Part shown: positions 1 to 64,000 of the stretch, piece by piece | Layout: every line of letters starts with the position of its first letter | Position numbering within the stretch: the first letter of the stretch is position 1 | Assembly (NCBI GenBank): GCA_000092065.1 | Contig: CP000584.1 | Source: Ostreococcus lucimarinus | Taxonomy: Eukaryota | DNA length: 64,000 bases | Strand: one strand, 5' to 3' | Notes under the pieces: model-generated | The model's input: the letters and a program-made list of their open reading frames with translations, nothing else | Databases searched by the model: none | Told to the model about the DNA's origin: nothing | Translations under genes and position numbers: made by a program

Positions 1-2
1 CT

Positions 3-926
3 CAAGGCAAGACGGTGACGCCTGTCGTGTTCGGTGCCGAGGGCAACACCATGCATTCTGCGGTCGTTCGAGAGATGGATCGTAACGCCGCATGCGGGGT
101 GAAGGTTATCAAGTTCCCGAACACTAATCCGCGGGTGTACAAGACCATCCCCATCCACTTGCCCAGCGACATGCGAAAGGATCTCAACTATAGCGCGCGC
201 ACGAAAGCCGGCGTCGCGTTGGAGTGCTTGCCGACAAAAGAAGGTCTTTTAATCGGTATCATGCTCGTGAAACCCGAAGATGAGGAAACGTGCGTCAAAT
301 TGAGCAACAAAGAATCTTTGAAGACGTTCTTCGACGAACATTTTCCGATGTTCGTGCCTTGGATCAAGGACGAAGATATCGAAAGCATGGCCAACAGCAA
401 GTTCTTCGGCTTGCCGTCGTTCGGGTACGTGGATAAGTCCCTTAATATGGGTGGTCAGGGCGCGCTTCTCGGGGATGCTATCCACACCGTGAAGCCGTAC
501 TTTGGCTTGGGTGTGAATTCGGCTTGGGAAGACGTAAAAGTGCTCGTCGAGGCTCTCGACGACGCCAACGGCGACACTTCTGTGGCGTTACCACACTACT
601 CTAAGAAGCGTGCGGCGGACGCCAAGGCGCTCGTCGATCTCTCTCGCAGCTTCGATGGAGGTTTCATGACCTTTGTCCTTCCTCTCATCGTCGATTCCAT
701 TTTCAACAAAGTCGCGCCTTGGCTCTTCATGCCCAACACGATTCAAATGCTGCAAAGGGAAGAGTGGTCTTTCAGCGCGATCGCCAAGCGCAAATGGCTC
801 GACCGTTTTATGCAAGGCACGGTCATTATGTCTTTTATGAGCGCTGTCGGGTACGCCGCGTTGCAACTGACGAGACAATACGTCTGGCCATTCGTCGCTC
901 GAGCGCTTTTGCGAGGCGGCGCGTAA
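3..926 (+). CDS. FAD-dependent monooxygenase, kynurenine 3-monooxygenase-like; C-terminal part only (5' end lies left of the window)
   Basis: Frame is open from nt 3; the listed ORF 15..926 starts at an internal GTG. GDAIHTVKPYFGLGVNSAWEDV fits the GDAAH..P..GQG.N...ED motif of flavoprotein hydroxylases. The downstream region is colinear with KMO, including a hydrophobic C-terminal anchor (IMSFMSAVGYAALQL). TAA at 924-926. Confidence 0.7.
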   Translation, partial: QGKTVTPVVFGAEGNTMHSAVVREMDRNAACGVKVIKFPNTNPRVYKTIPIHLPSDMRKDLNYSARTKAGVALECLPTKEGLLIGIMLVKPEDEETCVKLSNKESLKTFFDEHFPMFVPWIKDEDIESMANSKFFGLPSFGYVDKSLNMGGQGALLGDAIHTVKPYFGLGVNSAWEDVKVLVEALDDANGDTSVALPHYSKKRAADAKALVDLSRSFDGGFMTFVLPLIVDSIFNKVAPWLFMPNTIQMLQREEWSFSAIAKRKWLDRFMQGTVIMSFMSAVGYAALQLTRQYVWPFVARALLRGGA

Positions 927-1035
927 TTAAAACAGATGTGTCTTCTTTAATAATGCAAGTAATAAGCTGCTCGCGTAGAACGCACACACGCCTAAATCGA
1001 AAGAATGTCGTAAGAACTGTCCTACGAAGTAGAAT

Positions 1036-1731
1036 CTAGTAAATCCACGCTCCCCCCCCTATCGAGTTCATTGGCAGCGCGTAAGCCGCGCTCGCGAAGT
1101 ACTTTTCGAGCTGCGGAAGTGCCTTAAAGTTGGCGTGGTACCGCTTGAGCTCCGGAAACGTCTCCAACGGCGACTTCATACCGCGCCTGTTCGCGATGAT
1201 TTCGTGTTGATCCAGCATCTCGAACAGGTGAAAGTCGGCGCTCGACGGCGCGTCGCGAATCAAAAATTCCATCCCGCGTTGCTTCAGCAACGTCTCGAAT
1301 TTCGCGTAGAACTTACCCACCGTCGCGTTCATGTGATCATCGCAGTTCTTTTCGAACGCCTCCTTCGTCGTCGTCTTGCCGTTGAACGGATACACCACGC
1401 CCATCAACGCGTTCCGCAAGTCGTAGATTTCCGCCAGCGCCTGCGCGTTCGCCCATCTATGGTCCTCGCTCGCGAACGCGTCCACGCCCGTGACTTGACC
1501 CAAGAACTCGAGCACCACGCTCGAGTGCGTCACGACTTGACCGTCGCACTCGACGTACGGCAGGTTGATCAGCGCGTTCCCGCTCGCGAGCTCCGGTTTC
1601 TTCCCCGCGAACCACGATCCCGCGTCGGCGTAGTTCACGTCGGCGTAATCCGCGCCGGCGTACTCGCAGAGCATGCGCGCGGGCGCGCCGAGGCCGCGAA
1701 TCGGCCAGTATCCGAGCTCAATCTTCGGCAT
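1036..1731 (-). CDS. Glutathione S-transferase (mu/sigma-like)
   Basis: MPKIELGYWPIRGLGAPARMLCEYAG resembles the mu-class GST N-terminus (MP..LGYW.IRGL), followed by a C-terminal helical GST domain. I chose the ATG at 1731. The track extension to 1890 is Arg/Ala-rich and overlaps exon 1 of the divergent neighbour. Confidence 0.8.
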   Translation of the reverse strand: MPKIELGYWPIRGLGAPARMLCEYAGADYADVNYADAGSWFAGKKPELASGNALINLPYVECDGQVVTHSSVVLEFLGQVTGVDAFASEDHRWANAQALAEIYDLRNALMGVVYPFNGKTTTKEAFEKNCDDHMNATVGKFYAKFETLLKQRGMEFLIRDAPSSADFHLFEMLDQHEIIANRRGMKSPLETFPELKRYHANFKALPQLEKYFASAAYALPMNSIGGGAWIY

Positions 1732-1849
1732 CGCGCGCGCGGTGGCGTGCTTCGCGGGCGCGCGCGCGGCGTCGCGTTGTCGCGGTCGAGCGGGCGGCGG
1801 CGGCCTTCGGGACAACGCGACGCGCGACGGCGACGACGGCGCGCGAGAC

Positions 1850-2666
1850 ATGGCGAGCGTCGCGCCGCGCGCGCGATGCGGGACGATCAAGGTGCGCGAG
1901 TTCGCGCCTCGCGAGCTCGGACGGACGCGGCGTGGGCGCGCGCGGCGACGGCGCGCGACGACGTTTTGGATATCGGTTTAGATACGGCGCGAGTTCGAAC
2001 GAAGGATGCGCGCGCGTTTCGCGAACGGACGACTGACGAACGCGCCGAGCGCGCGCACAGACTATCGTGAACGCACCGACGAAGCGAGGCGCGCGAACGA
2101 CGACGCGCGCGAGTGGTAAGGGCGATGGGAAGGATCGGGTGTACATTGGCAAGGGACGTTACGTCGAAGACGACGCCAAGAAGTACGCTGGGCGCGATAA
2201 CTGGTTCACCGGCGGATGGCCGGGCGGAGAGAAGCAACTGAAGGAAGTTTTCATTCAAGAAGAAGCGGCTGCGGCCGCGCAGGCGGCGAAGGAGAGCGCG
2301 AAGAATGAGCTTCCAGAGTACGCCAAGGGCGACGATACTATTTACGTCGGCAAGGGTAAATACGTTAAAGGTGACGCGAAAAAGTTCGCAGGTCGCGATA
2401 ACTTGTTGACGGGCGGGTGGGCCGGTGGTGAGGTCGGACTGAAGGTTGGGGAGAAGCTGAAGATGAAGAAGGGTGATTTAGTCAAGGTGGCGGCGGGCGG
2501 CGGTTTCTTCGGCATGGGCGGTAAGCCCCAGCGCGTCGGCACCGTTCGCAAAGTGAACGTCAAGAAGAACGGCGATTGCACGATTGAAATCGCCGTGTTG
2601 CCGTTCGATCGCGTCGAAACCGTGGACAGTTCTCTGTGCACGCCGACCACACTGGAGGAAATGTAA
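1850..2666 (+). CDS. Conserved hypothetical protein with duplicated YxGKGxYV..DAKKxAGRDN..TGGWxGGE motif and C-terminal SH3/KOW-like segment (2 exons: 1850..1891, 2061..2666)
   Basis: Track ORF 2067..2666 starts at GTG and has no ATG. Exon 1 (ATG 1850, MASVAPRARCGTIK) ends before GTGCGCGAG and joins in phase 0 at CACAG|ACT (2061). The motif occurs twice (YIGKGRYVEDDAKKYAGRDNWFTGGWPGGE and YVGKGKYVKGDAKKFAGRDNLLTGGWAGGE). The N-terminus looks like a transit peptide. Confidence 0.7.
1892..2060 (+). other. Spliceosomal intron (GT-AG, 169 nt, phase 0)
   Basis: Donor is GTGCGCGAG at 1892. Branch-like GACGACTGACGAA lies about 24 nt before the CACAG acceptor ending at 2060. Splicing supplies the ATG that the downstream ORF lacks. 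Confidence 0.7.
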
Positions 2667-2760
2667 ACGCGTGAACGCTCGTTCTCGAATGACCGCGCCG
2701 CGACGACAGGAACCAGGGGTCTGACGCTCTCGTCCGAACTCGTCCTATCGCGAGTTTCGT

Positions 2761-2805
2761 TAATATTCAATACTTTAATATTCAATACTTTAATATTCAA
2801 TACAC
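2761..2805. repeat. AT-rich 15-bp tandem repeat x3 (TAATATTCAATACTT)
   Basis: The sequence reads taatattcaatactt taatattcaatactt taatattcaatacac. It is the only AT-rich microsatellite in the window and lies in the spacer between the 2666 stop and the 2889 ORF. Confidence 0.95.
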
Positions 2806-2888
2806 ACCGATACCGACACCACCGCGAACGATCGTACGCGTCGCCGCCGCAGCCGCCGCCTGCGCCGGTCCTCAGACGCCGGCGGTTC

Positions 2889-3266
2889 ATGCCCGCCGCC
2901 GCGCCACCGGCATCCCCTTCGACGCCGTCGGCGACGATATCTACCGCGCCCACGCACCCCGCCAACTGCTTGTGCTGCATCGGCGGCCCCGACCTGTCGT
3001 TCGAGCGCGCCGTCTTTTCCATCCTCGCATTGAAGTTGGGCTTTGAGTACGACACCGCGGCGAAGTTTATTCGTCTCTGCCGCGCCTCGCCTCGAATGGT
3101 GCTGAGTAAAGGCAAGTTTAAGGTCGCATCGAAGGTGCGAGGGAAAGATATCGACGCGCTGAGCGCGGAGGAGGTGCAGAGGGTGCAGGATGCGGTGCTA
3201 GGCGAGTACGCGGGGACGCTGGCGTTGGAAGAGAAGCAAAGAATCGACGCCGGTACGCGACGTTGA
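2889..3266 (+). CDS. Hypothetical 125-aa protein (no family recognised)
   Basis: ATG-initiated ORF. From residue 30 the composition is not Arg/Ala-biased (PDLSFERAVFSILALKLGFEYDTAAKFIRLCRASPRMVLSKGKFKV...LSAEEVQRVQDAVLGEY). The TGA lies 7 nt before the next gene's ATG. Coding status is unproven. Confidence 0.45.
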   Translation: MPAAAPPASPSTPSATISTAPTHPANCLCCIGGPDLSFERAVFSILALKLGFEYDTAAKFIRLCRASPRMVLSKGKFKVASKVRGKDIDALSAEEVQRVQDAVLGEYAGTLALEEKQRIDAGTRR

Positions 3267-3273
3267 CGTCGCG

Positions 3274-5865
3274 ATGGTGAACGCAGATGGACTACACACG
3301 GTGTGTGATTACGCACGATGGAGAGCGTGCGATCCCACGACGCGATTTCGCGAGGCGGTGCGATATTATGAAACGTTGAACGGCGCGCCGACGACGTTGC
3401 GCTTTGGCGAACTTGTCGACGAGGCGACGCGTTTGAGCGATTTTTTCGCGCCGTACGCGAAGTCAGCGGTACGTGACTCTCCGCCTTGTTGCGTGATCAC
3501 GCTTGAAGACGGCGTGGAAGTGTTCACATGCCAGTTGGCGGCGATGTTTGCAGGTATGGCGGTGTCACCGATGAGTACGCGAGATCCTGCAAAACGATTG
3601 GCGAGCGTCTTTGCAGACGCGGATGTCCGCATCGTGATCGTTCGTGATGGGGACGAGGCATTGAAGGTGGGCGAACTCACGAATGCGAAAGTTTTTACCG
3701 TCGAAGCGTTATTCAGGGCCCAACAACGATCAGCCACTGCGACCATCGCAGTAAAAGCCGACGACGCCTCGCACGTGTTTTTCACGAGTGGATCTACGGG
3801 GCGACCGAAGGGCTGCGTGGCTTCACACGCCGCGCTGTTGTCATACTGCGAAGCGAAGAACATTGCACATGAAATTGACGGTACAAGTGTTGTGTACTGT
3901 GCGAGCAGTCACATGTTTGACCCGCACTTTACGGATTTTTGCAGCGCCATCGTCGCCGGCTGTACGTTGACTTCAGCGTCGCGTGAAGTCACGTTCGCGC
4001 GACTCGGTGATGCTTTGCGAGTATCGAGCGCAACGCATTGTTTGACGACGCCTATTTTGCTCAGTTCGGTACGAGAAATTCCGAGTTTGAAATATTTGCG
4101 GCTCGTCGCGCTCGGCGGAGAAACGATGTCTAAATCGCTCGCGCAAGCTTGGCTCGATGCCGGCGTTCGAGTGGCAAACACATACGGCGTCACGGAATGT
4201 GTCGCGTATCAGACGTTCTGTGAGATAAAACAAGCGTCAAACGATGACTTGCGCACGTTGGGGGATCCACTTCCGGGTAATACATTCATATTTGCCGCCG
4301 ATCCCGGCGACGATCCGACGTTGACGGCGAAAGCGGGCGAGCTTGCAGAACTATGGATCGGCGGGCGCCAGGTCGGGAACGGATATTTGAACCGTCCTGA
4401 GCTCACATCGGCGCGTTTTAAAAATAATTTGTACCGAACGGGCGACATAGTTAAAGTTTCCTCCGACGGCCAGCACATTCTCGTCGGACGTCGCGACGAT
4501 CAAGTGAAGATAAGCGGTCAGCGCGTCGAGCTTGGAGAAGTTGAAGACGCGATTCGCCGTACGTGCAGCGCGTTCACACGTGAAGTGAAGTGTGTTCTGG
4601 CAAGTACAACAAAACAGCTCATCGCTTATTGCACTGGATCTTTCACGGACGTTGACACCGTGGTCACGGCGGCCATGCGATATGCCGTCGCCCGAGAGAT
4701 TCCTCAGCACATGGTTCCATCCATGTTTGTGTTTTTGGACGAGTTGCCGATGACGTCGACAGGAAAAGTTTCGCGCGCGGATTTGTCGCGGCGCGAAGTC
4801 GATGTGCGCGAGCAGGGATGCGCAATCAAGTTTGGTGAGTTTGGTGCGGATTTGGCACGAATATGGTCAGATGAGCTTGGTGTCGATGTAACGCACGGTG
4901 ATGCGGATTTCACAGCGAATGGTGGCGACTCGCTACGAGCGCTTAGAGTAGTTCAGCGAGTAAAAGCGCTCATCATAAAAGAAGACGTCGACGCTGGTGG
5001 TGGTACGTTCGGCGAAGCACTCGGGGCGTTTGCGCCCATCGAACTGTTACAGCGCTCACGGCTAAATGACTACGCGCGCTTTATTCGCGGCAGCGTCGAA
5101 GACTGGCCTTCAAGATATGCCACGGATTCAGACGCCGATGAAGCCGAGGCAACGCTCAGTGATATCGATATCGGCTTGCACGTATTGATTCGCGCATCAG
5201 CGGCAGGTCACGTGAGTTTGGTAAAGCTGCTCGTCGATGCAGGCGTTAGCGTCGATCCAAACTCACGCTCAACGCCGCTCCACGTGGCGTGCGCCAATGC
5301 GCGCGTCGAATGCGTGCGAGCGCTCCTTGATTCCGGTGCCTCCGTGAACGCGCTCGGTACTAGCAGAAGAACGCCGTTGATATTTGCCGTTTCTTCGCCG
5401 ATGTGTACATCTGAGCTCGTGAAGATTCTGTTGGGACGTGGCGCCGCGATTGGCGCAGTCGACGAGGACAAGCAAACTGTTTTGCACGCCGCGGCGCGGG
5501 TGGGCGCGGCGTCTTCGGTCATCGGCACCTTACTCGACGCGCAGTCTACTTCATCCGCGAAAGGTAAAGCGTCAAAAAAAGCGTTGATGTTGCACGTCAA
5601 CGCTCTCGATGTCTGGGGACGTACCGCCTTGCACTGGGCCTCGGTAAACGGCCATCGCAACGCGTGCAAATCGCTCCTCGAGCGAGACGTAGACGCATCG
5701 ATCAAAGATGTCAACGGCGAAACCGCGCGCGACATAGCCGAACGCCGCGCGCTGTGTAGCGCCCAGGAGCGCCCCAGAGGCGGTCGGCCGAGCACGTGGG
5801 GCGACATCGCCAACTTACTCGGCGGAAGCGGAGCTACGAAACACCTCAAAGCGTCTCTGGCGTAA
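3274..5865 (+). CDS. NRPS-like adenylation + thiolation (carrier) didomain protein with C-terminal ankyrin repeats
   Basis: AMP-binding core motifs are present: FTSGSTGRPKGC, TYGVTE, YRTGD and GKVSR. A phosphopantetheine-attachment motif (FTANGGDSLRALRV) follows. At least four ankyrin repeats come next (TPLHVACANARVECVRALLDSGASVN, RTPLIFA, QTVLHAAARVG, RTALHWASVNGHRNACKSLLERDVD). I saw no C, TE or R domain. Confidence 0.85.
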   Translation: MVNADGLHTVCDYARWRACDPTTRFREAVRYYETLNGAPTTLRFGELVDEATRLSDFFAPYAKSAVRDSPPCCVITLEDGVEVFTCQLAAMFAGMAVSPMSTRDPAKRLASVFADADVRIVIVRDGDEALKVGELTNAKVFTVEALFRAQQRSATATIAVKADDASHVFFTSGSTGRPKGCVASHAALLSYCEAKNIAHEIDGTSVVYCASSHMFDPHFTDFCSAIVAGCTLTSASREVTFARLGDALRVSSATHCLTTPILLSSVREIPSLKYLRLVALGGETMSKSLAQAWLDAGVRVANTYGVTECVAYQTFCEIKQASNDDLRTLGDPLPGNTFIFAADPGDDPTLTAKAGELAELWIGGRQVGNGYLNRPELTSARFKNNLYRTGDIVKVSSDGQHILVGRRDDQVKISGQRVELGEVEDAIRRTCSAFTREVKCVLASTTKQLIAYCTGSFTDVDTVVTAAMRYAVAREIPQHMVPSMFVFLDELPMTSTGKVSRADLSRREVDVREQGCAIKFGEFGADLARIWSDELGVDVTHGDADFTANGGDSLRALRVVQRVKALIIKEDVDAGGGTFGEALGAFAPIELLQRSRLNDYARFIRGSVEDWPSRYATDSDADEAEATLSDIDIGLHVLIRASAAGHVSLVKLLVDAGVSVDPNSRSTPLHVACANARVECVRALLDSGASVNALGTSRRTPLIFAVSSPMCTSELVKILLGRGAAIGAVDEDKQTVLHAAARVGAASSVIGTLLDAQSTSSAKGKASKKALMLHVNALDVWGRTALHWASVNGHRNACKSLLERDVDASIKDVNGETARDIAERRALCSAQERPRGGRPSTWGDIANLLGGSGATKHLKASLA

Positions 5866-5880
5866 ACGCGCCTCGCAGAG

Positions 5881-5885
5881 TTACA
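5881..5885 (-). promoter_or_regulatory. Candidate TGTAA polyadenylation signal
   Basis: TGTAA on the minus strand, about 40 nt downstream of the stop at 5925. UGUAA is the typical chlorophyte poly(A) signal. Confidence 0.35.
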
Positions 5886-5924
5886 TTGTACATTCTAGAT
5901 AATCCCTCACGCAACGAACGCGCG

Positions 5925-6383
5925 CTACCATAACATATCATCATCCGCATCGTCTTCACCGTCCTCGATCCCCTCGCTCGTCGTCATCGCTCCGATCGCC
6001 CTCGCCGCGTGTTCCGCCGTCTCCGCGTCCGCCCCGCTCGTCGCCGCGAAGTACGCCGCGTTCCTCTTCTTCACCTCCCGCTTCGCCGCCTCCCCCAGCG
6101 CCTCTCGCGGGGCGTCGTCACCACTTCGACGCATCGCTCGCTGTCTCGCGCGCACCGCCTGCTTGTTCATCCGCTTCACGTCCAGCGCGTGTTTATTATT
6201 CGTGCGCTTTTTCGCCTTTTTCGCACCCGCGCCGCCGCCGCCGCCGCCGTCGCCGCCGCCGCCGCGCCGCGCCGTCGCCGTTCCCGCCGCGCCGCTCCCG
6301 AGCGACTCCAACGCGCGCGCGAGTTGATCCTTGAGCAATCGCCGCGACATGTCGTCCCGCGTCGCGTCGCGATGTCGCGCCAT
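5925..6383 (-). CDS. Small basic protein with Gly-rich tract, Lys/Arg-rich centre and acidic C-terminus (hypothetical)
   Basis: ATG at 6383, with an alternative ATG at 6350 (MSRRLLKDQ). The sequence reads KKAKKRTNNKHALDVKRMNKQAVRARQRAMRR...EDGEDDADDDMLW. Composition looks nuclear or nucleolar. No family was assigned by eye. Confidence 0.5.
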   Translation of the reverse strand: MARHRDATRDDMSRRLLKDQLARALESLGSGAAGTATARRGGGGDGGGGGGAGAKKAKKRTNNKHALDVKRMNKQAVRARQRAMRRSGDDAPREALGEAAKREVKKRNAAYFAATSGADAETAEHAARAIGAMTTSEGIEDGEDDADDDMLW

Positions 6384-6400
6384 CGCGACGCGCGCGCGCG

Positions 6401-7189
6401 ATGTCGCGCGACGCCGACGCCGACGCGAGCGACGCCGACGCCGACGCGAGCGACGCCGACGACGCGCCGCGCGGCGAGGACCTGTACGCGATCCTCGGCC
6501 TGCGCAAGGAGGCGAATCCGTCGGCGAAGGACATCAAGCGCGCGTACCATCGCAAAGCGCTCGAACTTCATCCCGATAAAAACGTCGGCGACGCGAGCGC
6601 GGCGGGAAAGTTTCAGACGCTGCAGCGCGTGTACGGCGTGCTGAGCGACGAGACGAAGCGACGGACGTACGACGCGACGGGAAGGGTGGAGGACGCGGAG
6701 TTGGGAGGGGAGGCGTTTCAAAATCTGTACGAATATTACCGCGGGGCGTATAAGGAGGTGTCGACGGAGGATATCGAGGCGTTCGAGCGGGAGTATCGGG
6801 GAAGCGAGGCGGAAAAACGAGATGTGCTGGAGCGCTACGCGAAGTACGAGGGAGACATGACGCGGGTGTTCGCGTGGGTGATGTGTAGCGAGGAGGCGGA
6901 CGATTCGCATCGATTCGCCGACGTCGTGGACGAAGCCGTGAGGGATGGACGCGCGGAGTCGTACGCGGTGTACGAGGCGTGGGCGCGAGAGGTGAGGAAA
7001 CGAAAGGCGCCGAAAGATCCGCTGGGGGCGCGGAAGGTGAAAAAGGGGACTAAGAAGGGTGGCGGCGACGACGCGGATTTGTTTGCGCTCATTCAACGCA
7101 AGAACGCGATGCGAGCGGATCAGGCGGATGATATGTTCGCCGCGCTCGAGGCAAAGTACGCGCCGAAGAAAAGAACGAAGAAGAACTAG
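6401..7189 (+). CDS. J-domain protein, DNAJC9-like
   Basis: The J domain is DLYAILGL...AYHRKALELHPDKN...FQTLQRVYGVLSD..KRRTYD. The rest is colinear with DNAJC9 (EDIEAFEREYRGSEAEKRDVLERYAKYEGDM, Lys-rich tail ...MFAALEAKYAPKKRTKKN). Confidence 0.85.
   Translation: MSRDADADASDADADASDADDAPRGEDLYAILGLRKEANPSAKDIKRAYHRKALELHPDKNVGDASAAGKFQTLQRVYGVLSDETKRRTYDATGRVEDAELGGEAFQNLYEYYRGAYKEVSTEDIEAFEREYRGSEAEKRDVLERYAKYEGDMTRVFAWVMCSEEADDSHRFADVVDEAVRDGRAESYAVYEAWAREVRKRKAPKDPLGARKVKKGTKKGGGDDADLFALIQRKNAMRADQADDMFAALEAKYAPKKRTKKN
6410..6463 (+). repeat. Coding 21-bp tandem repeat (GACGCCGACGCCGACGCGAGC x2.6), encoding (DADADAS)n
   Basis: Two perfect copies lie at 6410..6430 and 6431..6451, followed by a partial third. 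The repeat sits in the N-terminal acidic extension of the J protein. Confidence 0.9.
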
Positions 7190-7221
7190 CTATTGTCAAT
7201 AATCTCAAGATGTGTGGACGC

Positions 7222-8922
7222 TCACAAGAAGAATCCTTTGCGAATGGGCGCGTTGGGAGGCTTGGCCTCGACGACGTTTGCGCCGAGCGCGTGCTTGCAA
7301 ATTTTGCCTTTCGCGTCGCCACTGTACAGCGCCTTACCATCGGTTGTTACCACAATGGCGTTCACGTCAGCGTCGTGAATAGTCGTTTTGAACATGAGTT
7401 CGCCATCCGTGACGCGCCAAACGCTTAATTCGCCGTCGCCGCGAATGATCGAATACGGTTTCGGCGCTTGCGCCGCTTTGGAACTTCCGATGACGATGAA
7501 AGGATCGTTCTTAATCGTACATAATGAGTTGACATATCCTTCCTGACCACCAACTGATCGCACCCATTGTAACGATAATTTGCCGCTCTTTCCTCGCACG
7601 TCGTGGATGCGCACGCTGCCATCCGCACCGGCGCAATAGAGCGTTCGACCGTCTTTCGCGATCGTCATCTCTCGCACCGCGGAAGTCATCTTCGTGGTCG
7701 AGTGAGGCTGCATCGGTGTGACTTTCGACTTCAAGTCCCATATCGCGATGTATGCATCGAGCGAACCACTCACGATGGCGCTGTTAACTCTCACCAACGA
7801 CGTGACGCAGTCGCTGTGAAATTCCAAATGTTTCACTGTTCCAATTTCTCTCTCACCCGCAGCAGCGCTCTCGAAACATCGATCATACGCATCAACGTCA
7901 TCGATGTCGTCGAGTTTGCTCGTATGCTTGAACGTGAGGTCCTCGCCACTGCTTCTTTCTTCGTTTGTAGGCGAAGACGTTAAATCCCACACATAAACTC
8001 TTCCATCTCGCAACAAGGGCGACGCCAGATAAATGATCGACAAGTCGTCGTTCGCCGCCATCGAACGACACTGTGGCGCGGTGTTTGTGTATTTGGACAG
8101 CTTTTTTACGTTGACGTATTTAAAAACATCGGCGAAATCGCTGTGCGGCGCGCTCCACGTCGTCGTCTCTCCGTTGTCCAGCGACACCTTACTCCATCCA
8201 CCATTTTCGTACCCGACGAGCGCTTCGCCGCTGGCTTTCGATATTTGCAACATCCGCACGGGTGTGTTTGCGTTGTTAAACTCGTCTCCGGTGGCGTTCA
8301 CCGGCGTTGGATAAAAGCTCCGCATCGCGCCAGCGCCAACGTCGCCGCTTGCTCGAATCTGCTTCACCACGCCGTTCGTCATCCCGACGTACACGCTCGC
8401 CCCATCCGGCGCGATCGTCATCACGCGCACACCCTCGCGCACGAACTCCCCCTCGCCTTCGCGCGAAACTGCCTCTGGAACGACGACGCGCTCGAACGCC
8501 GCGCGCGTCGTCTTCATCTTTTCCGCCCGCGCCGGCGCCGACGTCGCGGTCCCGCCCAAACTCAAAGTCGTCGTCGAAGACGACGACGACGACGCTCCAT
8601 CGACCGCGACCGCGTCGAGATCCACCATTTGCGGCGGTGTCTCCCGCGTCCGCGGTCGGCGATGCTTCGCGTACCGCCCCGCGACTTTCCTCGCCCTTCG
8701 CTCGCGATCGCCCTCCCCATCGAGCGTTTCTTCATCGACCACCTCCACTTCGCGTATCCGCACCATCGCCCGCGCCGCCCCGCCCCGCCTCGCCTTCGCC
8801 GCGCCGCGACGTCTCGTCGACCTTCCTCGTCGCGCCTCGCGCTCGCGCGCGCGCGCGTCGATCTCGCGCGCGTCCGACTGGTCAGAGACGCGTCGCCCTC
8901 CCGAGCGTTTTTTTTTAATCAT
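7222..8922 (-). CDS. WD40 / beta-propeller repeat protein
   Basis: WD-like blades are present (HSDCVTSLVRVNSAIVSGSLDAYIAIWDL, DGRTLYCAGADGSVRIHDV, GDGELSVWRV, GKALYSGDAKGKICKH). The first ATG in frame is 8922 (MIKKKRSGG). The track extension to 9279 is an Arg-rich shadow overlapping the divergent gene. Confidence 0.7.
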   Translation of the reverse strand: MIKKKRSGGRRVSDQSDAREIDARAREREARRGRSTRRRGAAKARRGGAARAMVRIREVEVVDEETLDGEGDRERRARKVAGRYAKHRRPRTRETPPQMVDLDAVAVDGASSSSSSTTTLSLGGTATSAPARAEKMKTTRAAFERVVVPEAVSREGEGEFVREGVRVMTIAPDGASVYVGMTNGVVKQIRASGDVGAGAMRSFYPTPVNATGDEFNNANTPVRMLQISKASGEALVGYENGGWSKVSLDNGETTTWSAPHSDFADVFKYVNVKKLSKYTNTAPQCRSMAANDDLSIIYLASPLLRDGRVYVWDLTSSPTNEERSSGEDLTFKHTSKLDDIDDVDAYDRCFESAAAGEREIGTVKHLEFHSDCVTSLVRVNSAIVSGSLDAYIAIWDLKSKVTPMQPHSTTKMTSAVREMTIAKDGRTLYCAGADGSVRIHDVRGKSGKLSLQWVRSVGGQEGYVNSLCTIKNDPFIVIGSSKAAQAPKPYSIIRGDGELSVWRVTDGELMFKTTIHDADVNAIVVTTDGKALYSGDAKGKICKHALGANVVEAKPPNAPIRKGFFL

Positions 8923-9081
8923 TCGACGACCGTTTGGCCGCGGGACGCGACGTCGCCGCCCGCGCGAGCCGCACGCGTCGACGCGCGCGTCGCGCACGCC
9001 GCGCGCGCGAACGCACGCGAAACGCGGACGCGCGCGCGATCGACGCGCTCGGACGCCCGTTCGGTGCGGCGCGCGCGCGCG

Positions 9082-12000
9082 ATGCGGCGCCGTTTCGACG
9101 ACGAAGCCGCGGGGTGCGCGCGAAGATGCGAACGCGCGCGCGGGCGAACGCGCGGCGCGCGGTGGTCGCGCGGCGCCGCGGTGGCGATGCTCGTCGTCGT
9201 CGCGCGCGTCGTCGTCGCGCAGCGCGTTGAACCGATGAAGGCGCCGACGGTGACGTGGTTGGAACCGCCCAAGGGGCACGTCGCGGGCGGGACGACGCTC
9301 GCGGTGTACGGCGGCGGTTTCCTAAACTCGGCGCGGTTGAAGGTGAGGTTCGCGAGGGGCGAGGAGACGACGGAAGCGTACGCGACGTATCACTCGTCGA
9401 CGATGATCACGGTTGTGACGCCCGCGCGCGTCGGCGCGGGATGGACGCAAGTCACGGTGGCGAACGACGGGGAGACGTGGAGCGGGACGCCGAACGTGTA
9501 CACAAAGGGATCTGGGACGTTTTTGGCGTACGTCTACGACGATTCGTTGGCTGGATTTTACGATGGCGTGCGACAAGGGGAGAATACGAACGCGTATCAC
9601 GAGTTGTGGAGCGCGAGTAACACGACGGGGCCGTACATCGGCGGTACCATCGTGCGCGTCTACGCGCGCAACTTGGATTTGGGCTCGAATACGTTGTCGT
9701 CAAGCGCTACGTACGTAGGCCCGACAGACGGCGCGGGGTCGCCGAATCCGAACTTTCCAGACCCTAATGCGGTGATGAATAGTCCGCCGGTGCATGGGAC
9801 GTTCTATCCGGGCTCGAAGTTGACGTGCAGGATGACGTGCAACATCGATGTAAATCAAGACTCCAGCATCGCTAGCGACGGGTCGGAAACCTTTGTCACG
9901 GCGCAACCAGCAATTTGGCATAGCTACACGTCGGTTGAGTGCGAAACACCACCGATGCCGGTGCCAGTGGGCGATCCGATTCCGTCGACGGCGTGCCACA
10001 TGCACATCTCCAACGATGGGATCAACTACGATTACGCCAACGTTACATTTACGTACGCGGATCCGTTGCCGACAGTGACTAGCATTAGCACGGCGCAGTC
10101 TTCGGTTTGGGGCGCTCGAGGCCCTTTTGATGGAAACACCGAAGTCATCGTCAAGGGAACGAACTTCCTTCCTAGCAAGTATCTCAAATGCAAATTTGGG
10201 GGTATACCGGAGAGCGGTAAAAATTTATGGGAAAGCGACGACGTGTCGCACGTCGTCGGCACGCCCGGCGGACGTGTTCGGTGGGTTTCGAGCACGGAAA
10301 TTCGTTGTATAACCCCGGAGTTCGGTCCTGCGTCACAACAACGTCAATATCCAGCTGGTTCGACGTTAGCGGCCTCCATCGGGTGTTGCGCCGTGCTAGA
10401 TGTCACCTTTGATGCCAACAACGGCATTTCGTCCACCGTCACCATAGTCGACGGCGGGCGAGGCTACGCCACCGCGCCGGTGCTGACAATAATCGGTGGT
10501 GGAGGAGGGGGTGCGACGGCGACAGCGACCATAGACTCGAGCGGAGTCGTCAACGCGGTGACGATCACGAACGCGGGGCACTCTTATAATCAGGGCTCTG
10601 GCGCCACCGCCACGGCGACGCTCGACGCCTCTGGTGGAACGTTGAGCGCGCTTACGCTCACGGCTGCGGGAAGCGGTTACACCGTGCCGCCTGACGTGAC
10701 GTTTTCGTGTAGCGGCGGGGGTGACTCGTGTCTGGGTACGCATATGCAGCACGCTCGTGCTGTGGCAACTCTAGGTCCCGCCGCCAATTGTTTCCCCGAG
10801 TATGGATGCTACGACAAAGTTGTCGTATCGCTGCGACTGACGTTCGTCGGTAATACGTACACTTCCGCGCCTGTGGTTACGATATCACCTCAAAAGCCGT
10901 ACGTCTTGGTGCAGGCGAATGAACTTTTCACATCGGCGAATGATCCCCCGTCGATTGGGGCGTACACCATGCAAGGGAAAGGGGAAACCGAGCTCGATCC
11001 GCAGCTCTCGCACGGCTCGTGGGTGGACGACGGAAGCGGAGGGCGAATTTACAACGTCACCGACGCGCCTTACGACGTTGTCGCGGTCTCGGGTGTACCA
11101 GGAGCGAATCCTGGGCGACGTCTGTACGCGGTCAATCAATATAGTCAGAATAGCCCGGAAGATCGCGGTGATCTTCTCGCACCGCTGGGCCAAGCGGGAA
11201 GCGATGGGTCGATTAAACCGGCGCACCAGGATCTCGTACAAGTGAGCAACAATTACAACAAGTTCGGCGTTCCTGTGATCGGTAACGCGGCTGCAACGCC
11301 CACGCACGTTGGATATCGCGACAACACCGCAGCGGTAAAGGGATATTGGATGTGGAGTCGCAGTACGGGCTCAGCGAGCGATTGCCAAGTTTCCAACAAT
11401 CCGCCGTTGAACTTTTATGATGGCACAACGCTTATGGGACATAACCTCGATAAAGGCACGGGGTGGGTCGTCGCTGGCTCCTCAAACGAGTACTTGGGCA
11501 TTCCTGGAAACTCCGACTTGGGTCATCCGTCGAAATCGTGCTTGTACTTTTTGTACGGCGACATTTACGTATCGCCGTCGGGGAGCGACGCAACCGGACA
11601 AGGCACCGCGGCAAGACCGTACGCCACGATTCAAAAGTGCATCGATTCGGCGTTGACAGACGTGCGTGATTATCACGTGAACGCCGTCGGTGAGTCAAAC
11701 CCGAGCGTGCCCGCGAGGATATCGACGCAAATCACTAAATTCAACGCTGGGCGCTCGCAAAAGCGCGATGGAGGCGGCGGCTACGCGTACACTGTGAATC
11801 GCGATCGTTGCATCCTGAAAGACGGCACGTACTTCGGCCCGGGCAATCGACAACTTCGTGCCAACGGTCGCGTCATCCAGCTATGGGCAGAAAACGAGGA
11901 GCGAGCCGTCATCGACTGCGAAGGCTTCCCCGTGGGCAAGCAAGTCTACGCCAAGCGCGAGCCGACGCGCGTGAGCGCGCCGGGTTCGATCGCCACCCAG

Positions 12001-12084
12001 GGCGTCGTGCTCAAGCGATGCGGATTCAAGATGCCTTACGCCGCGGCGGATAAATTATTTTACCCCGGTCGTCCGACGACGTGA
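9082..12084 (+). CDS. Large secreted protein with IPT/TIG domains, GxGY/GGGG repeats and a beta-helix N-cap-like C-terminal segment
   Basis: A hydrophobic leader (AAVAMLVVVARVVVA) is present; the alternative ATG is at 9187. IPT/TIG-like segments are PTVTWLEPPKGHVAGGTTLAVYGGGF and PTVTSISTA..TEVIVKGTNFLPSKYLKCKFGG. The GxGY repeat reads GGRGYATAPVLTIIGGGGGGATATA...AGSGYTVPPDVTFS. YVSPSGSDATGQGTAARPYATIQKCIDSA resembles the start of right-handed beta-helix proteins. The 5' 940 nt of track ORF 8143..12084 is shadow. Confidence 0.75.
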   Translation: MRRRFDDEAAGCARRCERARGRTRGARWSRGAAVAMLVVVARVVVAQRVEPMKAPTVTWLEPPKGHVAGGTTLAVYGGGFLNSARLKVRFARGEETTEAYATYHSSTMITVVTPARVGAGWTQVTVANDGETWSGTPNVYTKGSGTFLAYVYDDSLAGFYDGVRQGENTNAYHELWSASNTTGPYIGGTIVRVYARNLDLGSNTLSSSATYVGPTDGAGSPNPNFPDPNAVMNSPPVHGTFYPGSKLTCRMTCNIDVNQDSSIASDGSETFVTAQPAIWHSYTSVECETPPMPVPVGDPIPSTACHMHISNDGINYDYANVTFTYADPLPTVTSISTAQSSVWGARGPFDGNTEVIVKGTNFLPSKYLKCKFGGIPESGKNLWESDDVSHVVGTPGGRVRWVSSTEIRCITPEFGPASQQRQYPAGSTLAASIGCCAVLDVTFDANNGISSTVTIVDGGRGYATAPVLTIIGGGGGGATATATIDSSGVVNAVTITNAGHSYNQGSGATATATLDASGGTLSALTLTAAGSGYTVPPDVTFSCSGGGDSCLGTHMQHARAVATLGPAANCFPEYGCYDKVVVSLRLTFVGNTYTSAPVVTISPQKPYVLVQANELFTSANDPPSIGAYTMQGKGETELDPQLSHGSWVDDGSGGRIYNVTDAPYDVVAVSGVPGANPGRRLYAVNQYSQNSPEDRGDLLAPLGQAGSDGSIKPAHQDLVQVSNNYNKFGVPVIGNAAATPTHVGYRDNTAAVKGYWMWSRSTGSASDCQVSNNPPLNFYDGTTLMGHNLDKGTGWVVAGSSNEYLGIPGNSDLGHPSKSCLYFLYGDIYVSPSGSDATGQGTAARPYATIQKCIDSALTDVRDYHVNAVGESNPSVPARISTQITKFNAGRSQKRDGGGGYAYTVNRDRCILKDGTYFGPGNRQLRANGRVIQLWAENEERAVIDCEGFPVGKQVYAKREPTRVSAPGSIATQGVVLKRCGFKMPYAAADKLFYPGRPTT

Positions 12085-12198
12085 TCAAACGCGCGCGCAA
12101 CGCGATAAAACAATCATTTGAATTTGATATTACACCCGCCGTGTCAGTCAGCCGCCGCGCGAGGCGCCCTCGCTCGGCGCCGTCCTCGACGACCGCCT

Positions 12199-12429
12199 TC
12201 AACTCCCCATCGGCCCTTTCCCCCCCTTGCTCTGCTCAAACACGCTCTTCGACAAGTCCTGCGCCGCCTGTTGCGCCCGTCGCGCCATCTCCGCCGCGTC
12301 CGTCGCCGCCGCCTCCTTCATCAGCGCGTCCGACTTCACCGCGAAGCGCTGAAACGTCCTCGAGTTCGCCAGCGCGTTCACCATGAGTTCGTTGAACACG
12401 TACGAGAACAATCTATTGACGAAACTCAT
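12199..12429 (-). CDS. Small conserved-looking protein, 76 aa (hypothetical)
   Basis: ATG at 12429. MSFVNRLFSYVFNELMVNALANSRTFQRFAVKSDALMKEAA... has balanced, non-shadow composition. It is convergent with the IPT/TIG gene. Confidence 0.55.
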   Translation of the reverse strand: MSFVNRLFSYVFNELMVNALANSRTFQRFAVKSDALMKEAAATDAAEMARRAQQAAQDLSKSVFEQSKGGKGPMGS

Positions 12430-12619
12430 CGCGTCCGCGCGTCGCGCGCGTCGTCGAGCGTGCGCGTGCGCGAGTCACGCGTCGGCGCGCGCCGTCGAAT
12501 GACGTCGAAGGTTCGTCGGGTCGGGTCGATCGCACACTCGCGCGCGCGACGACGCGCACAGAAGGACGCGCGACGCGCGCGACGCACGGTAGTCGAGCGC
12601 ACTCGAGCGCGCGCGCGTC

Positions 12620-13228
12620 ATGATGCGCGGTGGACCGTTTAAACTCCAGAACGCCGACCCCGAGGCGGCGGCGACGGAGAAAATGAAGAAGGAAGCCATC
12701 GCGCGCGTGAAATCGTGGGTCGAGGCGCGCCTGCCGAGTGAACACCTGACGAATCGCGATGCGGTGGTGGACGTGAGCGAGGTGCAGTGCGGGGACCCGA
12801 ATTGCGCGCCGATCGACGCGGTGGTGAGGATCATTTACAGGGAGTCGTGCGGGACGATCTTCGGAATTCCGTGCGAAGTGCAAGACGTGGAGGAGGAAGA
12901 CATCGAATCGCAGATGCCGCCGCCGGGAGTGATCGAGGATTGGTATCTGGGGAAGCCGACGCCGTGGCCGCCGGAACCGGAACCGCAGGAGCCGGGACCG
13001 GTGCCGACGGACGCGTTGCGGTTCGCGGTGGGCGACCGCGTACGGTGCCGCATCGGACCGGGCGAAGATGGATGGGCCGCGGGGACGGTCGTCGCGCATT
13101 GGTATCGCGGAAGCACGTGGCCGACGGGACAGTACGCACCGTATCAAGTGCAGCTCGATCGTAAGGATATGGGCAGTGGTTTGATTTTCGCGCCGTACGA
13201 CAACGATCAGTGCGTGATGAAGGAATAA
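12620..13228 (+). CDS. Hypothetical protein, 202 aa
   Basis: ATG ATG at 12620. Codon usage looks coding. The C-terminal segment is RFAVGDRVRCRIGPGEDGWAAGTVVAHWYRGSTWPTGQYAPYQVQLD...LIFAPYDNDQCV. No family was named by eye. Confidence 0.6.
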   Translation: MMRGGPFKLQNADPEAAATEKMKKEAIARVKSWVEARLPSEHLTNRDAVVDVSEVQCGDPNCAPIDAVVRIIYRESCGTIFGIPCEVQDVEEEDIESQMPPPGVIEDWYLGKPTPWPPEPEPQEPGPVPTDALRFAVGDRVRCRIGPGEDGWAAGTVVAHWYRGSTWPTGQYAPYQVQLDRKDMGSGLIFAPYDNDQCVMKE

Positions 13229-14022
13229 GCACATCGACGGCGCCGCCTTCTCGATCGGCCATCGCCGAGGGTCTCGCGAACGAATAGCACGAGTATCACA
13301 ATCGAACCCTCGATAACACCAGTCAGAAGAAGCGAACGACCGAACGTATTGCCCCGCTAGTTTTAATCACACATCCGACTTTAACCAAGCGACGCGTCTT
13401 GTCAAGTCGAGCGCGCGAGAAAGCGCCCGCCGCAATGCGCGCCTCGACCCACGTCGCATGCTCACCAGCCTACATTGCATCGTCGATGCGGGTCGTTCAC
13501 ATCGCATCGCGCGCGCGCGCGACCGCGACTGCGTCGACCGCGGCGTTGCCACGCGCGTGAAATCGTTCCGAGGCGTTGCGAGACGAATCGTTTCGTCTGG
13601 CGAGCGCTTTTACGCGACCGAACGTTCCTTCAAGCGACCGCAACCGAGCCGTTTTGTGCTCCATCCCACGTCGGCGATCGTGTATGATCGTAAACTCGCG
13701 AAGAACGCGCGACTGACGCCGTGCGAGAAACGTCTCGACGACGTCAATGCCGCCGCGAATCTACTCCTCGCGGTATCGTGGTACAACGCGTCGCGATCGT
13801 ATGCGGAGTGGCGAGCGAGTGAGGCGGGCAAGACAAACTGAGTGCGACGTCGAGCGAATTGAGTGCGACGTCCATCGTTTTAGCGCACGCGCTTCGCCAT
13901 CGCCGAATCCAGACGAACGAAGTAGGGCGCCGCGCTAGCGAAATGTTGTGCCGAGAATACCAACAGACACTGCACGACGCACGACGCACAACGCACAACG
14001 CACGACATAACGCGACGCACCG

Positions 14023-15318
14023 ATGCTCGCCCGACCAATCGTCGTCACGGCGTCGCGAACACAAGCTAATACGCACGCTCATTCGCTGCGTGCTCGCGTT
14101 GCATTCCCGCGAAACTCGCGCGTCGTCAAGTTGAGAAAGCCTCCCCGCGGCGCCGCGCACGTCTGCACGAGTCCGGCGCGGCCGAGAGTGATGGTTGTCC
14201 ATGCGGATCCAGACGACGTGCGAACGACAGAACCCGAGGCAGAGGTCGAAGACGCCACGGACACTTCCGTCGAAGACGCGACGAAAGAAGTCGAAGCTGA
14301 GGTCGTCGAACCTCACCGAGTGATGACACCCGAGGCCATCGAGACGAAGAAGGCAGACGTGGACTCGGACGACGAAGCGCTGGCGGAAATGACGCGCGTG
14401 TTGCAAACTTCTTTGAGTCCGCGCGCCGCGGCGCTCATCGCGAAGGGCTTTGTTGATCTAGGAGTGGAGTCACCGAGAGATTTGCGCCGCGCTGTGGCGA
14501 AACGATCGAGCGCGATGATTGGCATCGAAGCGCTCGCAACGATCTTCAACGGATTGATGTGTTTCAGTTTGTTCTCGCTCGCAGCCGCGGCTCAGTTCTC
14601 CGACTTCTTCATACCGAGCTTCTGGAATTACGTCGTGACGTTGTTAGGCATGGTTGGTGCCGCAATCTTCGCAGTCGAGGCGGGCGCGCATCTCTTCATC
14701 ACCGCCGTCTACGTGTACAGCACGATTCGATTCGAGACGACTGATTTGAGAAAGTTCGTGCAATCCATGCAACGGATCGGCGATAACGATCACATCATCG
14801 GTGTCGTACCGCAATCGTCAACCATCAAGCGCGCGTCCACGCTCGTTCACGTCGTGAACGTGTTGAATAACCTTCGCGACGCGTTGCATTCCGAAGCCGA
14901 AATCATCACGCCGACGCACAAGAGCACTTTGCACAACTTGGCGGCGTACTTCGAGTACTCCAACGCTCAAGCGAAGCAAGGTTTCAAACCAGAGGACTAT
15001 GGGCTTGACTCGAAACAGTGCATGGCAATTGCCTCTCTGTTTTCTGAATGGGACACTGACGGAAGCGGAACGCTGCGCAGCGAGGAGCTCTCAAAGCTCC
15101 TTCGCTCGCTCGGCGACGACACGATCAATGACATGGACGTCAACATGGCCATGCGCATCCTCGACAAGAACGAGACCGGTGAGATCGACTTCGGTGAATT
15201 CGTCAAGTGGTACAAGGACGGCGTCAAGCTTCCCGATACGATGACTGCGAGCAAATCGGGCGCCGACGACCTCGAAGACATCGACCCCAACACGCGCATC
15301 GACGAAATCACCGGCTGA
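14023..15318 (+). CDS. EF-hand calcium-binding membrane protein with organelle-type N-terminal presequence
   Basis: The EF-hand pair is EWDTDGSGTLRSEELSKLL and LDKNETGEIDFGEFVKWY. Two hydrophobic spans are present (LMCFSLFSLAAAAQF, VVTLLGMVGAAIFAVEAGAHLFITAVYVY). The N-terminus is rich in S/T/R/A. Confidence 0.75.
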   Translation: MLARPIVVTASRTQANTHAHSLRARVAFPRNSRVVKLRKPPRGAAHVCTSPARPRVMVVHADPDDVRTTEPEAEVEDATDTSVEDATKEVEAEVVEPHRVMTPEAIETKKADVDSDDEALAEMTRVLQTSLSPRAAALIAKGFVDLGVESPRDLRRAVAKRSSAMIGIEALATIFNGLMCFSLFSLAAAAQFSDFFIPSFWNYVVTLLGMVGAAIFAVEAGAHLFITAVYVYSTIRFETTDLRKFVQSMQRIGDNDHIIGVVPQSSTIKRASTLVHVVNVLNNLRDALHSEAEIITPTHKSTLHNLAAYFEYSNAQAKQGFKPEDYGLDSKQCMAIASLFSEWDTDGSGTLRSEELSKLLRSLGDDTINDMDVNMAMRILDKNETGEIDFGEFVKWYKDGVKLPDTMTASKSGADDLEDIDPNTRIDEITG

Positions 15319-15587
15319 TTTGGACGCGAGCCGGCGACTTCGATTTCACCTTCTCTACCCACCTTTATCACGTTTACCGACACAGCGACGATTTTCAATA
15401 CTCTACGACCAACGACCTTTCCATCCGCCAACTGTCGCCTCGGCGTCTTCACAGAGATGGCCTCACACGGACGCTCGCTTCACCTCGCGCGGTCGCGCCG
15501 ACGTCGCACGACTTGAGCGACGTCGAGTAGTGTGTACTCGCGGACGAGCGCGCGTCCGTCGCTCCGCCGCGGCCGCGCGCGCGCGCG

Positions 15588-18500
15588 ATGAACTTTATTC
15601 GCCGTTTCGCCAACTCGAGTAATCCGACGCTCGACGCGCGCGACGCGACGCCACCATCGACGTCCGCGCCCGATGCGGCGGGCGCCCGCGTCGAGCTTCG
15701 ATCCGCCGAGACGATCGACGTCCCGCGCGTGATGAATTCGATGTTTGACGAGGGCAGGGACGGGGATTTGGTGTTTTCGTGGCAGTTGATGTCGGGCACC
15801 GCGAATGCGGGCGAAAGCAGCAGACGCGAAGCGACGAACGCGTTCTTCGACGCGTTTTCGGAGACGTACGCGCGGTGGGAACCGGCAAGGGCTAGGGGTG
15901 CAGATGAAGGGGACGATTCAGACGTCGGGTGCGCGGTCGCGCATCCTCGCGCGGTGACGCTCGCGGCGGTGGAGGACGCCGCGGGTCTGGGGGAACGGTT
16001 GGAGCGTGCGCTCACGGGCACTGTCGACGTCGGTGGAATCGAGCAGAGGATGGCGAGCATTGGTGTAGAAACCTTTCGAGCTCTGGAGATTATGTCGAGG
16101 TCGGCGCACAACAGAGTGTTCATGGAGCAGTGCGGGGCGAGTCGCGCGTTGGCAAACGCGTGCAAAACGTGCGCGCAGCGAATGTTGACGTTCAGCGCGG
16201 GGGCGGCGTCGGCTTCAAAAGAAAATTCAATCGAGGCTGGAGCGCTGTTGGAAGCGTTGCAGCACGTCGTGGAGCACGCGGTGAATGTGATTGATTCTTT
16301 CTTGGGCGACGCTTGGGCACTTCGTTCGTTCAACGAAAACGGCGCTTTGTTGGCTTTAATTGAAGTATTACGTGCGGAAAAAGTGGTCGTTGGTCGTGTC
16401 CACGGTGACGTCCGTAAGATGGCAATTTCAATAGAGCGAATGGCCATGCGCGCGATCGGGCGCGTCATGCACGGCGATGCCGCCGTACAAAAGAGCATAG
16501 CAGGAGCAGGAGGCTTGGATATTTTTTTTGAAGGCGTGTACCCAATCGAGGCTGACGTCAGCGTCGATATCGCGGGGTTCGAGACGTCGCTCATGAATCT
16601 CGAAATATCGCACACGCTACTTGCTGGTAATAAGTCCAACGTTGAGCGCGCTCAAGGCATTGGTTTGTTTACGCGAGTGGCCCGTCTGATGCGCGCGGCG
16701 AATGATTTGAGCGAAACACTCGTCTCAGATGAGGCGAGCACGTCAACGACGGAAGGCGAAGTCGCTGGTGTTCCATGGAGCGCGCAGCTCTTAGACGACT
16801 CCCTACGTTGTCATGAAGTCATCATCACGGACGGATATCCTAGTGAGGTGATTAAGAGACTGTTGAAATTCGTCCATCAAGACACCAGCGCCGCTGGCGG
16901 TTGGGCAAGTAAAGGAGCGAGGGAAATGATCTTAAAATGTCTCTTCGATTCGATTATTGAAGCGTGCTCGAGTTCAAAAGAGTCATTCAAGAGCGATTCA
17001 GAGTGTGTGAGATTTAGAGCACACGTGTTACGCTTTTTTAGTGACGCCATCGATATAGATCCCGCGGTCTTGCGCGTGATGCGTCAAGCACGCGCGTGGG
17101 ACATGTTGTTAGACGCCGATACGTACGGCGCAATTCCTTCAGTGGATCACAAAAATGAATATGAATCGGTGTCAGAGAGCACGACGTCGATCTTACGGCG
17201 TCGTGTACAAATTCAAACCGCGGCGTTACTTCTCAAAGCTTGTCAAATTGCCGCCGAATTGTCTGATTGTGTGGACGAATGCAACGTTCTGATCGGCACC
17301 ATCACGACGAGAGCAATACAGCCGTCGGTTGCGATTCGGCTTTGTCGCGTTCTAGAGCTTCTGCTAATCGATTCGTCGCACAGTGTGTGTAAAGCGTTAT
17401 CCGAGGTGGAAGCTCCAGGTCGACTTGCGGGGGCGTTGAACGCGCAATTGAAATGCTGGGGGTGTGACCAGGTAGCGTTCATCGGTGAAGTAGGAGCGAC
17501 AGCGAACTCCGCTGCTTTTGGTTCTACACTAAGCGCACTGAGGGCGTGTCTGAATGGTCCGGACGTGCTCGCGGCGTCGGCACTCAACAACGATGGTGTT
17601 TCTGACTTGATTTTCAACGAGCTTTTGTGGACAAACACGACTCGCGATTTAGCCATATCGGCCGTCGTATCTTTGGTGGGGTTGCGTCTGCACGCTCCAT
17701 CACCTCACGCCAGCGGCGCGCATCGTGAAGCATGGTCAAGCGTGGCGCGCCGATTCATCCAGGCCCTTCCCCGTGCACGAGGTACCGATATCACGTTGTT
17801 ATCGGCGATGCTTTCTGGGTTGCGTCAAATGTTGAACAATCCAAACGGCTCCGGAGACAGTCTGCGAGAATGGATATCGTCTGAAGACGGCGCAGAGTTT
17901 GTACAAATCGTTGCGCTTTGCGATGGTGACGCTGGTGAAGAGGTTGGGTTGGATGTCATAGCGACGTTACAGGCAGTGATCTCTAACTCGCATTCGTCAG
18001 CCTCAACGTTTGAGCGCTCAGTTGGATACGACACATTGATTGACGCCATACAGTGCGCTCGCGGCGCGGGTCCAGTATCCAAACCTCTGTTCGACGCCCT
18101 CATGAGCTTTGTTATTGATGACGACTATGGCACAGGGGGCGAGTCCAGCGGCATCGCTTTGCGGAACGCTAAGGCGCTACAAATGCTGCTCACTCTGATA
18201 GGAAACCTCGGCGCGTCTGACGAGTTAAAGGATGAGCTTCTCAAGGCTTTTAAGCAGATGTTGTCAGCGTCTGTGACGTCAAAAGCCACCGCAGATGCGG
18301 CTGGTGTTTTAGACTTCTGTCTTCAATGGTACGTGGATGCGAATCGCCGGCAAGCAGTACTCGAAGTCATCGCGCTTTGCAGCTCGTTTTCAATGTCCAC
18401 CAAGCACGTGCGTCAAATATTCCGTCTGTTGCAGGGCGACTCCATTTCAGCGGACGATCAATTGCAGCTGCTCCGGGTCCTACAGCACTCCGCAAAGCGA

Positions 18501-21500
18501 GTTGGTCCTTCTACATTTTTCGATTTCACTGGACCTGGTTGCGGGATTCACGTTAATAAACAACTAACTCTTCCAGTACGAAACGGCTACACCGTCTCGA
18601 TGTGGTTCCGCATCGAGCGGTTTCCGGAGTACGGCGGTCCAGTGCCGCTGTTTTCTTTACTATCGGGCGCTGGTAACGGCATTTTAGGAGAGTTACATGC
18701 GAACAAGCTCACGCTTGGCATTCGAGGATCCACGGGCACAGTTGATACCGCGTCGATCGACATCACAGTACGAGAGAACGAGTGGACTTTCTTAACGATT
18801 GTGCACCTTCCGGTGCGAATGTCGCAACCCCTGGTTCGTGTCTTCCTCGATGCTGGCATGGTTGGTCAGGCGAAGTTGCGTTACCCGATCAAGTCCACGG
18901 AAGCGATATCGTATTGTCGCATTGCTTCCGTGACGTTCGACGTTAGCCTAGAGAACGCGCACGTCAAGGTGTCACCGTTTTTCGGCCAACTGGGTTCGAC
19001 GCATATATTCGATGATGCCCTTTCGCAACCGGCGATTGCGATGATTCATGCACTCGGTGCAGATTATGTCGGACGTTTTAAGTCAACAGAATCGCAAACG
19101 GAAAGAATCCTTCAGGCAATCAGCGTGAACGCTGTCGAGGCTCGCGATACTCGCGAGTATCTCGCCGATCATCGACTGATTAGTATAAGCGCAGTCACCG
19201 TCGCCGGTCGAAGCGCTCAGTCGGAGGTGTACGACGTGAACGAATATGATTTGATCGGAGGGGCGAAAGTTTGCGTCACAAACTCAGTCAAAGACGTCGT
19301 GCACTGCCTCGGTGGTGTTCAAGTCGTTCTTCCAATCTTTTCTGACATCCTGCACGCCGCCGAGACGTCGAAACGGCGACAAATTGTTTGCGAAGGGGTT
19401 CATCTGCTCGTTGCTTTACTCGATGGAAGCAGACTCAATCAAGTTACGTTAACGTTGTGTGATGGGTACGCCTTGATTGCAAATCTTCTGCGAGAGAATG
19501 CAACGACTTTACTCTGTCCAGATTTACTCCCAGCACTCGACAGGCTTCGTCGTGCGGGCGGGATCGAGCACGAATCGGCATCGGCACGCATCGTCGTTGA
19601 TTTGCATCTTTGGTCCCTCGCCGATGACGCCACTCAAAAAGCGCATGGCGAGTACTTGTTGAGTTTGGCGACCAAACACTCGGATGGATTACGATTTCAT
19701 TTGCCAACAAGTGATCTCATCGATGCCCTCGATTTCACTCCAGGTGCGAGTGGAACGTCTCGTCGTCGAGTTTTGTTGGACGTGTTGAAGCAGCTTGTTA
19801 TCGACGCCCCGAATCAGATGATTGAGGAAACTGCGGAAACTATCGTTCACGTCATCGAAGAATGTGCCGACGAAGACACCGTTGGTGATGTTCTGCGCTG
19901 GCTAGTTAACTGCATGCAACCGGGTGAGGAAGTTCAGCCCACGCTCTACCAGGCTTTCACCAAGCTCGGCGGACCACTGCTGGCGCTATCGCCTTTGAGC
20001 AGGAGCTCCAGGCGAGTCCGCTCTTTCGCTCTTCTGTGGCTTGCAAACTTGATGCCTCCGCTCGAGGCTTCGAGCAAGAGTTCTGGGGGTGCCTCTCATA
20101 TATCTGCTGCTTTCGGCGCGGCCGCTGGTGCGCTGACTGCCACTCTCGGCGGCAAGTTCACGGCGACAGCGAGTCAGGATTTTGAAGTCGGCTTTTTCAC
20201 TGCAGTCGCGAACGCCCTCGAAAAATTCCCCCTCGATATCGCTGAATCCCGCTCGGCGCTCTTTGAGCTTTTACTTGGTGGCCAGGCGCTACCAGCGGAA
20301 AAAGTAGCCGAAAGGTTGAACAGGGAAAAGAATTCATCCGTGCGAGCTGCGGCTGGCAGGCTCTTTGCCAAAGTCACAGGCCACGGAAACGACGCGCAAA
20401 CCAAAGATAAGGAGTGTATTAGCGTTGGTGTACCCGGTATAGTCAATGCAGGCGCCGCTGGGGTGTTGCTTCGACTGATGAATTCAAGCGATAATGCGGA
20501 AATGCGTTTAAGCGTGCTCGAGCTGCTTCTCCAACTCGTGGAAGGTGCAAGCGTGAACGCACAGGCTGTGCTGGAGCAGCGAGGCTGGCAGACTTGGATC
20601 CTCCCCATCCTCAAAGACCACAGTGACGAAACGCAAAACGACGAGAAATCGATGGCTCGACGATTAATAACGGCACTTCTCTCGCACGCGGTGCTCAAGA
20701 CTGACGAAGGTCACCAGCACGTGTCGAACATGCTTGGCGTCATCGACATTCTCATCAAACGCGGCGTCTTAGCCGATGAGTCAGACTTAGCGCAGGAACT
20801 CCTTTCGGATTTGCTTGAGTGCATTCTCCCGACGCGAGCGTCTTCGTCCGAGCAAGACGAGTGGTCTGAAGTGCAAAATGTTGAGTCACCGATATGTCGT
20901 CGCAACCTTTCGAGACTTTTGCACATATTCGACTCAATCATTTCCGACACGTCCGCGACAGCGGCCGCGCTTGGAGTACCGAGTGCCTCCGATGCAAAGT
21001 CCAGCGTTAAGAAGATCTCTTGGAGATTTTACGACAACTTATGGAACCTATTAGATGCGATCTCTCCTCCTGGTCATCCCGTGGACGCGCCCGAAGAGAC
21101 GGCGGATGCCGTAAAATCCACAAACATGGCTCAAAAGCTGCACAGGCGAGCGAAGAGTATGATTCGTGATTTACCATTTTCGAGCAATAGCGAGAGCGAG
21201 TTTGATAGCGTCGAAGCCGTTGAGGCTCTGCGCAAGACTTGTCAGCGAATGGGATTCAGGTTGACCTTACTTTACGTGCGAGCGAGCGCGCTCGAAGAGT
21301 TGCAGACAGCACTGAATACGTGCATTGGACTTCTACCATCATTTTTGGCCCCAGTCTTGGTCGACAAGGATGGAAAAGCGATGGATACCGCGCCGCTAGG
21401 GAACAGAGCGCACTTGTTTATCGCGGATTTGATGCGTTACGTCGAGTTTGCTAAAAAGAGTGAAGATCCTGATGCGTCAACACGGTCGCAGCTCGTCGTA

Positions 21501-24500
21501 AATCTCGTTCGACTCGCATCTGAGGTTGGTAGACTTCTGCTTTCAGATTGCGCGAGCGTCGAGGAGTGCGCGCATTTGGACGGCCGTGATTTGATTTCTG
21601 AACAAAAGGTGGCAGCCGCCGCAGCGATCGAGGCCAAAGAGTCTAGGAAAGTCAAAGAGCTGCGCTCAAAAGTGAGTGAAAACTTTCTTTCCGAACGTAC
21701 GCGGCACGAGCAAAGGCAAGCGCAAGCCGAGACGGCACTGTTAGAGACTCATAAGTCTAAATTGGGTCCGGTAAGCGAGCGCGAGCGCGCACGTCGCGCG
21801 ATGCAGCGTCTGACGTTTGAAGAACGTTGCGATGTGCTCGCTCGTCGGTGGTCCGCGATGTTGCGCGACTTACAAGGTGAGCGAGGCGCGTGGGCGGCTG
21901 AAAACTGTGATGCAAAGGCGCACTGGAAACTCGACAAGTCTGAGGACTCATCGATGAGACGATCTCGTTTGAAGCGCGATTATAAGTTTGTGCAGTACGA
22001 AGACAATCAAAAAGGTGGCGAATCAACATTACAAAGCGATGTACAAGATATCCAAGCGGTTCGCCTCGTCGGCATGGGTCAAAAATGGAAGATGAATTCG
22101 GATAGCGACTACGTTGATGTCGATGATGTCGCAGACGAACTCGCAGAAAAACTCGCTGTGGACAAGGAGAACGCGATGCACAATAGGAGTAAAGTCGTGT
22201 TCAGCACGCCGGCATCACTCGTGACGCTCACGAGAACTGTACTGGGTAAGCTCAATGTCAGTCGTGATGCCGTTGTATTTGCCGCCGATCGTACGCATGA
22301 GAGTGCGAAAGATCATCGAAAACGTTTCTGGCGATGGAGCTTGAGTGAAATTGTCGAGGTACATCACATGCGATATCGCCTTCAGCACAAGGCTTTCGAG
22401 ATGCATTGCGCGGATCACACCAGTGCCTTTTTTGCGTTCGATACCAAGAAAACGGCGCGATACGCAGCTACGCGCGTGGCATCATCGGCGGGGGCGACTT
22501 TGATGAACAGACGTGCGAAAACTGAAGCAGCCGAACGCGCGAAGGAGCTCTGGCGCAGACAAAAACTGAGCACTTTCGATTATCTTATGGCCTTGAACGT
22601 CTTCGCCGGGCGAACGTTGCACGACTTGAGTCAATATCCCGTTTTCCCTTGGGTGTTGAAAGAATACGAAGCTGAAACAATAGATCTGGCCGACCCTTCG
22701 GTGTATCGAGATCTGAGAAAACCCGTTGGCGCGCTCAACGAAGAGCGTCTCAAGAACTTCGTTGAGAGATACAAGTCGCTGTTGGACGACCCTGACACGC
22801 CGCCTTTCCATTACGGCAGTCATTACTCATCGTCCCCGATCGTACTTTTCTTCTTGTTACGCCTGGAACCTTACACGAAACTCGCTCGAGCATTACAGGG
22901 CGACAGATTTGATCGAGCAGATCGCTTATTCCATTCGGTCGCGGAAACGTTCAAAGCTTGCGTAGAATCATCCGCTGATGTCAAGGAACTTATTCCAGAA
23001 TTTTACTACTCGTCCGAGTTCTTGACGAATACAAATGGACTAAAACTTGGGGTGCGACAGGACGGATCGACTATTGATGATGTAGTTCTCCCGCCTTGGG
23101 CCAAGGGTTCGAGGCACGAATTCACTCGAGTGATGCGGGAATCGCTAGAATCGGACTACGTAAGCGAAAATCTGCACCACTGGGTTGATTTGATTTTCGG
23201 GCACGCACAGCGAGGGGCCGCCGCGGTCGAGCGATGCAACGTGTTTTATTATCTCACATACGAAGGCGCCGTGGATATCGACACATTAGAAGATGATGAT
23301 CAACGGAACGCGATCGAGACACAAATCATCAACTTCGGTCAGACTCCCGCGCAAATTTTCAGGCGCGCGCACCCAGTTCGTCTGCCGCCCCAAGCGACAG
23401 AACACGTGGTTTCAATCTCTCCCGAATCGCTCAAACTCGCGACAGTTGTCTCATCCGAGTCTAACGGCCTACCGATGCGGGCGCAAGCGGTGGTGCACGC
23501 CACCGCGTACGATTCGCGTATTGCCGTGGTCACCGCTGGACGAATGGTTTCCATTCAGCGCTTACAACGTCCTGGAACGACATTCGGGCTGGGTGGCGTC
23601 GATCACTCAACCGCGTACGCGCTCGAACCAGAGACGACATCCCGGCTCATGCTCGAAATTGACGTCGACGCCGATTCGCTTGCGCATTCGCAATCCGTCA
23701 ATGTCGCTCTGAAAGGCAAAGTCTTGCTGAGTGTTGGCCATTGGGACAGAAGCATGCGTATTTTCGACATTGAGGAGGGGCGCGAGATGCAGCGTATCAG
23801 TGCACATCGAGATGTGACGACGTGTCTCGCGTTGTGCGAACTCGGGAGCTCGAGGAGCTGGGACGAGGCTTCGCACCAAATGGACCAAGTCATCGTGGTT
23901 ACGGGAAGTCGCGACACCACGCTCGCGATCTGGGAGATGGTGCTCCCTCAAGGAGGCTGGGGCTTTAGTAAAGGCACCAAAGTCCTGAGCGCCGAACCAA
24001 AAATGATCTGTTTCGGTCATGACGAAGCCATCACGTGCGTTGCTGTGAATTCATCGCTCAACTTGGTAGCGAGTGGCAGCATTGATGGCACCCTCATCCT
24101 GCACGACAGCCGGGATGGGCACATCGTTCGTGCATTGGAAAGCACCCCACCTGGGTGCATCCCATCGTCCATCGAATTGCTTCCAAAATCATCTCTCGTC
24201 GTGTGCGCGTGCGGCGTCGCCGGCGCGCTGTCCGTGCATGATGTCAACGGTGCCACACTCGCCAAATCGCTCAGTCGGCACGAAGCCTTTGACGCATTTT
24301 GCGTCACCCGCGACGAGCGACATATTCTCATCGGCAATCGTCGCGGAGACATCACTGTCCGCGCCGTGCATGATTTATCGATTCGTGCGCAAATCAACGT
24401 CGCCAACGCGGGCGTCGTCTCCATTTCACCCGTCGCGCGCGACGAGTGCCTCGTCGTCGGTCTTGCCGACGGTCGTGTGTGCCTCTGGGCGCCCGCGGCG

Positions 24501-24512
24501 CGTAGCCTTTAA
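15588..24512 (+). CDS. BEACH domain protein (neurobeachin/LRBA/LvsA-like), 2974 aa
   Basis: The BEACH core reads STFDYLMALNVFAGRTLHDLSQYPVFPWVL...LRKPVGALNEERL...PPFHYGSHYSSSPIVLFFLLRLEPYT...ELIPEFYY. An upstream ConA/LamG-like segment is present (GYTVSMWFRIERF...EWTFLTIVH). A PH-like region lies before BEACH and WD40 repeats follow at the C-terminus (VTGSRDTTLAIWE, ASGSIDGTLILHD). Confidence 0.95.
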   Translation: MNFIRRFANSSNPTLDARDATPPSTSAPDAAGARVELRSAETIDVPRVMNSMFDEGRDGDLVFSWQLMSGTANAGESSRREATNAFFDAFSETYARWEPARARGADEGDDSDVGCAVAHPRAVTLAAVEDAAGLGERLERALTGTVDVGGIEQRMASIGVETFRALEIMSRSAHNRVFMEQCGASRALANACKTCAQRMLTFSAGAASASKENSIEAGALLEALQHVVEHAVNVIDSFLGDAWALRSFNENGALLALIEVLRAEKVVVGRVHGDVRKMAISIERMAMRAIGRVMHGDAAVQKSIAGAGGLDIFFEGVYPIEADVSVDIAGFETSLMNLEISHTLLAGNKSNVERAQGIGLFTRVARLMRAANDLSETLVSDEASTSTTEGEVAGVPWSAQLLDDSLRCHEVIITDGYPSEVIKRLLKFVHQDTSAAGGWASKGAREMILKCLFDSIIEACSSSKESFKSDSECVRFRAHVLRFFSDAIDIDPAVLRVMRQARAWDMLLDADTYGAIPSVDHKNEYESVSESTTSILRRRVQIQTAALLLKACQIAAELSDCVDECNVLIGTITTRAIQPSVAIRLCRVLELLLIDSSHSVCKALSEVEAPGRLAGALNAQLKCWGCDQVAFIGEVGATANSAAFGSTLSALRACLNGPDVLAASALNNDGVSDLIFNELLWTNTTRDLAISAVVSLVGLRLHAPSPHASGAHREAWSSVARRFIQALPRARGTDITLLSAMLSGLRQMLNNPNGSGDSLREWISSEDGAEFVQIVALCDGDAGEEVGLDVIATLQAVISNSHSSASTFERSVGYDTLIDAIQCARGAGPVSKPLFDALMSFVIDDDYGTGGESSGIALRNAKALQMLLTLIGNLGASDELKDELLKAFKQMLSASVTSKATADAAGVLDFCLQWYVDANRRQAVLEVIALCSSFSMSTKHVRQIFRLLQGDSISADDQLQLLRVLQHSAKRVGPSTFFDFTGPGCGIHVNKQLTLPVRNGYTVSMWFRIERFPEYGGPVPLFSLLSGAGNGILGELHANKLTLGIRGSTGTVDTASIDITVRENEWTFLTIVHLPVRMSQPLVRVFLDAGMVGQAKLRYPIKSTEAISYCRIASVTFDVSLENAHVKVSPFFGQLGSTHIFDDALSQPAIAMIHALGADYVGRFKSTESQTERILQAISVNAVEARDTREYLADHRLISISAVTVAGRSAQSEVYDVNEYDLIGGAKVCVTNSVKDVVHCLGGVQVVLPIFSDILHAAETSKRRQIVCEGVHLLVALLDGSRLNQVTLTLCDGYALIANLLRENATTLLCPDLLPALDRLRRAGGIEHESASARIVVDLHLWSLADDATQKAHGEYLLSLATKHSDGLRFHLPTSDLIDALDFTPGASGTSRRRVLLDVLKQLVIDAPNQMIEETAETIVHVIEECADEDTVGDVLRWLVNCMQPGEEVQPTLYQAFTKLGGPLLALSPLSRSSRRVRSFALLWLANLMPPLEASSKSSGGASHISAAFGAAAGALTATLGGKFTATASQDFEVGFFTAVANALEKFPLDIAESRSALFELLLGGQALPAEKVAERLNREKNSSVRAAAGRLFAKVTGHGNDAQTKDKECISVGVPGIVNAGAAGVLLRLMNSSDNAEMRLSVLELLLQLVEGASVNAQAVLEQRGWQTWILPILKDHSDETQNDEKSMARRLITALLSHAVLKTDEGHQHVSNMLGVIDILIKRGVLADESDLAQELLSDLLECILPTRASSSEQDEWSEVQNVESPICRRNLSRLLHIFDSIISDTSATAAALGVPSASDAKSSVKKISWRFYDNLWNLLDAISPPGHPVDAPEETADAVKSTNMAQKLHRRAKSMIRDLPFSSNSESEFDSVEAVEALRKTCQRMGFRLTLLYVRASALEELQTALNTCIGLLPSFLAPVLVDKDGKAMDTAPLGNRAHLFIADLMRYVEFAKKSEDPDASTRSQLVVNLVRLASEVGRLLLSDCASVEECAHLDGRDLISEQKVAAAAAIEAKESRKVKELRSKVSENFLSERTRHEQRQAQAETALLETHKSKLGPVSERERARRAMQRLTFEERCDVLARRWSAMLRDLQGERGAWAAENCDAKAHWKLDKSEDSSMRRSRLKRDYKFVQYEDNQKGGESTLQSDVQDIQAVRLVGMGQKWKMNSDSDYVDVDDVADELAEKLAVDKENAMHNRSKVVFSTPASLVTLTRTVLGKLNVSRDAVVFAADRTHESAKDHRKRFWRWSLSEIVEVHHMRYRLQHKAFEMHCADHTSAFFAFDTKKTARYAATRVASSAGATLMNRRAKTEAAERAKELWRRQKLSTFDYLMALNVFAGRTLHDLSQYPVFPWVLKEYEAETIDLADPSVYRDLRKPVGALNEERLKNFVERYKSLLDDPDTPPFHYGSHYSSSPIVLFFLLRLEPYTKLARALQGDRFDRADRLFHSVAETFKACVESSADVKELIPEFYYSSEFLTNTNGLKLGVRQDGSTIDDVVLPPWAKGSRHEFTRVMRESLESDYVSENLHHWVDLIFGHAQRGAAAVERCNVFYYLTYEGAVDIDTLEDDDQRNAIETQIINFGQTPAQIFRRAHPVRLPPQATEHVVSISPESLKLATVVSSESNGLPMRAQAVVHATAYDSRIAVVTAGRMVSIQRLQRPGTTFGLGGVDHSTAYALEPETTSRLMLEIDVDADSLAHSQSVNVALKGKVLLSVGHWDRSMRIFDIEEGREMQRISAHRDVTTCLALCELGSSRSWDEASHQMDQVIVVTGSRDTTLAIWEMVLPQGGWGFSKGTKVLSAEPKMICFGHDEAITCVAVNSSLNLVASGSIDGTLILHDSRDGHIVRALESTPPGCIPSSIELLPKSSLVVCACGVAGALSVHDVNGATLAKSLSRHEAFDAFCVTRDERHILIGNRRGDITVRAVHDLSIRAQINVANAGVVSISPVARDECLVVGLADGRVCLWAPAARSL

Positions 24513-24518
24513 CTGCAT

Positions 24519-24523
24519 TGTAA
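24519..24523 (+). promoter_or_regulatory. Candidate TGTAA polyadenylation signal
   Basis: TGTAA 7 nt after the BEACH TAA stop (24510-24512). Confidence 0.4.
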
Positions 24524-24616
24524 AATAACTAGCTCAATCCGTTGATCCATCGTCGTCCTCGCGCGACATCGCATCTCGCGCCAGCCGCGCCAGTGACTGG
24601 CCAGTTGCGGCGCAAG

Positions 24617-25336
24617 ATGAACGCAATCCGAATCGCACGTCACTTGCGGCCGCATCGAACGCGCAGCATGACGAAGGCGAAGAAAACCAAGCCCGCGCAC
24701 AAGTCGAACAAGAAGAAGAAGGTCGCCCCCGCGAACCGCGCGACGACGCGCGCGGCGCTGCAGAAAACGCCGACGAGGGGAAAGACGGTGCCGGCGAAGT
24801 TGACGGAGAAAAATATGACGCCCAAGGCGCTGAGGACGCCAAAGACGCCGAAGATGACGTCTGCGGGCGTGGCGAAGAAGCCTCGGTCGAGCACAAAGTC
24901 GGACGGGCGGCGAACGACGCCGAAGAAACCTAAAAATACGACGTCGTATATCATGAATCAGCGCAAGTACGGTGCGCAACCGCCGACGCCAAGACCGTTG
25001 AGTGGGATGAAGAGCCCGAGATTGGAAACGCTGGCGACGGCAACGATGAAACCGCCAGCAAGTGGATTAGATATGTTCGGAAGCATGCTCGGGGCGTTGT
25101 CGCCGGCGGCGTTAGAGAGGGTCGAGGTCGAAGGTGAGGAGTCGACGTCGGAAGTTATCAAACTGTGTTCGATTATTACCGAGCAAGCGAAGACGATTCA
25201 GCGATTGGAGTCGGAGGTTAATCACCTGCGGGCGCAGTTACAGGCTCGAGCGGTCGCGCCAGTCCCAACGTTGCGTCGTGTACCGTCAACGACATCTGAG
25301 TTGGCGTCGCGCATTGCCGGTTTGTTCAAGCGATGA
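24617..25336 (+). CDS. Lys/Pro/Thr-rich basic protein with C-terminal coiled coil (hypothetical)
   Basis: The first ATG in frame is 24617; the alternative is 24668 (MTKAKKTKPAHKSNKKKK). The C-terminus SEVIKLCSIITEQAKTIQRLESEVNHLRAQLQ is heptad-like. The track start at 24542 is a TTG. Confidence 0.5.
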   Translation: MNAIRIARHLRPHRTRSMTKAKKTKPAHKSNKKKKVAPANRATTRAALQKTPTRGKTVPAKLTEKNMTPKALRTPKTPKMTSAGVAKKPRSSTKSDGRRTTPKKPKNTTSYIMNQRKYGAQPPTPRPLSGMKSPRLETLATATMKPPASGLDMFGSMLGALSPAALERVEVEGEESTSEVIKLCSIITEQAKTIQRLESEVNHLRAQLQARAVAPVPTLRRVPSTTSELASRIAGLFKR

Positions 25337-25351
25337 ACGTCGCTAATGATT

Positions 25352-25356
25352 TGTAA
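25352..25356 (+). promoter_or_regulatory. Candidate TGTAA polyadenylation signal
   Basis: TGTAA 16 nt after the TGA at 25334-25336. Confidence 0.4.
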
Positions 25357-25401
25357 TCTTCACATTGTACTACGTGCCGCAAGTCGGTTTCTTATCGGTG
25401 C

Positions 25402-27909
25402 CTAAACCGTCATATACTTTCGTAGAATCGCGCGCGCTAAGCCGTTTGCGTTCGAAGAACGATAGATGAGGGATAAGTTGTACGCCGCTTCGCGACGCAA
25501 ATCGTCCGCCTCGGAGCTCACCGGCATCTCCAGACAACGCTCATAAATCGGACGAGCGAGGTGCGGAAAGCCGAGATGTTGCAGGCCTCGGGCCAAGTTG
25601 TACATCCCTTCTTGTGGGCTTGTCGTGTTCAACTCCGCGGTACGTTCGAGCAGAACGACAGCTCGAAGCGCCAGTGCGTGACGCTGCTGCTCGTTTGAAT
25701 TTCTCGTTGCCATGTGCAAAAGAGAAATCGCCGCACATAAATTCACCTCGTGATCGTTCGGCGCGATCGTGAGAGCCGTGAGGAAATCGTGCATTGCTAT
25801 AGACCACTTTTTGTTCCACGTGTGAACGTACCCAGATGCCATCAAAGGTAGCAGACGTTCGCGTGAGGCATCGTCGAGGCTACTCGCGACGAGACGCTTG
25901 GCGAGCTTTGATGTTCCAACGCTGAGCGCTCGAGGATAATCGATAGCCATGTGCATCAGCATGTTCCAAACCGTTACCGAATTCGGGAATACCTCAAGAA
26001 CACTACGACAGCTTGCCGCAGACTCTTGCAAATCGCCCATCATGTACGCCACGAGCGACTTTAGGTATCGTAGCGAAGCCGTCTGCTCTCGCGTCAGCAC
26101 GCTCCCCGCGGAGAATGAAAGCGCATGATTCACGATGGTTCCCGCTTCTTCGTGTCGACCGAGCCGAATAGCGACCTCGGCACCGCTTATAATATTAGCA
26201 AACACATCATCATCTGATATCCGAACGTTATCGTCCACGAAATCATCGCTCCCCTGTCCCGCGCGTTGGAGCTTGCGTTGCGATCTTTTTTCGCTCAAGT
26301 CTTCCAAGAGCTTCAACGCAGCTGGAATGATGACAGTCAGTTCGGCTTCGCTCAAGAGCTTTCTTTGTAAAGCAGTCACGCGCAATAAAATGCCATATTT
26401 CTGTACCTCGACGTCATCTAAATTTGACACAAGTGACCTCGCCCGCCTCAACGATTCTTCGTCGTCTTGAAAACGCGAAAGCGAATCGGCTAGAGATACG
26501 GCGATGAATACGTCGCTCGGGTGCTTGTCATGGAGCATGTCGTAAAATTCGACTACCGCGCGCAAGCCCCTCGATTGCTGAACGCATCGCTCTACGCGCT
26601 GCCACATATCGACATTGTCGTACTCGTCGAGCGCGATTAAGTGCATGAACACCTCTTCCGCCTTCGACGCCAACCCAACCTCCATCAGAGTTTTTCCGCA
26701 GTCAAAGTACAAGTCATCAAACTCAGTCACCTTGTGCCGCAAGAGCTCTTCAATGCGCTCCATGCCTTCTTCCGTTTGTCCTTCGTAAAGCAAACATTGA
26801 CCTTGTTTTACGGAAATGTCCAAAGGCAGCTGTCCAGAGTCGACGTGCTCTAAAATATTCGCGCGCGAACGCTCGACAATTTCTAGTACCTCGGAATACT
26901 TGCGGAACTCAATCTTCAACTCAATCAAAATGTTCACCACTGTGGCGTCGATGTGCTGTGGATACGCTTTCAGCATGTGCTCTAGAGCATGCTCAGCCTT
27001 ATCTCGCATATCAGCACTATAATACAACTTGGCGAGCAAGACCACGGCGTCACGCAAAATAGCGCCGTCGAGCGGCGGCAAATCGTCCTTCAGCACCCAC
27101 TCAAGTTGCTCAATCGCCTTTTTCGCATCTCCAAGCTCCGAATACAACGTTGCTTGATCCATTTTATTCTCGTAATTGTGCGGGTCAGACCTCGCCGCCT
27201 TTGCTAAGCAATGTATGGCGTAATCTTTGTTGTTCACGTTTACCGCCAGCGACGCCATGCGATACCACATCGACGGGTCCACCCCACGCTTCACCGCCGT
27301 CGCCAAAGAGTAACTATCCAACGCCTTTTCTAAATCGTTCGTTTCCTCGTACACCAGCGCCAATTGCTCGTACGGTTCGCTCGAATGCGGGATTTTCACA
27401 ATCGCCGCGTGCAACTTACTCACCGCCTCGGCGTATTCGCCCCGCGCGTACAATATGGTCGCATCACTCATTAAATCGTTTGCCTCCATCGCTTGCTTCG
27501 ACCGCGCCGACTTCTTCTGTCGCCCCTTTCGCCGCCGTTTCCTACTCTCGTTCACGCCGCCCATGCGCAAAAACGCCGCCATGGTCGGGTTTCGTCGCGC
27601 CGTCGCCTCGTCGTCGTCGTCGTCACGCGCCGTACCTCCACCGCGTCCTCCCGACCCATCGCTCGTGCCCGCCAGCGTCGACCGCTCGTACGCGACGACT
27701 TTCTCCGCCAGTCTTCCCTCGCGCAGGAGCTCGAGTCCATCGAACGCTCGACCGTCGCGTTCGTTGTCGGAATCGGTTTCTTCGTCTTCGTTCGATTCTG
27801 ATTCGGATGCGTCGTCGCCGGCGCGCGCGTGGGGCTTGCCGTGCACTCGCAGACGCCTCGCGCACGAGGGCTCGTCTACATCGTCGATCGCGCGCCCGGG
27901 GAGGGACAT
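25402..27909 (-). CDS. TPR-repeat protein, general transcription factor IIIC subunit 3 (TFC4/GTF3C3)-like
   Basis: An acidic N-terminus is followed by a TPR array (ATILYARGEYAEAVSKLHAAIVKIPHSSEPYEQLALVYEETNDLEKALDSYSLA...DPHNYENKMDQATLYSELGDAKKAIEQLEWVL), colinear with the TFIIIC102 family. The first ATG is 27909 (MSLPGRAIDD); the track start at 27957 is a TTG. Confidence 0.7.
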   Translation of the reverse strand: MSLPGRAIDDVDEPSCARRLRVHGKPHARAGDDASESESNEDEETDSDNERDGRAFDGLELLREGRLAEKVVAYERSTLAGTSDGSGGRGGGTARDDDDDEATARRNPTMAAFLRMGGVNESRKRRRKGRQKKSARSKQAMEANDLMSDATILYARGEYAEAVSKLHAAIVKIPHSSEPYEQLALVYEETNDLEKALDSYSLATAVKRGVDPSMWYRMASLAVNVNNKDYAIHCLAKAARSDPHNYENKMDQATLYSELGDAKKAIEQLEWVLKDDLPPLDGAILRDAVVLLAKLYYSADMRDKAEHALEHMLKAYPQHIDATVVNILIELKIEFRKYSEVLEIVERSRANILEHVDSGQLPLDISVKQGQCLLYEGQTEEGMERIEELLRHKVTEFDDLYFDCGKTLMEVGLASKAEEVFMHLIALDEYDNVDMWQRVERCVQQSRGLRAVVEFYDMLHDKHPSDVFIAVSLADSLSRFQDDEESLRRARSLVSNLDDVEVQKYGILLRVTALQRKLLSEAELTVIIPAALKLLEDLSEKRSQRKLQRAGQGSDDFVDDNVRISDDDVFANIISGAEVAIRLGRHEEAGTIVNHALSFSAGSVLTREQTASLRYLKSLVAYMMGDLQESAASCRSVLEVFPNSVTVWNMLMHMAIDYPRALSVGTSKLAKRLVASSLDDASRERLLPLMASGYVHTWNKKWSIAMHDFLTALTIAPNDHEVNLCAAISLLHMATRNSNEQQRHALALRAVVLLERTAELNTTSPQEGMYNLARGLQHLGFPHLARPIYERCLEMPVSSEADDLRREAAYNLSLIYRSSNANGLARAILRKYMTV

Positions 27910-28012
27910 CGCGCGCGCGCGTCGCACGATGGCGTGCGACGGTTGTCTGTGCGCCAACTGAACTCGCTCGCGTCTCGCGCCTCGTTCGACTTGACTACTT
28001 TTGCTTTTTGTG

Positions 28013-28017
28013 TTACA
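28013..28017 (-). promoter_or_regulatory. Candidate TGTAA polyadenylation signal
   Basis: TGTAA on the minus strand, about 74 nt downstream of the HAC stop at 28091. Confidence 0.35.
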
Positions 28018-28090
28018 CGTGGTATTTCTAATGTGTGTGTTTGAATGTCGTTTGAATGTCGTTAATCGTGTTGTTCTGATCGTCGCGCGC

Positions 28091-31000
28091 TCATCGCGCG
28101 GCGTTCAGGTAAAGTCTGTATTGCTCGCGTCGGCGCTCTTCAATTTGTTCTTGACCGCGACGACGGTACTCTTTGAGATCGCGGCACCTGGGCACGGGGC
28201 AGTCGTCCTCCATGCATCCCTTAGAATGAATTTGCAACAGCGTCCACGTTTTACGGCAGAGCTGGCACCCGCCTGCTGATTTGACCGTGCAGCTCAAGGC
28301 GTGCTTGAGCAAGTGTTTGATTTTCGGGCAGTTGCTGTTTTCGCATCGTTCTTTGCGGCATTTGCACGCGTGGAGCAAGAGTTCCATGGTTCGCTCGATC
28401 TGCGCCGCGCGGTTCTCGCGCTCGGCTTGAGACAACGCCGTGCGATCTCCGGCGGTACGACCTTGTCGCATGAGGGGGTGCTGGTGACCAGTTCTGATGC
28501 GGCAGTTGTCGCAAATATCGAAATCGGGGCACGTCTCGCAGCGCCAACCCTTTCCGGGCTCGAGCTCGCGTGAACAAACGTTGCATGATGCGACGAATGC
28601 AGGCTCAGATGGATTGTTCAAGTGATACAGCACCATCATGGTCGTATGTTTGGCGCGACGAAGCGAGTCGAACTGGAAGTGATTGCCTTGGCACAAGGAC
28701 AGGAACGCTTGACGTGTGTCAAAGAATTCGCTCTCGAGCTTTTCCTCCTCGTCCTTCTGTTCCTTCGTCAGCGTGGGAATTTCCTCACACTTTTCGCACT
28801 CGAGCTTGCGGCCAGCGTAACGTTTTTCGTTCTCTGGCATCGCATCTTCAGTCTCCTTGCATTCTTCGCAAAGCACCAAGGGTGTGCCTTCCGTCGCGTA
28901 ATAGCGGTTGGCACCGGCGATGGTTCTGCGGCAGCACAAACATTGGTGCGCAAGATGGGCGAGCATGAAGTCGTTTCTCATGTTGCTGATCGTCGTCCCG
29001 AGCTTCTTCATTAGTTCTTTATTCAGTTCAGCGTCAGCGGCGATCGTGCCACTCTTTGCCTTGGCCGCCTTGCGCGCGCTGATCTTAACCGTGGACGACT
29101 TTGTCTTCGCCTCGATGTTCTTTGCCTCCTCGAGTTCCTTCATGATGGTCGGTATCCAATCTTCCGCAATGCCGGAGAAGTAATCACCATCGAAATACGG
29201 ATACTCAGTGGCGCATCGAATATCGTGATTTTGATTGCCGAGTCGGAATTCATCGTACACGTTCGAAGTTGAAATGACGATGCCATCCTTCTGCGCCGAG
29301 CGCAACATCTTGAGGTACCACTCACGAAGCTTGTCAGCCTTTGGCGTCTTTTGCACCTTGGGGTGACAGTACAGAATGTAATCGTCTCCTTGGAACGGCG
29401 GACACGCCCAAATAAAGCACGACGTGAAGCCGCGCTGTTTGACATAGTCCAGGTACGCAATCAGAATGTTGTGATAGACGTACGTGCGCAACGCGCAGTT
29501 TTCGCCCGTGGCCACGGTGACGTTGTCCGGTCGGAAGTACTTGACAGAGTCCAAATACGAGAGGTAAATTCTTCGCCGGTTCGGTTCAGGGCACTCGTCA
29601 TCATACTCTTGCACATAAATAGCCATCAAACACACATCGGTGGCCTCAAGCTTTTGGAACAGGAGGATGACGCGCGAACGGTAAGTAAAGTGCGCCGGAA
29701 TGCCCTGTTCTTTGAAGTGGGCGTAGTAGTGCGGCTTGGTGTCCATTTGTTTGAGTGTTTGAGACACAACACGAATGGTCAAGTTCTCAGCGGTCGGGAC
29801 GTTTTCTATGGGTACGCCCAACTGCTTCGCGCGCTCCACGCGTTCCGCCGAGAGCTTCGACGCGAGGCGTTCTTCCAAAAACGTCGACATCTTTGTCTTC
29901 GGTAACGAGCTCGCCGGCTGTTGTGAAGACGGACGTTCAGCAGTAACTTGACGTTCGTTCTTATCCAACTGCGATAAGATGCAGTTTGGACACGTGAATG
30001 GCGCTTCACCGCCTTCATTGCGTCTACCGTTGAAAAGAACGCAGAGTTGGTGATACCAATCCTCGCAGTAGTCGCATTGCACCCATGGCTCCTCGAGATC
30101 GTCGTCGTTCTTCTTCTTGATGAGCGTCGCTTTCGGAAACCGTTGACCCTCGACATCGACATACCCTTGGATGGCGTTGAAGCACGGGTTACACCACGCA
30201 TCTCTTCGAGTCTCGCCCCCGAGGCTAGGCATCTGGTGGAATACTTGTCCGCGCTTGATGCGACCGACGCAACTGTAGCAGTAAAGCGGCGGTGGTTCGA
30301 ACGTCAATCGTTCAACGCCGCATGCACGGCACGAACTTTCTGTCGCGTTGATCACCGCCCGCTCAGCTTCCTTCTGAAGCTGACGAGCGCTCGGTTGACC
30401 TTGACCTTGCACCTTTTCCTTGTCGGCGAGACGCAAGGCGGCGAGATGCGTACGGATTTCTTCCGGAGTGAAGCACTCCATTAACGACGTCCCTTCGCCA
30501 CCTGGCTTGCGATCCGTTTTCAAACCGCTCGTACCCTTCACCATGAGTTGACCACGATCGAGATCGTGATCGAGCTTCATTCTCTTGTTGCCGTGCGCCA
30601 TTTGCATTTGCGCCTGTTGACGCTGCTTGAGCATGGCGTTGCGCACGGGACCGCACACCGGACACCCAGCGTCCTTGCACGTCTGATGATGCTTCAACAA
30701 CTCACGCGACGCCAAACATCGAGGATAGTTGCACTGCGTCAGCGTACACTTCAACACGTGCTCCCACAACTGCTTCGCGACGTGACAGTGCGGCGTGTAG
30801 GGGCAGTGCCCGTGTCGCGCCTGACACTTGCTCGCGTGTCGAAGGAAGAGAAGCCATCGTTGCTGTTTCACGATGTACGCCTTTCGTAACTGCTCGTCAT
30901 TGATGTCTCGCCAATTAGCAACGACACCACCCCCACCACTACCCGGTTGCTGGCGCCCGCGCATCGCCGCCTGTTGCTGTTGGGCCATCTGTTGCTGTTG

Positions 31001-31940
31001 CGCGAGCTGCTTCGCCTGCGCCGCCTGCTGCGCCTTGGTGAGCTTTTTACCCTTCGGCGGCGCCTTAGCTCGTCCCTTGGGCGCCGCCGCCGTCGCTGCC
31101 TCAGGCATCATCGAACCCACACCCTGCGTCGGAATCATCGTCCCAGGTGGCACGCCGGCCATCATTTGCGAAGATCCTCCCGCGTATTGCGATCCTTGCG
31201 CCGCCGCCGCGCCGCGCAAAATCGGCGCCCCATTCGGTAACATACCGTTACCCCCCATCATCTGTCCCGCCGCGGGTTGCGCCATATTCCCCCCTAATCC
31301 CCCTGGGAACAACGCTCCCATCTGCTGACGCGAAGCCGCCGCAGCGCTCCCGCCTCCTCTTCCGCCCTGTTGCGCGCCTTGACGAGAAATCATGATGCGC
31401 GCGACGGCTTGAAGTCGCGCCTCCAACGTCGCCTTGTCGCAATACTCATCCTACGATCGCAAAAACACCCCCACAATCCAACCGTCAGTCCTCGAACGTC
31501 ATCACCCGCGCGCGCGCGCGCCTCAACCGCCTCGTTCGTCGCGCGCGCCGATCGAAACCGCGCACCTTGCTCCGCGCTCCGCGATACACCGCCTCCTCCA
31601 ATCGCAGCACAAAGTCCGGTAGCTTGTGTTTCCACTCGTTCGTCAATTCCGGTTTCCTTTGTTTAAACACTCGCAATCTGCGCACCGTTCGCGCGTCCAC
31701 GCCGTCGTCAGTCGTCCCTTCGCCTGAGCGCGCGTTCGCGCGCGTCTTCGCGACCTAAGCCTCGTCCGCGAGATCCGCGTTCGCGCCTCCCCCCCCCGCG
31801 TCGCCTCGCGCGCCGTTCGCCTTCGCGACGCACATGTGTTGAATCAGAATCTTCCTCTGCGGGATGTCGTCGTCCGATTGCCACGTGCGCCACGAGTGCT
31901 TCGCCCCCCCGCCGTCGCTCGCGCCGTTCGCGCCCGGCAT
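28091..31940 (-). CDS. HAC: Histone acetyltransferase of the CBP/p300 (plant HAC) family; 3 exons (31940..31834, 31677..31566, 31450..28091)
   Basis: TAZ1 is RWLLFLRHASKCQ...CPVCGPV and the PHD finger is WVQCDYCEDWYHQLCV...FTCPNC. The KAT11 core reads YLSYLDSVKYFRP...RTYVYHNILIAYLDYVKQRGFTSCFIWACPP.QGDDYILYCHP. Two ZZ fingers and TAZ2 (LLLHACKCRKERCENSNCPKIKHLLKHALSC) follow. Two 5' mini-exons, found by splice signals, encode a KIX-like domain. Confidence 0.9.
31451..31565 (-). other. Spliceosomal intron (GT-AG, 115 nt, phase 0), HAC intron 2
   Basis: Minus-strand donor ...AGC AAG|GTGCGCGGT (GT at 31565-31564). Branch-like GAGGACTGACGGT. Acceptor TCGTAG| (AG at 31452-31451). The junction joins ...YRGARSK to DEYCDKATLEARLQ. 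Confidence 0.75.
31678..31833 (-). other. Spliceosomal intron (GT-AG, 156 nt, phase 2), HAC intron 1
   Basis: Donor ...CAA CAC AT|GTGCGTCGC (GT at 31833-31832). Branch-like GACGACTGACGAC. Acceptor GTGCGCAG|A (AG at 31679-31678). AT+A makes an Ile codon, giving ...RKILIQH-I-LRVFKQRKPE. Confidence 0.7.
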
Positions 31941-32233
31941 TCGAACGCCCCGCGCCTTGTGCGGATTGACCTCGACCGACCGCGGTCGCGCGTGTGGGCA
32001 AACAGTCACGCGCGATCGTCGTCGCGCGTCCCGCGGGTCGCGATCGCGCGGCGCGCGCGCGTCGTCGCGCGTCCCGCGACCGCGCGTCGGCCCGTCGCGA
32101 TCGCGCGCGCGATGCGGCACGCGTTCGGCCGGCGCGCGCGCGCTCGCTCGAGGGCGTCGAGCGTCGCTCGCCGCTCTGACGCGGCGCGATCGCAGACGCG
32201 CGGGATTCGCGCGCGCGAATAGGGTCTAGGGCG

Positions 32234-33679
32234 ATGGCGCGCCGAACGCGACCGACCGAATGCGAATCGACGCGCGCACACGACGACGCGCGGCGCGCGC
32301 GCGACGCGCGACGACCGAGGGTCCGAGCGACGCTTTCGAGCGACGCGCGGCGCGCGCGCGACGCGCGACGGCGACGCGCGGCGATGGCGCGCGCGATGAC
32401 GACGCGGGGCGCGGTGGCGACGGGGCTCGACGGACGCCGCGGCGACGCGAAGACGCGCGCGCGTCGGCGCGGGGGGGGGCGAACGGCGACCGCGCGAGGC
32501 GGGACGGACGCGCGGACGCGCGAGGGGGCGGGAGGGACGCGGGCGCGAGGTTGGGAGGGGACGCGCGCGAGCGCGCGGGACGCGCGGACGGGCGAGGACG
32601 CGGCGCGACGGGCGAGGACGCGGGCGGTGATCGGGGCGCGCGAGCGGTGGGGCGATGGCGCGCGCGGGCGAGGGTGGGGCGCGCGCGTCGAGAGCGCGGC
32701 GTCGGACGCCGCGGTGGGCGAGGGCGAGCGAAAGCCGACGAAGGGGAAGGGGGTGTCGAATTTGTTGAAGCGAACCGTGAGCTCTCTCTTCATGGTCGCC
32801 GTGGGCGGGGTGGTGATCTTCGCCGGTGGGTGGCCATGGGCGCTGGCGATGGCGCTCTTCAACGGCGCGTCGTGCGTGGAATACTTTGGAATGGTGCGAG
32901 AGATGAATAAGGAGCTTCCGTATCCGCCGCCGGAGTGGTGCATTAATTTATGCGTCGCGGCGTGCGCTTCGTTACCAGTTCTCCTGCACGCCACGGGGGG
33001 TAAGATGACGTCCATCATCGTCGCCACGGTGATTTCGTTCACCGCGATCTGCGCCGCGCTCATCGTGAACGAAGAGTCCCACTTTAACGAGTTTACGTCG
33101 TCTCTGTTTGGCTTGATTTATTGCGGCTTCTTGCCGACGTTTTGGGTCAAGCTTCGCGGCATGAGCGGCGTCTCGCTAGCCACTCCGGACAGTTTGCTTC
33201 ATCACTGGCCCGCTTGGCTCGGTGGTCCGGGGATTTGGACCCTCGGCCTCGCGGCGACGATCACCATCGTGCTCTCCGTCGTGAGCGCGGACGTCGGGGC
33301 GTACGCGTTTGGCAAAAACTTTGGTAAAAACAAACTCACGGCGGTAAGCCCGAATAAGACGGTCGAAGGCGCGATCGGCGGGTTGTTGGCTTGCGCGGGG
33401 ACGTGCGCGGCTTTGTTTTCAGTCATGGGGTGGCCTGGAACCGCGTGGCAAGGCGCGTTTTTGGGCGTCACGGTGTTCTTCACCTCCGTCTTTGGCGATC
33501 TCCTCGAGAGCGTGATGAAGAGAAATGCGACGATGAAGGACAGTGGGAATCTGATTCCGGGTCACGGCGGCTTGCTCGATCGATTTGATTCGTACATTTT
33601 CACCGGGAGTGTGACGTACTTCTTTGTCATCGCCGTCCTCGGCGGTTTCCGAAGAGTCTTTTCGGTTGGATATTACTAA
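32234..33679 (+). CDS. Phosphatidate cytidylyltransferase (CDP-diacylglycerol synthase) with long Arg/Gly-rich N-terminal extension
   Basis: The C-terminal signature is FGDLLESVMKRNATMKDSGNLIPGHGGLLDRFDS (S..KR....KD.....PGHGG..DR.D). Multiple TM spans and KNKLTAVSPNKTVEGAIGG are present. The start is uncertain: ATG at 32234 or 32384 (MARAMTTRG). Confidence 0.85.
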   Translation: MARRTRPTECESTRAHDDARRARDARRPRVRATLSSDARRARDARRRRAAMARAMTTRGAVATGLDGRRGDAKTRARRRGGGRTATARGGTDARTREGAGGTRARGWEGTRASARDARTGEDAARRARTRAVIGARERWGDGARGRGWGARVESAASDAAVGEGERKPTKGKGVSNLLKRTVSSLFMVAVGGVVIFAGGWPWALAMALFNGASCVEYFGMVREMNKELPYPPPEWCINLCVAACASLPVLLHATGGKMTSIIVATVISFTAICAALIVNEESHFNEFTSSLFGLIYCGFLPTFWVKLRGMSGVSLATPDSLLHHWPAWLGGPGIWTLGLAATITIVLSVVSADVGAYAFGKNFGKNKLTAVSPNKTVEGAIGGLLACAGTCAALFSVMGWPGTAWQGAFLGVTVFFTSVFGDLLESVMKRNATMKDSGNLIPGHGGLLDRFDSYIFTGSVTYFFVIAVLGGFRRVFSVGYY

Positions 33680-33811
33680 AGCGCGGCAAATACATCAAAT
33701 ACATCATCCATGGCGGCGTCCGTCGCGCCCGTCGCGAAGATGTCACACATCTAGACTCGTACTAATAACCCTATTGTAGTTGTAACATCCGACTAATAAC
33801 GAAAAGGACTT

Positions 33812-34564
33812 CTATCCCTTTCGCGGCGTCGCCTCGATGACAAACGTGGTGCCGAGATGGTGCGTCGATTTTTCCACAATTTCCAACCCCGCGTCTTCGA
33901 TTAGCTTCAAAATGTCCCTATTCCAGTAACATCCCCATCGTCGCGCGTGTGCATCGGCGAAATGATCCAGAATATTACTCAACCAGCCGTACTCGCTTCG
34001 TCCGTGCTCGAGCAACAACACCCGACCGCCGTCTCGCTTAACGACGCGCTTCATCTCTCGCAACGCCCCCACCGCGTCCTCGTAACTGCACAACCCAAAC
34101 GTATCCACCACGGTATCCACGCTTCCCGTCTTCACATTCATCCTTTGCGCGTCTCCTCGCGTCACGATCGCCTCTCGCACCGTCGTCCCGCCGTCGCGCG
34201 TCCGCAGCTTCGCGCGCGCCTCCTCCACCATCCCATCGCACGCGTCCATCGCCAGCAGCGTGCGCACTTTTTTCGGGTCATAATACGAAAAGTTCCTTCC
34301 CGTACCGCACGCCACCTCCAACACGTCGCCGCGGGCGCCGTACGCGAGCGACGCGCGCATGTTTTCGATGCCGGACCAGTATTCACTGGACCTCACGGCG
34401 TCGTCAAAGGTTTTCGCCTCGCGATCGTACGCCGCGTCGCGCGCGCGCGCGTCGACGCGCTCGCAATCGCACGCGCGTCCACCGAGCGCGGCACCGTAGC
34501 CGACGACGACGCCCGCGCACGCGACGCCGGTCGCGAACGCGGAGGCGACGAGGCGAGGAAACAT
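33812..34564 (-). CDS. Class I SAM-dependent methyltransferase (Methyltransf_11 / UbiE-like)
   Basis: Motif I is VLEVACGTGRNFSYY and the post-I acidic residue is in LLAMDACDGM. Further matches are VDTVVDTFGLCS and GGRVLLLEHGRS. ATG at 34564 (MFPRLVASAFATGVACAGVVVGY) gives a hydrophobic N-terminal anchor. Upstream track sequence is Arg-rich shadow. Confidence 0.8.
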   Translation of the reverse strand: MFPRLVASAFATGVACAGVVVGYGAALGGRACDCERVDARARDAAYDREAKTFDDAVRSSEYWSGIENMRASLAYGARGDVLEVACGTGRNFSYYDPKKVRTLLAMDACDGMVEEARAKLRTRDGGTTVREAIVTRGDAQRMNVKTGSVDTVVDTFGLCSYEDAVGALREMKRVVKRDGGRVLLLEHGRSEYGWLSNILDHFADAHARRWGCYWNRDILKLIEDAGLEIVEKSTHHLGTTFVIEATPRKG

Positions 34565-34610
34565 CCGCGCGACGACGTGTGACGCCAGAGCGCCGCGCGG
34601 CGTCGACGCG

Positions 34611-34650
34611 ACGACGCGCGACGACGCGCGACGACGCGCGACGACGCGCG
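34611..34650. repeat. 10-bp tandem repeat (ACGACGCGCG x4)
   Basis: Four perfect copies in the GC-rich spacer between the methyltransferase ATG (34564) and TERT. Confidence 0.9.
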
Positions 34651-35026
34651 ACGCGCGATGTCGCGCAAGCGACCGCGCGCGACGCGCGATACGAGCGACG
34701 ACGACGCGCATCTCTCGACGGTGGTTCAAAAATCATCTTTGCAAACGGCGCGCGCGACGACGCGAAACGGCGCGAAGCGGGCGCGACGAGACGCGACGGG
34801 ACGAAAAGTGCGCGCGCGGGGGAAGTCGTCGACGGCGCCGTTGGCGCTGGCGGTGACGCACGATCGCGTGCGGACGCTGGAGGTGCGATGATTAGACGAT
34901 TGGGATGGGCGTTCGAGGCGACGGCGGCGCGCGGGTGCCCGGTTTGACGCGAGAGAACGCGCGCGCGCGAAGAGACTGACGAAGGCGCGCTGGCGTCGAG
35001 ATCGCGGACAGGAGCTAGTGGAGGAG

Positions 35027-38000
35027 ATGTGCGCGCGAAGCGGGCGACCGCAGCCGGTGTTGCGGAGGGTTGGGGACGAGGGCGCGTACGCGAACGCGCT
35101 GTTACGATCGACGTACGCGTTCGCGCCGGATTCTGCGCCAACGTTTTCGGGTAGAGGAGGCGAGCGTAGGGGTGGTGTGATGGATACCGTGCGCGCAGCG
35201 ATCGAGCATTCATTTCGCGCGTCGGCGAATCCGCGGAATGTGTTGTGTAAGGGGATGTGCCGACGCGTTGAGCGACGTGACGGCGGCGTTCGAGGCGCGC
35301 TTTTGAGCGGTTCGACAGAGGTGAGCGTGCGGTGCTCGACGAGCGCGTACGAGGCGTTCAAGTCACCGGTATGGGAAACATTTTGTGATAGAGTGGGAGA
35401 CGACATGTTTCTGCACATTTTATTGTACTGCAGCGTGTTTGTGAGAGTCGGTACGGACAGAGACACGCCGTTGTTGCAGATTTGTGGCTACCCGATGAAT
35501 GACTCCTCGCGCAAGCGGGCCATAACGACCGCGATGGCTACGAGTAAGACGCGAGCGGGAATTCGACGCGAACGGAGGGCGCGAAAGCGACGCCAAGATG
35601 AAGAGGCGGCAGAGAATTGCGCGTTGGAGACCGATTCCACCATGCTTGAGTCGAAGTGCATGTCCGAAAAGCCGCTCACCGCGAACCCATTCATTTCGCA
35701 CATCGACGTGAAGGAAGTCATTCGATTGAGCGACGTCTATCGTTGTTCACAAGATGTCTCAGTCGACGGGGATGGCGAGACTAGTGGACTGACGAGCGAG
35801 GAGGTGACTTTGTCGCCTGCCTCGACGGAATATCTGCAAACGTCGAGAAAGCGCTCGAAGTCGTACAGAAAGCCGAGTTGGCTTCGTAAGCGTGAAGCGC
35901 GGCTGAACTCAACGCATGCTCAGAGTTTGCGGACGCGAGAAGTGAAGCAAATGACCGCCGGCAACATCGTGAATCGACAAAAGAATGCGAGTTTGGGTAA
36001 CGAGGTGAAACTTGCTGACGAGGTCTTCGATCGAGGGGTGTTCATGTTTCGTTCAAGCTTCACGAAGAAACCAGGCTTGCCGGCGACGCATACTCTGCGA
36101 TCGATCGGCTTGGGCGTCCGCGCATCAAGGCGCCTTTACCTGACGATATTTAAGGCAAAAAAGCTTACGAAGGCTACATCGAAGCACAAGACAGATCGCG
36201 CTTTGCGGCAGGCAAAGAGTACGTATAGAATTCCGCAAAAGCACCGCGACACACTTTTACCGACGTTGCGGGCGATGTTGGACAAGGTTCGATGTTGCCC
36301 ATTCACGAACATCCTCAACAAGCACGCTCCCATGCCGCGTGAGCTAATGGTCTCCACGAAACGAGTCGGTGAATTGAGTCAAGCGTCGCTGTTATCTGCG
36401 TATACGGCACCACGAAGAGTAGCCGCCTTTGTTTGGGAAGTCATTGAGCGCCTCGTGCCCGTCGAACTCTTGGGGTCGGTCCAAACACGAAAAAGCCTGT
36501 ACGGTTGCATTCGCCGAATTGTGTCGTTGCGAAGATACGAGCGGTTTACTTTGCATGAAGTCATGCAAGGCATCCGAACGGCAGACTTCAAGTGTTTCAA
36601 GGCGAAAACGACCAATGCGAGTAACGCAGGACAGGTGGAGGCGAGTCAGCGGAGAATGGTCACCAAATGGATCAGCTGGCTCGTGCAAGAGATGGTCTTC
36701 CCAATCATACGATGTCATTTCTACGCCACGGATACGCAAACACACAAAAATAGGATATTCTTTTACCGGAAAGGGATTTGGTCTCGGCTCGTCACCGCCA
36801 CACTACAAAGCTTGGAAGAAACGTCGTTCAAGCGCCTCACGGCGAAGGAAGTGACAGCGATGATGGATAGATCGAATGCGTCCAACTTGGGGTTTTCGAA
36901 CATGCGATTTTTACCGAAAGGCTCGGGGTTACGACCTCTAGCGACGCTGAACAAACCGACGACCTTTGTCGTCAAGGGCGGCGGGAAGAATTCAATGCGG
37001 TGGTTGAAGAAATTCGATGCGATAAACAGACGGTTGAAAGACGTGCAGGATATTCTCCACCACGAGACAGTTCGAGATCCGAACGTCTTAGGCGCAGCCG
37101 TCGGAGATTATAAGGCGGCTCTTCTTCGTCTTGGACCGTGTCTACGCGCGATTCGTCGCCAAAAGTTACTTGGACGGCGTCCTCAGGCGTACATTCTCGC
37201 GACTGACATTAAAGGCGCTTTCGATAATCTTCCGCTCGAATCTCTCGAGCGCGTGGCCTTGGACCTAATCTCAAGCTCATCATATCAAACGCTTCATTAT
37301 GCCGTCGTGAAACAAAACGGTGAGGCAAAATATAAAAAGTTGGTGTCTTCCCTTCCGACCGCGGCGAAAGGCGAAAGAGTGCCGGGACCTCTCGTGACTG
37401 AAGCGCAGCGCGTTTCGAACACCGGCGGTGCGGCGATTCTTGGTAGAGAGAGCAGAAACTCGATCGTCATTGACGCAGGATTCGCTAAGGAAATTTCCGA
37501 TGAAAACATAGTGCCGTTATTGCGCGCACATCTACGAGAAAACATCATCTCTGCGCGCGGCAAGTTCTTGTTACAAACCGTCGGAATCCCGCAGGGTTCG
37601 ATTGTATCTCCGCTTTTGTGCAGCCTATTTTACGGCCACCTCGAACACGAGTATGGATTATTGAGCGGTTTCTGTGGCGAGCAATCAACCGTGTGTCGAT
37701 GGATGGACGACATGCTTCTCGTCACCACCGATCTTGATCGGGCCAAAGCGTTCGTCGACATGTGTAAGAAAGGTTTCGAGGCGCACGGCTGCACTCTAAA
37801 CACCACAAAAACGCTTTCAAACTTCGACCACGGAGAAGACGTACGACAAAGGACATTTGTGAACGCGGATGGGCGAAGTTACATCCCGTGGTGCGGTATA
37901 TTAATCGATTGCCTAACGCTAGAAATAATGGTGGACTACTCGAGGTACTCGGGAGAATTCGTTCGAGAGTCGATGAATCTACCGCTCGGGCGCAAGGCGT

Positions 38001-38497
38001 GGACGCGTCTACCCGAACGCATTTGTGGCTTTTTGAAGCCAAAATGTGCGGCTATATTTTTCGACGAGAGTATCAACAGCAAAGTCACCGTGCGCGTCAA
38101 CGTCTACCAGCTCTTCCTCATGGCGGCGATGAAAACACACAGCTACGTCGCTGCGACGAGCGCGATTCCGGGATGCGAGCAAATCTCATCGCTTGCACTT
38201 TATCGCGCGATCAAGCACGCCGTTCGTTTCGGACAAATATTGATACAGCGTCAGAGTAGCAGCGCGCGCGCGCACTGCAGTAGCGTCGGGAGACTGCCGG
38301 ACTCGCACGTTGAATTTCTCGCTATCCAAGCCTTCTTGAAAGTCCTTCAACAAAAGCAGACGCGATACAAGCGAGTAATTCAGCTATTGAACTCGCGACT
38401 CACCTCACAAGGCATGAAACGAACGTGCAGAAACGGTCTGCTCACACAAGCGATGGAACCATCGCGAAACACGATTTTCACACATATTAGATTTTAG
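35027..38497 (+). CDS. TERT: Telomerase reverse transcriptase
   Basis: The T motif is FYATDTQTHKNRIFFYRKGIWSRL. RT motifs are LRFLPKGSGLRPLA (1/2), ATDIKGAFDNLP (A), LLQTVGIPQGSIVSPLLCSLFY (B'), RWMDDMLLVTTD (C), GCTLNTTKT (D) and WCGILID (E). A long N-terminal TEN/TRBD-like region is present. ATG at 35027; the track start at 35018 is a GTG. Confidence 0.9.
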   Translation: MCARSGRPQPVLRRVGDEGAYANALLRSTYAFAPDSAPTFSGRGGERRGGVMDTVRAAIEHSFRASANPRNVLCKGMCRRVERRDGGVRGALLSGSTEVSVRCSTSAYEAFKSPVWETFCDRVGDDMFLHILLYCSVFVRVGTDRDTPLLQICGYPMNDSSRKRAITTAMATSKTRAGIRRERRARKRRQDEEAAENCALETDSTMLESKCMSEKPLTANPFISHIDVKEVIRLSDVYRCSQDVSVDGDGETSGLTSEEVTLSPASTEYLQTSRKRSKSYRKPSWLRKREARLNSTHAQSLRTREVKQMTAGNIVNRQKNASLGNEVKLADEVFDRGVFMFRSSFTKKPGLPATHTLRSIGLGVRASRRLYLTIFKAKKLTKATSKHKTDRALRQAKSTYRIPQKHRDTLLPTLRAMLDKVRCCPFTNILNKHAPMPRELMVSTKRVGELSQASLLSAYTAPRRVAAFVWEVIERLVPVELLGSVQTRKSLYGCIRRIVSLRRYERFTLHEVMQGIRTADFKCFKAKTTNASNAGQVEASQRRMVTKWISWLVQEMVFPIIRCHFYATDTQTHKNRIFFYRKGIWSRLVTATLQSLEETSFKRLTAKEVTAMMDRSNASNLGFSNMRFLPKGSGLRPLATLNKPTTFVVKGGGKNSMRWLKKFDAINRRLKDVQDILHHETVRDPNVLGAAVGDYKAALLRLGPCLRAIRRQKLLGRRPQAYILATDIKGAFDNLPLESLERVALDLISSSSYQTLHYAVVKQNGEAKYKKLVSSLPTAAKGERVPGPLVTEAQRVSNTGGAAILGRESRNSIVIDAGFAKEISDENIVPLLRAHLRENIISARGKFLLQTVGIPQGSIVSPLLCSLFYGHLEHEYGLLSGFCGEQSTVCRWMDDMLLVTTDLDRAKAFVDMCKKGFEAHGCTLNTTKTLSNFDHGEDVRQRTFVNADGRSYIPWCGILIDCLTLEIMVDYSRYSGEFVRESMNLPLGRKAWTRLPERICGFLKPKCAAIFFDESINSKVTVRVNVYQLFLMAAMKTHSYVAATSAIPGCEQISSLALYRAIKHAVRFGQILIQRQSSSARAHCSSVGRLPDSHVEFLAIQAFLKVLQQKQTRYKRVIQLLNSRLTSQGMKRTCRNGLLTQAMEPSRNTIFTHIRF

Positions 38498-38563
38498 GAA
38501 CTCTTTCATAGTCAAACAAACATCTCCTGTACTCATCCTTCTACTGTACTCAACAACAACAAA

Positions 38564-38568
38564 TGTAA
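38564..38568 (+). promoter_or_regulatory. Candidate TGTAA polyadenylation signal
   Basis: TGTAA 67 nt after the TERT TAG stop (38495-38497). Confidence 0.35.
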
Positions 38569-38664
38569 ACATCGTCGTAAATTTTGATTCGTGGTTCGTC
38601 GTAGTCGTCGTCGAATCGATCGACGGTAAAAAACATTGCGAAAGCGTGATTCGCGGTGAAGCGC

Positions 38665-39489
38665 CTAGTAGGCGCGTTGTTCGCCTTCGTGGGCGAATCG
38701 ACAAGACTCACCGCGGTCGCAGCGCCCCTTTTGCCAGTCGAAGCACACGCCACGCGGGCGATCACCACCGCGGTCGCCACCGTAGCCGCGATCACGATCG
38801 CCGCCCCAGCGATCGCCGCCGCGGTTGCCACCGTAGCCGCGATCGCCGCCGCCGCGGTACCCGCCGCCGCCGCCGCCGCCGTCTTCAGAGTGCGCGAAGC
38901 GGCACGAGTCGCCTCGATCGCATCGGTTTTCTCTCCAAGCGTAGCACACACCTCGCGGGCGGTCTTCGCGAGCGTACGGACGATCATCCCGTCGGTCGTA
39001 CCCGCCTCGGCGATCGCCGCCTCGGCGGTCGTCGTATCCGCCGCCGCCTCGCCCTCGCATCTCATCCGGGTTCTTTCTTCGCTCGTTCGCGATCTCGCAT
39101 CGAACTTCCCGTCCCATGATGTCCATTCCGGTCGCCTTTTCGACCGCATCGTCCGCCTCACCCTGAATCGCGTACTTCACGAACGCCAATCCTCGCTTGC
39201 GTCCCGTCTCGCGATCCTTCGGCATGTACACGTCGAGCACGTTTCCGTACGCCTGGAACTTATCCCGGATGTCGTCCTCGTGCGCGTCGAACGAGATGTT
39301 TCGCACGAGCACGGAGACTCCCGGCAAGTCGCGCGGGTTCGGCGGTTCGTCTCGGACCGGCGGCGGCGGTGCCCCGCGGTCGCCGTCCCCGTGATCGGCG
39401 GCGCCGCCCTCATCGGCGGCGGGTTCGTCGGCGACGCGACGAGGGTTATCCTCGTCGATCTCGCGCTGTTCGTTATCTTCGTCGGACAT
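38665..39489 (-). CDS. RNA-binding protein: SR-type RRM + RGG/RGY-rich linker + two CCCH zinc fingers
   Basis: The RRM is VLVRNISFDAHEDDIRDKFQAYGNVLDVYMPKDRETGRKRGLAFVKY...GREVRCEIA. The CCCH fingers are RGVCYAWRENRCDRGDSCRFAH and RGVCFDWQKGRCDRGESCRFAH. GGDRGYGG repeats are present. ATG at 39489 (MSDEDNEQ); the upstream track sequence is not coding-like. Confidence 0.85.
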   Translation of the reverse strand: MSDEDNEQREIDEDNPRRVADEPAADEGGAADHGDGDRGAPPPPVRDEPPNPRDLPGVSVLVRNISFDAHEDDIRDKFQAYGNVLDVYMPKDRETGRKRGLAFVKYAIQGEADDAVEKATGMDIMGREVRCEIANERRKNPDEMRGRGGGGYDDRRGGDRRGGYDRRDDRPYAREDRPRGVCYAWRENRCDRGDSCRFAHSEDGGGGGGGYRGGGDRGYGGNRGGDRWGGDRDRGYGGDRGGDRPRGVCFDWQKGRCDRGESCRFAHEGEQRAY

Positions 39490-39803
39490 CGTTCGGGCGT
39501 GCGCGGCGCGCGAGGTCGTGGGCGTCGGACGCGGGCGTCGACGTGTGCGGCGCGATCGGGGAATCGCGGCGGATTCGCGATTTTCGAGACGATTCAATTC
39601 TCCCGGATCGGATGAGTCGGGTCGGGTCGGGCGCTGCGGCGAGACTCGATCAATACGCAATACAACACTATCAGAGACTAAAAAAGAGAACCTACAGTAA
39701 ATAAATATGAATGAAGACGCCGTGAGTGGTGACGACGCGCGCGCTTGCAAAGGCGGAAGATTGCGAGAAGTAAGTCGCCGGCGCGCTGAAGGAGTCAACT
39801 CGG

Positions 39804-41300
39804 TCAGAGGTGCATGGCTGAAGAAAAGTGAGGCGCCCAGCGCGATTGCTTGGCGGCGAGCTTAAGGGTGCGGAAAACTTCCGCATTGGCGGCCCAGAAA
39901 CTGACGGAATGTAACCCTAGACCGTTGGCTTTGGCGTAAGGCTTGACGACGTCTTCGCGAAACGCGCGAAGCTTGTGTCGAGGTACGCGCGGGCACAGGT
40001 GGTGCTCGGTTTGAAACTGTAAACCACCGTGGAACCAGTCGAGCCAGCGCGGGCAGTCGATGTCCAACGTCCCAGCGAGTTGCATGTTCACCCACTCGTC
40101 GTTTTCAGGTCGCCCTTCGAAGACGTCGCGCGAAAAATGCGAGAGGCAAATTTGCACGTGGATGACGCCGGCGACGGCGTGCGAGAGGAAGAAGAACGGC
40201 ACTTTGTGACCCACGGGTAACTGAGCGATGAGCGTGGTGAGCCACGTGGCGAACACACCAAGTGTTAAAAACTCCATCGCTCGGCTCCGCACGCGCTTCG
40301 CCTTGATCAAGAAGATCAACGTCTGCAAGTATAAGTTGATGCGAGCGACGGCCATAATTGGATAGAACGTGTAGTGCTGGAATCGAACGAGCGTCCTGGC
40401 GAGACGGTCGTACGTCATGCGTCTGCGGTGATACAGAGAGTACACCGAGCCAAAATATTTGTTGGAGACCGCGAACACGGGCATGTGCTGGATGTCGGGG
40501 TCGCATTCCAACGAGTTGCACGCGCAGTGGTGGACGTTGTGCGTCGCCATCCACCACGCGATGCCGACGCCGTTGAAGAGGTTTCCAACGCACCACCCGA
40601 TCATGGCGTCTTTTTTGCGATCATAAGTGATCGATGTGTGCCCAGCATCGTGGCCGATGAACATACTTTGCTGCCAAAACAAACCGAGCAAGACGGCGCC
40701 GAACATGTGCGTCTTGAAACCGGCGCCCGACGACAACACGCACGCCAACACGCCGCCGAAAAGCACGACCAATCTCGCGATGATGAAGGCGTAATCCGTG
40801 AGATCGCTCTTCAACAACTTCTCACTACCCTCCATCGCGTCCCTCATCCGACGAAACGCCTTTAAATGCGTCGGCGGCGCCGCGCTCTCGTCCACCAAGC
40901 GCCCGATTCGAAGCGTCTCCAAGCGCGCCAGCGCGCGCCGCTCCCCCCCGTGATACGCCATGAACGCGTCCGTCGCGTCTCTCCCCGCGTACTGCTCCAG
41001 AATCGTGCTCCCCCCCGGATGTTTCTCGACCCAAGACGTCGCGTCGTACACCCCATCGCCCACGACGAGCCAACAATCGCTCCCGACGTCGTGCGAGCGC
41101 ACGTCGGCGCGCGCGTACGTCGCCTCGCCTCGCCGCGTCTCCCCCCCGACGCCCGTCCCGACGTCCCGCGCCGCGCTCGCGTCGCCGCGATTCGCCCGTC
41201 GCGCGCCCTCGCCCTCCCGCGCCGTCGCGCGCGTCGCGCTCGCGTCCCCGCGTCGTCGCGCGCGCGCGCGACGCGAGAGGTCCACGCCGTCCCGCGGCAT
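39804..41300 (-). CDS. Cytochrome b5-fused front-end desaturase, sphingolipid delta-8 (LCB) desaturase-like
   Basis: The cyt b5 heme motif is WVEKHPGGSTIL...ATDAFMAYH. His boxes are HDAGH, HNVHH and QTEHHL (the Q-for-H third box is typical of front-end desaturases). WWMATHNVHHCACNSLECDPDIQHMPVFAVS closely parallels plant SLD sequences. Confidence 0.85.
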   Translation of the reverse strand: MPRDGVDLSRRARARRRGDASATRATAREGEGARRANRGDASAARDVGTGVGGETRRGEATYARADVRSHDVGSDCWLVVGDGVYDATSWVEKHPGGSTILEQYAGRDATDAFMAYHGGERRALARLETLRIGRLVDESAAPPTHLKAFRRMRDAMEGSEKLLKSDLTDYAFIIARLVVLFGGVLACVLSSGAGFKTHMFGAVLLGLFWQQSMFIGHDAGHTSITYDRKKDAMIGWCVGNLFNGVGIAWWMATHNVHHCACNSLECDPDIQHMPVFAVSNKYFGSVYSLYHRRRMTYDRLARTLVRFQHYTFYPIMAVARINLYLQTLIFLIKAKRVRSRAMEFLTLGVFATWLTTLIAQLPVGHKVPFFFLSHAVAGVIHVQICLSHFSRDVFEGRPENDEWVNMQLAGTLDIDCPRWLDWFHGGLQFQTEHHLCPRVPRHKLRAFREDVVKPYAKANGLGLHSVSFWAANAEVFRTLKLAAKQSRWAPHFSSAMHL

Positions 41301-41771
41301 GTGCCTCGTCGACCCGTCTCGCGTCGCCGCGTCGCGCGTTTCCGACGCGAGACGGTTCGACGCGTTTCCGTCGCGCGTTTGCGAAGAATCCCGCGCCGTC
41401 GCCGCGTCGCGCTTTGTCGCGGTGCGACGCGCTTCCGGTCAACGCGCGTCGTCCGACCGCATCGTCGACGTCGCCCCCCTGGGGCCTCGCGACGAGATTT
41501 TTTCACCTTTTCTCGCCCCTGGGGCCCGCGAACAAAGGTGAAAAAATCTCGAGGCGCGCGCGCGAGTCCCGACTCGTCGACGGCGCGTGTAAACACTACT
41601 TATACCCCCCTGGTTTCGTTTCTTTCATTTACTTCACCGCATCTCTTAAATACGACGCATTCGAGCTTTTCGACGGCCACCCAGGACACGAAACCCCGTA
41701 CTCATACGAACACCACACCGCACGCGCGTGGACGCGCGCGCGCCGCACAATCAATCGCGCGCGCGCCCACC

Positions 41772-43161
41772 ATGCGCGCCTGCACGCCTCGCGCGTCGAG
41801 CGCGAACGCTCCAGGCGCGCAAAACGACGAACGACGCGCGACGCGCGCGAAGACGCACCGACGACCCGCGGTGGCGTCGCCGACGATCCTCGTTCAGGGC
41901 GGCAAGGATCCGGAGACGACCACGAATGGGCTGTCGAAGAAACGACGCGCGGTGATCGAGGACATGACGTCGTTCGCGGCGGGAGAACTGAGCGGACTGC
42001 TGAAGGACCCGGACACGAATTGGCAACCGCAAGATTGGCTGCCGAATCCGGAGTCGCCGGATTTCTTGGATCAGGTGCGAGGGCGAGGGGGGGCGAGGGG
42101 ACGCGCGCGAGGGATGGTTTATCCGCGCGAGGGCGGTCGAGGGCGTTCGAACGAGACGCGACGCGGGACGCGCGAGGCGAGGTCGAGGCGCGCGCGAGAT
42201 GGGCGAGGGGGTGGGTGGAGGCGTGCGCGCGCGCGAAAACGCGGTGACTGACGAGCGCGCGAACGCGTCGCGATCGCGATAGGTGGCGGAGATTCGTAAA
42301 CGCGCGGCGAACATCCCCGACGATCTCTTCGTCGTGCTCGTCGGCGATATGATCACCGAAGAGGCGTTGCCGACGTACATGAACATGTTGAACACGCTCG
42401 AAGGAACGAAGGATAACTCTGGCGCGGATGCTCACCCGTGGGCGGTGTGGACGCGCAAGTGGACGGCGGAGGAAAACCGTCACGGCGACCTCATGAACAA
42501 GTACTTGTGGATGACGGGTAAGGTGAACATGAAGCCGGTCGAGACCACGATCCAGAAGCTCATCGGCAGCGGCATGAACCCTAAGACGGACAACAACCCG
42601 TACCTCGGTTTCGTGTACACGTCTTTCCAAGAGCGCGCGACGAAAATTTCCCACGGGAACACGGCGCGCTTGGCCAAGGAGGCGGGCGATCCGGAGTTCG
42701 CGAAGATGTGCGGCATCATCGCCGCCGACGAAGGCCGCCACGAGATCGCGTACCAGCGCATCATCGATGAAGTATTGGCGCGCGATCCCGACGGTGCCGT
42801 CCTCGCGTACGCGGACATGATGGAGAAGCAAATCACCATGCCCGCGCACATGATGTGCGACGGCCAGCACAAGGCGCGAACCGGCCGCGACCTCTTCGTC
42901 GATTTCGCCGCCGTCGCGGAGCGCACGGGCGTGTACACCGGCCACGATTACGCCGATATCATGGATCACCTCAACAAGCGTTGGGACATCGCCAACATCA
43001 CGGGTTTGGGCGGCGAGGCGGCCGCCGCGCAAGAGTACTTGATGAAGCAACCCGCTCGCATCCGCAAGCTCGTCGCTTTCGCCGAGAAGAGGGCGGCGAA
43101 GAAGCCTCCGGCCAAGGAAACCTTCTCCTGGATTTACGATCGTCCCGTCGACATCAACTAA
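41772..43161 (+). CDS. Stearoyl-ACP delta-9 desaturase (soluble acyl-ACP desaturase), 2 exons (41772..42074, 42283..43161)
   Basis: Exon 2 reads [31 protein letters not shown]...[14 protein letters not shown]...[16 protein letters not shown]...[11 protein letters not shown] (di-iron EENRHG / DEGRHE motifs). Exon 1 supplies the transit peptide ([15 protein letters not shown]...) and [18 protein letters not shown]. The junction DFLDQ|[14 protein letters not shown] restores colinearity with plant SAD. Confidence 0.9.
42075..42282 (+). other. Spliceosomal intron (GT-AG, 208 nt, phase 0)
   Basis: Donor CAG|GTGCGAGGG at 42075. Branch-like GCGGTGACTGACGAG. Acceptor CGATAG| ending at 42282. The sense strand is G-rich with several G3-G7 runs. 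Confidence 0.85.
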
Positions 43162-43258
43162 ACAACCACCACCGTAGCGCGAGAAAGGCAATATAGCCTC
43201 CGCTTTTAGCTCTTGCCGTTGCGGCGTGTTGCTCGGTGCTCGACTATTCACGCTCAAA

Positions 43259-43263
43259 TGTAA
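43259..43263 (+). promoter_or_regulatory. Candidate TGTAA polyadenylation signal
   Basis: TGTAA 98 nt after the SAD TAA stop (43159-43161). Confidence 0.35.
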
Positions 43264-43404
43264 AAAGATTCAGATTCAATTCCCTACGCGATTCCCTGCG
43301 GCGCTTGATGGATGTGTATTATTATTGCACGCATCATTCCTCGAACCACGCGTCGAGCTCTACGCTAGAAACGACTCTGCGACTCGATCGCTCGTCGCGC
43401 ATCC

Positions 43405-44240
43405 TTAGTTTTCGCGCGTCGGCAAGACCGCCTCGATGGCCGTCCACACCTCGCTCATGTCCTTTGCCGCGTCGATTTTCGCGACGACGGGAGAGTAGTG
43501 CTCCAAAATGGGCTTCGTTTGCGAGTGGTACGCTTCGAGGCGCGTCACGAGCGCTTCTTTCGTGTCATCGCTGCGCTGCTCGAGCTGCTCGCCAGTCTCG
43601 TCGTCAAACATGCGCTTCGGCTTGGCTTGCTTACCCGGGCACGCCTTCAGGCTCTTCGGCGGGTTGAACGTGGCGTGATACGAGCGACCGCTCGCCTTGT
43701 GCACCCATCGGCCGCAGATGCGCTTCTCCAAAAGCGAGTCCGGGACCTCGAGCGAGACGACGACGTCCACCTTCTCGCCGCGCTTCGCCAGCATCTCATC
43801 CAGCTTCTTCGCCTGCTCGATCGTCCGCGGGAACCCATCCAAAATGAACCCACGCGCGCAATCCTTCGCCGCGATTCGATCGCGAATGATCGCCACGACG
43901 ATGTCGTCCGTCACCAATCCCCCCGAATCCATCGCCGCCTTCGCGCGTCTCCCGACATCCGTCCCCGCCGCCACCGCCGCGCGCAGCATGTCTCCCGTCG
44001 CGAGCTGCGGCACGCCGAGCTTCTCCGTGATCTTCGGCGCTTGCGTTCCTGCGTCGCGCGCGTCCGTCGCGTCCGTCAGTCACCGCGCGCGCGTCGTTCG
44101 CGTCGCGCGTCGATCGCCGTCGTCTCGCGTCGCCGACGCTCGCGTCTCTCGCGTCTCTCGCGCACCCTTGCCCGCGCCCGGCGGTCCGAAGATGACGATC
44201 ACCGATCGCGGCGCGCCGCGCTTGCTCTGCCCGCCGCCCA
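43405..44240 (-). CDS. Adenylate kinase, 2 exons (44240..44165, 44048..43405)
   Basis: Exon 1 is [26 protein letters not shown] (P-loop). Exon 2 is [25 protein letters not shown]...[10 protein letters not shown]...RSDD, with a long-type LID ([14 protein letters not shown]). The track ORF 43405..44013 lacks the P-loop. Exon 1 ends in ...AAG G and joins exon 2 GA ACG, making the Gly codon GGA. Confidence 0.9.
44049..44164 (-). other. Spliceosomal intron (GT-AG, 116 nt, phase 1)
   Basis: Donor AAG G|GTGCGCGAG (GT at 44164-44163). Branch-like GCGGTGACTGACGGA. Acceptor GACGCAG| (AG at 44050-44049). Confidence 0.85.
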
Positions 44241-44307
44241 TCGCGCGGCGTCGCGTTCCGCGGCGTGCCGACGTCTGCCGACGTCACTCGTCGACGCTGA
44301 TTACGCG

Positions 44308-45387
44308 ATGCGGCGCGCGCTGCACGTCGCGCGCGTCGCCAAGGCGAAGAACCGCGACGCCGGACGGTCGATGCACTGGCGCGTGGGTAAGGGGAGCGAG
44401 TCCGCGAACGGCGCGGGCGAGGCGACGGCGCGCGGCGGGAAAGGAAGCTCGAAGACGACGCGGTCGCAGCGGACGAACAAGAGCTACAAGGTGTACGTCA
44501 GCGGACGACCGACGATCGACGACGTCGAACGGGCGTCGAGGGGGGAGAAGACGAAGTCCATGGGCGTGGTCGAGCGCGAGGCGCCGTACAGGCTGACGCG
44601 AGACGAGCGAGAGGCGTGGGAGCGAGCGAAACGGCGAGGAGGGCTGGAGACGCGAAGCGCGAGTCGAGACGGGCTCGCGAGACGACGGTTTCCGTTGGTG
44701 AACACGCATCGGGCGTACTGCGATGCGGTGGGGATGGTGTTCGTGTGCACGGAACAAGACGTGGGGGGGGGGGAGGATTGCGTGGTGGTGGACGTGTCGA
44801 CGCTGCGGGCGAGCGAGGACGGCGACGCGCGCGCGCGGTTGAGCGAGTTGGCGATCGCGTTGGGGGCGAGCGCGGAGGATTTGTGCGGCGACGAGGAACC
44901 GCTGATGGCGCAGATGCGATACGTGGCGGCCATGGAGGGGGGGTTCGAGCGCACGGCGCTGGTGGAAGTGTTGGAGGGAGACGCCGAAGCCGAGCCGGCG
45001 CCGAGCGAGAGCGAAATCGCGGCGGCGAGAGACGCCGTCTCGGCCGCGGCGGATCGCGTGCGCGAAATGAAAGATTCAGGGAAATCGAACGCGGATGATG
45101 ACGTGAAAGCTGGCGTGCGATGCCTCCTCGAGGCGAAGGCGAAGCTGGGAGCGATGGAGGCCGCCGCGGAGAAGACGTCGGCGGCCGCGAACGAGGCCGC
45201 GGAAGTGGATCTGGAGGCTGAATTAAAACGAATCGAAGAAGCGGCTCGGAGATCACTCGTCGAGTTACCCATTCACGGTTTGCCCGAACGATATATGCGG
45301 TTCAAGTGTCCTGATCGTCCAACGGCGAAGGCGCTCTCGAAAGCCATCGCAAAGGAGGATCTCGCGCCTTTGTTGCTCGAAGTCTAG
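44308..45387 (+). CDS. Hypothetical protein with Ala/Glu-rich helical C-terminal half (possible WHEP-TRS-like helix-turn-helix)
   Basis: ATG at 44308. The upstream 810 nt of track ORF 43498..45387 is antisense to adenylate kinase. AARDAVSAAADRVREMKDSGKSNADDDVKAGVRCLLEAKAKLGAME loosely resembles WHEP repeats. The central region is YKVYVSGRPTIDDVERA...PLVNTHRAYCDAVGMVFVC. Confidence 0.5.
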   Translation: MRRALHVARVAKAKNRDAGRSMHWRVGKGSESANGAGEATARGGKGSSKTTRSQRTNKSYKVYVSGRPTIDDVERASRGEKTKSMGVVEREAPYRLTRDEREAWERAKRRGGLETRSASRDGLARRRFPLVNTHRAYCDAVGMVFVCTEQDVGGGEDCVVVDVSTLRASEDGDARARLSELAIALGASAEDLCGDEEPLMAQMRYVAAMEGGFERTALVEVLEGDAEAEPAPSESEIAAARDAVSAAADRVREMKDSGKSNADDDVKAGVRCLLEAKAKLGAMEAAAEKTSAAANEAAEVDLEAELKRIEEAARRSLVELPIHGLPERYMRFKCPDRPTAKALSKAIAKEDLAPLLLEV

Positions 45388-45450
45388 GCAGCATCACGGT
45401 TTAGTTGCGGTACGCGCTCTGCTTTGCTATGTACAATGTATTTATTTGCT

Positions 45451-48144
45451 TTACTGTATTCCTCGCGCGACTCGCTGAGGCGCGATGTCACCAGGACCGA
45501 CGCCCTTGGAGGCGTAGTACTCGCTGAAATCGAGGCGGAACAACAAGAATTGCGTGTCCACGTGCGTTTGGAGTGGCAAAAGGTTCAAGAAACCGTCCAA
45601 TGCACGCGCGTAGTCGTCGCGCAAATTTGCCAGTCGACTCTGCGCCACGGCGACCTCGTCCTTATCGATAAAATCGCTCGCATTCGACTCCTCGCCGACG
45701 TATGTCCCCCATTGCTTGTTCTTCTCGCGCTCGGCGATGCGCTCTCGCGTCGCCGCCTTCTTCGCGACGACGTCTGCCGCCATGTCGAAAAGATCAGCTG
45801 CGACTTCGCGGAACGACATCATCACCTCAAAAAGTGCGTAAAGGGTCTGCAGAACTAGCTGCGACTTTGACCCGAGCAAAGCCTTTTGAACGACGGCGTC
45901 GAGGAATACGTCGTGCGCCGCGATGATTTCATCCAAATCGGAATGCTTGGCAAACTTCTCCTCGAGCTCGACCCACGAGGTCTCCAGCACCTCGAACATG
46001 ACGTAGTACTGAAAGTTAGAAATAAAGCTGTGCATCTCCCCTCGCAATGAATGACAGCTGCGTAGCATGTCAGCCAACGCCGCGCCAGACGTGCCCCCGC
46101 CGGCGGTTTCGCTTGACAACAAATGCGCTACCGTCGGTTTCATCATCTGCCACGTCCCACAGAGCGAATGTTCCACTCGCTTCAGACGCCACAGAAAGTT
46201 GAACACGCGCAAATACTTGCTCATCGCGTGTTCGGTGAATATCGTCGTCAAAGGCTGATTTACGACGTACTCGAGCGTGAAGACATCCCATCCCACTTCT
46301 TCGTTCAAGTGCGCCATCAAACGCACGCGTAAGCGATCGAGAAAGTCTGGAGAATCCGACTGGGCGCTACTGCTGCGCACGGCTTGTTCGAGCATACCGC
46401 TGAGCTTGAAGACACTCAATGAATTCGCGGGCTGCTCCAAGCTCGGACCCATCAAGTCCATCAAGCACTCGTGCAAATCCCCCTGGCCGAGCAACAAATA
46501 GCGCTTGAGCGCTTGACAATGCTCTCCGAGCTTGAAGCGTTCGAAGAGTACGCGACGCACCGTTCCGTCCACACGCTTTGCTGTCTCGCTAATCAACGTC
46601 GTCAAACCATCTGGATTCTCAAAGTCTAGCCCTCCAGCCTTTTCCACCGCGTTCAAGACGTCCGCGCGTTCGGGCGTCCAGCTCGAGTCGTCGCAGCATC
46701 TGCGAAGAAAGTTTATGCTCTTGCCGAGGCGAAGTATAGTTTTCCCCTGTTCGCGCGTGATGAACGAGGGCAGCATGTCCTCATCGAACGCATACTTTCG
46801 GCGCCATAAATCTTTATCCGAAATCGAGTGATCAACGCTCACGAAGAACTCGCACAATGGGTCTTCGAGCTCGCCGCTCACCGTCCATCGATGCACCATG
46901 CCCAAATACGGCGTCGCGCTCGCGCTCAAAACTCTTCGTACCAACGCGGTGGATGACGGGTCGCCGTGTTGAGAGTAGTTGTACATGGCCGCCAAAGCAG
47001 CGCCTCCTCGCTTGCCGTGCGTCGCGTCGACCAAAACCGCTAGCGTCCGTAACATCTTGAGAGGATCGGCGAGCCACACGAAGAGTCGACGCAGGGTGAG
47101 GTAACTGTCGCCGCCCTTCGCCGCGCCGTCGCCTCGTTCGAGGTAAGCCACGATCGGAATCTGCGCTTGAGCTTCTAATACCGCGATCAACTTGTAGTAA
47201 CTCGCAAGCTCGCGCTGAATCGCCGCTCTGAACGCCTGCCGCGTGCTGCCGTCGCCGTCGTCGACGTCGACGCCCGCCGTCCTGCCGTCGCCGAGCGCCG
47301 CCGAAACCTTCTTAAATAACCACCCTACTTCGGTGAGGCACTTGATCAAATTTCGTCGCCCGGCCGAGACGTTCACGTTCGGTGCCAGCGCGAACGCTTG
47401 TTGGGCCGGAGAAAACTTGATGAACTCGCCGTCGATGCCTTGACACGCGTACAGCACGTCTCGCACCAATTCGCGTTCGTCGCACTCCCCGCTCGCCGCG
47501 CGTTCAATCTCCAAAGTCCTGTACGCATCCGCGCGCCGACCGACGGCGTGCAACCCGAGCGCCCCTTTCTCACCGCCCGCGAGCGCGCGCGCGGCCTCGC
47601 CATCATCCAACCGTCTCGTCGCCGCCGCCGTCGCCGCGCCCGCGCGTTCGTCTCGCGTCAACGCCTTCGCCGCCGCGTCCAAATCCAACCGCCGCATCCC
47701 TCGCGCGCTCGCGCCCACCCCCCCGCCCGCTCCCCACGCGCCCTCCGCGTCCTCCGAGATCGCCAACAGCGTCCTGAGCACTCCCGCGCGTCGCGTCGAC
47801 CCGCTCGCGTCGCGCCTTCGCGCGCGTTCGCACGCCTCCGCCGCGCGCGCCGCCGCGTCCTCCCCCCGCCTCTCTCGCACCCTTCGCACGATCGCCCGCG
47901 CCACCGCCTCGCCGTCGTCCATCGCGTCCCTCACGGCCGTTCCCTCGCCCAGCGTCGACGCGAGCACGCGCGTCGCGACCCGGCGTCCCGCGTCCGCGCG
48001 TCGCGTCGCCTCGCGATCGTCCGTCGGCATCGCGTGCGTCGGCGTCGCGTTCGTCGGCATCGCGTTCGCGAGCGTTCGCTCGACGAGCGCTCGAACGAGC
48101 GCGGCGACATCGCGCGCGTCGTCGCGCGCGCGCGCGTCGGCCAT
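45451..48144 (-). CDS. GCP2: Gamma-tubulin complex component 2 (GCP2 / Spc97 family)
   Basis: The sequence is colinear with GCP2: LVRDVLYACQGIDGEFIKF, LTEVGWLFKKV, ELASYYKLIAVLEAQ, LTLRRLFVWLADPLKMLRTLAVLVD, GGAALAAMYNYSQHGDP and WTVSGELEDPLCEFFV. The C-terminal GRIP2 region is also present (FNFLWRLKRVEHSL...). Confidence 0.9.
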   Translation of the reverse strand: MADARARDDARDVAALVRALVERTLANAMPTNATPTHAMPTDDREATRRADAGRRVATRVLASTLGEGTAVRDAMDDGEAVARAIVRRVRERRGEDAAARAAEACERARRRDASGSTRRAGVLRTLLAISEDAEGAWGAGGGVGASARGMRRLDLDAAAKALTRDERAGAATAAATRRLDDGEAARALAGGEKGALGLHAVGRRADAYRTLEIERAASGECDERELVRDVLYACQGIDGEFIKFSPAQQAFALAPNVNVSAGRRNLIKCLTEVGWLFKKVSAALGDGRTAGVDVDDGDGSTRQAFRAAIQRELASYYKLIAVLEAQAQIPIVAYLERGDGAAKGGDSYLTLRRLFVWLADPLKMLRTLAVLVDATHGKRGGAALAAMYNYSQHGDPSSTALVRRVLSASATPYLGMVHRWTVSGELEDPLCEFFVSVDHSISDKDLWRRKYAFDEDMLPSFITREQGKTILRLGKSINFLRRCCDDSSWTPERADVLNAVEKAGGLDFENPDGLTTLISETAKRVDGTVRRVLFERFKLGEHCQALKRYLLLGQGDLHECLMDLMGPSLEQPANSLSVFKLSGMLEQAVRSSSAQSDSPDFLDRLRVRLMAHLNEEVGWDVFTLEYVVNQPLTTIFTEHAMSKYLRVFNFLWRLKRVEHSLCGTWQMMKPTVAHLLSSETAGGGTSGAALADMLRSCHSLRGEMHSFISNFQYYVMFEVLETSWVELEEKFAKHSDLDEIIAAHDVFLDAVVQKALLGSKSQLVLQTLYALFEVMMSFREVAADLFDMAADVVAKKAATRERIAEREKNKQWGTYVGEESNASDFIDKDEVAVAQSRLANLRDDYARALDGFLNLLPLQTHVDTQFLLFRLDFSEYYASKGVGPGDIAPQRVARGIQ

Positions 48145-48424
48145 CGTCGCGCGCGCGGTCGTCTGTCGCCGCGCGCGGGCGTCCGCGGCCGTTGACGTCG
48201 TGTTTGGTCCGTGTTTGGTCCGTGTGTGTACGAGACCGACCGTCGCGAACTCTCGTAGAGCGGCGTCCGCGAGCGGTAGTACATAGCGACGAACCGCGCG
48301 ATAAAAGCGTCCGACGACGGAGCGTTTTCGTCGCGGCGCGAGCGTTACGCGACGGACGCCGCGGCGGGCGACGGCGGGCGACGCGCGACGACGCGCGGCA
48401 GACGCCAGCGCGAGGGCGCGTGCG

Positions 48425-50392
48425 ATGGACGGTCGGCGTCTCGCGCCGGCGGACGCGCGCGAGGCGCGCGAGACGGCGGACGCGCGCGAGACGGCGTGGA
48501 AGGTGGACGTGCGCGCGCTCGAGCGAGAGGCGCGTCGACGGCGCGCGACGGACGCGCGCGGAGGCGCGGACGCGGACGACGCGGACGCGGGCGACGACGG
48601 TGGGAAGGCGGGACGCGCGACGCCGTTGGCGGTGGTGTGTCAGGACGTGCGGTACGAGGTGAGGGATCGTAAGACGGGCGCGACGACGCGGTTGCTGGAC
48701 GACGTCAGCGCGGTGTTTCCTCCGGGGGGGGCGTCGGCGCTCATGGGTCCGTCGGGGGCGGGGAAGACGACGCTGCTGGACGTCATGAGCGGGAGGAAGA
48801 CGCAGGGACGCTTGCGCGGGCGCGTCGTCGTCGGTGCCGAGCCGGCGACGAAGGCGGCGTTGAAGACGTGCGCGGCGTACGTCGAGCAGTTTGATTGCTT
48901 GCTCGCGTCGTTGACGGTGCGAGAAACGTTGATGTATCAAGCCGAGTTAAAGCGAGGCGCGGAAGGTTTCGACGCCAAGGCGCGCGAGGAGCAAGTGAAT
49001 CGATTGATCGAAGACTTGCAGTTGGAAAAGTGCGCCGACGTCGTCGTCGGCAGCGCTTTGTCGCGAGGGATTTCCGGCGGGCAAGCAAAGCGCACGAACA
49101 TCGGCATAAGTTTGGTCACTCGTCCTCGTATTTTGTTCTTGGACGAGCCCACGAGCGGATTGGATTCGAAAACTTCGTACGATTTGATGCGAGTCATTCG
49201 AAAATTTTGCGACACCGCCGGAGTCACGGTCATCGCCACCATTCACTCGCCGAGCTCGGAGGCGTTTCGTCAATTCGATCGTCTGTTGATGCTGAAGAAT
49301 GGCAAAGTCACCTACGCGGGTCCATTATTCGGCGAAGAGGGCGCAGAGACGTACTTTTATTCGCTCGGGTTTTACTTTGATCCGAACGATAACTTTGCGG
49401 ATTTCTTAATCGCCACCGCGGGCGACGATTCGACGGATTTTGCCAGAGAGTTTACGGCGAGTTTTCATCACAAGCGTAATCGCGACGAAGTGCGCAAGTA
49501 CGTGCGAGAAGTGGTGAATCGGCGGGAAGCAGGCGACACGCGATCTCTGCTGCTCGCAAACGCCCCAAAACCTGTCGGTTTTGCGAGCGCCGTGCGCACG
49601 CTGTTAAAGTACCGCACGTCTCGAAATTACCGCGACGCGCAATTCGTCGGCGCGCGCTGCGCCGGGCACCTCATATTCGCCGCCGTCATGGCGACCATGT
49701 ACGCGGGCCAAGGAAAGGTCATGTCACTCGACGCCCAAATCAACGTCTCTAACATGCTGTTTATGAACAACGTCCTCCCCGCGTTCGCTGCGAGTGGATA
49801 CTTGCCTTCAATCTTGATGGAACGCCCACTTCTGTACCGCGAGCTCGACGACGGATGTTACCCACTCTTGGCGTACATCGCGTACAAAATCATCGAAGAA
49901 GCACTCGTGGCGCTCATTGTCTCACTCGTTGCGACTGCGATCTTATACAACGCCGCAGGTCTGCGAGGCAACTTCTTCGTCGATTGGCTCGCGTACTTTG
50001 GCATGCAACAATGCGGCGGCGCCGTCGCCTACCTCTGCGCCGCCGTCGCCCGCGACGTCGACGCCGCCAACGCCATCTTACCCGTGTACAACGTCCTTCA
50101 GGTCCTTTTCGCCGGTGTTTTACTCAACATCAACGACGTCCCGCGCGCTTGGACCTGGTGGCCACCGACGTTATTCGTTCGATACGGCTGGAAGGCGCAA
50201 ATGCTCAACCACTTCGCTCGCGTCGAGCCTCCCGTCTTTCTCGCCGACGACGGCTCCCTCGTCGGCGTCACCTCGTATTACGACGTCACCGGCACGACGT
50301 CGTCTAATCTCGGTTTCGTGTACTTGCTCTGGGCGTGTTGGCTCGTCGTCGCCGCCGTCTGCACCGCGAGCGTGCGCCACCAAAATCGTTAG
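48425..50392 (+). CDS. ABC transporter, G subfamily half-transporter (NBD-TMD, white/brown-complex type)
   Basis: Walker A is LMGPSGAGKTTLLDVMSG, the signature is ISGGQAKRTNIG and Walker B is ILFLDEPTSGLD. An H-loop (ATIHSPS) and a C-terminal ABC-2 type membrane domain follow. Confidence 0.9.
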   Translation: MDGRRLAPADAREARETADARETAWKVDVRALEREARRRRATDARGGADADDADAGDDGGKAGRATPLAVVCQDVRYEVRDRKTGATTRLLDDVSAVFPPGGASALMGPSGAGKTTLLDVMSGRKTQGRLRGRVVVGAEPATKAALKTCAAYVEQFDCLLASLTVRETLMYQAELKRGAEGFDAKAREEQVNRLIEDLQLEKCADVVVGSALSRGISGGQAKRTNIGISLVTRPRILFLDEPTSGLDSKTSYDLMRVIRKFCDTAGVTVIATIHSPSSEAFRQFDRLLMLKNGKVTYAGPLFGEEGAETYFYSLGFYFDPNDNFADFLIATAGDDSTDFAREFTASFHHKRNRDEVRKYVREVVNRREAGDTRSLLLANAPKPVGFASAVRTLLKYRTSRNYRDAQFVGARCAGHLIFAAVMATMYAGQGKVMSLDAQINVSNMLFMNNVLPAFAASGYLPSILMERPLLYRELDDGCYPLLAYIAYKIIEEALVALIVSLVATAILYNAAGLRGNFFVDWLAYFGMQQCGGAVAYLCAAVARDVDAANAILPVYNVLQVLFAGVLLNINDVPRAWTWWPPTLFVRYGWKAQMLNHFARVEPPVFLADDGSLVGVTSYYDVTGTTSSNLGFVYLLWACWLVVAAVCTASVRHQNR

Positions 50393-50398
50393 CGCCAA

Positions 50399-52369
50399 AT
50401 GCAAAGCCAAGTTGTCCCCAGTCCTCACCTCGCGAACATGCGATCGCGCGCGTCGCCGTCGTCGCGCGTCGCCGCACCGCGCGCGTCGGCGAAGCGCCAC
50501 CGCGACGTTCGACGCACCGACGCGCGCGCGTCGCGCGCGTCGGCGCCGGCGCCGCGCGACGACGATGAAGACGTCGACGCGTCGACGTTCGATGCGTCGA
50601 CGTTCGACGCGTCGCGTCGCGCGCTGCTCGCGCTCGCCGCGTCGACGACGACGGTGATGGTCGGTGCGGACGTCGCGCGCGCGTCGCCCGTGCGGGCGTC
50701 GATGCGGATGGCGGATCGAGGGCCGGTGGCGCGCGCGGCGCCGCGACCGCCGTGCGGGCCGGGATACGCGACGCTGCGCGACGCGGGAACGTATCGAGGA
50801 TTGGCCACGGTCGATCGCGAGGGACGCGGTCTGCGAGGGTTGTTGCCACCGAACGTCGTCGAGGACGACGTGGAGGTGCGCCGGGCGAGGGAAGCGCTCG
50901 GGCAGTGCGACGGCGCGTTCGAGTCGTACAAGCAGTTGGTGGCGCTGCAGACGACGGACGAGCGGACTTTTTATAAATTGTTGCGATCGGACACCGAGCG
51001 GTTGCTGCCGCTGTTGTACACGCCCACGGTCGGCGAGGCGTGTCTGAGATTCGGGACGCTGATACAACGACCGATGGGGGTGTGGGTAAGCTCGGACGAC
51101 GCGGGGAACGTGCGGGAATTGATGCGCAATTGGCCGCGCGACGACGTGAAAATCGCCGTGATCACGGATGGGGAGAGAATTTTAGGGCTCGGAGATCAAG
51201 GAGCGAACGGGATGGGAATTAGCGCGGGAAAGAGCATGGTGTACGCCGCATGTGGAGTGCCGCCGAGTGCGCTGTTGCCGATTCAGATTGACACCGGTAC
51301 AAACAACAAGACGTTGCTCGACGATCCGTTGTACATCGGGCTCAAACGCGAGCGCGACCGCTCCCAGGCCTACGACGCGCTCTTGGATGAAGTCGTCGTT
51401 TCGATTCGCGAGCGATTCGGTCCGAACACGATCATACACTGGGAAGACTTCGCGCCGAGGAACGCGTTCAGGGTATTGAAAAAGTATTACTCCGCGCCCG
51501 ATGTCGTGACGTACAATGACGACATCCAAGGCACCGCAGCGGTTACGGTGAGCGGGATATTGGCGTCGGTGCGAGCGCTAGAGAGAGGTGGTGACGTCAC
51601 TCAGCAGCGCGTATTGTTCTTTGGCGCTGGACAGGCGAATATCGGCGCCGCTGAACTCTTCGTCCTCGCGTTGACGAAGCGCGGCGTCGCGGAAGCCGAC
51701 GCTAGGAAACGGGTGTGGCTGTTTGATTCAAAAGGCCTCGTCGTGCGCTCGCGCGCGTCGCAGCTGAGTGATGACAAATTGCCTTTTGCACAAGACGCGA
51801 GGGAGGAAACTGACCTCGCATCAGCGATCGAAAGCATCAAGCCGACGGTGTTGGTCGGCGCCGCCGCGGTGCCCGGGGCGTTTACTCAAAAAGTCGTCAA
51901 GTCGATGAGCAAACTCAACGACCAACCGATCATTTTCGCGCTCTCCAACCCGACGTCCAAGGCTGAGTGCACCGCCGAGCAGGCGTACGCGTGGAGCAAC
52001 GGCCGAGCGATATTCGCGAGCGGCACCCGATTTCCGCCGGTGCGATTCTCGGCTGAAAAGACGTTCGCCCCCGGATTCGCCAACAACGCCTTCATCTTCC
52101 CACCCATCGCCCTCGCCACCATCGTCAGCGGCGCGAAACAAGTCACTCCAGACATGTTTCTCACCGCCGCCGAAGCCTTGGCCGAATCCGTCGACGCCAA
52201 CCTCTTCGCCGTCGGCGCCGTCTACCCGCCCGTCGATCGCATCGCCTCCTCCGCCGTCGCCGTCGCCGCGCGCGTCGCTCGCGCCGTCGACCCATCCATC
52301 GATCTCGACACCTGGCGCGCCCGCGTCCAGGACTACATCGCATCCAACGATTTATTCGATAGCCTGTAA
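50399..52369 (+). CDS. NAD(P)-dependent malic enzyme with ~110-aa N-terminal extension
   Basis: Malic enzyme core: LLYTPTVGEACLRFG, AVITDGERILGLGDQGANGMGISAGK and the NAD(P)-binding FFGAGQANIGAAEL. ATG at 50399, with alternatives at 50438 (MRSRAS) and about 50704 (MRMADRG). The gene starts 6 nt after the ABCG stop. Confidence 0.9.
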   Translation: MQSQVVPSPHLANMRSRASPSSRVAAPRASAKRHRDVRRTDARASRASAPAPRDDDEDVDASTFDASTFDASRRALLALAASTTTVMVGADVARASPVRASMRMADRGPVARAAPRPPCGPGYATLRDAGTYRGLATVDREGRGLRGLLPPNVVEDDVEVRRAREALGQCDGAFESYKQLVALQTTDERTFYKLLRSDTERLLPLLYTPTVGEACLRFGTLIQRPMGVWVSSDDAGNVRELMRNWPRDDVKIAVITDGERILGLGDQGANGMGISAGKSMVYAACGVPPSALLPIQIDTGTNNKTLLDDPLYIGLKRERDRSQAYDALLDEVVVSIRERFGPNTIIHWEDFAPRNAFRVLKKYYSAPDVVTYNDDIQGTAAVTVSGILASVRALERGGDVTQQRVLFFGAGQANIGAAELFVLALTKRGVAEADARKRVWLFDSKGLVVRSRASQLSDDKLPFAQDAREETDLASAIESIKPTVLVGAAAVPGAFTQKVVKSMSKLNDQPIIFALSNPTSKAECTAEQAYAWSNGRAIFASGTRFPPVRFSAEKTFAPGFANNAFIFPPIALATIVSGAKQVTPDMFLTAAEALAESVDANLFAVGAVYPPVDRIASSAVAVAARVARAVDPSIDLDTWRARVQDYIASNDLFDSL

Positions 52370-52522
52370 TCGTGCTTTCGCGCTCGCGTTCTCCCCTCGC
52401 CCTTCGTCGACGCGCGTCCCGTCCCGCTCGCGGGTTATCCACTCACTCCGGTCGCCATCGACGTCGCGTCCAAGCCGCGTCGCGCCGCACTTCACCGCGC
52501 GTTCGCGACCGGCGCGGCGACG

Positions 52523-52545
52523 ATGCGCGCGGGACCGCGCGCGAC

Positions 52546-52584
<39 letters not shown>

Positions 52585-54169
52585 GCGGCGTCGGCGCGCG
52601 CGCGTCGACGCGACGCCGAGCCCGCGCGGCGACGTCGACGCGAGCTCGAGCGCGCGCGAGCGCGCGACGGCGCGCGACGACGGCGTCGTGCGCACGCGCG
52701 TCGTGCGCGAGCGAGGGAGCGAGACGCCGAGAGAGGCGCGCGCGAGCGCGAGCGCGGAGGGGAGGAGGACGACGAATCGCGAGGCGCCGCGCGGCGCGAC
52801 GGGCGGCGGCGCGCGAGCGCGACGACGACGCGCGACGACGACGAAGGAGACGCGCGATGGCGTCGTCGACGCGACGATGACGACAGAAGGCGCGCCAGGG
52901 AGCGAACGCGGCGCTGGAGGGAGGGATCGACAGACGAAGAAGGAACGCGCGAGGACGCGCTGGGCGGACGCGCGGTCGCGAGCGAGAGGGACGTCGATGG
53001 GTCAAGATGAACGTATGAGCGTCGAGGACGAGCGAAATCTCGGGCGGGCGATACAGGCGTTGTTGCGAATCGAGCGCGAGGCGGAGATTTTGCGAGATGA
53101 GGCGGCGGCGACGAGGATTCAAGCGACGGAGGCGCTGGGCGCGGTCGAGGCGTTGGCGCTGCGAGAGAAAGCGGCCAAGCAGTCCAAGCGTCTGTTCGAA
53201 GACACGCTCGCGTTGCGATTAGAGTACGACAGCCCGGCGGCGATGAGAGCTGCGGAGCGCGAGGGGAAGATGGCGCGGAAGAGGCTCGTGACGGCGAACA
53301 TGGCCTTTGCAGCGAGCATCGCGCGAAAGCTGTACGATAGAATTCCCGCCATGGAAAAGGCGGGGATGAGTAGGCAAGACATGGTTCACGAGGGCGCCAC
53401 CGGTCTCGTTCGCGCGAGTGAGCTATTCGATCCTTCAAAAGGATTCAGATTCACGACGTACGCTCACGCATGGGTTCGTCAGGCCATCGTACGCGGCGTG
53501 CACGCCAACGGCAGAACGATTCGCGTCCCTTCGCACGCTCACGTTCTCAAGAAGGCGGCTTACGAAAAGCAGCTCGAGATGCAAAGCGAACTCGGTCGCA
53601 GCGCGACGAAAGAAGAAATTGCCGACTCTTCGTCGCGCTTCACCGTGGAGATGCTGGAGAAGTTCAAGGATTTGAGCATGGATCCTCTCAGCCTGGACGC
53701 GAACGCCTCGCAGGAAACGGACGAACTCGATCTCGCAAGCCCCGACGACGCCGCCGAACTCGGTCCATCCGATGCCGTGGCGCGGGAGATTGAGAGGGAT
53801 TTCCTTCGAAACGAGATCAGAGCGAGTTTGGACCGACTACCCGCGCCGCAAGCGTACGTCCTCCGACGCCGTTTCGGTCTCATCGGCGACGGTCCGATGA
53901 CGCTCGCCGAAATCGGCGCCGCGCTCAACAAGACCGGTGAAGGTGTCCGCTACCTCGAGAAGAAAGCGCTCGAAAACCTCAAACGACAAGATGGTATCAC
54001 TGTCGATGGCGTCACCGTCTCGCTCGCACAGCATTTGGATACGTCCAACGACGCGAGGGCGTCGATGGCGACGGCGCCCGCGAAACCAAAACGCAGACGC
54101 GCCAAGACCAAGACCACGACGATCGCGCCGTCCGCGCTCGATCTCGTGCGCTCGATCGATTTAGCATAG
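52523..54169 (+). CDS. Sigma-70 family RNA polymerase sigma factor (nuclear-encoded plastid sigma factor)
   Basis: Region 2 is LVTANMAFAASIARKLY...MSRQDMVHEGATGLVRASELFDPSKGFRFTTYAHAWVRQAIVRGV. Region 3 and region 4 (PMTLAEIGAALNKTGEGVRYLEKKALENLK) are present. The Arg-rich N-terminal extension is plausibly a transit peptide. Confidence 0.85.
52548..52582 (+). repeat. Coding hexanucleotide microsatellite (CGTCGG x5 plus partial), encoding (GV)5
   Basis: cgtcgg is repeated at 52548-52577, then cgtcgc. It translates as VGVGVGVGVGV in the sigma factor N-terminus. Confidence 0.9.
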
Positions 54170-54314
54170 CATAGATGGTCTCGCTCGGAGCGCTTCGAGC
54201 TGAGACGCGCAACACATAGTCCATTTTTTTAACGCATTCTTCGCAGAGCCGCGCGCGCTCGCAAAACAACCGACGAGTGGATAACAACCTCCTCATTCCC
54301 ACACACGCGTTCCC

Positions 54315-54866
54315 ATGCGCGTCCTCGCCGTCGCGCCCGCGGTCGGGCCCGCGCGCGCGACGAAGGCGTCCGCGCCGACGCGCCGCGCCGCGCTCGCGAT
54401 GTTCCTCGCCCCCTCGCTCACCGTCGTCGCTCGAAACGACGCCGCGATGGCGAAGACTGATTACGAAACCGACGCCAAAGCCGTGCTCGACGCGCAGCGC
54501 AAGCTTCTGCGCGACGGCAAGGGCGACGCGTACGCGACGTACCGCAAAGCCGCGGACGAGTTTTTCGCGACGTACAAGTTTGATCACAAAGGACACACGA
54601 ATTCGTTTTCGCAGACGACGAACCTGGACGTCATCGTCGAGACGCAGCGCGAATATTTAGACGCGAAGGGATTGAAGTGGGATAAAACGCAAGTACCACC
54701 GTCGAGCAGTAACAAAGGAGCGATGCTCGATGCGTATCTGGCGAACGGAGAGCGATGCTTGGTGAAGGAGGCGTACCCGCCTTTTGGCGAGATTCGCAAA
54801 GACGAGTCGATGCTCGCTGAATGGAAGGCGATCGAGTGCACGCAAGGTTTGGTGAAGCCGAAGTAG
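54315..54866 (+). CDS. Predicted thylakoid-lumen-type protein with bipartite presequence carrying a twin-arginine motif (function unknown)
   Basis: MRVLAVAPAVGPARATKASAPTRRAALAMFLAPSLTVVARNDAAMA|KTDY has an S/T/A-rich start, then an RR motif, a hydrophobic core and an A-x-A site. The mature part is about 135 aa, helical and Lys/Asp-rich. No family was recognised by eye. Confidence 0.6.
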   Translation: MRVLAVAPAVGPARATKASAPTRRAALAMFLAPSLTVVARNDAAMAKTDYETDAKAVLDAQRKLLRDGKGDAYATYRKAADEFFATYKFDHKGHTNSFSQTTNLDVIVETQREYLDAKGLKWDKTQVPPSSSNKGAMLDAYLANGERCLVKEAYPPFGEIRKDESMLAEWKAIECTQGLVKPK

Positions 54867-54919
54867 GAAAAAGACACATGTTTGTTATCGTACATAGTTT
54901 GTGTCGATCTATATCATCG

Positions 54920-55876
54920 TCACACGTGACGCTTGTCACCCTTGCTCGCCGCGGACTTTTTCGCGTTCTCCGCGTTGTACACCGGGAGGCGGATGTCGTA
55001 CGTGTCCGCCGCCACGCGAAGACCGATACCTGCGCTTACGCCCGCGATGATCCGCAAAGACGGCGGCGCACCGGCTTGACGCGCGATGATGTACGCCAAC
55101 GCCCCGGTGGCGGCGGTCGTGGCGTAGATATCGGCGTACGAGTGAAAGATTCTCGTTGGCCGTTGAACTAAAATATCGCGCACGATGCCCCCAAACGTAG
55201 CCGTCATAATTCCGCACAACACCTGCGCAATCATAGGTACGCCCGCGCGTATGCCATTTTGCGTGCCGATGACGCAAAAAGCCCCGACTCCCAACGCATC
55301 GCTCGCCTCGATCCAATAATCATCATCGGTAAATCCAAACTGTTTCTTCGCGCTCTCCCAGCCGCAAAACGTCGCCAACGCCGTGCCCGCCGCGATCCAC
55401 AAGTACTCCTGCTCCTCCATCCAAAACGCCCGCCGTCCTTGACCGAGCAAAATATCTCTCACCGTACCCCCGCCCACCGCGGTGATGGTGCCGACCGCGG
55501 TGCATCCGAACGCGTCCATCCCGCTCGCCGCCGCGAGCAGGCTCCCCGTCATCGCGAACGAGCTCGTGCCAAAGTAATCCGCCAACCGTAGCGCGCCTGG
55601 GACGGTGAAGTTCGGATAGCGAGGCATACCGTCTGGATGTACCGTAGGGGCGCCCACCTGCGCATCCGCGGCGAACGAGCGCGCGTGCGCGCGCGTCCGC
55701 GGTCGTGTGTTCGCGAGCGATGACTTCACGCGTCCCGACGCGTCGAAAGATTTGCACGCGCCCGTGTTGAGCGACGCGCGCGCCGTGGACACCGCCGACG
55801 CGGAAGCAGATGACGCGAACGATGCGCGAGCGAATCCCGCGGACGCGAGGTCAGCGAGACGCTTGCGAGTGGACAT
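54920..55876 (-). CDS. UPF0126 / YadS-type (glycine-transporter, TRIC-like) membrane protein with N-terminal presequence
   Basis: The UPF0126 half-domains are duplicated, each with a GGG..RD motif (TAVGGGTVRDILLG and TATFGGIVRDILVQ). There are seven hydrophobic spans. ATG at 55876. Confidence 0.8.
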   Translation of the reverse strand: MSTRKRLADLASAGFARASFASSASASAVSTARASLNTGACKSFDASGRVKSSLANTRPRTRAHARSFAADAQVGAPTVHPDGMPRYPNFTVPGALRLADYFGTSSFAMTGSLLAAASGMDAFGCTAVGTITAVGGGTVRDILLGQGRRAFWMEEQEYLWIAAGTALATFCGWESAKKQFGFTDDDYWIEASDALGVGAFCVIGTQNGIRAGVPMIAQVLCGIMTATFGGIVRDILVQRPTRIFHSYADIYATTAATGALAYIIARQAGAPPSLRIIAGVSAGIGLRVAADTYDIRLPVYNAENAKKSAASKGDKRHV

Positions 55877-56047
55877 GACGAGCGGCGCTGTGCGGGCGGG
55901 ACGGGGCCAGCGCGAACGAACGACGCGAACGCGATCGGATTCGACAAGGCAAGATGCGCGCTATGGCGGTGATTAAATCAATTCTAGCGAAATAAATGTC
56001 AACGGTCGTGCGCACGCAGCGGCGAGAATCGAGCCTCGCGATTCAAT

Positions 56048-56077
56048 AGGCGTGAAACGTTATTACGTTTCACGCCT
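56048..56077. other. Perfect 12-bp inverted repeat (hairpin) spanning the FKBP stop codon
   Basis: The sequence is aggcgtgaaacg-ttatta-cgtttcacgcct. The arms (56048-56059 and 56066-56077) are exact reverse complements. The minus-strand TGA stop (56072-56070) lies in the right arm. Confidence 0.8.
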
Positions 56078-56777
56078 CGTCCACGTTGACGCCGAGCAAG
56101 GTCACCTTGAAGAACACGTCCGCTCCCGCGAAGGGGTGATTGGCGTCCAAAACAACTTTCTCGGCGTCCATCGCGCGCACCACCGCGGGTTGCCCGTTGA
56201 CGAGAGTCACCGTCAATCCTTCGACCAAACCTCCCTTATCCGACCACTCGGCGCGCAAGCGCGCGATTTCCTCGTGATTCGCCGGCACGCTAAATAACAA
56301 GTTCGGATCGTAATCACCCCCGCTCGCGCTCACCACCGCACTATTTCCAACGTTCAGCTTCCGCACCGCCTCATCGAACGCCTTAAACAGCGGATTTCCC
56401 ATGACGTCGCTCGCGCCGACCTCAAACGTCACCGCCTCCGTCGCCGCCGCGTCTTGCAAAACCTCCCCTTCCCCAGTCTCCACGCCGAACTGAATCTTCA
56501 CGATGTCACCGGTCACGGGAAACCCTTCGCTCGCGTCCGCGCGCGCGTCTTCGTGCACGCTCATGCGCGTGGCGAAGCCCTTTTGACCTTTTCGCACGTC
56601 TTGGAGAATGGTGCCGATGAAATCGACGTCAGGCATCTCAAACGTCTCGTCCTCCGCGCTCGCGCGACGCCGCGCCGCGCGCCCGCGCGCCGACGCCGCG
56701 CGCATCGAGCGCTTCCCCGTCGTCGTCGCGCGCGGCGCCCGGACGCGCGCGGCGCTCGACGTCGTCGTCGCGAACAT
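56070..56777 (-). CDS. FKBP-type peptidyl-prolyl isomerase, SlyD-like (with insert-in-flap domain) and transit-peptide-like N-terminus
   Basis: The sequence reads GDIVKIQFGVETGEGEVL...VTFEVGASDVMGNPLFKAFDEAVRKLNVG...VVLDANHPFAGADVFFKVTLLGV (the SlyD hallmark is D.NHPLAG..L.F.V). ATG at 56777 (MFATTTSSAARVRAP). The track extension to 57170 is antisense to GLTP. Confidence 0.8.
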   Translation of the reverse strand: MFATTTSSAARVRAPRATTTGKRSMRAASARGRAARRRASAEDETFEMPDVDFIGTILQDVRKGQKGFATRMSVHEDARADASEGFPVTGDIVKIQFGVETGEGEVLQDAAATEAVTFEVGASDVMGNPLFKAFDEAVRKLNVGNSAVVSASGGDYDPNLLFSVPANHEEIARLRAEWSDKGGLVEGLTVTLVNGQPAVVRAMDAEKVVLDANHPFAGADVFFKVTLLGVNVDEA

Positions 56778-57423
56778 GCCGAGCGTCGAGCAGTGCGGCC
56801 TCGCGCGGCAGAGCGCGCCTCGCGGCGGCATGCCGTCGCGCGTGGCGCGCGTCATCGACGCGCTCGACGCGCTCGACGCCGACGTCGAGTTCACGCGCCC
56901 CGGGGACGTGGACGCCGCGCGGTTTTGCGACGTCATGGATGCCATGCTCGAAGTCATCGCCGCGCTCGGCTTCGCGTTCGAGCTCGCGAAGGCGGACGTA
57001 TCGAAGAACGTGCGACGGATTCGAGACGTGGTTCGGGCGCGCGGCGAGGCGCGGGCGTCGCTGTTCGAGGCGATCGCGCGCGACCGCGAGGCGGGCGGAC
57101 GGGTCTGGGTGCCGGCGCTCTGGTTGCGGCGGTTCGGCGGCTTCGTCGTGGGTTTGCTCGGGGAACTCACGCGAGACGCGAGCTTGGATCTCCGGACGTG
57201 CGGGGCGAGGTCGTACGAGCGCGCGCTGAAGCCGTATCACGGGTTCGCGTTGCGAGGGGTTTTCGCGGCGGCGTTGGCGATGCCGCCGAGCAGAGCGCAG
57301 TTCTGCGCTGTGGCTGGGAGCGAGGAGGAGATGCGCGCGTGTGTGGCGAAGTTTGCGCCCGTCATGGACGCGCTCGACGGATTCTTAACGGCGGAAGGGT
57401 TGAACGACCCGACTCCGGTGTAA
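56776..57423 (+). CDS. Glycolipid transfer protein (GLTP / ACD11-like) domain protein
   Basis: The GLTP fold pattern is FCDVMDAMLEVIAALGFAFELAKADVSKNVRRI, GGRVWVPALWLRRFGGFVVGLLGEL and YERALKPYHGFALRGVFAAALAMPPSRAQF. ATG at 56776, or 56830 (MPSRVARV). Confidence 0.8.
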   Translation: MPSVEQCGLARQSAPRGGMPSRVARVIDALDALDADVEFTRPGDVDAARFCDVMDAMLEVIAALGFAFELAKADVSKNVRRIRDVVRARGEARASLFEAIARDREAGGRVWVPALWLRRFGGFVVGLLGELTRDASLDLRTCGARSYERALKPYHGFALRGVFAAALAMPPSRAQFCAVAGSEEEMRACVAKFAPVMDALDGFLTAEGLNDPTPV

Positions 57424-57497
57424 AATATTTGCGCTCAAAGCGCGTTAGAGTAGAAGTGTATTTGAAGAGCGGAACGTTTGGTTCGATTGCAAGGATT

Positions 57498-58999
57498 TTA
57501 ATCATCCATAGTGTTGTACATGGAGAAGTCTGGCATCGATGCCGATGATACCAGACCCTTCTTCATTTTTCGCATAGATGGCGGCGCGCGCAAGCCCTTG
57601 TCAAGGCCAAGCTCAGCGATTTTATCGCGTTCTTCTTCGGCTTCGCGTGCGTCGTCGTCGTCCGACTGGCCCGCGGCTTCTCGAATCTTTGATAAATCCG
57701 GCACAGAGCTAACCTTGACGAACTTGCCCTTGACTCGCGGGCGGTTGTCAGCGCATGCTTTGCGCGATTGATACCGAATCACCTTGTTGAAGTTTCGATT
57801 CTTCCTCTTTTCCTTCCATCGTTTCAATCGCTCGAGACGCGTCTGCGGCTGCGGTAACCCGGCGTACGTATCCGATCCCGAAGGTGGGCCTTCTGGAATC
57901 GAGCGTAACGCGTCAGCCATCGCAGAATGTCCATTCGCATCCCCTGCGCCGCTCGATGCGACCGTCTGATTGTCCAAATCGCTCTCGGGTTCGCGTTTGA
58001 CAGCCACCGCGCTCAGCTTCCCCGCGAGAGATTCAAAACCCATATCGCTAGACTCAGGCGATGGCGAGCCGAACGCGCCGTACGATGGATTCAATTCTAA
58101 AAACCGCACCGCAGAATCGTCCAAAATTGGACCTAAAAAGCCGCTCGACGAGGCATACTCGCCGACCCGACGTAACGCCTCGATTTCGCTCTTCGACATC
58201 CCCACCGAGTCGCTATACTTGCTTCCCGATCGCTCCCCGTCGATTTCTCGATTCACCACCCCATCCTTCGCCGCATCTTCATCATCGAGCGGGTCCCTCA
58301 AGAAGCTCTCCGGATCGATCCCATCAGCGTCAAGCTCGCCCAAATTCTCGTCCCAAAACGCTCCGTCCAACGTTTCCACCGGAAACGACGACGACGGCAT
58401 CATGGGATTACTCAAATACTCATCGCATATCCCGATCACATCATCCGTCGTCACCTCAACGTCATCGCCGTCGCCGTACGCATCGCTCATCCGTCTCGAA
58501 TCCGCATCCTCCGCGCCGTGCGCGCCGACCCCTCGCCCGTTCGTCCCGAGCGCCGTGCGCTCGTGCTTACTCGCGATCGCGTTCGCCGCGTGCACGCGCG
58601 CATCGCACGCATCGCACAGGTACGCCTGCGTCACCGTCGTTCGCACCACCGTCAGTCGTCGCGCGCGTCTTCGCGCGCGCTTTCGTCGCCGCGCGTCGTC
58701 CGAACGTCCCCGTTCGTCGTCGTCGTCTTATCGTTATCCGAAGCGCCATCCTCTCCGACCGCGCCTCGCCGCCGCGCGTCGCGCGCGCGCGTCCCGCGCG
58801 TCGTCGACGCGTCGCGAGCGCGTCGTCTCCCGGTCACCGCGCGCGCCGTCGCGCGCACCTCGTCCTGCGCGCAGTACCAACTCGCCGCGCGCCGCGCGCC
58901 TTCGGGACACGATTCGCACGCGGCGCCCGTCGCGTCGCGCGTCGCGTCCTCGGCGCGCGCGCGATCGGACGCGCTCGCGCGCGCGTCGCTCGGCGCCAT
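57498..58999 (-). CDS. CONSTANS-like B-box / CCT-domain protein, 2 exons (58999..58859, 58625..57498)
   Basis: The CCT motif is RLERLKRWKEKRKNRNFNKVIRYQSRKACADNRPRVKGKFVK. The B-box is restored only after splicing: CESCPEGARRAASWYCAQDE|AYLCDACDARVHAANAIASKHER. The track shows it as two separate ORFs (58652..58999 and 57498..58649). Confidence 0.9.
58626..58858 (-). other. Spliceosomal intron (GT-AG, 233 nt, phase 0)
   Basis: Donor GAC GAG|GTGCGCGCG (GT at 58858-58857). Branch-like GACGACTGACGGT. Acceptor GACGCAG| (AG at 58627-58626). Confidence 0.85.
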
Positions 59000-59329
59000 G
59001 CGTCGCGCGAGCGCCGTGCGCGCGCGTGTGCGCGGCGCGCGCGGCGCGCGCGCGCGTAACGACTCGAGACCCGGGAGTCGGGCATCGGCGCGCGGTCCGA
59101 CCGACCGCCGAGCCGAGTCATCAACTCAATCCATCGCGGCGAACCAGGATGCGCCGCCTGCACTCGTCGCCGCGCGCGCCGACGCCGACGAAGCGTAGCG
59201 AACGTCGTGAACGTCGTTAACGTCGCGCTCCGCGCCCCCGCGCGCCGTCGTCGCGGCCCCGGTTCGACGTCGCGACGCGCGACGCGCGCGAACAGTTGAC
59301 GGTTAAGAAAAAGTCGCGCTTTGGCGGCG

Positions 59330-62300
59330 ATGCGCGCCCGGTTCGCGCGCGGCGCGTCGATGTCGGCGCTTCTGCTCGCGCTGTGCGCTTTGGCGTCGCT
59401 CTTAGGCGTCGCTCGGGGCGGTGGTTCGCCGTCGCCGTCCCCCGTGCACTGTTCGGCGAGGTGGATCGACGTCAACAAAGGGGGCTGCCCAAGCTGCGGA
59501 CCAGGCACGTATAGTAAGCGATACCAAATCGATCGCGATCCCGCGTACGATGGACGACGGTGTCCTCATGTCAACGGGCATGTGTCTTATGGACATGATT
59601 GCGAGGCACCGCCATGTCCGCCGCCGCCGCCATCGCCGCCGCCGCCGTCGCCACCGCCGCCGCCGCCGGGACAGTTTGTTCCCGTGCAGGTATCCATCAA
59701 CGATCCCGTGCCGAGAGTGTCAGATGCGTACGACTTTCACATTCTCACCTCACATCCTTCGTGCGATTCACAAAACGATTGTTTTGAGAGTCACATCGAG
59801 ACGGACGTGAGCGAGCATCACGTCGGACTCAGGTGCGACGTCACCGTGCAAAAGAAGGACCAAGTTTGTGCGACATTCGGTCGTCACATGCCTTGCAGGC
59901 TGTGGAATGACTTTTATCCAACAACTTTAACCCTCACGGATGAGCATGGTGACATCGTCGAAGGCGATTACGTCATTGAGTATGAATGCTACTTTGAACT
60001 CGCAAACGGCGAGCTCGTACCTGAGCCGACCAAGGTGAAGAAGACGCTGCACGAGTTCAGCGTATCCAAAGGGTGCGATTTGAAAATGAATTTGAATCGA
60101 GATTCCAAAGCAGAGCTCGCGGCGTATCTCCTCAGTGGCGCCGATGAATTCAATATCGCTGACTGCTCGAGTTTGAAGAGTATTTACGCCGCGAAGGAGG
60201 CCGTGTTCCGTATTTTCGATTCAAACCCGACAGATGGCCGACTCGATCACGAAGAAATCCTCATCGGTGTTGAGGCACACAGCATGGATACACAGATAGT
60301 GAATCATTGGAAGGACATCGTCGACGCTGAGGGTGGCGATGGACTGTTCCTCACACTTTCGAACTTCATGTCGGCAGACATCGCGCCTCGCGGTTGTCAA
60401 TCCGGCGCCGGTGACGTCGTGACGTTCACGGAGGCGACGTATCCAACGAGTGATCCTGGACGTGAAACGGGATCCAGGCAATGCGGAGAGATGGCGGGAT
60501 CTATGAAGACCACGTGGTCGTTTCCTCGATCAATGCAACTCGGCGATTGGTCGTGCGTATACATCGACGGGCTTTTGTACAGTCAATTGCTCGCCCAAAC
60601 GAGCCGAAACGCCGTATCGATGCAGAACAGCGTGACAGATATTCGCCCTGTCATTGGCTCTTTTCATGATGCAGAGCAATCTCTCGCTGCGCATTTCACG
60701 TTCGCAGGCGTGTCAAACGCAAGGCTGATTTCTTCAGAATCGCCGCGGGCGGATGGCCAAGAAGTGGTTCCAACCCTCTCCATCGATGATACGTATACAG
60801 GTAGTCTGCGAGTCTTCACGGCTTCTCAACACGGTAAACACGGGGCGTGCCTGAACAGCTGCCAAGGTTGTACCTTCCATTCGTACAAGTACATTGGGGA
60901 ACCGTTCAAGAATGATTTTGCCGTGTCGATGCAAATATTCATTCCTACACAGCTTTCGAGCAATTCTGGCTTTCGGAAGAAGTCGGAACCTCTCATGAGC
61001 TTCACTTCAGATGCATCTGGTAGTATGCAGCACAGCATCAAGTTACGATTGGGCACGGCACTCTCGAAGTTTTCACTTCAATTTATACATGAAAAAGTAA
61101 ACAGCGTGACGGGTCATCGAGATGAGCTATCAGAGCCCATTCCTCTGGGTGCGTTTGGACGCTGGACGTCAATTGGATTTTCTTTCCACCCAAAAGATGG
61201 TCTCACGTTGTACAGGTTCAGCGTTGAGGGAGGTAGGGTAACACATGAAATCAAGGTGCCGAGCAATAACGATGAGTGGAAATCGAGACTGCGAGACACG
61301 TTGCATTTGATGCACCGTCGTGAATTTTTCAAAGAGAACCGAATAGAATACGACGATCTTCGCGTGTACACTGGCCGAGTAAAGAACAACACATTCATAG
61401 ACGCGTATAAGTGCGACGCGTTGGGTGCTCAGTGTGCACCTCGAGCACACGCAACGCCAAACTCACGTCGCGTCGTATGTGTCATGCTGGATGTCCACGA
61501 CAGTAGTGGAGGAGACGCCCGTGCGCCGTATTCCTGCACCGGTGCCCTGTACTACGACGGCGGCGCCATTGAAGTGCGCGCGAAAATGGATCTCACTGGA
61601 GTCGCATTCGAATTCCGCGACACGGCTTGGCACGAATCATCTTTTGAAATCTTGCGACGCACGCACGATCCAAGTGGCGATAACGCGTTTGATACAGTCG
61701 TACTCGTTGACGGTGGTTTGAACGGCTGTGCGTCGATGTTTTCGTCGATTACGTATCTCGACCGAGAGGCTGGTCAGCAGCCCAACTCTCGCTGGCAGTA
61801 CAAGATCAAAACAAAGACGGACGATGTCGATGTAAGCTTTTTGTCGCTCACTACTCATTTTAAAACGCCTTGGATTGGTCAAATTGTGGGCGAAGTGATG
61901 GCCGGTAAGTCGGTTGTTCCTGTTGGCGAAGTCCGCATTTGCGCAGACTTCGTGAAGCCCAACGGTACTTTTCTGATGTATCGCAGTCACAATCACTCTA
62001 ATCTGGCTTTGCACATGCCCGTCGTTCACACATCTAATCTCACTATCTCAGCAGAACAACAGGCGCATCGAGCTACGGACGGCTTACACTTGAAGCCTGA
62101 CTCGATTCGTGTCGCAAGAGGACAGTATTTGCGCGTCAACCTCGACTATTGGAGCGCAATACAAGAGGTCGAAGTGTGCACCGCAACCGGAGAGAACAAT
62201 TTCAGAACTTTCGTGCGGGAGTTCGATCCGGGATACTCTGTGAATCACGGTCACGAGTGCAAATTACGAGAAACTAACGCAACCCAAACTTTCAGCGCAT

Positions 62301-64000
62301 CGCGCGTGACTTGCTTCTTCTTCACCTGTCGGGGCTCAAAGCTTACGACATTGCATGGTCAGTTCGTAACCGCAGCCGTCGAAGAAGGCGACGACGTGAG
62401 AATGACGCAAATTCGTGTTGTTGGTCAGCGTGGCAGATGCACGTTCACGGCGATAAGTGATGACGATGGGCGCTATGCAATCGATGTACTCGATCGCTCC
62501 GGGAACGTCCCCGTCAAGGCGAATATGCTCATCGGCGCGTATAAGGAAGAAGTTTTTGGTGAAGAATTCGAAGTTCCCCTCCTGGATACGAGCGATTCAG
62601 ATGGCGATGATGATTCGCTAAACGTTCCGACGCGAGTGTTACTCGTACTTCGTCGAAAGAACAGTTCGCTTGCGGCGCGTCTCGGGCATGAAGTCCCGGA
62701 TTACAGCAGCTCCTACTACGACGGCGAAACGCATCAGTATCTGGATCAACATGGATATAGTCCACCGTATGGCAGCTCCTACTACGACGGCGAAACGCAT
62801 CAGTATCCGGATCAACATGGATACAGTCCACCGTTCGGCAACACGCCATATGTGCACACTATTTACGATAACGCCTACGATTCAGGCGTTCCTGCCGCCA
62901 AAGTAGAGTTCCAAAGTTTGACGAATTTACGTCTGGAAAACACAACTCTTATGAAGAAAGATGGAGTTGCTGATGGTTGGAATGCAGGGGGGTCCTCGAA
63001 TCAGTCAATGTTTAATGTCACGGGTCGTTTTACTGGAATGGACGCGGTTGAGGGTATCAGGGTCGAATGCTCCTGCGATGATGGCGAATATGTCGTTGGT
63101 TTGAGCTACGCAGAGCACATAGCTAACTTTTCCAAAGCAGCGACCGAATTTGCCATTCACTGTCGTGGTAAAGGCTATGAGCCAGCCATCATTTCAGGTG
63201 GTCGCTCTTACGCAAATTCAAATAACTATCGGATGGCCATGGAGACGAGACCATCGCATCACATGACGGATCTATACGATGTGTACCAGTCAACTGACAT
63301 CACATCTTCGCCACCCATCTCCACGGCGAATGATTTCTCATATGCAGCAGCGCAGAGGCGACTACTGGCTCCAACGAGTTCGTACCCTGCAAGAAGCCCG
63401 ACGTCAAACGAGTATCCAACGACGAGCCCGACGCCAAGCAGTCAATTATTGAACTCTTATCCTCAGTCGTATGATGCGCAAACGAATGAGTATCCTCAGT
63501 CGTATGATGCGACGACGTCTACTTATTTTCCACCCTACCACATCGATGACTATCTCGATCGAGGCTATCGTTCAAACATGTGTATGAAGAAGACATTCAC
63601 CATTAAACTTACACGCAGTGGGCGTGTTTTGTTTTATGAAACGCAAGGCCATTGGCTGTACGATCATCCGGTGCAGCATGAAAATTTTCACCATACTCAG
63701 ACGTGGCAAACTGGTGGACAGTCGCCGCCGTACGGCTACACGGAGCAAACGCCACCGTACGGCTACGCGGAGCAAACGCCGCCGTACTCTGCGCGCGACA
63801 AGTCTTCCCTGGGCGCACATGCCGACGTTTCGCACACGGGCCAAGCTTTGCATGAGTACCATGAACCTGCTCAACTCATAGTACCGGTCGCGTACGCAGA
63901 AAGAGCACACAGCCCCTTGTTTGTGCGAATGGTGGTAATTTCACAAAATGTGACGCTGAGCGACGCCGACATACGTTGGACAGTGCCGACTCCCTCACCG
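59330..64000 (+). CDS. Giant secreted multidomain protein, 5' 1557 codons (3' end beyond the window); NOT in the supplied ORF track
   Basis: I translated frame 2 codon by codon. There is no stop from the TGA at 59297-59299 to nt 64000, and the ATG is at 59330. The signal peptide is MRARFARGASMSALLLALCALASLLGVARG. A Cys-rich TSP1-like module follows (CSARW...CPSCGPGTYSKRY...CP...CEAPPCP), then a PPPPPSPPPPSPPPPPP hinge and a LamG/ConA-like segment. The last 1.3 kb carries Tyr/Pro-rich tandem repeats. Confidence 0.85.
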   Translation, partial: MRARFARGASMSALLLALCALASLLGVARGGGSPSPSPVHCSARWIDVNKGGCPSCGPGTYSKRYQIDRDPAYDGRRCPHVNGHVSYGHDCEAPPCPPPPPSPPPPSPPPPPPGQFVPVQVSINDPVPRVSDAYDFHILTSHPSCDSQNDCFESHIETDVSEHHVGLRCDVTVQKKDQVCATFGRHMPCRLWNDFYPTTLTLTDEHGDIVEGDYVIEYECYFELANGELVPEPTKVKKTLHEFSVSKGCDLKMNLNRDSKAELAAYLLSGADEFNIADCSSLKSIYAAKEAVFRIFDSNPTDGRLDHEEILIGVEAHSMDTQIVNHWKDIVDAEGGDGLFLTLSNFMSADIAPRGCQSGAGDVVTFTEATYPTSDPGRETGSRQCGEMAGSMKTTWSFPRSMQLGDWSCVYIDGLLYSQLLAQTSRNAVSMQNSVTDIRPVIGSFHDAEQSLAAHFTFAGVSNARLISSESPRADGQEVVPTLSIDDTYTGSLRVFTASQHGKHGACLNSCQGCTFHSYKYIGEPFKNDFAVSMQIFIPTQLSSNSGFRKKSEPLMSFTSDASGSMQHSIKLRLGTALSKFSLQFIHEKVNSVTGHRDELSEPIPLGAFGRWTSIGFSFHPKDGLTLYRFSVEGGRVTHEIKVPSNNDEWKSRLRDTLHLMHRREFFKENRIEYDDLRVYTGRVKNNTFIDAYKCDALGAQCAPRAHATPNSRRVVCVMLDVHDSSGGDARAPYSCTGALYYDGGAIEVRAKMDLTGVAFEFRDTAWHESSFEILRRTHDPSGDNAFDTVVLVDGGLNGCASMFSSITYLDREAGQQPNSRWQYKIKTKTDDVDVSFLSLTTHFKTPWIGQIVGEVMAGKSVVPVGEVRICADFVKPNGTFLMYRSHNHSNLALHMPVVHTSNLTISAEQQAHRATDGLHLKPDSIRVARGQYLRVNLDYWSAIQEVEVCTATGENNFRTFVREFDPGYSVNHGHECKLRETNATQTFSASRVTCFFFTCRGSKLTTLHGQFVTAAVEEGDDVRMTQIRVVGQRGRCTFTAISDDDGRYAIDVLDRSGNVPVKANMLIGAYKEEVFGEEFEVPLLDTSDSDGDDDSLNVPTRVLLVLRRKNSSLAARLGHEVPDYSSSYYDGETHQYLDQHGYSPPYGSSYYDGETHQYPDQHGYSPPFGNTPYVHTIYDNAYDSGVPAAKVEFQSLTNLRLENTTLMKKDGVADGWNAGGSSNQSMFNVTGRFTGMDAVEGIRVECSCDDGEYVVGLSYAEHIANFSKAATEFAIHCRGKGYEPAIISGGRSYANSNNYRMAMETRPSHHMTDLYDVYQSTDITSSPPISTANDFSYAAAQRRLLAPTSSYPARSPTSNEYPTTSPTPSSQLLNSYPQSYDAQTNEYPQSYDATTSTYFPPYHIDDYLDRGYRSNMCMKKTFTIKLTRSGRVLFYETQGHWLYDHPVQHENFHHTQTWQTGGQSPPYGYTEQTPPYGYAEQTPPYSARDKSSLGAHADVSHTGQALHEYHEPAQLIVPVAYAERAHSPLFVRMVVISQNVTLSDADIRWTVPTPSP
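62708..62839 (+). repeat. In-frame 66-bp tandem duplication (SSYYDGETHQY[L/P]DQHGYSPP[Y/F]G x2)
   Basis: Copies at 62708-62773 and 62774-62839 differ at 4 positions (ctg/ccg, tat/tac, tat/ttc). The mirrored peptides in track ORFs 62529..62849(-) and 62670..62906(+) reflect the same repeat. Confidence 0.95.
63458..63511 (+). repeat. 21-bp motif repeated at 33-bp period (TATCCTCAGTCGTATGATGCG; YPQSYDA x2)
   Basis: Exact copies at 63458-63478 and 63491-63511 within the giant ORF. Confidence 0.9.
63725..63787 (+). repeat. 27-bp in-frame tandem repeat (PPYGY[T/A]EQT x2 plus partial)
   Basis: The sequence is ccgccgtacggctacacggagcaaacg / ccaccgtacggctacgcggagcaaacg / ccgccgtac. It generates reiterated PPY (PPxY-like) motifs. 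Confidence 0.9.

What the first reader, a model, noticed from the sequence alone, without database searches (positions are those of the whole stretch)
1892..58858. Six introns share an almost invariant GTGCG donor and ACTGACG branch motif, all near 5' ends of genes
I found the introns by looking for missing conserved protein segments. Each gives an exact in-frame junction that restores a known motif:
- 1892-2060 (+): GTGCGCGAG...GACGACTGACGAA...CACAG
- 31833-31678 (-): GTGCGTCGC...GACGACTGACGAC...GCGCAG
- 31565-31451 (-): GTGCGCGGT...GAGGACTGACGGT...TCGTAG
- 42075-42282 (+): GTGCGAGGG...GGTGACTGACGAG...CGATAG
- 44164-44049 (-): GTGCGCGAG...GGTGACTGACGGA...ACGCAG
- 58858-58626 (-): GTGCGCGCG...GACGACTGACGGT...ACGCAG

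Lengths are 115-233 nt. The branch A lies roughly 24-34 nt from the 3' splice site. All six fall within about the first 100 codons. Intron interiors are G/A-rich GACGCG-type low complexity. I could not see that they are copies of one element. Such rigid signals and the 5' positional bias are what intron-poor genomes (for example hemiascomycete yeasts) show. The motif pair is a practical rule for fixing gene models in this genome.
Basis: partly seen in the sequence, partly recalled or inferred. Interest (0 to 1): 0.6.

Follow-up and report, generated by a model that had tools for sequence, protein, structure and literature searches.

The report
Known Ostreococcus canonical intron signals
The six segments are genuine spliceosomal introns of the green picoalga Ostreococcus lucimarinus, and their rigid GTGCG start and ACTGACG branch motif are the splice signals already published for this genome in 2008, so the finding is correct but ordinary.

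Summary
All six segments are in the sequence and have the form GTGCG...RACTGACG...YAG. The branch A lies 24-34 nt from the 3' end. All six fall within the first 73 codons. One coordinate is off by one: the adenylate kinase intron starts at 44165, not 44164.

The window is from Ostreococcus lucimarinus CCE9901. Four of my five spliced gene models are identical to RefSeq proteins. Public assembled transcripts lack three of the introns, cut exactly at the predicted junctions: the adenylate kinase intron and both CBP-like introns. A related Ostreococcus species keeps two of the introns at the same codons with the same signals but diverged interiors.

The introns are not copies of one element. Their interiors share only the CG-rich low complexity that also fills the UTRs and 5' gene ends of this window.

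Irimia & Roy 2008 (PMC2483917) already reported all of these signals for the EST-confirmed introns outside chromosome 2 of this same genome:
- GTGCGTG donor
- ACTGAC in 87% and GACTGACG in 66.5%
- CGCAG acceptor preference
- branch-to-AG distance of 20-35 nt

Verdict: real, correctly interpreted, already known. The only small addition is a seventh candidate with the same signals in the 5' UTR of the telomerase gene (34883-35011), which is unconfirmed.

The parts
1892..2060 (+). Intron i1 (169 nt, phase 0 after codon 14). The gene encodes a 215-aa predicted plastid-type protein with no Pfam family. Signals: aag|GTGCGCGA ... CGACTGACGA (A 24 nt from the 3' end) ... CACAG.
   Evidence: Sequence read. 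The spliced model equals RefSeq XP_001417288.1. There is no in-frame ATG for the conserved part downstream of the intron. The ortholog in a related species (L055) has an intron in the same N-terminal region, with a GTACGCG donor and GGACTGACGA branch 26 nt from ACGCAG. I found no transcript contig for this intron.
31678..31833 (-). Intron i2 (156 nt, phase 2, codon 36) of the CBP/p300-like histone acetyltransferase gene (1192 aa; CDS 31940..28091). Signals: cat|GTGCGTCG ... CGACTGACGA (A 30 nt from the 3' end) ... CGCAG.
   Evidence: Sequence read. The Pfam KIX_2 match spans the junction. Logan contigs L007 and L008 encode the 1192-aa spliced product, and their alignment to the window skips exactly 31833..31678.
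31451..31565 (-). Intron i3 (115 nt, phase 0 after codon 73) of the same CBP/p300-like gene. Signals: aag|GTGCGCGG ... GGACTGACGG (A 34 nt from the 3' end) ... CGTAG. It is the only one of the six with a T-run before the 3' splice site.
   Evidence: Sequence read. The KIX_2 match spans the junction. L007 and L008 skip 31565..31451, with a 3-nt alignment ambiguity that is consistent with GT..AG.
42075..42282 (+). Intron i4 (208 nt, phase 0 after codon 37) of the stearoyl-ACP desaturase gene (329 aa). Signals: cag|GTGCGAGG ... TGACTGACGA (A 31 nt from the 3' end) ... GATAG.
   Evidence: Sequence read. The FA_desaturase_2 match runs over residues 5-321 across the junction, E = 6e-136. The spliced model equals XP_001417298.1. 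The syntenic related species L010 has an intron at the same codon with GTGCGCGA, TGACTGACGC (29 nt) and GATAG, and a diverged interior.
44049..44165 (-). Intron i5 (117 nt, phase 1 in the P-loop Gly codon 26) of the adenylate kinase gene (239 aa). Signals: agg|GTGCGCGA ... TGACTGACGG (A 27 nt from the 3' end) ... CGCAG.
   Evidence: Sequence read. The ADK domain matches from profile position 1 across the junction. The spliced model equals XP_001417553.1. Three Logan contigs from three different runs (L004-L006) carry the uninterrupted 239-aa ORF and align with exactly this segment missing. L010 keeps an intron at the same site with GTGCGCGT, AGACTGACGA (20 nt) and ACGCAG, and an unrelated interior. 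The more distant homologs L013 and L018 (66-67% aa) have no intron there.
58626..58858 (-). Intron i6 (233 nt, phase 0 after codon 47) of the B-box/CCT (CONSTANS-like) gene (422 aa). Signals: gag|GTGCGCGC ... CGACTGACGG (A 26 nt from the 3' end) ... CGCAG.
   Evidence: Sequence read. The zf-B_box match over residues 30-71 spans the junction. The spliced model equals XP_001417557.1. A relative with 93.6% nucleotide identity (L056) keeps the same donor, branch and acceptor.
34883..35011 (+). It lies in the 5' UTR of the telomerase reverse transcriptase gene, whose CDS is 35027-38497. Signals: gag|GTGCGATG ... AGACTGACGA (A 32 nt from the 3' end) ... GACAG. Alternative GTGCG donors exist at 34868 and 34808.
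   Evidence: The pattern scan and the outside-CDS scan both pick it up. Sequence read. The CDS start at 35027 equals GenBank ACH81296.1. The candidate is non-coding, so no protein test applies. I found no transcript or ortholog evidence, and the permissive pattern is expected about twice per window by chance. Unconfirmed.

Best explanation
The six segments are ordinary U2-type (GT-AG) spliceosomal introns of the nuclear genome of Ostreococcus lucimarinus CCE9901. They belong to the 'canonical' intron class of Mamiellophyceae, which occupies the intron-poor bulk of the genome.

Shown here:
- The introns are removed precisely from mRNA.
- Removal restores continuous conserved domains.
- Intron position and signals are conserved in a sister species while the interiors are not.

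Inferred from general spliceosome knowledge, not tested here:
- AG|GUGCG is recognised at the 5' splice site by U1, then by U5 and U6.
- The GACUGACG box pairs with the U2 branch-recognition sequence and bulges the A.
- The first YAG some 20-35 nt downstream (often CGCAG) is the acceptor, without a pyrimidine tract.

The rigidity of the signals and the 5' position are the pattern expected for a genome with few introns (about 0.2 per gene in this window). The interiors are unconstrained CG-rich, G-skewed low complexity, like the surrounding UTRs and 5' gene ends.
For: - Organism and annotation: the spliced models equal RefSeq proteins of O. lucimarinus CCE9901 for g1, g4, g5 and g6.
- RNA: contigs L004-L006 lack 44165..44049, and L007 and L008 lack 31833..31678 and 31565..31451. 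Genomic contigs L001-L003, L009 and L059 retain the introns.
- Protein: Pfam domains are continuous across five of the six junctions.
- Comparative: the syntenic relative L010 has introns at the same codons of the adenylate kinase and desaturase genes, with GTGCGCG and GACTGACG. Intron interiors are about 60% identical, which is the alignment floor for this composition, against 78-88% in the flanking exons. L056 and L055 keep the i6 and i1 introns.
- Specificity: outside CDS the branch box with a correctly spaced YAG occurs only at the introns plus one 5' UTR candidate.
- Literature, same genome: donor GTGCGTG, ACTGAC in 87%, GACTGACG in 66.5%, CGCAG preference and a branch-to-AG distance of 20-35 nt in 319 EST-confirmed introns outside chromosome 2 (PMC2483917).
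- Literature, Micromonas: canonical introns use AG|GTGCGT and NCTGAC (PMC3879977).
Against: - There is no transcript evidence for i1, i4 or i6. These rest on RefSeq models, domain continuity and conservation.
- The library type of the Logan runs is not stated. L004 and L005 extend into neighbouring genes, so in principle they could be intron-less genomic alleles rather than mRNA. That is unlikely: five contigs from five runs each lack exactly the predicted segments, L007 and L008 end at the gene ends, and every clearly genomic contig keeps the introns.
- The branch A is inferred from the motif and has not been mapped.
- snRNA pairing could not be examined, because no snRNA gene lies in the window.
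Confidence: 0.95

Rival explanations
1. The six are copies of a mobile intron family (introner elements, as in Micromonas pusilla CCMP1545 or the short IE-C class of Micromonas RCC299). On this reading the shared GTGCG and GACTGACG come from common descent of the insertions, not from selection on splice signals.
For: IE-C elements of Micromonas RCC299 carry the same GACTGACG box, and IE-A1/A2 carry AG|GYGCGT donors (PMC3879977). Pairwise local alignment scores of the intron interiors exceed mononucleotide shuffles, with z of 2-10.
Against: - The similarity is only CG-rich low complexity. The same 70-85% matches of 30-110 nt occur on both strands in intergenic regions and 5' gene ends across the window, for example 32.3-32.6 kb, 48.4-48.6 kb and 52.5-52.8 kb. 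These regions are full of CGCGACG-type microrepeats.
- There is no collinear alignment between any two introns, and lengths range from 115 to 233 nt.
- Orthologous introns sit at the same codons in another species with unrelated interiors. They are therefore old, positionally conserved introns, not recent insertions.
Confidence: 0.02
2. The motifs are a coincidence of a GC-rich genome, or an artefact of gene modelling, and some or all of the segments are not spliced.
For: GTGCG is very common, with 284 occurrences on both strands. ACTGACG is not over-represented overall, at 14 against 11.3. A permissive pattern scan yields about 2 hits per window by chance. The i1 junction lies in a non-conserved transit-peptide region.
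Against: - Three introns are exactly absent from transcript contigs.
- Five junctions restore continuous Pfam domains.
- All six carry the box within an 11-nt positional window, at about 1e-3 chance each.
- The signals are conserved in orthologs.
- The same statistics have been published from 319 EST-confirmed introns.
Confidence: 0.01
3. The introns are real, but the atypical rigid signals are read by a specialised or co-evolved machinery. This could be a variant U1 or U2 snRNA, or a second spliceosome distinct from the one that serves the intron-dense half of chromosome 2.
For: The +4C of GUGCG mismatches the standard U1 5' end. Irimia & Roy 2008 raised this possibility explicitly.
Against: A later survey found a single U1 candidate with the standard pairing region in all five Mamiellales genomes examined, including O. 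lucimarinus, so there is no compensatory change (bioRxiv 10.1101/2022.06.08.495308). Only single copies of the snRNAs were reported in O. tauri. Nothing in this window bears on the question; the Rfam scan was empty.
Confidence: 0.02

Closest known systems
Canonical (non-chromosome-2) introns of Ostreococcus lucimarinus CCE9901, as characterised by Irimia & Roy 2008 (PMC2483917)
   Same: It is the same genome. The donor matches (GTGCGTG consensus; here GTGCG in 6 of 6). The branch box matches ((G)ACTGAC(G); here ACTGACG in 6 of 6 and GACTGACG in 6 of 6). The branch-to-AG distance matches (20-35 nt published; 24-34 here). The CGCAG acceptor preference matches (3 of 6 here). The intron-poor context matches.
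   Different: Nothing substantive. Position +6 is C in 4 of the 6 introns here, against T in the published consensus. The published genome-wide frequencies (87% and 66.5%) show the motif is strong but not invariant.
Canonical introns of Micromonas (RCC299, CCMP1545), Verhelst et al. 2013 (PMC3879977)
   Same: AG|GTGCGT donor, NCTGAC branch motif, low intron density, and only partial sharing of intron positions between species.
   Different: In Micromonas the branch motif is reported 43-52 bp upstream of the acceptor. Here it is 24-34 nt.
Introner elements (Micromonas IE-A to IE-D; IE-C carries GACTGACG)
   Same: The splice-signal motifs are the same (GYGCGT, GACTGACG).
   Different: Introners are multi-copy elements with collinear sequence similarity along their whole length. 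These six share only the signals and low-complexity composition, and they are positionally conserved across species.
Introns of hemiascomycete yeasts (GTATGT ... TACTAAC)
   Same: Few introns per genome, near-invariant donor and branch box, 5' positional bias. The 5' bias of yeast introns is stated from my own knowledge.
   Different: The motifs themselves differ: GTGCG against GTATGT, and ACTGAC against ACTAAC, which gives a G.U instead of an A-U pair with U2. These introns are GC-rich (66-75%) and purine-rich rather than AT-rich. The resemblance is convergent, not homologous.
BOC1 introns of the low-GC half of the big outlier chromosome in Mamiellophyceae
   Same: Same organisms, and the GT-AG rule applies.
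   Different: BOC1 introns are short (about 40-65 nt), AT-rich and dense, have weak GTRNGT donors and no discernible branch motif. None of these features applies to the six introns here.

Membership tests
U2-type GT-AG spliceosomal introns | GT at the 5' end and AG at the 3' end, with removal leaving an intact reading frame | tested here: met
   All six are GT...YAG. Splicing gives uninterrupted ORFs of 215, 1192, 329, 239 and 422 aa.
U2-type GT-AG spliceosomal introns | Absent from mature mRNA | tested here: met
   Met for i2, i3 and i5: transcript-like Logan contigs L004-L008 lack exactly these segments. Not testable for i1, i4 and i6 with the data reachable. For those three, RefSeq models and Pfam continuity stand in.
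U2-type GT-AG spliceosomal introns | Branch adenosine within a YTRAY-like box about 18-40 nt upstream of the 3' splice site, used for lariat formation | tested here: inconclusive
   The CTGAC box is present at 24-34 nt in 6 of 6 introns. Actual branch usage needs lariat mapping, which cannot be done here.
Canonical Mamiellophyceae / non-chromosome-2 Ostreococcus intron class | Donor (AG|)GTGCGT-type | tested here: met
   GTGCG in 6 of 6. The upstream exon ends in AG in 4 of 6, with GG in i5 and AT in i2. This matches PMC2483917 and PMC3879977.
Canonical Mamiellophyceae / non-chromosome-2 Ostreococcus intron class | Extended branch box GACTGACG, 20-35 nt from the AG, with a CGCAG acceptor preference | tested here: met
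   GACTGACG in 6 of 6, distances of 24-34 nt, CGCAG in 3 of 6. Compared with the published values.
Canonical Mamiellophyceae / non-chromosome-2 Ostreococcus intron class | Located in the intron-poor, roughly 60% GC bulk of the genome, not in the low-GC intron-dense outlier region | tested here: met
   The window has about 33-35 genes and only 6 CDS introns in 5 of them. GC is 0.51-0.66. The low-GC blocks are giant uninterrupted ORFs, not intron-dense genes. The chromosome number of the 930,724-bp record was not established.
Introner elements | Many copies with collinear sequence similarity along the element | tested here: not met
   Pairwise alignments and blastn of each intron against the window give only short low-complexity matches, on both strands and mostly outside introns.
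Introner elements | Recent, lineage-specific insertion, so positions are not shared with relatives | tested here: not met
   i4 and i5 are at identical codons in the syntenic relative L010, which has about 78% nucleotide identity. The i6 intron is kept in L056, and an i1 counterpart is present in L055.
U12-type (minor) introns | RTATCCTT donor and a TCCTTAAC branch box 10-15 nt from the 3' splice site | tested here: not met
   The donors are GTGCG and the branch box is CTGAC at 24-34 nt. The U12 consensus is stated from established knowledge.
BOC1 introns | Short (about 40-65 nt), AT-rich, no branch motif | tested here: not met
   Lengths are 115-233 nt, GC is 66-75%, and the branch box is strong.

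The most novel reading that the evidence does not exclude
Two minor readings are not excluded.

(a) The telomerase gene has a previously unrecognised 5' UTR intron (34883-35011) with full canonical signals. If so, the motif rule also finds non-coding introns that protein-based annotation misses.

(b) The interiors of these 5'-proximal introns are the same fast-evolving CG-rich microrepeat sequence as the adjacent UTRs and promoter-proximal regions. This leaves open that canonical Ostreococcus introns persist, or even arise by intronisation, preferentially in this 5' low-complexity zone, with only about 20 nt of signal under constraint.

Neither would change the known picture of Mamiellophyceae splicing much.
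Probability: 0.3. Interest if true: 0.2.

Novelty: already known. Interest (0 to 1): 0.07.

Why it matters
It matters little beyond annotation hygiene. The GTGCG / GACTGACG / CGCAG signature of Ostreococcus introns outside the outlier half of chromosome 2 has been published for this genome since 2008, and it has been used in the debate on why intron-poor genomes evolve rigid splice signals. Four of the five gene models are already in RefSeq with these introns.

There are three practical points:
- The CBP/p300-like gene's two-intron 5' end was not seen among the named NCBI entries that were listed (only 15 of the cluster's 123 members were shown). It is now supported by transcript contigs.
- A possible 5' UTR intron in the telomerase gene can be checked with RNA-seq.
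- Prokaryote-style gene calls on marine metagenomes systematically truncate these picoalgal proteins at the first intron. Examples here are adenylate kinase at 202 instead of 239 aa, the desaturase at 292 instead of 329 aa, and the CCT protein at 383 instead of 422 aa.

Tried and rejected
- **Introner hypothesis.** Pairwise alignment of the interiors and blastn of each intron against the window gave only CG-rich low complexity. Rejected.
- **A 34-nt mini-intron at 3253-3286.** It has a GTACGC...TTGAC...ACGCAG form and would join the conserved 125-aa ORF (2889-3266) in frame to the AMP-binding/ankyrin ORF. The related species L055 has no such signals there; it has an overlapping ATGA stop/start instead. 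The 125-aa ORF also exists as a separate product on 484 contigs. Rejected.
- **CACCTGACGA at 12749 as a branch site.** It lies inside a coherent ORF (12620-13228, coding ...EHLTNR...). Rejected.
- **ACTGACG at 15055.** It encodes an EF-hand loop (DTDGSG). Rejected. The other ACTGACG sites (866, 10836, 20700, 35788) lie within the coding ORFs of my gene list. The site at 13712 has no YAG in range. The site at 39900 is on the opposite strand to the desaturase CDS that covers it.
- **An apparent ORF-free low-GC block at 59.6-64 kb.** This was an artefact of the ORF listing not reporting ORFs that run off the window. It is the 5' part of a giant gene.
- **Rfam scan of the window** for snRNAs or other RNAs found nothing.
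- **Look-up of the NCBI record via P0073** returned nothing, so RefSeq gene coordinates could not be read directly. Identity to RefSeq rests on exact protein matches.
- **Transcript evidence for i1, i4 and i6.** The exact spliced proteins are held only by NCBI/UniRef-type sources, not by Logan. No protein covering exon 1 appeared among the homologs of g1 or g6.
- **Not used.** The third protein-database search and the structure tools were not used, because the answer did not depend on them.

Full report
**What is in the sequence**

All six segments are present as described. Each starts with GTGCG. The branch A lies 24, 30, 34, 31, 27 and 26 nt from the intron's 3' end. Each ends in YAG: CACAG, CGCAG, CGTAG, GATAG, CGCAG and CGCAG.

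Lengths are 169, 156, 115, 208, 117 and 233 nt. The fifth intron begins at 44165, not 44164. The upstream exon ends in AG in four cases. Phases are 0, 2, 0, 0, 1 and 0, and the introns follow codons 14, 35 (+2 nt), 73, 37, 25 (+1 nt) and 47. The '5' end of the gene' statement is therefore correct.

Sense-strand composition is G 40-51%, T 4-22% and GC 66-75%. The positive G-C skew has the same sign as that of coding regions in this window, so it is not specific to introns.

**Are the introns real?**

Splicing at the stated junctions gives five uninterrupted proteins. Pfam domains run across the junctions without a break:
- KIX_2 over residues 19-81 of the CBP/p300-like protein, which spans two junctions
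- FA_desaturase_2 over residues 5-321 (E = 6e-136)
- ADK from profile position 1, with the P-loop GPPGAGKGT restored
- zf-B_box over residues 30-71

The first gene has no Pfam family and its junction lies in a transit-peptide-like N-terminus. 'Restores a known motif' does not apply there. However, the conserved part of that protein has no in-frame ATG of its own.

Exact-sequence look-ups show the window is Ostreococcus lucimarinus CCE9901, from a 930,724-bp chromosome record. My spliced models are identical to RefSeq XP_001417288.1 (g1), XP_001417298.1 (desaturase), XP_001417553.1 (adenylate kinase) and XP_001417557.1 (CCT/B-box).

The doubly spliced 1192-aa CBP-like protein is held only by Logan assemblies. 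Two contigs from two runs (L007, L008) align to the window in three blocks: 32177-31834, 31677-31566 and 31450-27991. Both introns are therefore excised exactly. Three further contigs from three other runs (L004-L006) carry the 239-aa adenylate kinase ORF and lack exactly 44165-44049. Contigs that are clearly genomic keep the introns (L001-L003, L009, L059).

In total, three introns have RNA-level support. The other three have RefSeq models. Two of those (i4, i6) also have domain continuity, and all three have orthologous introns in relatives.

**More than chance?**

The motifs alone are not rare in this GC-rich DNA. GTGCG occurs 284 times on both strands. ACTGACG occurs 14 times against 11.3 +/- 3.1 simulated. 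A permissive full-pattern scan finds 7 sites against 2.1 +/- 1.4.

The signal lies in the coincidence with independently defined junctions. Outside coding sequence, RACTGACG followed by a YAG at 24-34 nt occurs only at the six introns and at one further site upstream of the telomerase CDS. The remaining ACTGACG sites are coding, lack an acceptor, or lie on the strand opposite a CDS. I found no broken ORF or other sign of an intron without the motif among the roughly 33-35 genes of the window. I did not re-annotate every gene with homology evidence.

**Comparative evidence**

A syntenic metagenome contig from a related Ostreococcus species (L010, about 78% nucleotide identity) has introns at the same codons of the adenylate kinase and desaturase genes. 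The adenylate kinase intron has GTGCGCGT, AGACTGACGA and ACGCAG. The desaturase intron has GTGCGCGA, TGACTGACGC and GATAG.

The interiors are unrelated. For example, a GTC repeat replaces a GAGACGCG repeat, and identity is about 60%, which is the floor for this composition. The flanking exons are 78-88% identical.

A relative with 93.6% nucleotide identity keeps the CCT-gene intron with all its signals. The g1 ortholog in a species with 71% protein identity has an intron in the same N-terminal region, but with a GTACGCG donor, so the G at +3 is not invariant. More distant adenylate kinase homologs (66-67% aa) have no intron at that site.

**Introner test**

Interior-against-interior alignments and blastn of each intron against the window give only 30-110-nt matches at 70-85% identity. 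These fall on both strands and mostly in intergenic regions and 5' gene ends. Those regions are full of CGCGACG-type microrepeats. No two introns align collinearly.

**What is already known**

Irimia & Roy 2008 (PMC2483917) analysed this same genome. Among 319 EST-confirmed introns outside chromosome 2 they found:
- ACTGAC in 87.2% and GACTGACG in 66.5%
- an 'atypical consensus GTGCGTG' at the 5' splice site
- a preference for CGCAG at the acceptor
- branch-to-AG distances peaking at about 20-35 bp

They contrasted it with the weak signals of the intron-dense half of chromosome 2.

Verhelst et al. 2013 (PMC3879977) report AG|GTGCGT and NCTGAC for canonical Micromonas introns. They also note that the IE-C introners carry the Ostreococcus-type GACTGACG.

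A 2022 preprint (10.1101/2022.06.08.495308) searched five Mamiellales genomes, including O. lucimarinus. [quoted passage not shown]

The general 5' bias of introns in intron-poor genomes is textbook knowledge (my own knowledge; not checked here).

**Mechanism**

- Shown: precise excision, GT-AG ends, and conserved donor and branch boxes at a fixed distance from the acceptor.
- Inferred from the general U2-type mechanism: U1, then U5 and U6, recognise the 5' splice site. U2 pairs with GACUGACG and bulges the A, with a G.U pair where yeast has A-U. The first suitable YAG downstream is then chosen. There is no pyrimidine tract in five of the six introns.
- Not testable here: actual branch usage and the snRNA sequences. 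The Rfam scan of the window was empty.

**Extra candidate**

34883-35011 (+) carries gag|GTGCGATG, AGACTGACGA with A 32 nt from the 3' end, and GACAG. It ends 15 nt before the ATG of the telomerase CDS, which equals GenBank ACH81296.1. It may be a 5' UTR intron. About two permissive-pattern hits per window are expected by chance, and I found no transcript or ortholog evidence, so I rate it at roughly even odds.

**Verdict**

The novelty is nil: this is the published canonical intron signature of this very genome, and most of these introns are already annotated.

Noticed in passing
window 34883-35011 (+): A seventh segment with the full signal set (gag|GTGCGATG ... AGACTGACGA ... GACAG, branch A 32 nt from the 3' end). 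It lies just upstream of the telomerase reverse transcriptase start codon at 35027 and may be a 5' UTR intron. No transcript or ortholog evidence was found.
   Followed up: partly
window 2889-3266 and 3274-5865 (+); L055 1355-1729 and 1729 onward: A conserved 125-aa ORF ends 8 nt before the ATG of the 863-aa AMP-binding/ankyrin ORF. In a related species the two ORFs overlap by ATGA. This looks like a bicistronic or uORF-like pair conserved between species. A 34-nt in-frame 'mini-intron' that would join the two ORFs is not conserved and was rejected.
   Followed up: partly
window 15588-24512 (+) and 59330-64000 (+, runs off the window): The two low-GC blocks (about 0.50-0.53, against about 0.62 elsewhere) are each a giant uninterrupted gene. 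One is 2,974 aa. The other is at least 1,557 aa here and 4,063 aa in a relative with 93.6% nucleotide identity. The second has a signal-peptide-like N-terminus and a PPPSPPPP tract, and no Pfam match in the fragments tested. The ORF listing does not show it because it runs off the window end.
   Followed up: partly
window 50392-50399: The stop codon of the ABCG transporter ORF (ends at 50392) and the first ATG of the malic enzyme ORF (50399) on the same strand are 6 nt apart. Other gene calls use a start 13 codons later. Either way the spacer between two full-size genes is extremely short.
   Followed up: no
window 2760-2803: A perfect three-copy 15-bp AT-rich tandem repeat (TTAATATTCAATACT) lies in the spacer after gene g1. 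It stands out in an otherwise GC-rich region.
   Followed up: no
L060 10456-11559, against window about 54,890: A 99%-identical metagenome contig carries an extra 367-aa Gly_transporter-family gene next to the YeiH-like gene (54920-55876). The window and contig L059 lack it. This is a presence/absence variant in natural O. lucimarinus populations.
   Followed up: no
window 43405-44241, 41964-43161 and 57498-58999, and their metagenome counterparts: Prokaryote-style gene calls on metagenome and Logan contigs truncate these algal proteins at the first intron: ADK 202 instead of 239 aa, desaturase 292 instead of 329 aa, CCT protein 383 instead of 422 aa. Some calls instead extend spuriously into the intron (224, 409 and 265 aa). 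This is a systematic error for picoeukaryote genes in such catalogues.
   Followed up: partly
L058 1150-1700: The CCT-gene ortholog in a more distant relative (55% aa identity, 64% coverage) shows no B-box exon and no GTGCG/CTGAC intron in the 350 nt upstream of its ORF. The B-box exon plus intron may be absent or relocated in that lineage.
   Followed up: no

Follow-up and report, generated by a model that had tools for sequence, protein, structure and literature searches.

A small conserved gene immediately upstream of an NRPS-like gene in Ostreococcus lucimarinus: a candidate bicistronic locus kept across Mamiellales

A small ORF (ORF1) that ends 7 nt before a large NRPS-like gene (ORF2) in Ostreococcus lucimarinus is a genuine, conserved and uncharacterised protein-coding gene, and the two ORFs probably share one mRNA, whatever the mechanism by which the second of them is translated. 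The two ORFs are real and independent, the tight junction between them is kept across Mamiellales, the weak start of ORF1 is conserved and few AUGs intervene between the two start codons. From these features we infer a bicistronic transcript on which ORF2 may be reached mainly by leaky scanning, a more specific proposal to which we give a little under an even chance. Of three options put forward in a first-pass annotation (a dicistronic mRNA or long uORF, a non-coding small ORF, or unrecognised splicing) it is the dicistronic one that comparative and sequence-context evidence supports best.

The window, a 64,000-nt stretch of contig CP000584.1, has a GC content of about 59% and carries 43 ORFs that reach 80 aa or more within its first 12 kb, and because such sequence is rich in ORFs a length of 125 codons alone is no proof of a gene. 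Exact coordinates (Table 1) confirm the layout as first described, with a 125-codon ORF of 378 nt, a 7-nt spacer and the ATG of the 863-codon ORF2 in a different frame, which is +1 relative to ORF1. Between positions 2806 and 2888, just upstream of ORF1, there are zero ATGs.

Table 1. Features of the ORF1-ORF2 locus, in window coordinates
Feature	Position	Strand	Description
Upstream intergenic region	2667..2888	+	222 nt; presumed to hold the promoter and 5' leader for an mRNA of ORF1 alone or with ORF2
ORF1 start context	2886..2892	+	TTC ATG C; pyrimidine at −3, weak for the genome
ORF1	2889..3266	+	ATG 2889, TGA 3264-3266; encodes 125 aa, member of a conserved but uncharacterised family (dN/dS, profile matches, AF2 model)
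Met70 AUG	3096..3098	+	Sole internal in-frame AUG of ORF1; CGA ATG G, C at −3
Mini-ORF	3190..3201	+	Sole out-of-frame AUG in ORF1; three codons, ATG CGG TGC TAG, A at −3
Hairpin	3256..3273	+	CGCGACG-TTGA-CGTCGCG; ORF1 stop in the loop, 3' arm is the whole 7-nt spacer
ORF1 stop and spacer	3264..3273	+	TGA followed by cgtcgcg (7 nt)
ORF2	3274..5865	+	863-aa NRPS-like protein; start context GCG ATG G, the local consensus

Conservation is what raises ORF1 above a chance ORF. It is intact in 13 of 13 lineages, and across six Ostreococcus lineages its dN/dS is 0.19-0.29, with dS saturated (at least 1). A profile search gave 35 cluster representatives at E<1e-3; the family extends to haptophytes, and an annotated homologue in Emiliania huxleyi (EMIHUDRAFT_200284) is a stand-alone gene. 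The AlphaFold (AF2) model contains a confident four-helix domain (pLDDT 85.8), preceded by a variable N-terminus (residues 1-21) and a CxCC[IV]GxPDxxFE motif, so that the conserved domain begins at about residue 22 (THPANCLCCIGGPD). The first-pass annotation had judged the centre and C-terminus of ORF1 protein-like in composition, which this order bears out, and had proposed looking for homologues of the 125-aa peptide and for purifying selection upon it, both of which are found. Its option of a non-coding small ORF is refuted by that selection together with the haptophyte-reaching family and the confident fold, and its term long uORF undersells a conserved protein that has a gene to itself in Emiliania huxleyi. 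A regulatory uORF acting independently of its peptide was rejected on the dN/dS, the haptophyte homologues and that stand-alone gene. Searches of Pfam, NCBIfam and PDB sequences returned nothing for ORF1, and no named annotation for Mamiellophyceae members of its family was found in the sources searched.

That ORF1 is not independent, being instead a shadow ORF, a pure uORF or, through a mis-joined or mis-split gene model, a piece of ORF2 (its 5' exon, or an extension by readthrough or frameshifting), is very improbable. Shadow ORFs are indeed common in GC-rich sequence, and an antisense ORF of 324 codons (2342-3316) covers the ORF1 DNA, but the dN/dS, the cluster representatives, the stand-alone homologue and the fold speak for ORF1, whereas the antisense frame is broken in three lineages (L001, L034 and L005) and was rejected as a gene since it is not conserved. 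For an extension of ORF2 it can be said that in L001 and L005 reading on past the ORF1 stop leads into ORF2 in the same frame, and that in-frame GT-AG pairs exist; these pairs, however, arise by chance in every lineage and show no positional conservation. Further, the frame of ORF2 relative to ORF1 varies across lineages (1,0,1,0,2,1), the two overlap in several (ATGA type or by 17-23 nt), and a search for gene fusions of the Rosetta stone kind found the ORF1 domain in 0 of about 60 adenylation-carrier-ankyrin homologues, proteins with that domain all being of 328 aa or less. An intron joining ORF1 to ORF2, and with it the option of unrecognised splicing, is unsupported in view of the varying frame, the overlaps, the unconserved GT-AG positions and the want of a fused homologue, and readthrough or frameshifting in view of the first two and the last of these.

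ORF2 is strongly conserved, and the label NRPS-like first given to it seems a fair one, since it has an adenylation domain (AMP-binding PF00501, 3e-41) and, among NCBIfam models, is matched best by TIGR01733 (amino-acid adenylation domain), which scores 250.8 bits where its cut-off is 317.4. The adenylation domain is accompanied by a carrier domain and clear ankyrin repeats, the carrier (PP-binding PF00550) scoring weakly in the window ORF2 (19.9 vs 20.8 bits) and clearly in its orthologues (28.4 bits). The NRPS-like enzyme is shared with chytrids, Balamuthia and dinoflagellates.

ORF1 and ORF2 were found colinear in about eight Ostreococcus, one Bathycoccus-like and four Micromonas-like lineages, the sequences covered including metagenome contigs scanned with an Ostreococcus alignment. 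Local synteny is generally conserved, for example DnaJ and WD40 downstream, and for this reason adjacency alone is weak evidence for a shared mRNA. The pair is nevertheless kept where its upstream neighbour differs, this being GST in some lineages and G6PD in others, and the distance from ORF1 stop to ORF2 start lies between −23 and +46 nt in all lineages but one (122 nt), whereas same-strand gaps of other neighbours in the related loci are 67-471 nt. Outside the window the individual distances are 6, 7, 8 (perhaps a TGATG overlap), 20, 24-27, 46 and 122 nt, with 37 nt or an overlap of 11 nt at a further junction; overlaps of 17 nt, of 23 nt and of the ATGA type also occur. The junction sequence itself turns over between lineages while the proximity of stop and start stays. 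The literature searched contained no earlier report of the pair and no long-read transcript evidence from Mamiellophyceae.

The start codons of the two ORFs differ in their surroundings. The local start consensus is GCG ATG, with a purine at −3 in 21 of 25 long window genes and in 37 of 45 neighbouring genes across five lineages (about 82%, the remaining 18% or so having a pyrimidine). At the ORF1 start the −3 base is T or C in 11 of 11 lineages examined; ORF2 also has a pyrimidine at this position in some lineages, such as L001 and L005. With all frames counted, the stretch from one start to the other holds only one or two ATGs in 10 of 11 lineages, a density of 5.3 per kb where window genes have a median of about 12.5. 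This depletion, tested by synonymous recoding and Poisson nulls, is not significant alone, with about two out-of-frame ATGs expected and one observed (P ~0.3) and about three internal Met expected and one seen (P ~0.2), and ordinary genes give similar ratios. The one out-of-frame AUG opens a mini-ORF in the +1 frame, which in the window is also the frame of ORF2, and its TAG arises from a rare codon, CTA for Leu104, followed by G. Every Ostreococcus lineage but L001 and L002 has the form ATG-NNN-NNN-TAG, and Leu104 is CTA or TTA in every lineage, the two codons together making up 13% of Leu codons; this conservation of a rare Leu codon suggests that the mini-ORF may have a function.

Under leaky scanning a single nuclear mRNA would start within the 222 nt of intergenic sequence that precede ORF1, and ORF1 would be translated from a deliberately weak start, TTCAUGC. 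Some scanning 40S subunits would leak past this AUG and past that of Met70, where the −3 base is again a pyrimidine, while initiation at the out-of-frame AUG at 3190, in good context, would end three codons on at the conserved UAG and let scanning resume. ORF2 would then be initiated at its consensus-context AUG, GCGAUGG, and the ratio of ORF1 to ORF2 protein would be set by the ORF1 start context. Leaky scanning alone is hard to sustain for the Bathycoccus-like locus because its ORF1 has six internal in-frame AUGs.

The main alternative, itself somewhat unlikely, is that compaction has produced two overlapping monocistronic units, the TSS and core promoter of ORF2 lying inside the 3' part of ORF1 and the ORF1 mRNA being polyadenylated inside ORF2, in which case co-regulation of the two proteins would not be required. 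Same-strand CDS gaps in the window, from a crude ORF-based gene set, are 6, 7, 104, 145, 153, 161, 181, 193, 222, 269, 314, 347, 361, 540, 794 and 843 nt, and in this list the 7-nt gap of ORF1 and ORF2 is an outlier, 14 of the 15 other same-strand pairs being at 104-843 nt. The remaining pair, an ABCG-type transporter gene (655 aa, 16 ATGs) and a malic enzyme gene on the same strand, is 6 nt, or at most 45 nt, apart, and these are unrelated full-size genes which scanning could not serve. Just downstream of ORF2 lie two divergent genes, 5925-6383(−) and 6401-7189(+), whose start codons are separated by 17 nt, which implies that some coding DNA of this genome doubles as promoter or leader. The first-pass statement that 7 nt leave no room for a separate promoter holds for the spacer, but because of these two pairs a promoter or TSS inside ORF1 is plausible. 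The CpG-rich leader of ORF2 (...cgcgATG) resembles that of ordinary genes, and the mini-ORF could just as well be a classical uORF if the leader began inside ORF1.

What overlapping units leave unexplained is the weak ORF1 start in 11 of 11 lineages, and likewise a stop and start held within about 50 nt through full turnover of the junction in three genera, when other neighbours are spaced more widely. In the last 60 nt of ORF1 synonymous sites vary freely, with no conserved run of them that would point to an embedded promoter. The pentamer TGTAA, considered as a poly(A) signal, is enriched 3' of stops (10 of 34 genes vs 1.4 expected), and there is none within 200 nt after the ORF1 stop, a weak point against a separate ORF1 mRNA since most genes (24 of 34) are without one. 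A search for an AT-rich promoter signature was powerless here, upstream regions being no AT-richer than coding sequence.

A bicistronic mRNA could also deliver ORF2 by termination-coupled reinitiation near the ORF1 stop, which we consider quite unlikely. Stop-start proximity is the one junction feature kept in every lineage, the ATGA and possibly TGATG overlaps and the starts 11-23 nt upstream of the stop are classic geometries for such coupling, and the Bathycoccus-like ORF1 with its internal AUGs would be served as well. Viral termination-reinitiation of the calicivirus or influenza B type is TURBS-dependent, a motif or structure tethering the 40S subunit near the stop and start. The Ostreococcus locus is like these systems in that a long upstream ORF ends in a stop which overlaps the next start or lies a few nucleotides from it; unlike them it is cellular and has no conserved upstream motif or structure. 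No IRES- or TURBS-like element was found at the junction, nor any Rfam match there; the predicted RNA structure has z ~0 in most lineages with no conserved fold, the Bathycoccus-like spacer is unstructured, and the 7-bp junction hairpin of the window (z ~−2) is lineage-specific, being absent elsewhere as a conserved feature. Reinitiation is normally very inefficient after ORFs of 116-158 codons without a dedicated element, nor would it lead one to expect the weak start of ORF1 to be conserved. Mutagenesis in other green algae also argues against it (PMC11291117).

It is with those algae that leaky scanning finds its closest parallel. Bicistronic or polycistronic nuclear loci are described in Chlamydomonas reinhardtii, Chromochloris zofingiensis and Auxenochlorella protothecoides, as the first-pass remark on polycistronic nuclear transcripts in chlorophyte algae had it, and these have a short ORF1 (medians 291-600 nt), a short or overlapping inter-ORF region (median 40 nt in Auxenochlorella, with some overlaps) and a weak Kozak-like context at ORF1; leaky scanning was shown by mutagenesis, the ORF1 start context setting the protein ratio (PMC7896298, PMC11291117). 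Several features of such loci recur here, namely independent same-strand ORFs in unrelated frames, a short ORF1 (378 nt), a very short inter-ORF distance, a weak ORF1 context and conserved colinearity; AUGs upstream of ORF2 are few as well, at a depletion short of significance. Such loci are further defined by the occurrence of both ORFs exclusively on one mature, capped and polyadenylated mRNA and by the translation of both; as proxies for translation the Ostreococcus pair offers purifying selection on ORF1 and the strong conservation of ORF2. The pair differs in its Bathycoccus-like ORF1, which is not AUG-poor, and in its host, which is so compact (same-strand gaps typically 100-350 nt) that spacing is less diagnostic than in Chlamydomonas. 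In the published surveys O. lucimarinus and M. pusilla, both Mamiellophyceae, served only as colinearity targets for Chlamydomonas-defined loci, and the part of their supplementary tables covered here has no ankyrin or AMP-binding entry (PMC7896298, PMC11291117). The arrangement is thus already known in other green algae, and the ORF1-ORF2 pair probably adds a further case.

Two other comparisons bear on the parts of the locus. Reinitiation after a short uORF, as with GCN4 uORF1, depends on small size and spacing that allow efficient resumed scanning; the three-codon Ostreococcus mini-ORF (AUG-NNN-NNN-UAG) resembles it, with a good context and a place about 70 nt upstream of the ORF2 AUG, but lies inside the CDS of another protein and is confined to Ostreococcus. 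MbtH-like proteins (PF03621) sit beside bacterial NRPS adenylation domains, and here too a small protein adjoins an adenylation gene in a pairing that crosses genera; unlike MbtH, ORF1 is predicted to be all-helical and has homologues that also stand alone, and neither ORF1 nor any of 26 family members matched PF03621 in a Pfam scan. A partner or chaperone role of the MbtH kind for ORF1 would be functional speculation only.

A bolder view, which we hold to be doubtful, is that the pair is an ancient Mamiellales-wide two-gene operon in which the CxCC protein is an obligate partner of the NRPS-like enzyme and one mRNA hard-wires their stoichiometry. The CxCC helical protein might then serve as a regulatory subunit, a chaperone or an adaptor that binds membrane or metal, to name some examples. 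Translation would rely on the conserved weak first AUG and, in Ostreococcus, also on the three-codon mini-ORF embedded out of frame in ORF1, the latter recycling ribosomes to ORF2.

If confirmed, the shared mRNA would give a bicistronic locus defined within Mamiellophyceae and kept in Ostreococcus, Bathycoccus and Micromonas, and would place polycistronic translation in the most compact free-living eukaryotic genomes, where short spacing was read as compaction. For the ORF1 family the genomic coupling to an NRPS-like enzyme is a first functional lead, and ORF1 is the kind of gene that eukaryotic gene finders may skip. Ostreococcus can be engineered by homologous recombination, and the junction, with its natural short spacing, could also serve there as a design for expressing two genes together. 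The intergenic region upstream of ORF1 contains, at 2760-2803, a tandem repeat of TTAATATTCAATACT in 2.9 copies.

The layout that the first-pass annotation described, a 125-codon ORF (ORF1) ending just ahead of an NRPS-like ORF (ORF2) on the same strand with the 7-nt spacer cgtcgcg between them, was re-checked and matches the sequence. ORF2 lies in the +1 frame relative to ORF1 and carries AMP-binding and ankyrin repeat domains together with a weak PP-binding match, its top NCBIfam match being an amino-acid adenylation domain.

Features of the ORF1-ORF2 locus and of other gene pairs in the window
Feature	Coordinates	Strand	Remarks
Upstream gene	2067-2666	+	'predicted protein', 199/215 aa, corresponds to XP_001417288.1
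Long antisense ORF	2342-3316		antisense to ORF1
Tandem repeat TTAATATTCAATACT	2760-2803		2.9 copies, perfect
ORF1	2889-3266	+	125 codons; ATG 2889, TGA 3264-3266
Mini-ORF	3190-3201	+	out-of-frame ATG with A at -3, two more codons, TAG 3199-3201
Hairpin CGCGACG-TTGA-CGTCGCG	3256-3273	+	7 bp, ORF1 stop in loop
ORF2	3274-5865	+	863 codons; ATG 3274
Divergent gene	5925-6383	-	start codons of the two genes 17 nt apart (cgcgtcgcgATG / gcgcgcgcgATG)
Divergent gene	6401-7189	+
ABCG-type half-transporter ORF	48425-50392	+	655 aa
Malic enzyme ORF	50399-52369	+	first ATG 6 nt past ABCG ORF; second in-frame ATG 50438

Length alone says little for an ORF in this GC-rich DNA, and so the case for ORF1 rests on comparison. 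The homologue search and purifying-selection test suggested for the 125-aa peptide bore fruit: a word-indexed protein search found ORFs of 116-127 aa, 58-89% identical to ORF1, in many marine metagenome contigs, and pairwise Nei-Gojobori estimates across six Ostreococcus lineages gave dN/dS of 0.19-0.29 with dS of at least 1. The sense frame is intact in 13/13 lineages examined, and the codon score falls inside the accepted-gene range. Among 1.8 billion representatives, a profile search picked out 35 at E<1e-3; these have in common the core C-x-C-C-[IV]-G-x-P-D-x-x-F-E ... A-E-K-F-V-R-L-C ... M-x-L-S-K-x-K-x-K and include Emiliania huxleyi EMIHUDRAFT_200284, a stand-alone gene with unrelated neighbours. 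The AlphaFold2 model built from the family alignment is confident (pLDDT 85.8), with a disordered N-terminus and four helices. On these comparative grounds ORF1 is a real gene, and the suggestion that it might be non-coding is contradicted by its selection, its intact frame, the reach of its family and its fold. The long antisense ORF was rejected, its frame being broken in 3 of 13 lineages.

In database look-ups the Mamiellophyceae members of the family carry at most the label 'hypothetical protein', with neither NCBI nor UniRef accessions listed for them, and a Pfam scan of ORF1 and family members showed that ORF1 is not MbtH-like. Weak hints to the role of the CxCC motif come from a C-terminal Med26/TFIIS-N-like match (E=0.005) in P0060, a longer family member, from an N-terminal TFIIB-type zinc ribbon match (E=0.058) in another, apparently P0056 by sequence, and from a DHHC palmitoyltransferase that is the next same-strand gene upstream of the homologue in Emiliania huxleyi.

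An adenylation-carrier-ankyrin gene directly follows ORF1 in every Mamiellales-type locus recovered. The junction runs from -17 to +27 nt in Ostreococcus lineages (L001-L008, L024-L045), the gap is 46 nt in a Bathycoccus-like locus (L046), and Micromonas-like loci have 20 nt up to the first ATG (L047), 37 nt or an 11-nt overlap (L048), a 23-nt overlap (L023) and 122 nt of spacer without an ATG in any frame (L019). The neighbour upstream of the pair varies: Ostreococcus lineages and the Bathycoccus-like locus have a minus-strand GST gene there, Micromonas-like loci a G6PD gene. The remaining same-strand neighbours lie 67-471 nt apart. By sequence comparison, then, the two ORFs have been kept together as a closely spaced pair. 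Proteins of the chytrids Spizellomyces, Geranomyces and Chytriomyces and of Balamuthia mandrillaris have the ORF2 architecture too, at 30-40% identity; the dinoflagellate Prorocentrum cordatum also encodes a homologue, a partial product for which only AMP-binding and PP-binding are recorded.

Relative to ORF1, ORF2 lies in frame 1, 0, 1, 0, 2 and 1 in six Ostreococcus lineages. The junctions there include spacers of 7 and 6 nt after TGA, one of 8 nt after TGA that may instead be a TGATG overlap, 24-27 nt after TAG, an overlap of the ATGA type and an ORF2 start 14 nt ahead of the ORF1 stop, with the distance from the ORF2 AUG to the first conserved ORF2 motif (TVCD[YH]A) being 2-9 codons in every case. 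In-frame GT-AG pairs across the two ORFs are chance candidates only and are not conserved between lineages, and the ORF1 domain was not found in any adenylation-carrier-ankyrin homologue retrieved. Splicing between the ORFs, which had been proposed earlier, thus finds no support, and the same evidence leaves readthrough, frameshifting and a mis-split single gene unsupported.

In the bicistronic loci of Chlamydomonas, Chromochloris and Auxenochlorella a short first ORF in weak context is followed by a short or overlapping inter-ORF region, and leaky scanning is supported there by mutagenesis (PMC7896298, PMC11291117). The locus described here has the same anatomy of short ORF1, tight junction and weak start, which favours a single mRNA, and so, from sequence and analogy, ORF1 and ORF2 are probably carried together. 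The start consensus in this genome is GCG ATG, a purine occupying -3 in 21 of 25 long genes of the window and 37 of 45 neighbouring genes from five lineages; ORF1 has a pyrimidine (T or C) there in 11/11 lineages, its flanks being otherwise unconserved, and ORF2 in the window starts as GCGATGG. Only two ATGs intervene between the two starts, Met70 (3096, C at -3) and that of the mini-ORF, which is kept in all Ostreococcus lineages but one. Synonymous divergence is saturated elsewhere, yet all Ostreococcus lineages encode Leu104 as CTA or TTA with a G after it (3198-3201), although these codons make up 13% of Leu codons here. This usage creates the +1-frame TAG of the mini-ORF, and closure of the mini-ORF is the candidate explanation for its conservation. 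Scanning 40S subunits would leak past the weak ORF1 start and, assisted by the mini-ORF, arrive at the ORF2 AUG, a route that we hold tentatively.

ORF1 carries ATGs at a density of 5.3 per kb where the median for window genes is about 12.5 per kb, a scarcity not significant alone by a recoding test or by Met content, and in the Bathycoccus-like locus six internal Mets lie within ORF1. Those Mets, and a stop-start proximity universal across lineages, speak for termination-coupled reinitiation on the one bicistronic mRNA, a route to ORF2 that nevertheless seems unlikely. No conserved RNA structure was found at the junction in the lineages compared. In the window the spacer can pair base for base with the 7 nt ending 1 nt ahead of the ORF1 stop, being their exact reverse complement; the resulting hairpin is lineage-specific, not being conserved in other lineages, and in a close variant (L027) an A to G change in its 5' arm would leave a G-U pair possible.

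The main rival to a shared mRNA, an ORF2 transcription start site inside ORF1, is somewhat doubtful and draws on gene spacing elsewhere in the window. The ABCG and malic enzyme genes are unrelated, full-size and nearly abutting on one strand, and may be a further polycistron candidate or evidence of start sites within upstream genes. The leaders or promoters of the closely spaced divergent genes must overlap one another or adjacent coding sequence, and with both pairs in view this genome evidently puts expression signals inside adjacent coding sequence.

Bicistronic nuclear genes being already known in green algae, the pair is a candidate new member. O. lucimarinus and M. pusilla served solely as colinearity targets in the published sets, and the accessible part of their supplementary tables lists no ankyrin or AMP-binding locus (PMC7896298, PMC11291117). 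Added interest lies in ORF1 representing an uncharacterised conserved protein family and in its coupling to an NRPS-like enzyme across genera; that its product is a partner of the ORF2 enzyme is speculation.

The TTAATATTCAATACT repeat stands out from the GC-rich remainder of the intergenic region ahead of ORF1: across the 200 nt preceding each gene start in the window, no 12-mer was richer in AT. It may be a promoter element or a 3'-end element of the upstream gene. That gene, absent in one Ostreococcus lineage (L004), has an internal duplication (YIGKGRYVEDDAKKYAGRDNWFTGGWPGGE / YVGKGKYVKGDAKKFAGRDNLLTGGWAGGE) and a stop codon overlapping a TGTAA motif. Its unrelated 199-aa product represents the 90%-identity cluster containing ORF1 (P0001), presumably an artefact caused by a fused gene call that bridges the two. 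Of 34 ORF-based window genes, 10 have TGTAA at most 120 nt past the stop against 1.4 expected, the motif overlapping the stop codon in two, and CTAGA and TCTAG are likewise enriched in 3' flanks, making all three candidate 3'-end signals.

What the first reader, a model, noticed from the sequence alone, without database searches (positions are those of the whole stretch)
3274..5865. Stand-alone NRPS-like A-T module fused to ankyrin repeats, with no condensation, reductase or thioesterase domain
The adenylation core motifs and the GGDSL carrier-protein serine motif are clear. Immediately after the carrier domain, the protein continues into at least four ankyrin repeats and ends. There is no visible release or condensation domain. 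The activated acyl or aminoacyl thioester must therefore be handed to a partner, perhaps one recruited by the ankyrin platform. The architecture is reminiscent of orphan A-T proteins (AASDH/Ebony type), with a protein-interaction domain substituted at the C-terminus. Substrate and function cannot be read from the sequence.
Basis: partly seen in the sequence, partly recalled or inferred. Interest (0 to 1): 0.6.

Follow-up and report, generated by a model that had tools for sequence, protein, structure and literature searches.

The report
Orphan amino-acid-loading enzyme with ankyrin tail
A small marine green alga encodes a complete amino-acid-activating and carrier enzyme that ends in ankyrin repeats and a strongly conserved tail instead of any product-releasing domain; the same uncharacterised protein occurs in several distant eukaryote groups, and in green picoalgae it always sits just after a small unknown gene.

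Summary
Window 3274-5865 (+) is one intact 863-aa ORF. It has an NRPS-type adenylation domain with all core motifs, a carrier domain (GGDS553L), a flexible acidic linker, six ankyrin-like repeats and a roughly 40-aa C-terminal tail. There is no C, E, R or TE domain and no room for one. No downstream exon can add one, because the next gene is antisense.

The window is nuclear DNA of an Ostreococcus-like alga. The same architecture occurs in Ostreococcus, Micromonas ("ligase/ankyrin repeat fused protein"), chytrid fungi and Balamuthia. Tail-bearing fragments occur in a cryptophyte, Prasinococcus and Amoebophrya. The specificity code is nearly fixed family-wide (DPTLAGTAYK / DPGLAGTVYK) and matches no code I know. 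The last ankyrin repeats plus tail are the most conserved part, more so than the catalytic core.

New here: a conserved small ORF (2889-3266) ends 7 nt before the start codon. In 48 of 48 informative metagenomic loci its homologue directly precedes an A-T(-ANK) homologue, so a dicistronic unit is likely.

I found no functional study. The best reading is a stand-alone loading module whose thioester is used in trans by a partner docked on the ankyrin/tail module. Rating: a new variant of a known kind, moderate interest.

The parts
3274..5865 (+). Complete A-T-ANK gene: 863 codons plus stop, no intron
   Evidence: ORF list and translation. Homologues of 847-874 aa in other Ostreococcus clades align end to end. 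The O. mediterraneus transcript ORF is 'complete' at 860 aa. dN/dS is 0.19 against a 93%-identical relative.
3364..4803 (+). Adenylation domain (residues ~31-510: large N-terminal part plus small C-terminal subdomain). Asp216 is the PheA Asp235 equivalent and Lys498 the Lys517 equivalent. Specificity code DPTLAGTAYK
   Evidence: Pfam AMP-binding 3e-41. TIGR01733 scores 250.8 bits. LgrA, EntF and GrsA match in PDB. The code was extracted against a verified 1AMU sequence. The method was validated on bacterial hits. Foldseek's best matches are thiolation-state A-T structures.
4831..5094 (+). Carrier (thiolation/PCP) domain, residues ~520-607. The phosphopantetheine-attachment Ser553 is at nt 4930-4932 in GGDSL
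   Evidence: Pfam PP-binding scores 19.9 bits here and 26 bits in homologues. G550, G551 and S553 are invariant in 35 family members. The model shows a four-helix pattern with Ser553 at the start of helix 2.
5095..5160 (+). Acidic, variable, low-confidence linker (residues ~608-629)
   Evidence: pLDDT is below 50 at residues 620-630. This is the lowest-conservation stretch of the protein, 0.28.
5161..5763 (+). Six ankyrin-like repeats (residues ~630-830), with a variable insert at 760-777 between repeats 4 and 5
   Evidence: Pfam Ank families. Ankyrin-1 and DARPin matches in PDB. Helix-pair pattern in the model. Invariant residues are Q734, R742, W781, R783, W788, E816, R824, R825 and C828.
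5764..5862 (+). Family-specific C-terminal tail (residues 831-863). With the last repeat it forms the motif GET..D[IA]AERRA[LR]C[SG]A.ERP.G.R.S.[WF]GDIA.LLGGSG.TK
   Evidence: This is the most conserved region of the protein: mean frequency of the commonest residue is 0.75, against 0.55 for the A core. It always sits at the extreme C-terminus. It has no Pfam or PDB relative. The pattern was not found in bacterial/archaeal or viral collections.
2889..3266 (+). Conserved small ORF1 (125 aa; core H..NCLCCIGGPD..FER...F.RLC...LSKGK.K), probable upstream cistron or partner
   Evidence: Homologues occur in other Ostreococcus clades and in Micromonas. dN/dS is 0.10. In 48 of 48 informative metagenomic loci it directly precedes an A-T(-ANK) homologue on the same strand. 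It is on the same assembled transcripts in O. mediterraneus, unspliced. No Pfam family matches it.
3267..3273 (+). 7-nt inter-ORF spacer (CGTCGCG) between the ORF1 stop and the A-T-ANK ATG
   Evidence: Sequence. Junction survey.

Best explanation
The gene encodes an active, stand-alone NRPS-like loading module.

**Proposed steps.**
1. The adenylation domain uses ATP to activate one specific substrate. This is most likely an uncharged alpha-amino acid.
2. The substrate is transferred to the phosphopantetheine arm on Ser553 of the adjacent carrier domain, forming a thioester.
3. A flexible linker tethers the carrier to a six-repeat ankyrin domain with an invariant C-terminal tail. This module has no catalytic fold.
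4. The ankyrin/tail module acts as the docking and specificity element. It brings a trans-acting partner within reach of the loaded carrier. The partner is either an enzyme that modifies or removes the aminoacyl group, or an acceptor.
5. The partner, not this protein, performs the release step.

In Mamiellophyceae-type green picoalgae the protein is co-encoded with a small Cys-rich protein (ORF1), probably on one dicistronic mRNA. ORF1 is the prime candidate for a partner or accessory subunit.

**Shown:** the domain anatomy, intact catalytic motifs, the conserved code, purifying selection, absence of release domains, family-wide conservation, and the ORF1 linkage.

**Inferred:** the substrate class, phosphopantetheinylation by a PPTase encoded elsewhere, docking of a partner, transfer in trans, and dicistronic expression.
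For: - **Catalytic competence.** All A-domain core motifs and the carrier serine are intact and invariant across 35 family members. The Asp235 and Lys517 equivalents are invariant.
- **Specificity pocket.** The 10-residue code is nearly fixed: DPTLAGTAYK in Ostreococcus and DPGLAGTVYK elsewhere. It contains no charged pocket residue. The same extraction recovers textbook Gly, Val, Thr, Ser and Ala codes from bacterial hits.
- **Fold.** The model adopts an A-T thiolation-state arrangement most like holo-EntF and LgrA.
- **No release domain.** None is present and there is no space for one.
- **Flexible linker.** It is the least conserved stretch and has low confidence in the model.
- **Conserved C-terminus.** ANK5 (0.66) and ANK6+tail (0.75) are more conserved than the A core (0.55). 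Invariant residues sit at positions that form the target-binding face in ankyrin repeats. These are repeat positions 3, 5, 13 and 14: Q734, R742, W781, R783, E816, R824, R825. The position-to-surface mapping comes from my knowledge of DARPin design.
- **No gene cluster.** No biosynthetic cluster surrounds the gene in the alga or in chytrids.
- **No canonical acceptor module.** Ostreococcus and Micromonas have no C-domain NRPS (PMC4661987 Table 1).
- **ORF1 linkage.** It holds in 48 of 48 informative loci. Gaps range from -17 to +91 nt, with one outlier of 598 nt, and all three relative frames occur. ORF1 has a weak Kozak context, and ORF1 dN/dS is 0.10.
- **Precedent.** Dicistronic nuclear genes are established in green algae (PMC7896298 and PMC11291117).
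Against: - No partner has been identified, and no experiment exists for any family member.
- The substrate cannot be named, because the code matches no characterised code I know.
- No PPTase was found among the window ORFs I scanned. This is uninformative for a eukaryotic genome.
- ORF1 is absent next to the chytrid and two other family members examined. It therefore cannot be the universal partner.
- The transcript evidence for a dicistron comes from short-read assemblies. Those contigs also merged the antisense downstream gene, so overlapping separate transcripts are not excluded.
- Several of the invariant ankyrin residues coincide with the general ankyrin consensus (R at positions 5 and 13). 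They may be structural rather than ligand-binding.
- I could not inspect inter-domain contacts in the model.
Confidence: 0.55

Rival explanations
1. Protein-directed aminoacyl or acyl transfer. The ankyrin/tail module binds a conserved cellular protein rather than an enzyme. The carrier-bound thioester is passed directly to a side chain of that protein, possibly via the invariant Cys828 in an E1/E2-like relay. On this reading the family is a post-translational modification writer.
For: - The binding module is more conserved than the catalytic core across eukaryotic supergroups. That fits a highly conserved protein target.
- It is a single gene kept in streamlined genomes, without any biosynthetic cluster.
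- Cys828 is invariant in the 32 tail-bearing members scored (three outliers excluded).
- ORF1 carries an invariant Cys cluster (H..NCLCC...C) that could accept a thioester.
- AASDH/ACSF4-U26 has the analogous A-T-plus-interaction-domain layout. It has been suggested to act in post-translational modification (PMC10531068).
- From my own knowledge, zDHHC17 uses ankyrin repeats to recruit substrates for thioester-based S-acylation.
Against: - There is no precedent for an NRPS-type carrier directly modifying a protein.
- Cys828 lies in the helix of the last repeat in the model and may be buried and structural.
- No target is known.
Confidence: 0.2
2. Metabolite sensor or scaffold. Adenylation and self-loading act as a ligand-dependent conformational switch that controls what the ankyrin/tail module binds. 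No product leaves the enzyme.
For: - No release domain is present, and no canonical downstream enzyme is encoded in these genomes.
- The interaction module is strongly conserved.
- A-T didomains undergo large domain rotations, and the model sits in the thiolation state.
Against: - Every catalytic motif, the specificity pocket and the carrier serine are fully conserved over very long evolutionary distances. That is more than ligand binding alone would require.
- No precedent is known to me.
Confidence: 0.1
3. An ordinary acyl-CoA or fatty-acid ligase, as the automatic JGI name suggests. On this reading the carrier-like segment is vestigial and the ankyrin repeats serve only for localisation.
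For: - The JGI automatic names are 'acyl-coenzyme A synthetase/AMP-(fatty) acid ligase'.
- There are weaker NCBIfam hits to acyl-CoA ligases.
Against: - The best matches by far are NRPS amino-acid adenylation domains: TIGR01733 at 250.8 bits, and LgrA at 9e-89.
- The Asp235 equivalent, which binds the alpha-amino group, is invariant.
- GGDS with Ser553 is invariant, and the carrier fold is predicted.
Confidence: 0.05
4. Gene-model artefact. The real protein would be longer: ORF1 spliced on as an N-terminal exon, as in the Micromonas RefSeq model XP_002505199.1, or a hidden exon supplying a catalytic domain.
For: - The Micromonas commoda model fuses the ORF1 homologue to the A domain.
- A 34-nt GT..AG stretch (3253-3286) would join the two ORFs in frame in this window.
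Against: - O. mediterraneus transcript contigs are colinear with the genome across the junction and keep the stop codon.
- The candidate GT donor is not conserved in a 93%-identical relative.
- The relative frames of ORF1 and ORF2 vary (0, 1, 2), and the ORFs overlap in some lineages.
- The Micromonas intron would delete the conserved N-terminus of the A domain.
- The downstream neighbour is antisense.
Confidence: 0.03

Closest known systems
AASDH / ACSF4-U26 (vertebrate beta-alanine-activating A-T protein)
   Same: It is a single NRPS-type A-T module with no condensation, reductase or thioesterase domain, followed by a non-catalytic repeat domain that presumably mediates interactions. Its physiological acceptor is unknown, and a role in protein modification has been suggested (PMC10531068).
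   Different: The AASDH C-terminus is a PQQ-type beta-propeller (my knowledge), not ankyrin repeats plus the conserved tail. Its substrate is beta-alanine. I expect a beta-alanine pocket not to keep Asp at the 235 position, whereas here Asp235 is invariant. Sequence relatedness to AASDH could not be tested with the tools. AASDH was not among the 120 best homologues.
Ebony (insect beta-alanyl-amine synthase)
   Same: It is a eukaryotic stand-alone A-T module without a C domain. The loaded thioester is resolved by something other than a classical NRPS domain (PMC10531068).
   Different: Ebony carries its own catalytic C-terminal amine-selecting domain, which performs the condensation in cis (my knowledge). 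Here the C-terminus is an ankyrin solenoid with no catalytic fold.
Bacterial stand-alone A-T didomains and type II NRPS loading pairs (PA1221, PltF/PigG, DltA/DltC, SyrB1/CmaA type)
   Same: The logic is the same: load an amino acid on a carrier, then present it to trans-acting tailoring or transfer enzymes. These are the closest sequence and fold relatives. The best non-family homologues are bacterial NRPS modules at about 30% identity, and the model superposes on PA1221, PltF and DltA structures.
   Different: The bacterial systems sit in gene clusters that name their partners, and they lack a fused protein-interaction domain. This gene is eukaryotic and not clustered, apart from ORF1 in green picoalgae. 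It has the ankyrin/tail module.
ACBD6 / plant ACBP2-type proteins and zDHHC13/17 (ankyrin repeats fused to a thioester-handling module)
   Same: Ankyrin repeats are fused to a module that holds an activated acyl thioester, and they serve to recruit the protein that receives or uses it. This comparison rests on my own knowledge and was not tested here.
   Different: These are unrelated folds (acyl-CoA-binding domain, DHHC membrane enzyme). They use CoA or enzyme-cysteine thioesters rather than a phosphopantetheinyl carrier loaded by its own adenylation domain.
Green-algal dicistronic nuclear loci (Gallaher et al. 2021, PMC7896298; leaky-scanning model, PMC11291117)
   Same: A small upstream ORF and a larger downstream ORF lie on one strand, separated by a few to tens of nucleotides. 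ORF1 has a weak Kozak context and few internal ATGs, and the pairing is conserved between species.
   Different: This pair has not been reported in the text of those papers that I searched. Their supplementary locus tables were not opened. Direct long-read or proteomic proof is lacking. ORF1 here (about 120-140 aa) contains 1-3 internal ATGs.

Membership tests
NRPS amino-acid adenylation domain (ANL superfamily) | Core motifs A1-A10, including the TSGSTGxPKG P-loop (A3), YGxTE (A5), Y(R/K)TGD (A7), GRxDxQVKIxGxRIELGEIE (A8) and the catalytic Lys in A10 | tested here: met
   The motifs were read in the translation. They are invariant in the 35-member alignment. They align to LgrA and GrsA.
NRPS amino-acid adenylation domain (ANL superfamily) | Asp235 and Lys517 (PheA numbering), which bind the alpha-amino and carboxylate groups of an amino-acid substrate | tested here: met
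   D216 and K498 align to D235 and K517 in all 35 members.
NRPS amino-acid adenylation domain (ANL superfamily) | Score above the curated cutoff of TIGR01733 (AA-adenyl-dom) | tested here: not met
   The score is 250.8 bits against a cutoff of 317.4. It is the best NCBIfam hit but falls below the trusted cutoff. This is a divergent eukaryotic branch.
Peptidyl carrier (thiolation) domain | GGxS motif with the serine at the start of helix 2 of a four-helix bundle, and a Pfam PP-binding match | tested here: met
   GGDS553L is invariant. The helix pattern in the model fits. PP-binding scores 19.9 bits, under the 20.8 cutoff, in this protein, but 26 bits in homologues P0051 and P0062.
Peptidyl carrier (thiolation) domain | Post-translational phosphopantetheinylation by a PPTase | not testable with these tools
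   No PPTase was found among the window ORFs I scanned. The rest of the genome is not available.
Canonical NRPS elongation or termination module | A condensation (PF00668), thioesterase (PF00975) or reductase domain in cis | tested here: not met
   No such hit was found at E<=0.01. The C-terminal 255 aa are all ankyrin-type helix pairs plus the tail.
AASDH/ACSF4-U26 | A-T followed by PQQ-like beta-propeller repeats; beta-alanine specificity | tested here: not met
   The C-terminus is ankyrin, not a propeller. Asp235 is retained, which I expect to be unlike a beta-alanine pocket. Orthology by tree was not tested because no AASDH sequence was available.
Ebony | A-T followed by a catalytic amine-selecting C-terminal domain | tested here: not met
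   There is no non-ankyrin fold after the carrier domain.
Lys2 / CAR / ATRR-type A-T-R enzymes | Terminal NAD(P)H-dependent reductase domain | tested here: not met
   No NAD-binding or reductase hit was found.
Ankyrin-repeat proteins | Tandem 33-residue helix-loop-helix repeats with the TPLH / GH signature | tested here: met
   Pfam Ank_2 at 3.3e-36 and related families. Ankyrin-1 and DARPin matches. Six helix pairs in the model.
Green-algal dicistronic loci | Both ORFs carried on one mature mRNA | tested here: inconclusive
   Two O. mediterraneus transcriptome contigs carry both ORFs unspliced and start 2-8 nt before the ORF1 ATG. The same contigs also include the antisense downstream gene, so merging of overlapping transcripts is possible.
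Green-algal dicistronic loci | Short inter-ORF distance, weak ORF1 start context, and conserved colinearity across species | tested here: met
   Gaps range from -17 to +91 nt in 47 of 48 loci. ORF1 has T or C at -3 and C or T at +4. Colinearity holds across 48 of 48 loci from at least 15 lineages.
MbtH-like proteins (as an identity for ORF1) | Pfam MbtH match with the conserved Trp signature | tested here: not met
   No Pfam family matches ORF1. There is no Trp in the conserved core.

The most novel reading that the evidence does not exclude
The A-T-ANK proteins are an ancient, eukaryote-specific thiotemplate system that modifies a conserved cellular protein or other macromolecule rather than making a small-molecule natural product. 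On this reading the ankyrin/tail module selects the target, and the carrier-bound aminoacyl thioester is transferred to it, possibly through the invariant Cys828. In green picoalgae the small Cys-cluster protein translated from the same dicistronic mRNA would be the acceptor or an obligatory co-factor.
Probability: 0.18. Interest if true: 0.8.

Novelty: new variant of a known kind. Interest (0 to 1): 0.5.

Why it matters
Single-module NRPS-like enzymes of eukaryotic primary metabolism are few, and each one solved revealed unexpected chemistry. Examples are Lys2, Ebony, the glycine-betaine reductase ATRR and the diatom tryptophanol enzyme. AASDH is still unexplained.

This family is retained in some of the smallest free-living eukaryotic genomes and in chytrids and amoebae. 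It also appears in alveolates and a cryptophyte, so far only as partial A-T proteins or tail-bearing fragments. It has a fixed substrate pocket and a binding module that is even more conserved than the pocket. That points to one conserved, unknown reaction in cells that lack any classical NRPS machinery.

It is also experimentally tractable. To my knowledge, Ostreococcus tauri and Spizellomyces punctatus can both be transformed. The tightly linked small ORF gives a concrete first candidate partner. It would also be a clean test case for dicistronic expression in Mamiellophyceae.

Tried and rejected
1. **Exhaustive search with the ankyrin+tail region.** The phmmer search with residues 636-863 was swamped by giant ankyrin-repeat proteins (210,971 hits). 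It gave no information on other architectures. The query was badly chosen.
2. **Tail-only profile searches.** The search of the large protein collection returned only short fragments, probably terminal exons. The searches of PDB, bacterial/archaeal genomes and viral contigs found nothing. No alternative architecture or prokaryotic or viral origin was seen.
3. **AF2 model of ORF1.** Confidence was too low (pLDDT 56.5) to justify a fold search.
4. **AlphaFold-database fold search.** It was unavailable.
5. **The 34-nt GT..AG 'intron' (3253-3286).** It would fuse ORF1 and the A-T-ANK ORF in frame. I rejected it because the donor is not conserved, transcripts are unspliced, and relative frames vary.
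6. **Stop-codon read-through.** It is possible in frame-0 lineages (O. mediterraneus, M. commoda). I rejected it as a general mechanism because this window and many loci are out of frame or overlapping.
7. **PPTase or biosynthetic neighbours.** None was found in the window or in the chytrid loci.
8. **Literature.** Five full-text searches found no functional study of an A-T-ankyrin protein. One paper notes generally that mono-functional PKS or NRPS domains in Symbiodiniaceae are fused to HEAT, ankyrin or PPR repeats (PMC6361889).
9. **Substrate assignment.** The code DPTLAGTAYK / DPGLAGTVYK matches no code I can recall, and none among the 55 bacterial modules examined.
10. **Rfam.** No RNA family was found in the window.


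Full report
**What is in the sequence**

Window 3274-5865 (+) is a single uninterrupted ORF of 863 codons starting with ATG. Pfam places an AMP-binding domain at residues 31-372 (E 3e-41) and a weak AMP-binding_C. It places a PP-binding match at 526-563 (19.9 bits, cutoff 20.8). Several ankyrin families match from residue 638 (E down to 3e-36).

The translation shows all adenylation core motifs: FFTSGSTGRPKG, FDPHF, NTYGVTE, YRTGD, GRRDDQVKISGQRVELGEVE and TSTGKVSR. It also shows GGDSL at 550-554. Against solved structures, residues ~40-567 match NRPS A-T modules. LgrA scores 9e-89, and EntF, SrfA-C and GrsA also match. Residues ~630-820 match ankyrin-1 and DARPins. NCBIfam's best hit is the amino-acid adenylation model TIGR01733, at 250.8 bits against a trusted cutoff of 317.4.

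An AlphaFold2 model built on a 35-sequence family alignment has pLDDT 83.3 and pTM 0.74.
- Ser553 sits at the start of carrier helix 2.
- Residues 608-629 are a low-confidence acidic linker.
- Residues 630-862 contain only helix pairs. These form six ankyrin-like repeats, with a disordered insert at 760-777, followed by two short tail helices.

Foldseek against the PDB ranks thiolation-state A-T structures first: holo-EntF 5t3d and LgrA 5es8. No condensation, epimerisation, reductase or thioesterase domain is detected, and no unassigned stretch is long enough to hold one. The next gene downstream lies on the opposite strand and is followed by DnaJC9. The only correction is that there are six repeats rather than 'at least four'.

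**Where the window comes from**

The surrounding ORFs are ordinary nuclear genes of a plastid-bearing eukaryote with a compact, intron-poor genome. They include:
- DnaJC9, a WD40 protein, TIG and EF-hand proteins, and a 2974-aa ORF (15588-24512) whose O. mediterraneus-like counterpart carries BEACH domains;
- a CBP/p300-type acetyltransferase, TERT and a gamma-tubulin complex protein;
- a cytochrome-b5 front-end desaturase, malic enzyme and a plastid-type sigma factor.

The exact protein sequence is on record only in metagenome-type assemblies, in a 190-member cluster at 90% identity or more. The 59%-identical relative is Ostreococcus mediterraneus. The 37-38% relative is Micromonas commoda XP_002505199.1, named 'ligase/ankyrin repeat fused protein'. 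Gene order (A-T-ANK, antisense gene, DnaJC9, WD40) is shared with Micromonas. The window is therefore nuclear DNA of an Ostreococcus species.

**A conserved family, not a one-off fusion**

About sixty 90%-identity clusters among the best homologues have the same AMP-binding plus ankyrin architecture.
- Named full-length members come from Ostreococcus, Micromonas, five chytrid genera (Spizellomyces, Geranomyces, Chytriomyces, a Chytridiales isolate, Siphonaria) and the amoebozoan Balamuthia.
- A partial A-T protein from the dinoflagellate Prorocentrum carries the same specificity code.
- Short fragments with the family-specific tail come from the cryptophyte Baffinella, Prasinococcus and the syndinian Amoebophrya.
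- Pfam scans of chytrid, Balamuthia and Micromonas members give the same architecture and nothing else.
- The nearest relatives outside the family are bacterial C-A-T or A-T-TE modules, at about 30% identity over the A-T part only.

**Specificity pocket**

I verified my recalled GrsA-PheA sequence against PDB 1AMU (100% over residues 183-526). I aligned it with the family and read the ten Stachelhaus positions.
- All eight Ostreococcus-clade sequences give DPTLAGTAYK.
- Nearly all others give DPGLAGTVYK or a one- or two-residue variant.
- The Asp235 and Lys517 equivalents are invariant.

As a control, the same procedure on the bacterial hits returns textbook codes: DILQLGLIWK for Gly, DAFWLGGTFK for Val, DFWNIGMVHK for Thr, DVWHISLIDK for Ser and DLFNNALTYK for Ala. 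The code-to-substrate assignments come from my own knowledge.

The family code matches none of these, and none I know. It has no charged pocket residue and has small residues at positions 239, 299 and 301. From this I infer an uncharged alpha-amino acid, the same one in all lineages. The substrate cannot be named.

**The C-terminal module is the most constrained part**

I measured the mean frequency of the commonest residue for each region.

| Region | Conservation |
|---|---|
| A core | 0.55 |
| Carrier domain | 0.56 |
| Linker | 0.28 |
| Repeats 1-3 | 0.48 |
| Repeat 4 | 0.56 |
| Repeat 5 | 0.66 |
| Repeat 6 plus tail | 0.75 |

The motif GET..D[IA]AERRA[LR]C[SG]A.ERP.G.R.S.[WF]GDIA.LLGGSG.TK lies at the extreme C-terminus in every complete tail-bearing member. 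One divergent member, P0062, has a longer C-terminal extension without the motif.

Invariant or near-invariant residues include Q734, R742, W781, R783, W788, E816, R824, R825, C828, R833 and S840. Several sit at repeat positions 3, 5, 13 and 14. Those positions form the target-binding face in ankyrin repeats, by my knowledge of DARPin design. Arg at positions 5 and 13 is also the general ankyrin consensus, so part of this signal may be structural.

The tail has no Pfam or PDB relative. Its pattern was not found in 185,579 bacterial and archaeal genomes or in the viral contig collection.

**Genomic context and a linked small ORF**

No biosynthetic cluster surrounds the gene in the alga or in two chytrids. 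A published survey of algal genomes lists no C-domain NRPS in Ostreococcus, Micromonas or Bathycoccus. That survey required a C domain, so it would not have counted this gene (PMC4661987). A classical NRPS acceptor module is therefore not available in these organisms.

Immediately upstream lies a 125-codon ORF (2889-3266). Its stop is 7 nt before the A-T-ANK ATG.
- It has no Pfam family but is conserved in other Ostreococcus clades and in Micromonas. The invariant core is H..NCLCCIG.PD..FER...F.RLC...LSK.K.K.
- Outside Ostreococcus there is an additional N-terminal GPFRLP motif.
- dN/dS against a close relative is 0.10, compared with 0.19 for the A-T-ANK ORF.

A metagenome scan with the ORF1 profile gave 53 loci.
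- In all 48 loci with enough downstream sequence, the ORF1 homologue is followed on the same strand by an A-T(-ANK) homologue.
- Gaps range from -17 to +91 nt, with one outlier of 598 nt.
- All three relative reading frames occur, and several loci show stop/start overlaps.
- At least 15 lineages are covered, with A-T-ANK sequences as divergent as 32% identity to Micromonas.

The ORF1 start context is weak (T or C at -3, C or T at +4). Only 1-3 ATG triplets lie between the two start codons, against 4-5 expected from composition.

Two O. mediterraneus transcriptome contigs contain both ORFs. They are colinear with the genome, keep the stop codon, and start 2-8 nt before the ORF1 ATG. These features match the dicistronic nuclear genes and the leaky-scanning model described for green algae (PMC7896298, PMC11291117).

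Two caveats apply. The transcript contigs also include the antisense downstream gene, so merging of overlapping transcripts is possible. I found no long-read or peptide evidence.

The Micromonas RefSeq model joins the ORF1 homologue to the A domain through a predicted intron. That intron would delete the conserved N-terminus of the A domain, so the model is probably wrong.

ORF1 is not detectable next to the chytrid genes or two other members. It is a lineage-specific addition rather than the universal partner.

**How it most likely works**

These points are shown:
- an intact, selected NRPS-type A-T didomain with a fixed pocket and carrier serine;
- a flexible tether;
- a non-catalytic ankyrin/tail module under the strongest constraint;
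- no release domain and no cluster.

The rest is inferred. The enzyme would load one alpha-amino acid as a thioester on its own carrier. The ankyrin/tail module would dock a conserved partner, which takes or transforms the aminoacyl group in trans. This is the logic of bacterial stand-alone A-T loading proteins, with the partner specified by a fused interaction domain instead of by an operon. I give this 0.55.

The main rival (0.2) is that the docked partner is itself the acceptor, which would make this a thiotemplate-based protein modification. It is favoured by the extreme conservation of the binding module, by retention in streamlined genomes, and by the invariant Cys828 and the ORF1 Cys cluster. 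It has no precedent.

The other rivals score lower:
- a sensor or scaffold role (0.1);
- a plain acyl-CoA ligase (0.05);
- a gene-model artefact (0.03).

**Comparison with known systems**

The protein works like AASDH/ACSF4-U26 (A-T plus a repeat domain, acceptor unknown) and like bacterial type II NRPS loading proteins. It is not a member of the AASDH, Ebony or Lys2/CAR/ATRR families, because their defining C-terminal domains are absent. Relatedness of the A domain to AASDH or Ebony could not be tested for lack of their sequences.

The fusion has been named by annotators in Micromonas. Ankyrin fusions to trans-acting PKS or NRPS domains have been remarked on in dinoflagellates (PMC6361889). 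I found no study of function, substrate, tail or ORF1 linkage.

**Verdict**

I rate it a new variant of a known kind, an NRPS-like A-T enzyme with a novel, conserved interaction module. Interest is moderate (0.5). The wide conservation, the invariant tail and the apparent dicistronic partner raise it. The absence of any functional evidence, and the fact that the architecture is already in databases, limit it.

Noticed in passing
window 2889-3273: A conserved 125-aa ORF with an invariant H..NCLCCIG.PD..FER..RLC..LSKGK core ends 7 nt before the A-T-ANK start codon. Its homologue precedes an A-T(-ANK) homologue in 48 of 48 informative metagenomic loci. This is a probable dicistronic unit, and the protein belongs to no known family.
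   Followed up: yes
L007 5554-6001 and protein P0168 (Micromonas commoda XP_002505199.1): The RefSeq model fuses the small upstream ORF to the A domain through a predicted intron. That intron removes about 40 conserved N-terminal residues of the A domain. Unspliced Ostreococcus transcripts and variable frames suggest the model is a mis-fusion of two cistrons.
   Followed up: partly
window ~2762-2804: Three tandem copies of an AT-rich 15-mer (AATATTCAATACTTT; the last copy is truncated) lie in the ~220-nt intergenic region just upstream of the small ORF. This could be a promoter element.
   Followed up: no
window 2067-2666 (+) and 1135-2070 (+): The 199-codon ORF contains two copies of a GKG.Y..DAKK.AGRDN..TGGW.GGE motif and has no in-frame ATG for its first ~130 codons. 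It overlaps the preceding ORF by 4 nt in another frame. The same layout is called in relatives (L003 8541-8819 / 8816-9415). It may be a spliced gene or another closely coupled ORF pair. It has no Pfam family.
   Followed up: no
L004 1409-1437, L007 5979-6001, L029-L031, L041-L044 and L054-L055: In O. mediterraneus, M. commoda and one further lineage (L041-L044) the small ORF and the A-T-ANK ORF are in the same frame. They are separated only by one stop codon and 15-27 nt. In the window's lineage and many others they are out of frame or overlap. Read-through fusion is therefore possible in some lineages only.
   Followed up: partly
window 60001-64000: GC content drops to about 0.51, against 0.58-0.66 elsewhere. 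No complete ORF of 200 aa or more is listed there. This could be an ORF running off the window end, an intron-rich gene or non-coding DNA. There are no Rfam hits.
   Followed up: no
window 5925-6383 (-): A 152-aa antisense ORF lies directly downstream and converges on the A-T-ANK 3' end. Equivalents of 150-188 aa in Ostreococcus relatives and 569-594 aa in Micromonas sit in the same position. It has no Pfam family.
   Followed up: no
protein P0062 (metagenomic, 1126 aa): This is a divergent family member. Its code is DPGTVGTVYK, it lacks the canonical tail motif, and it carries a ~200-aa extra C-terminal extension after the ankyrin repeats. It is a natural variant that could help define what the tail does.
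   Followed up: no
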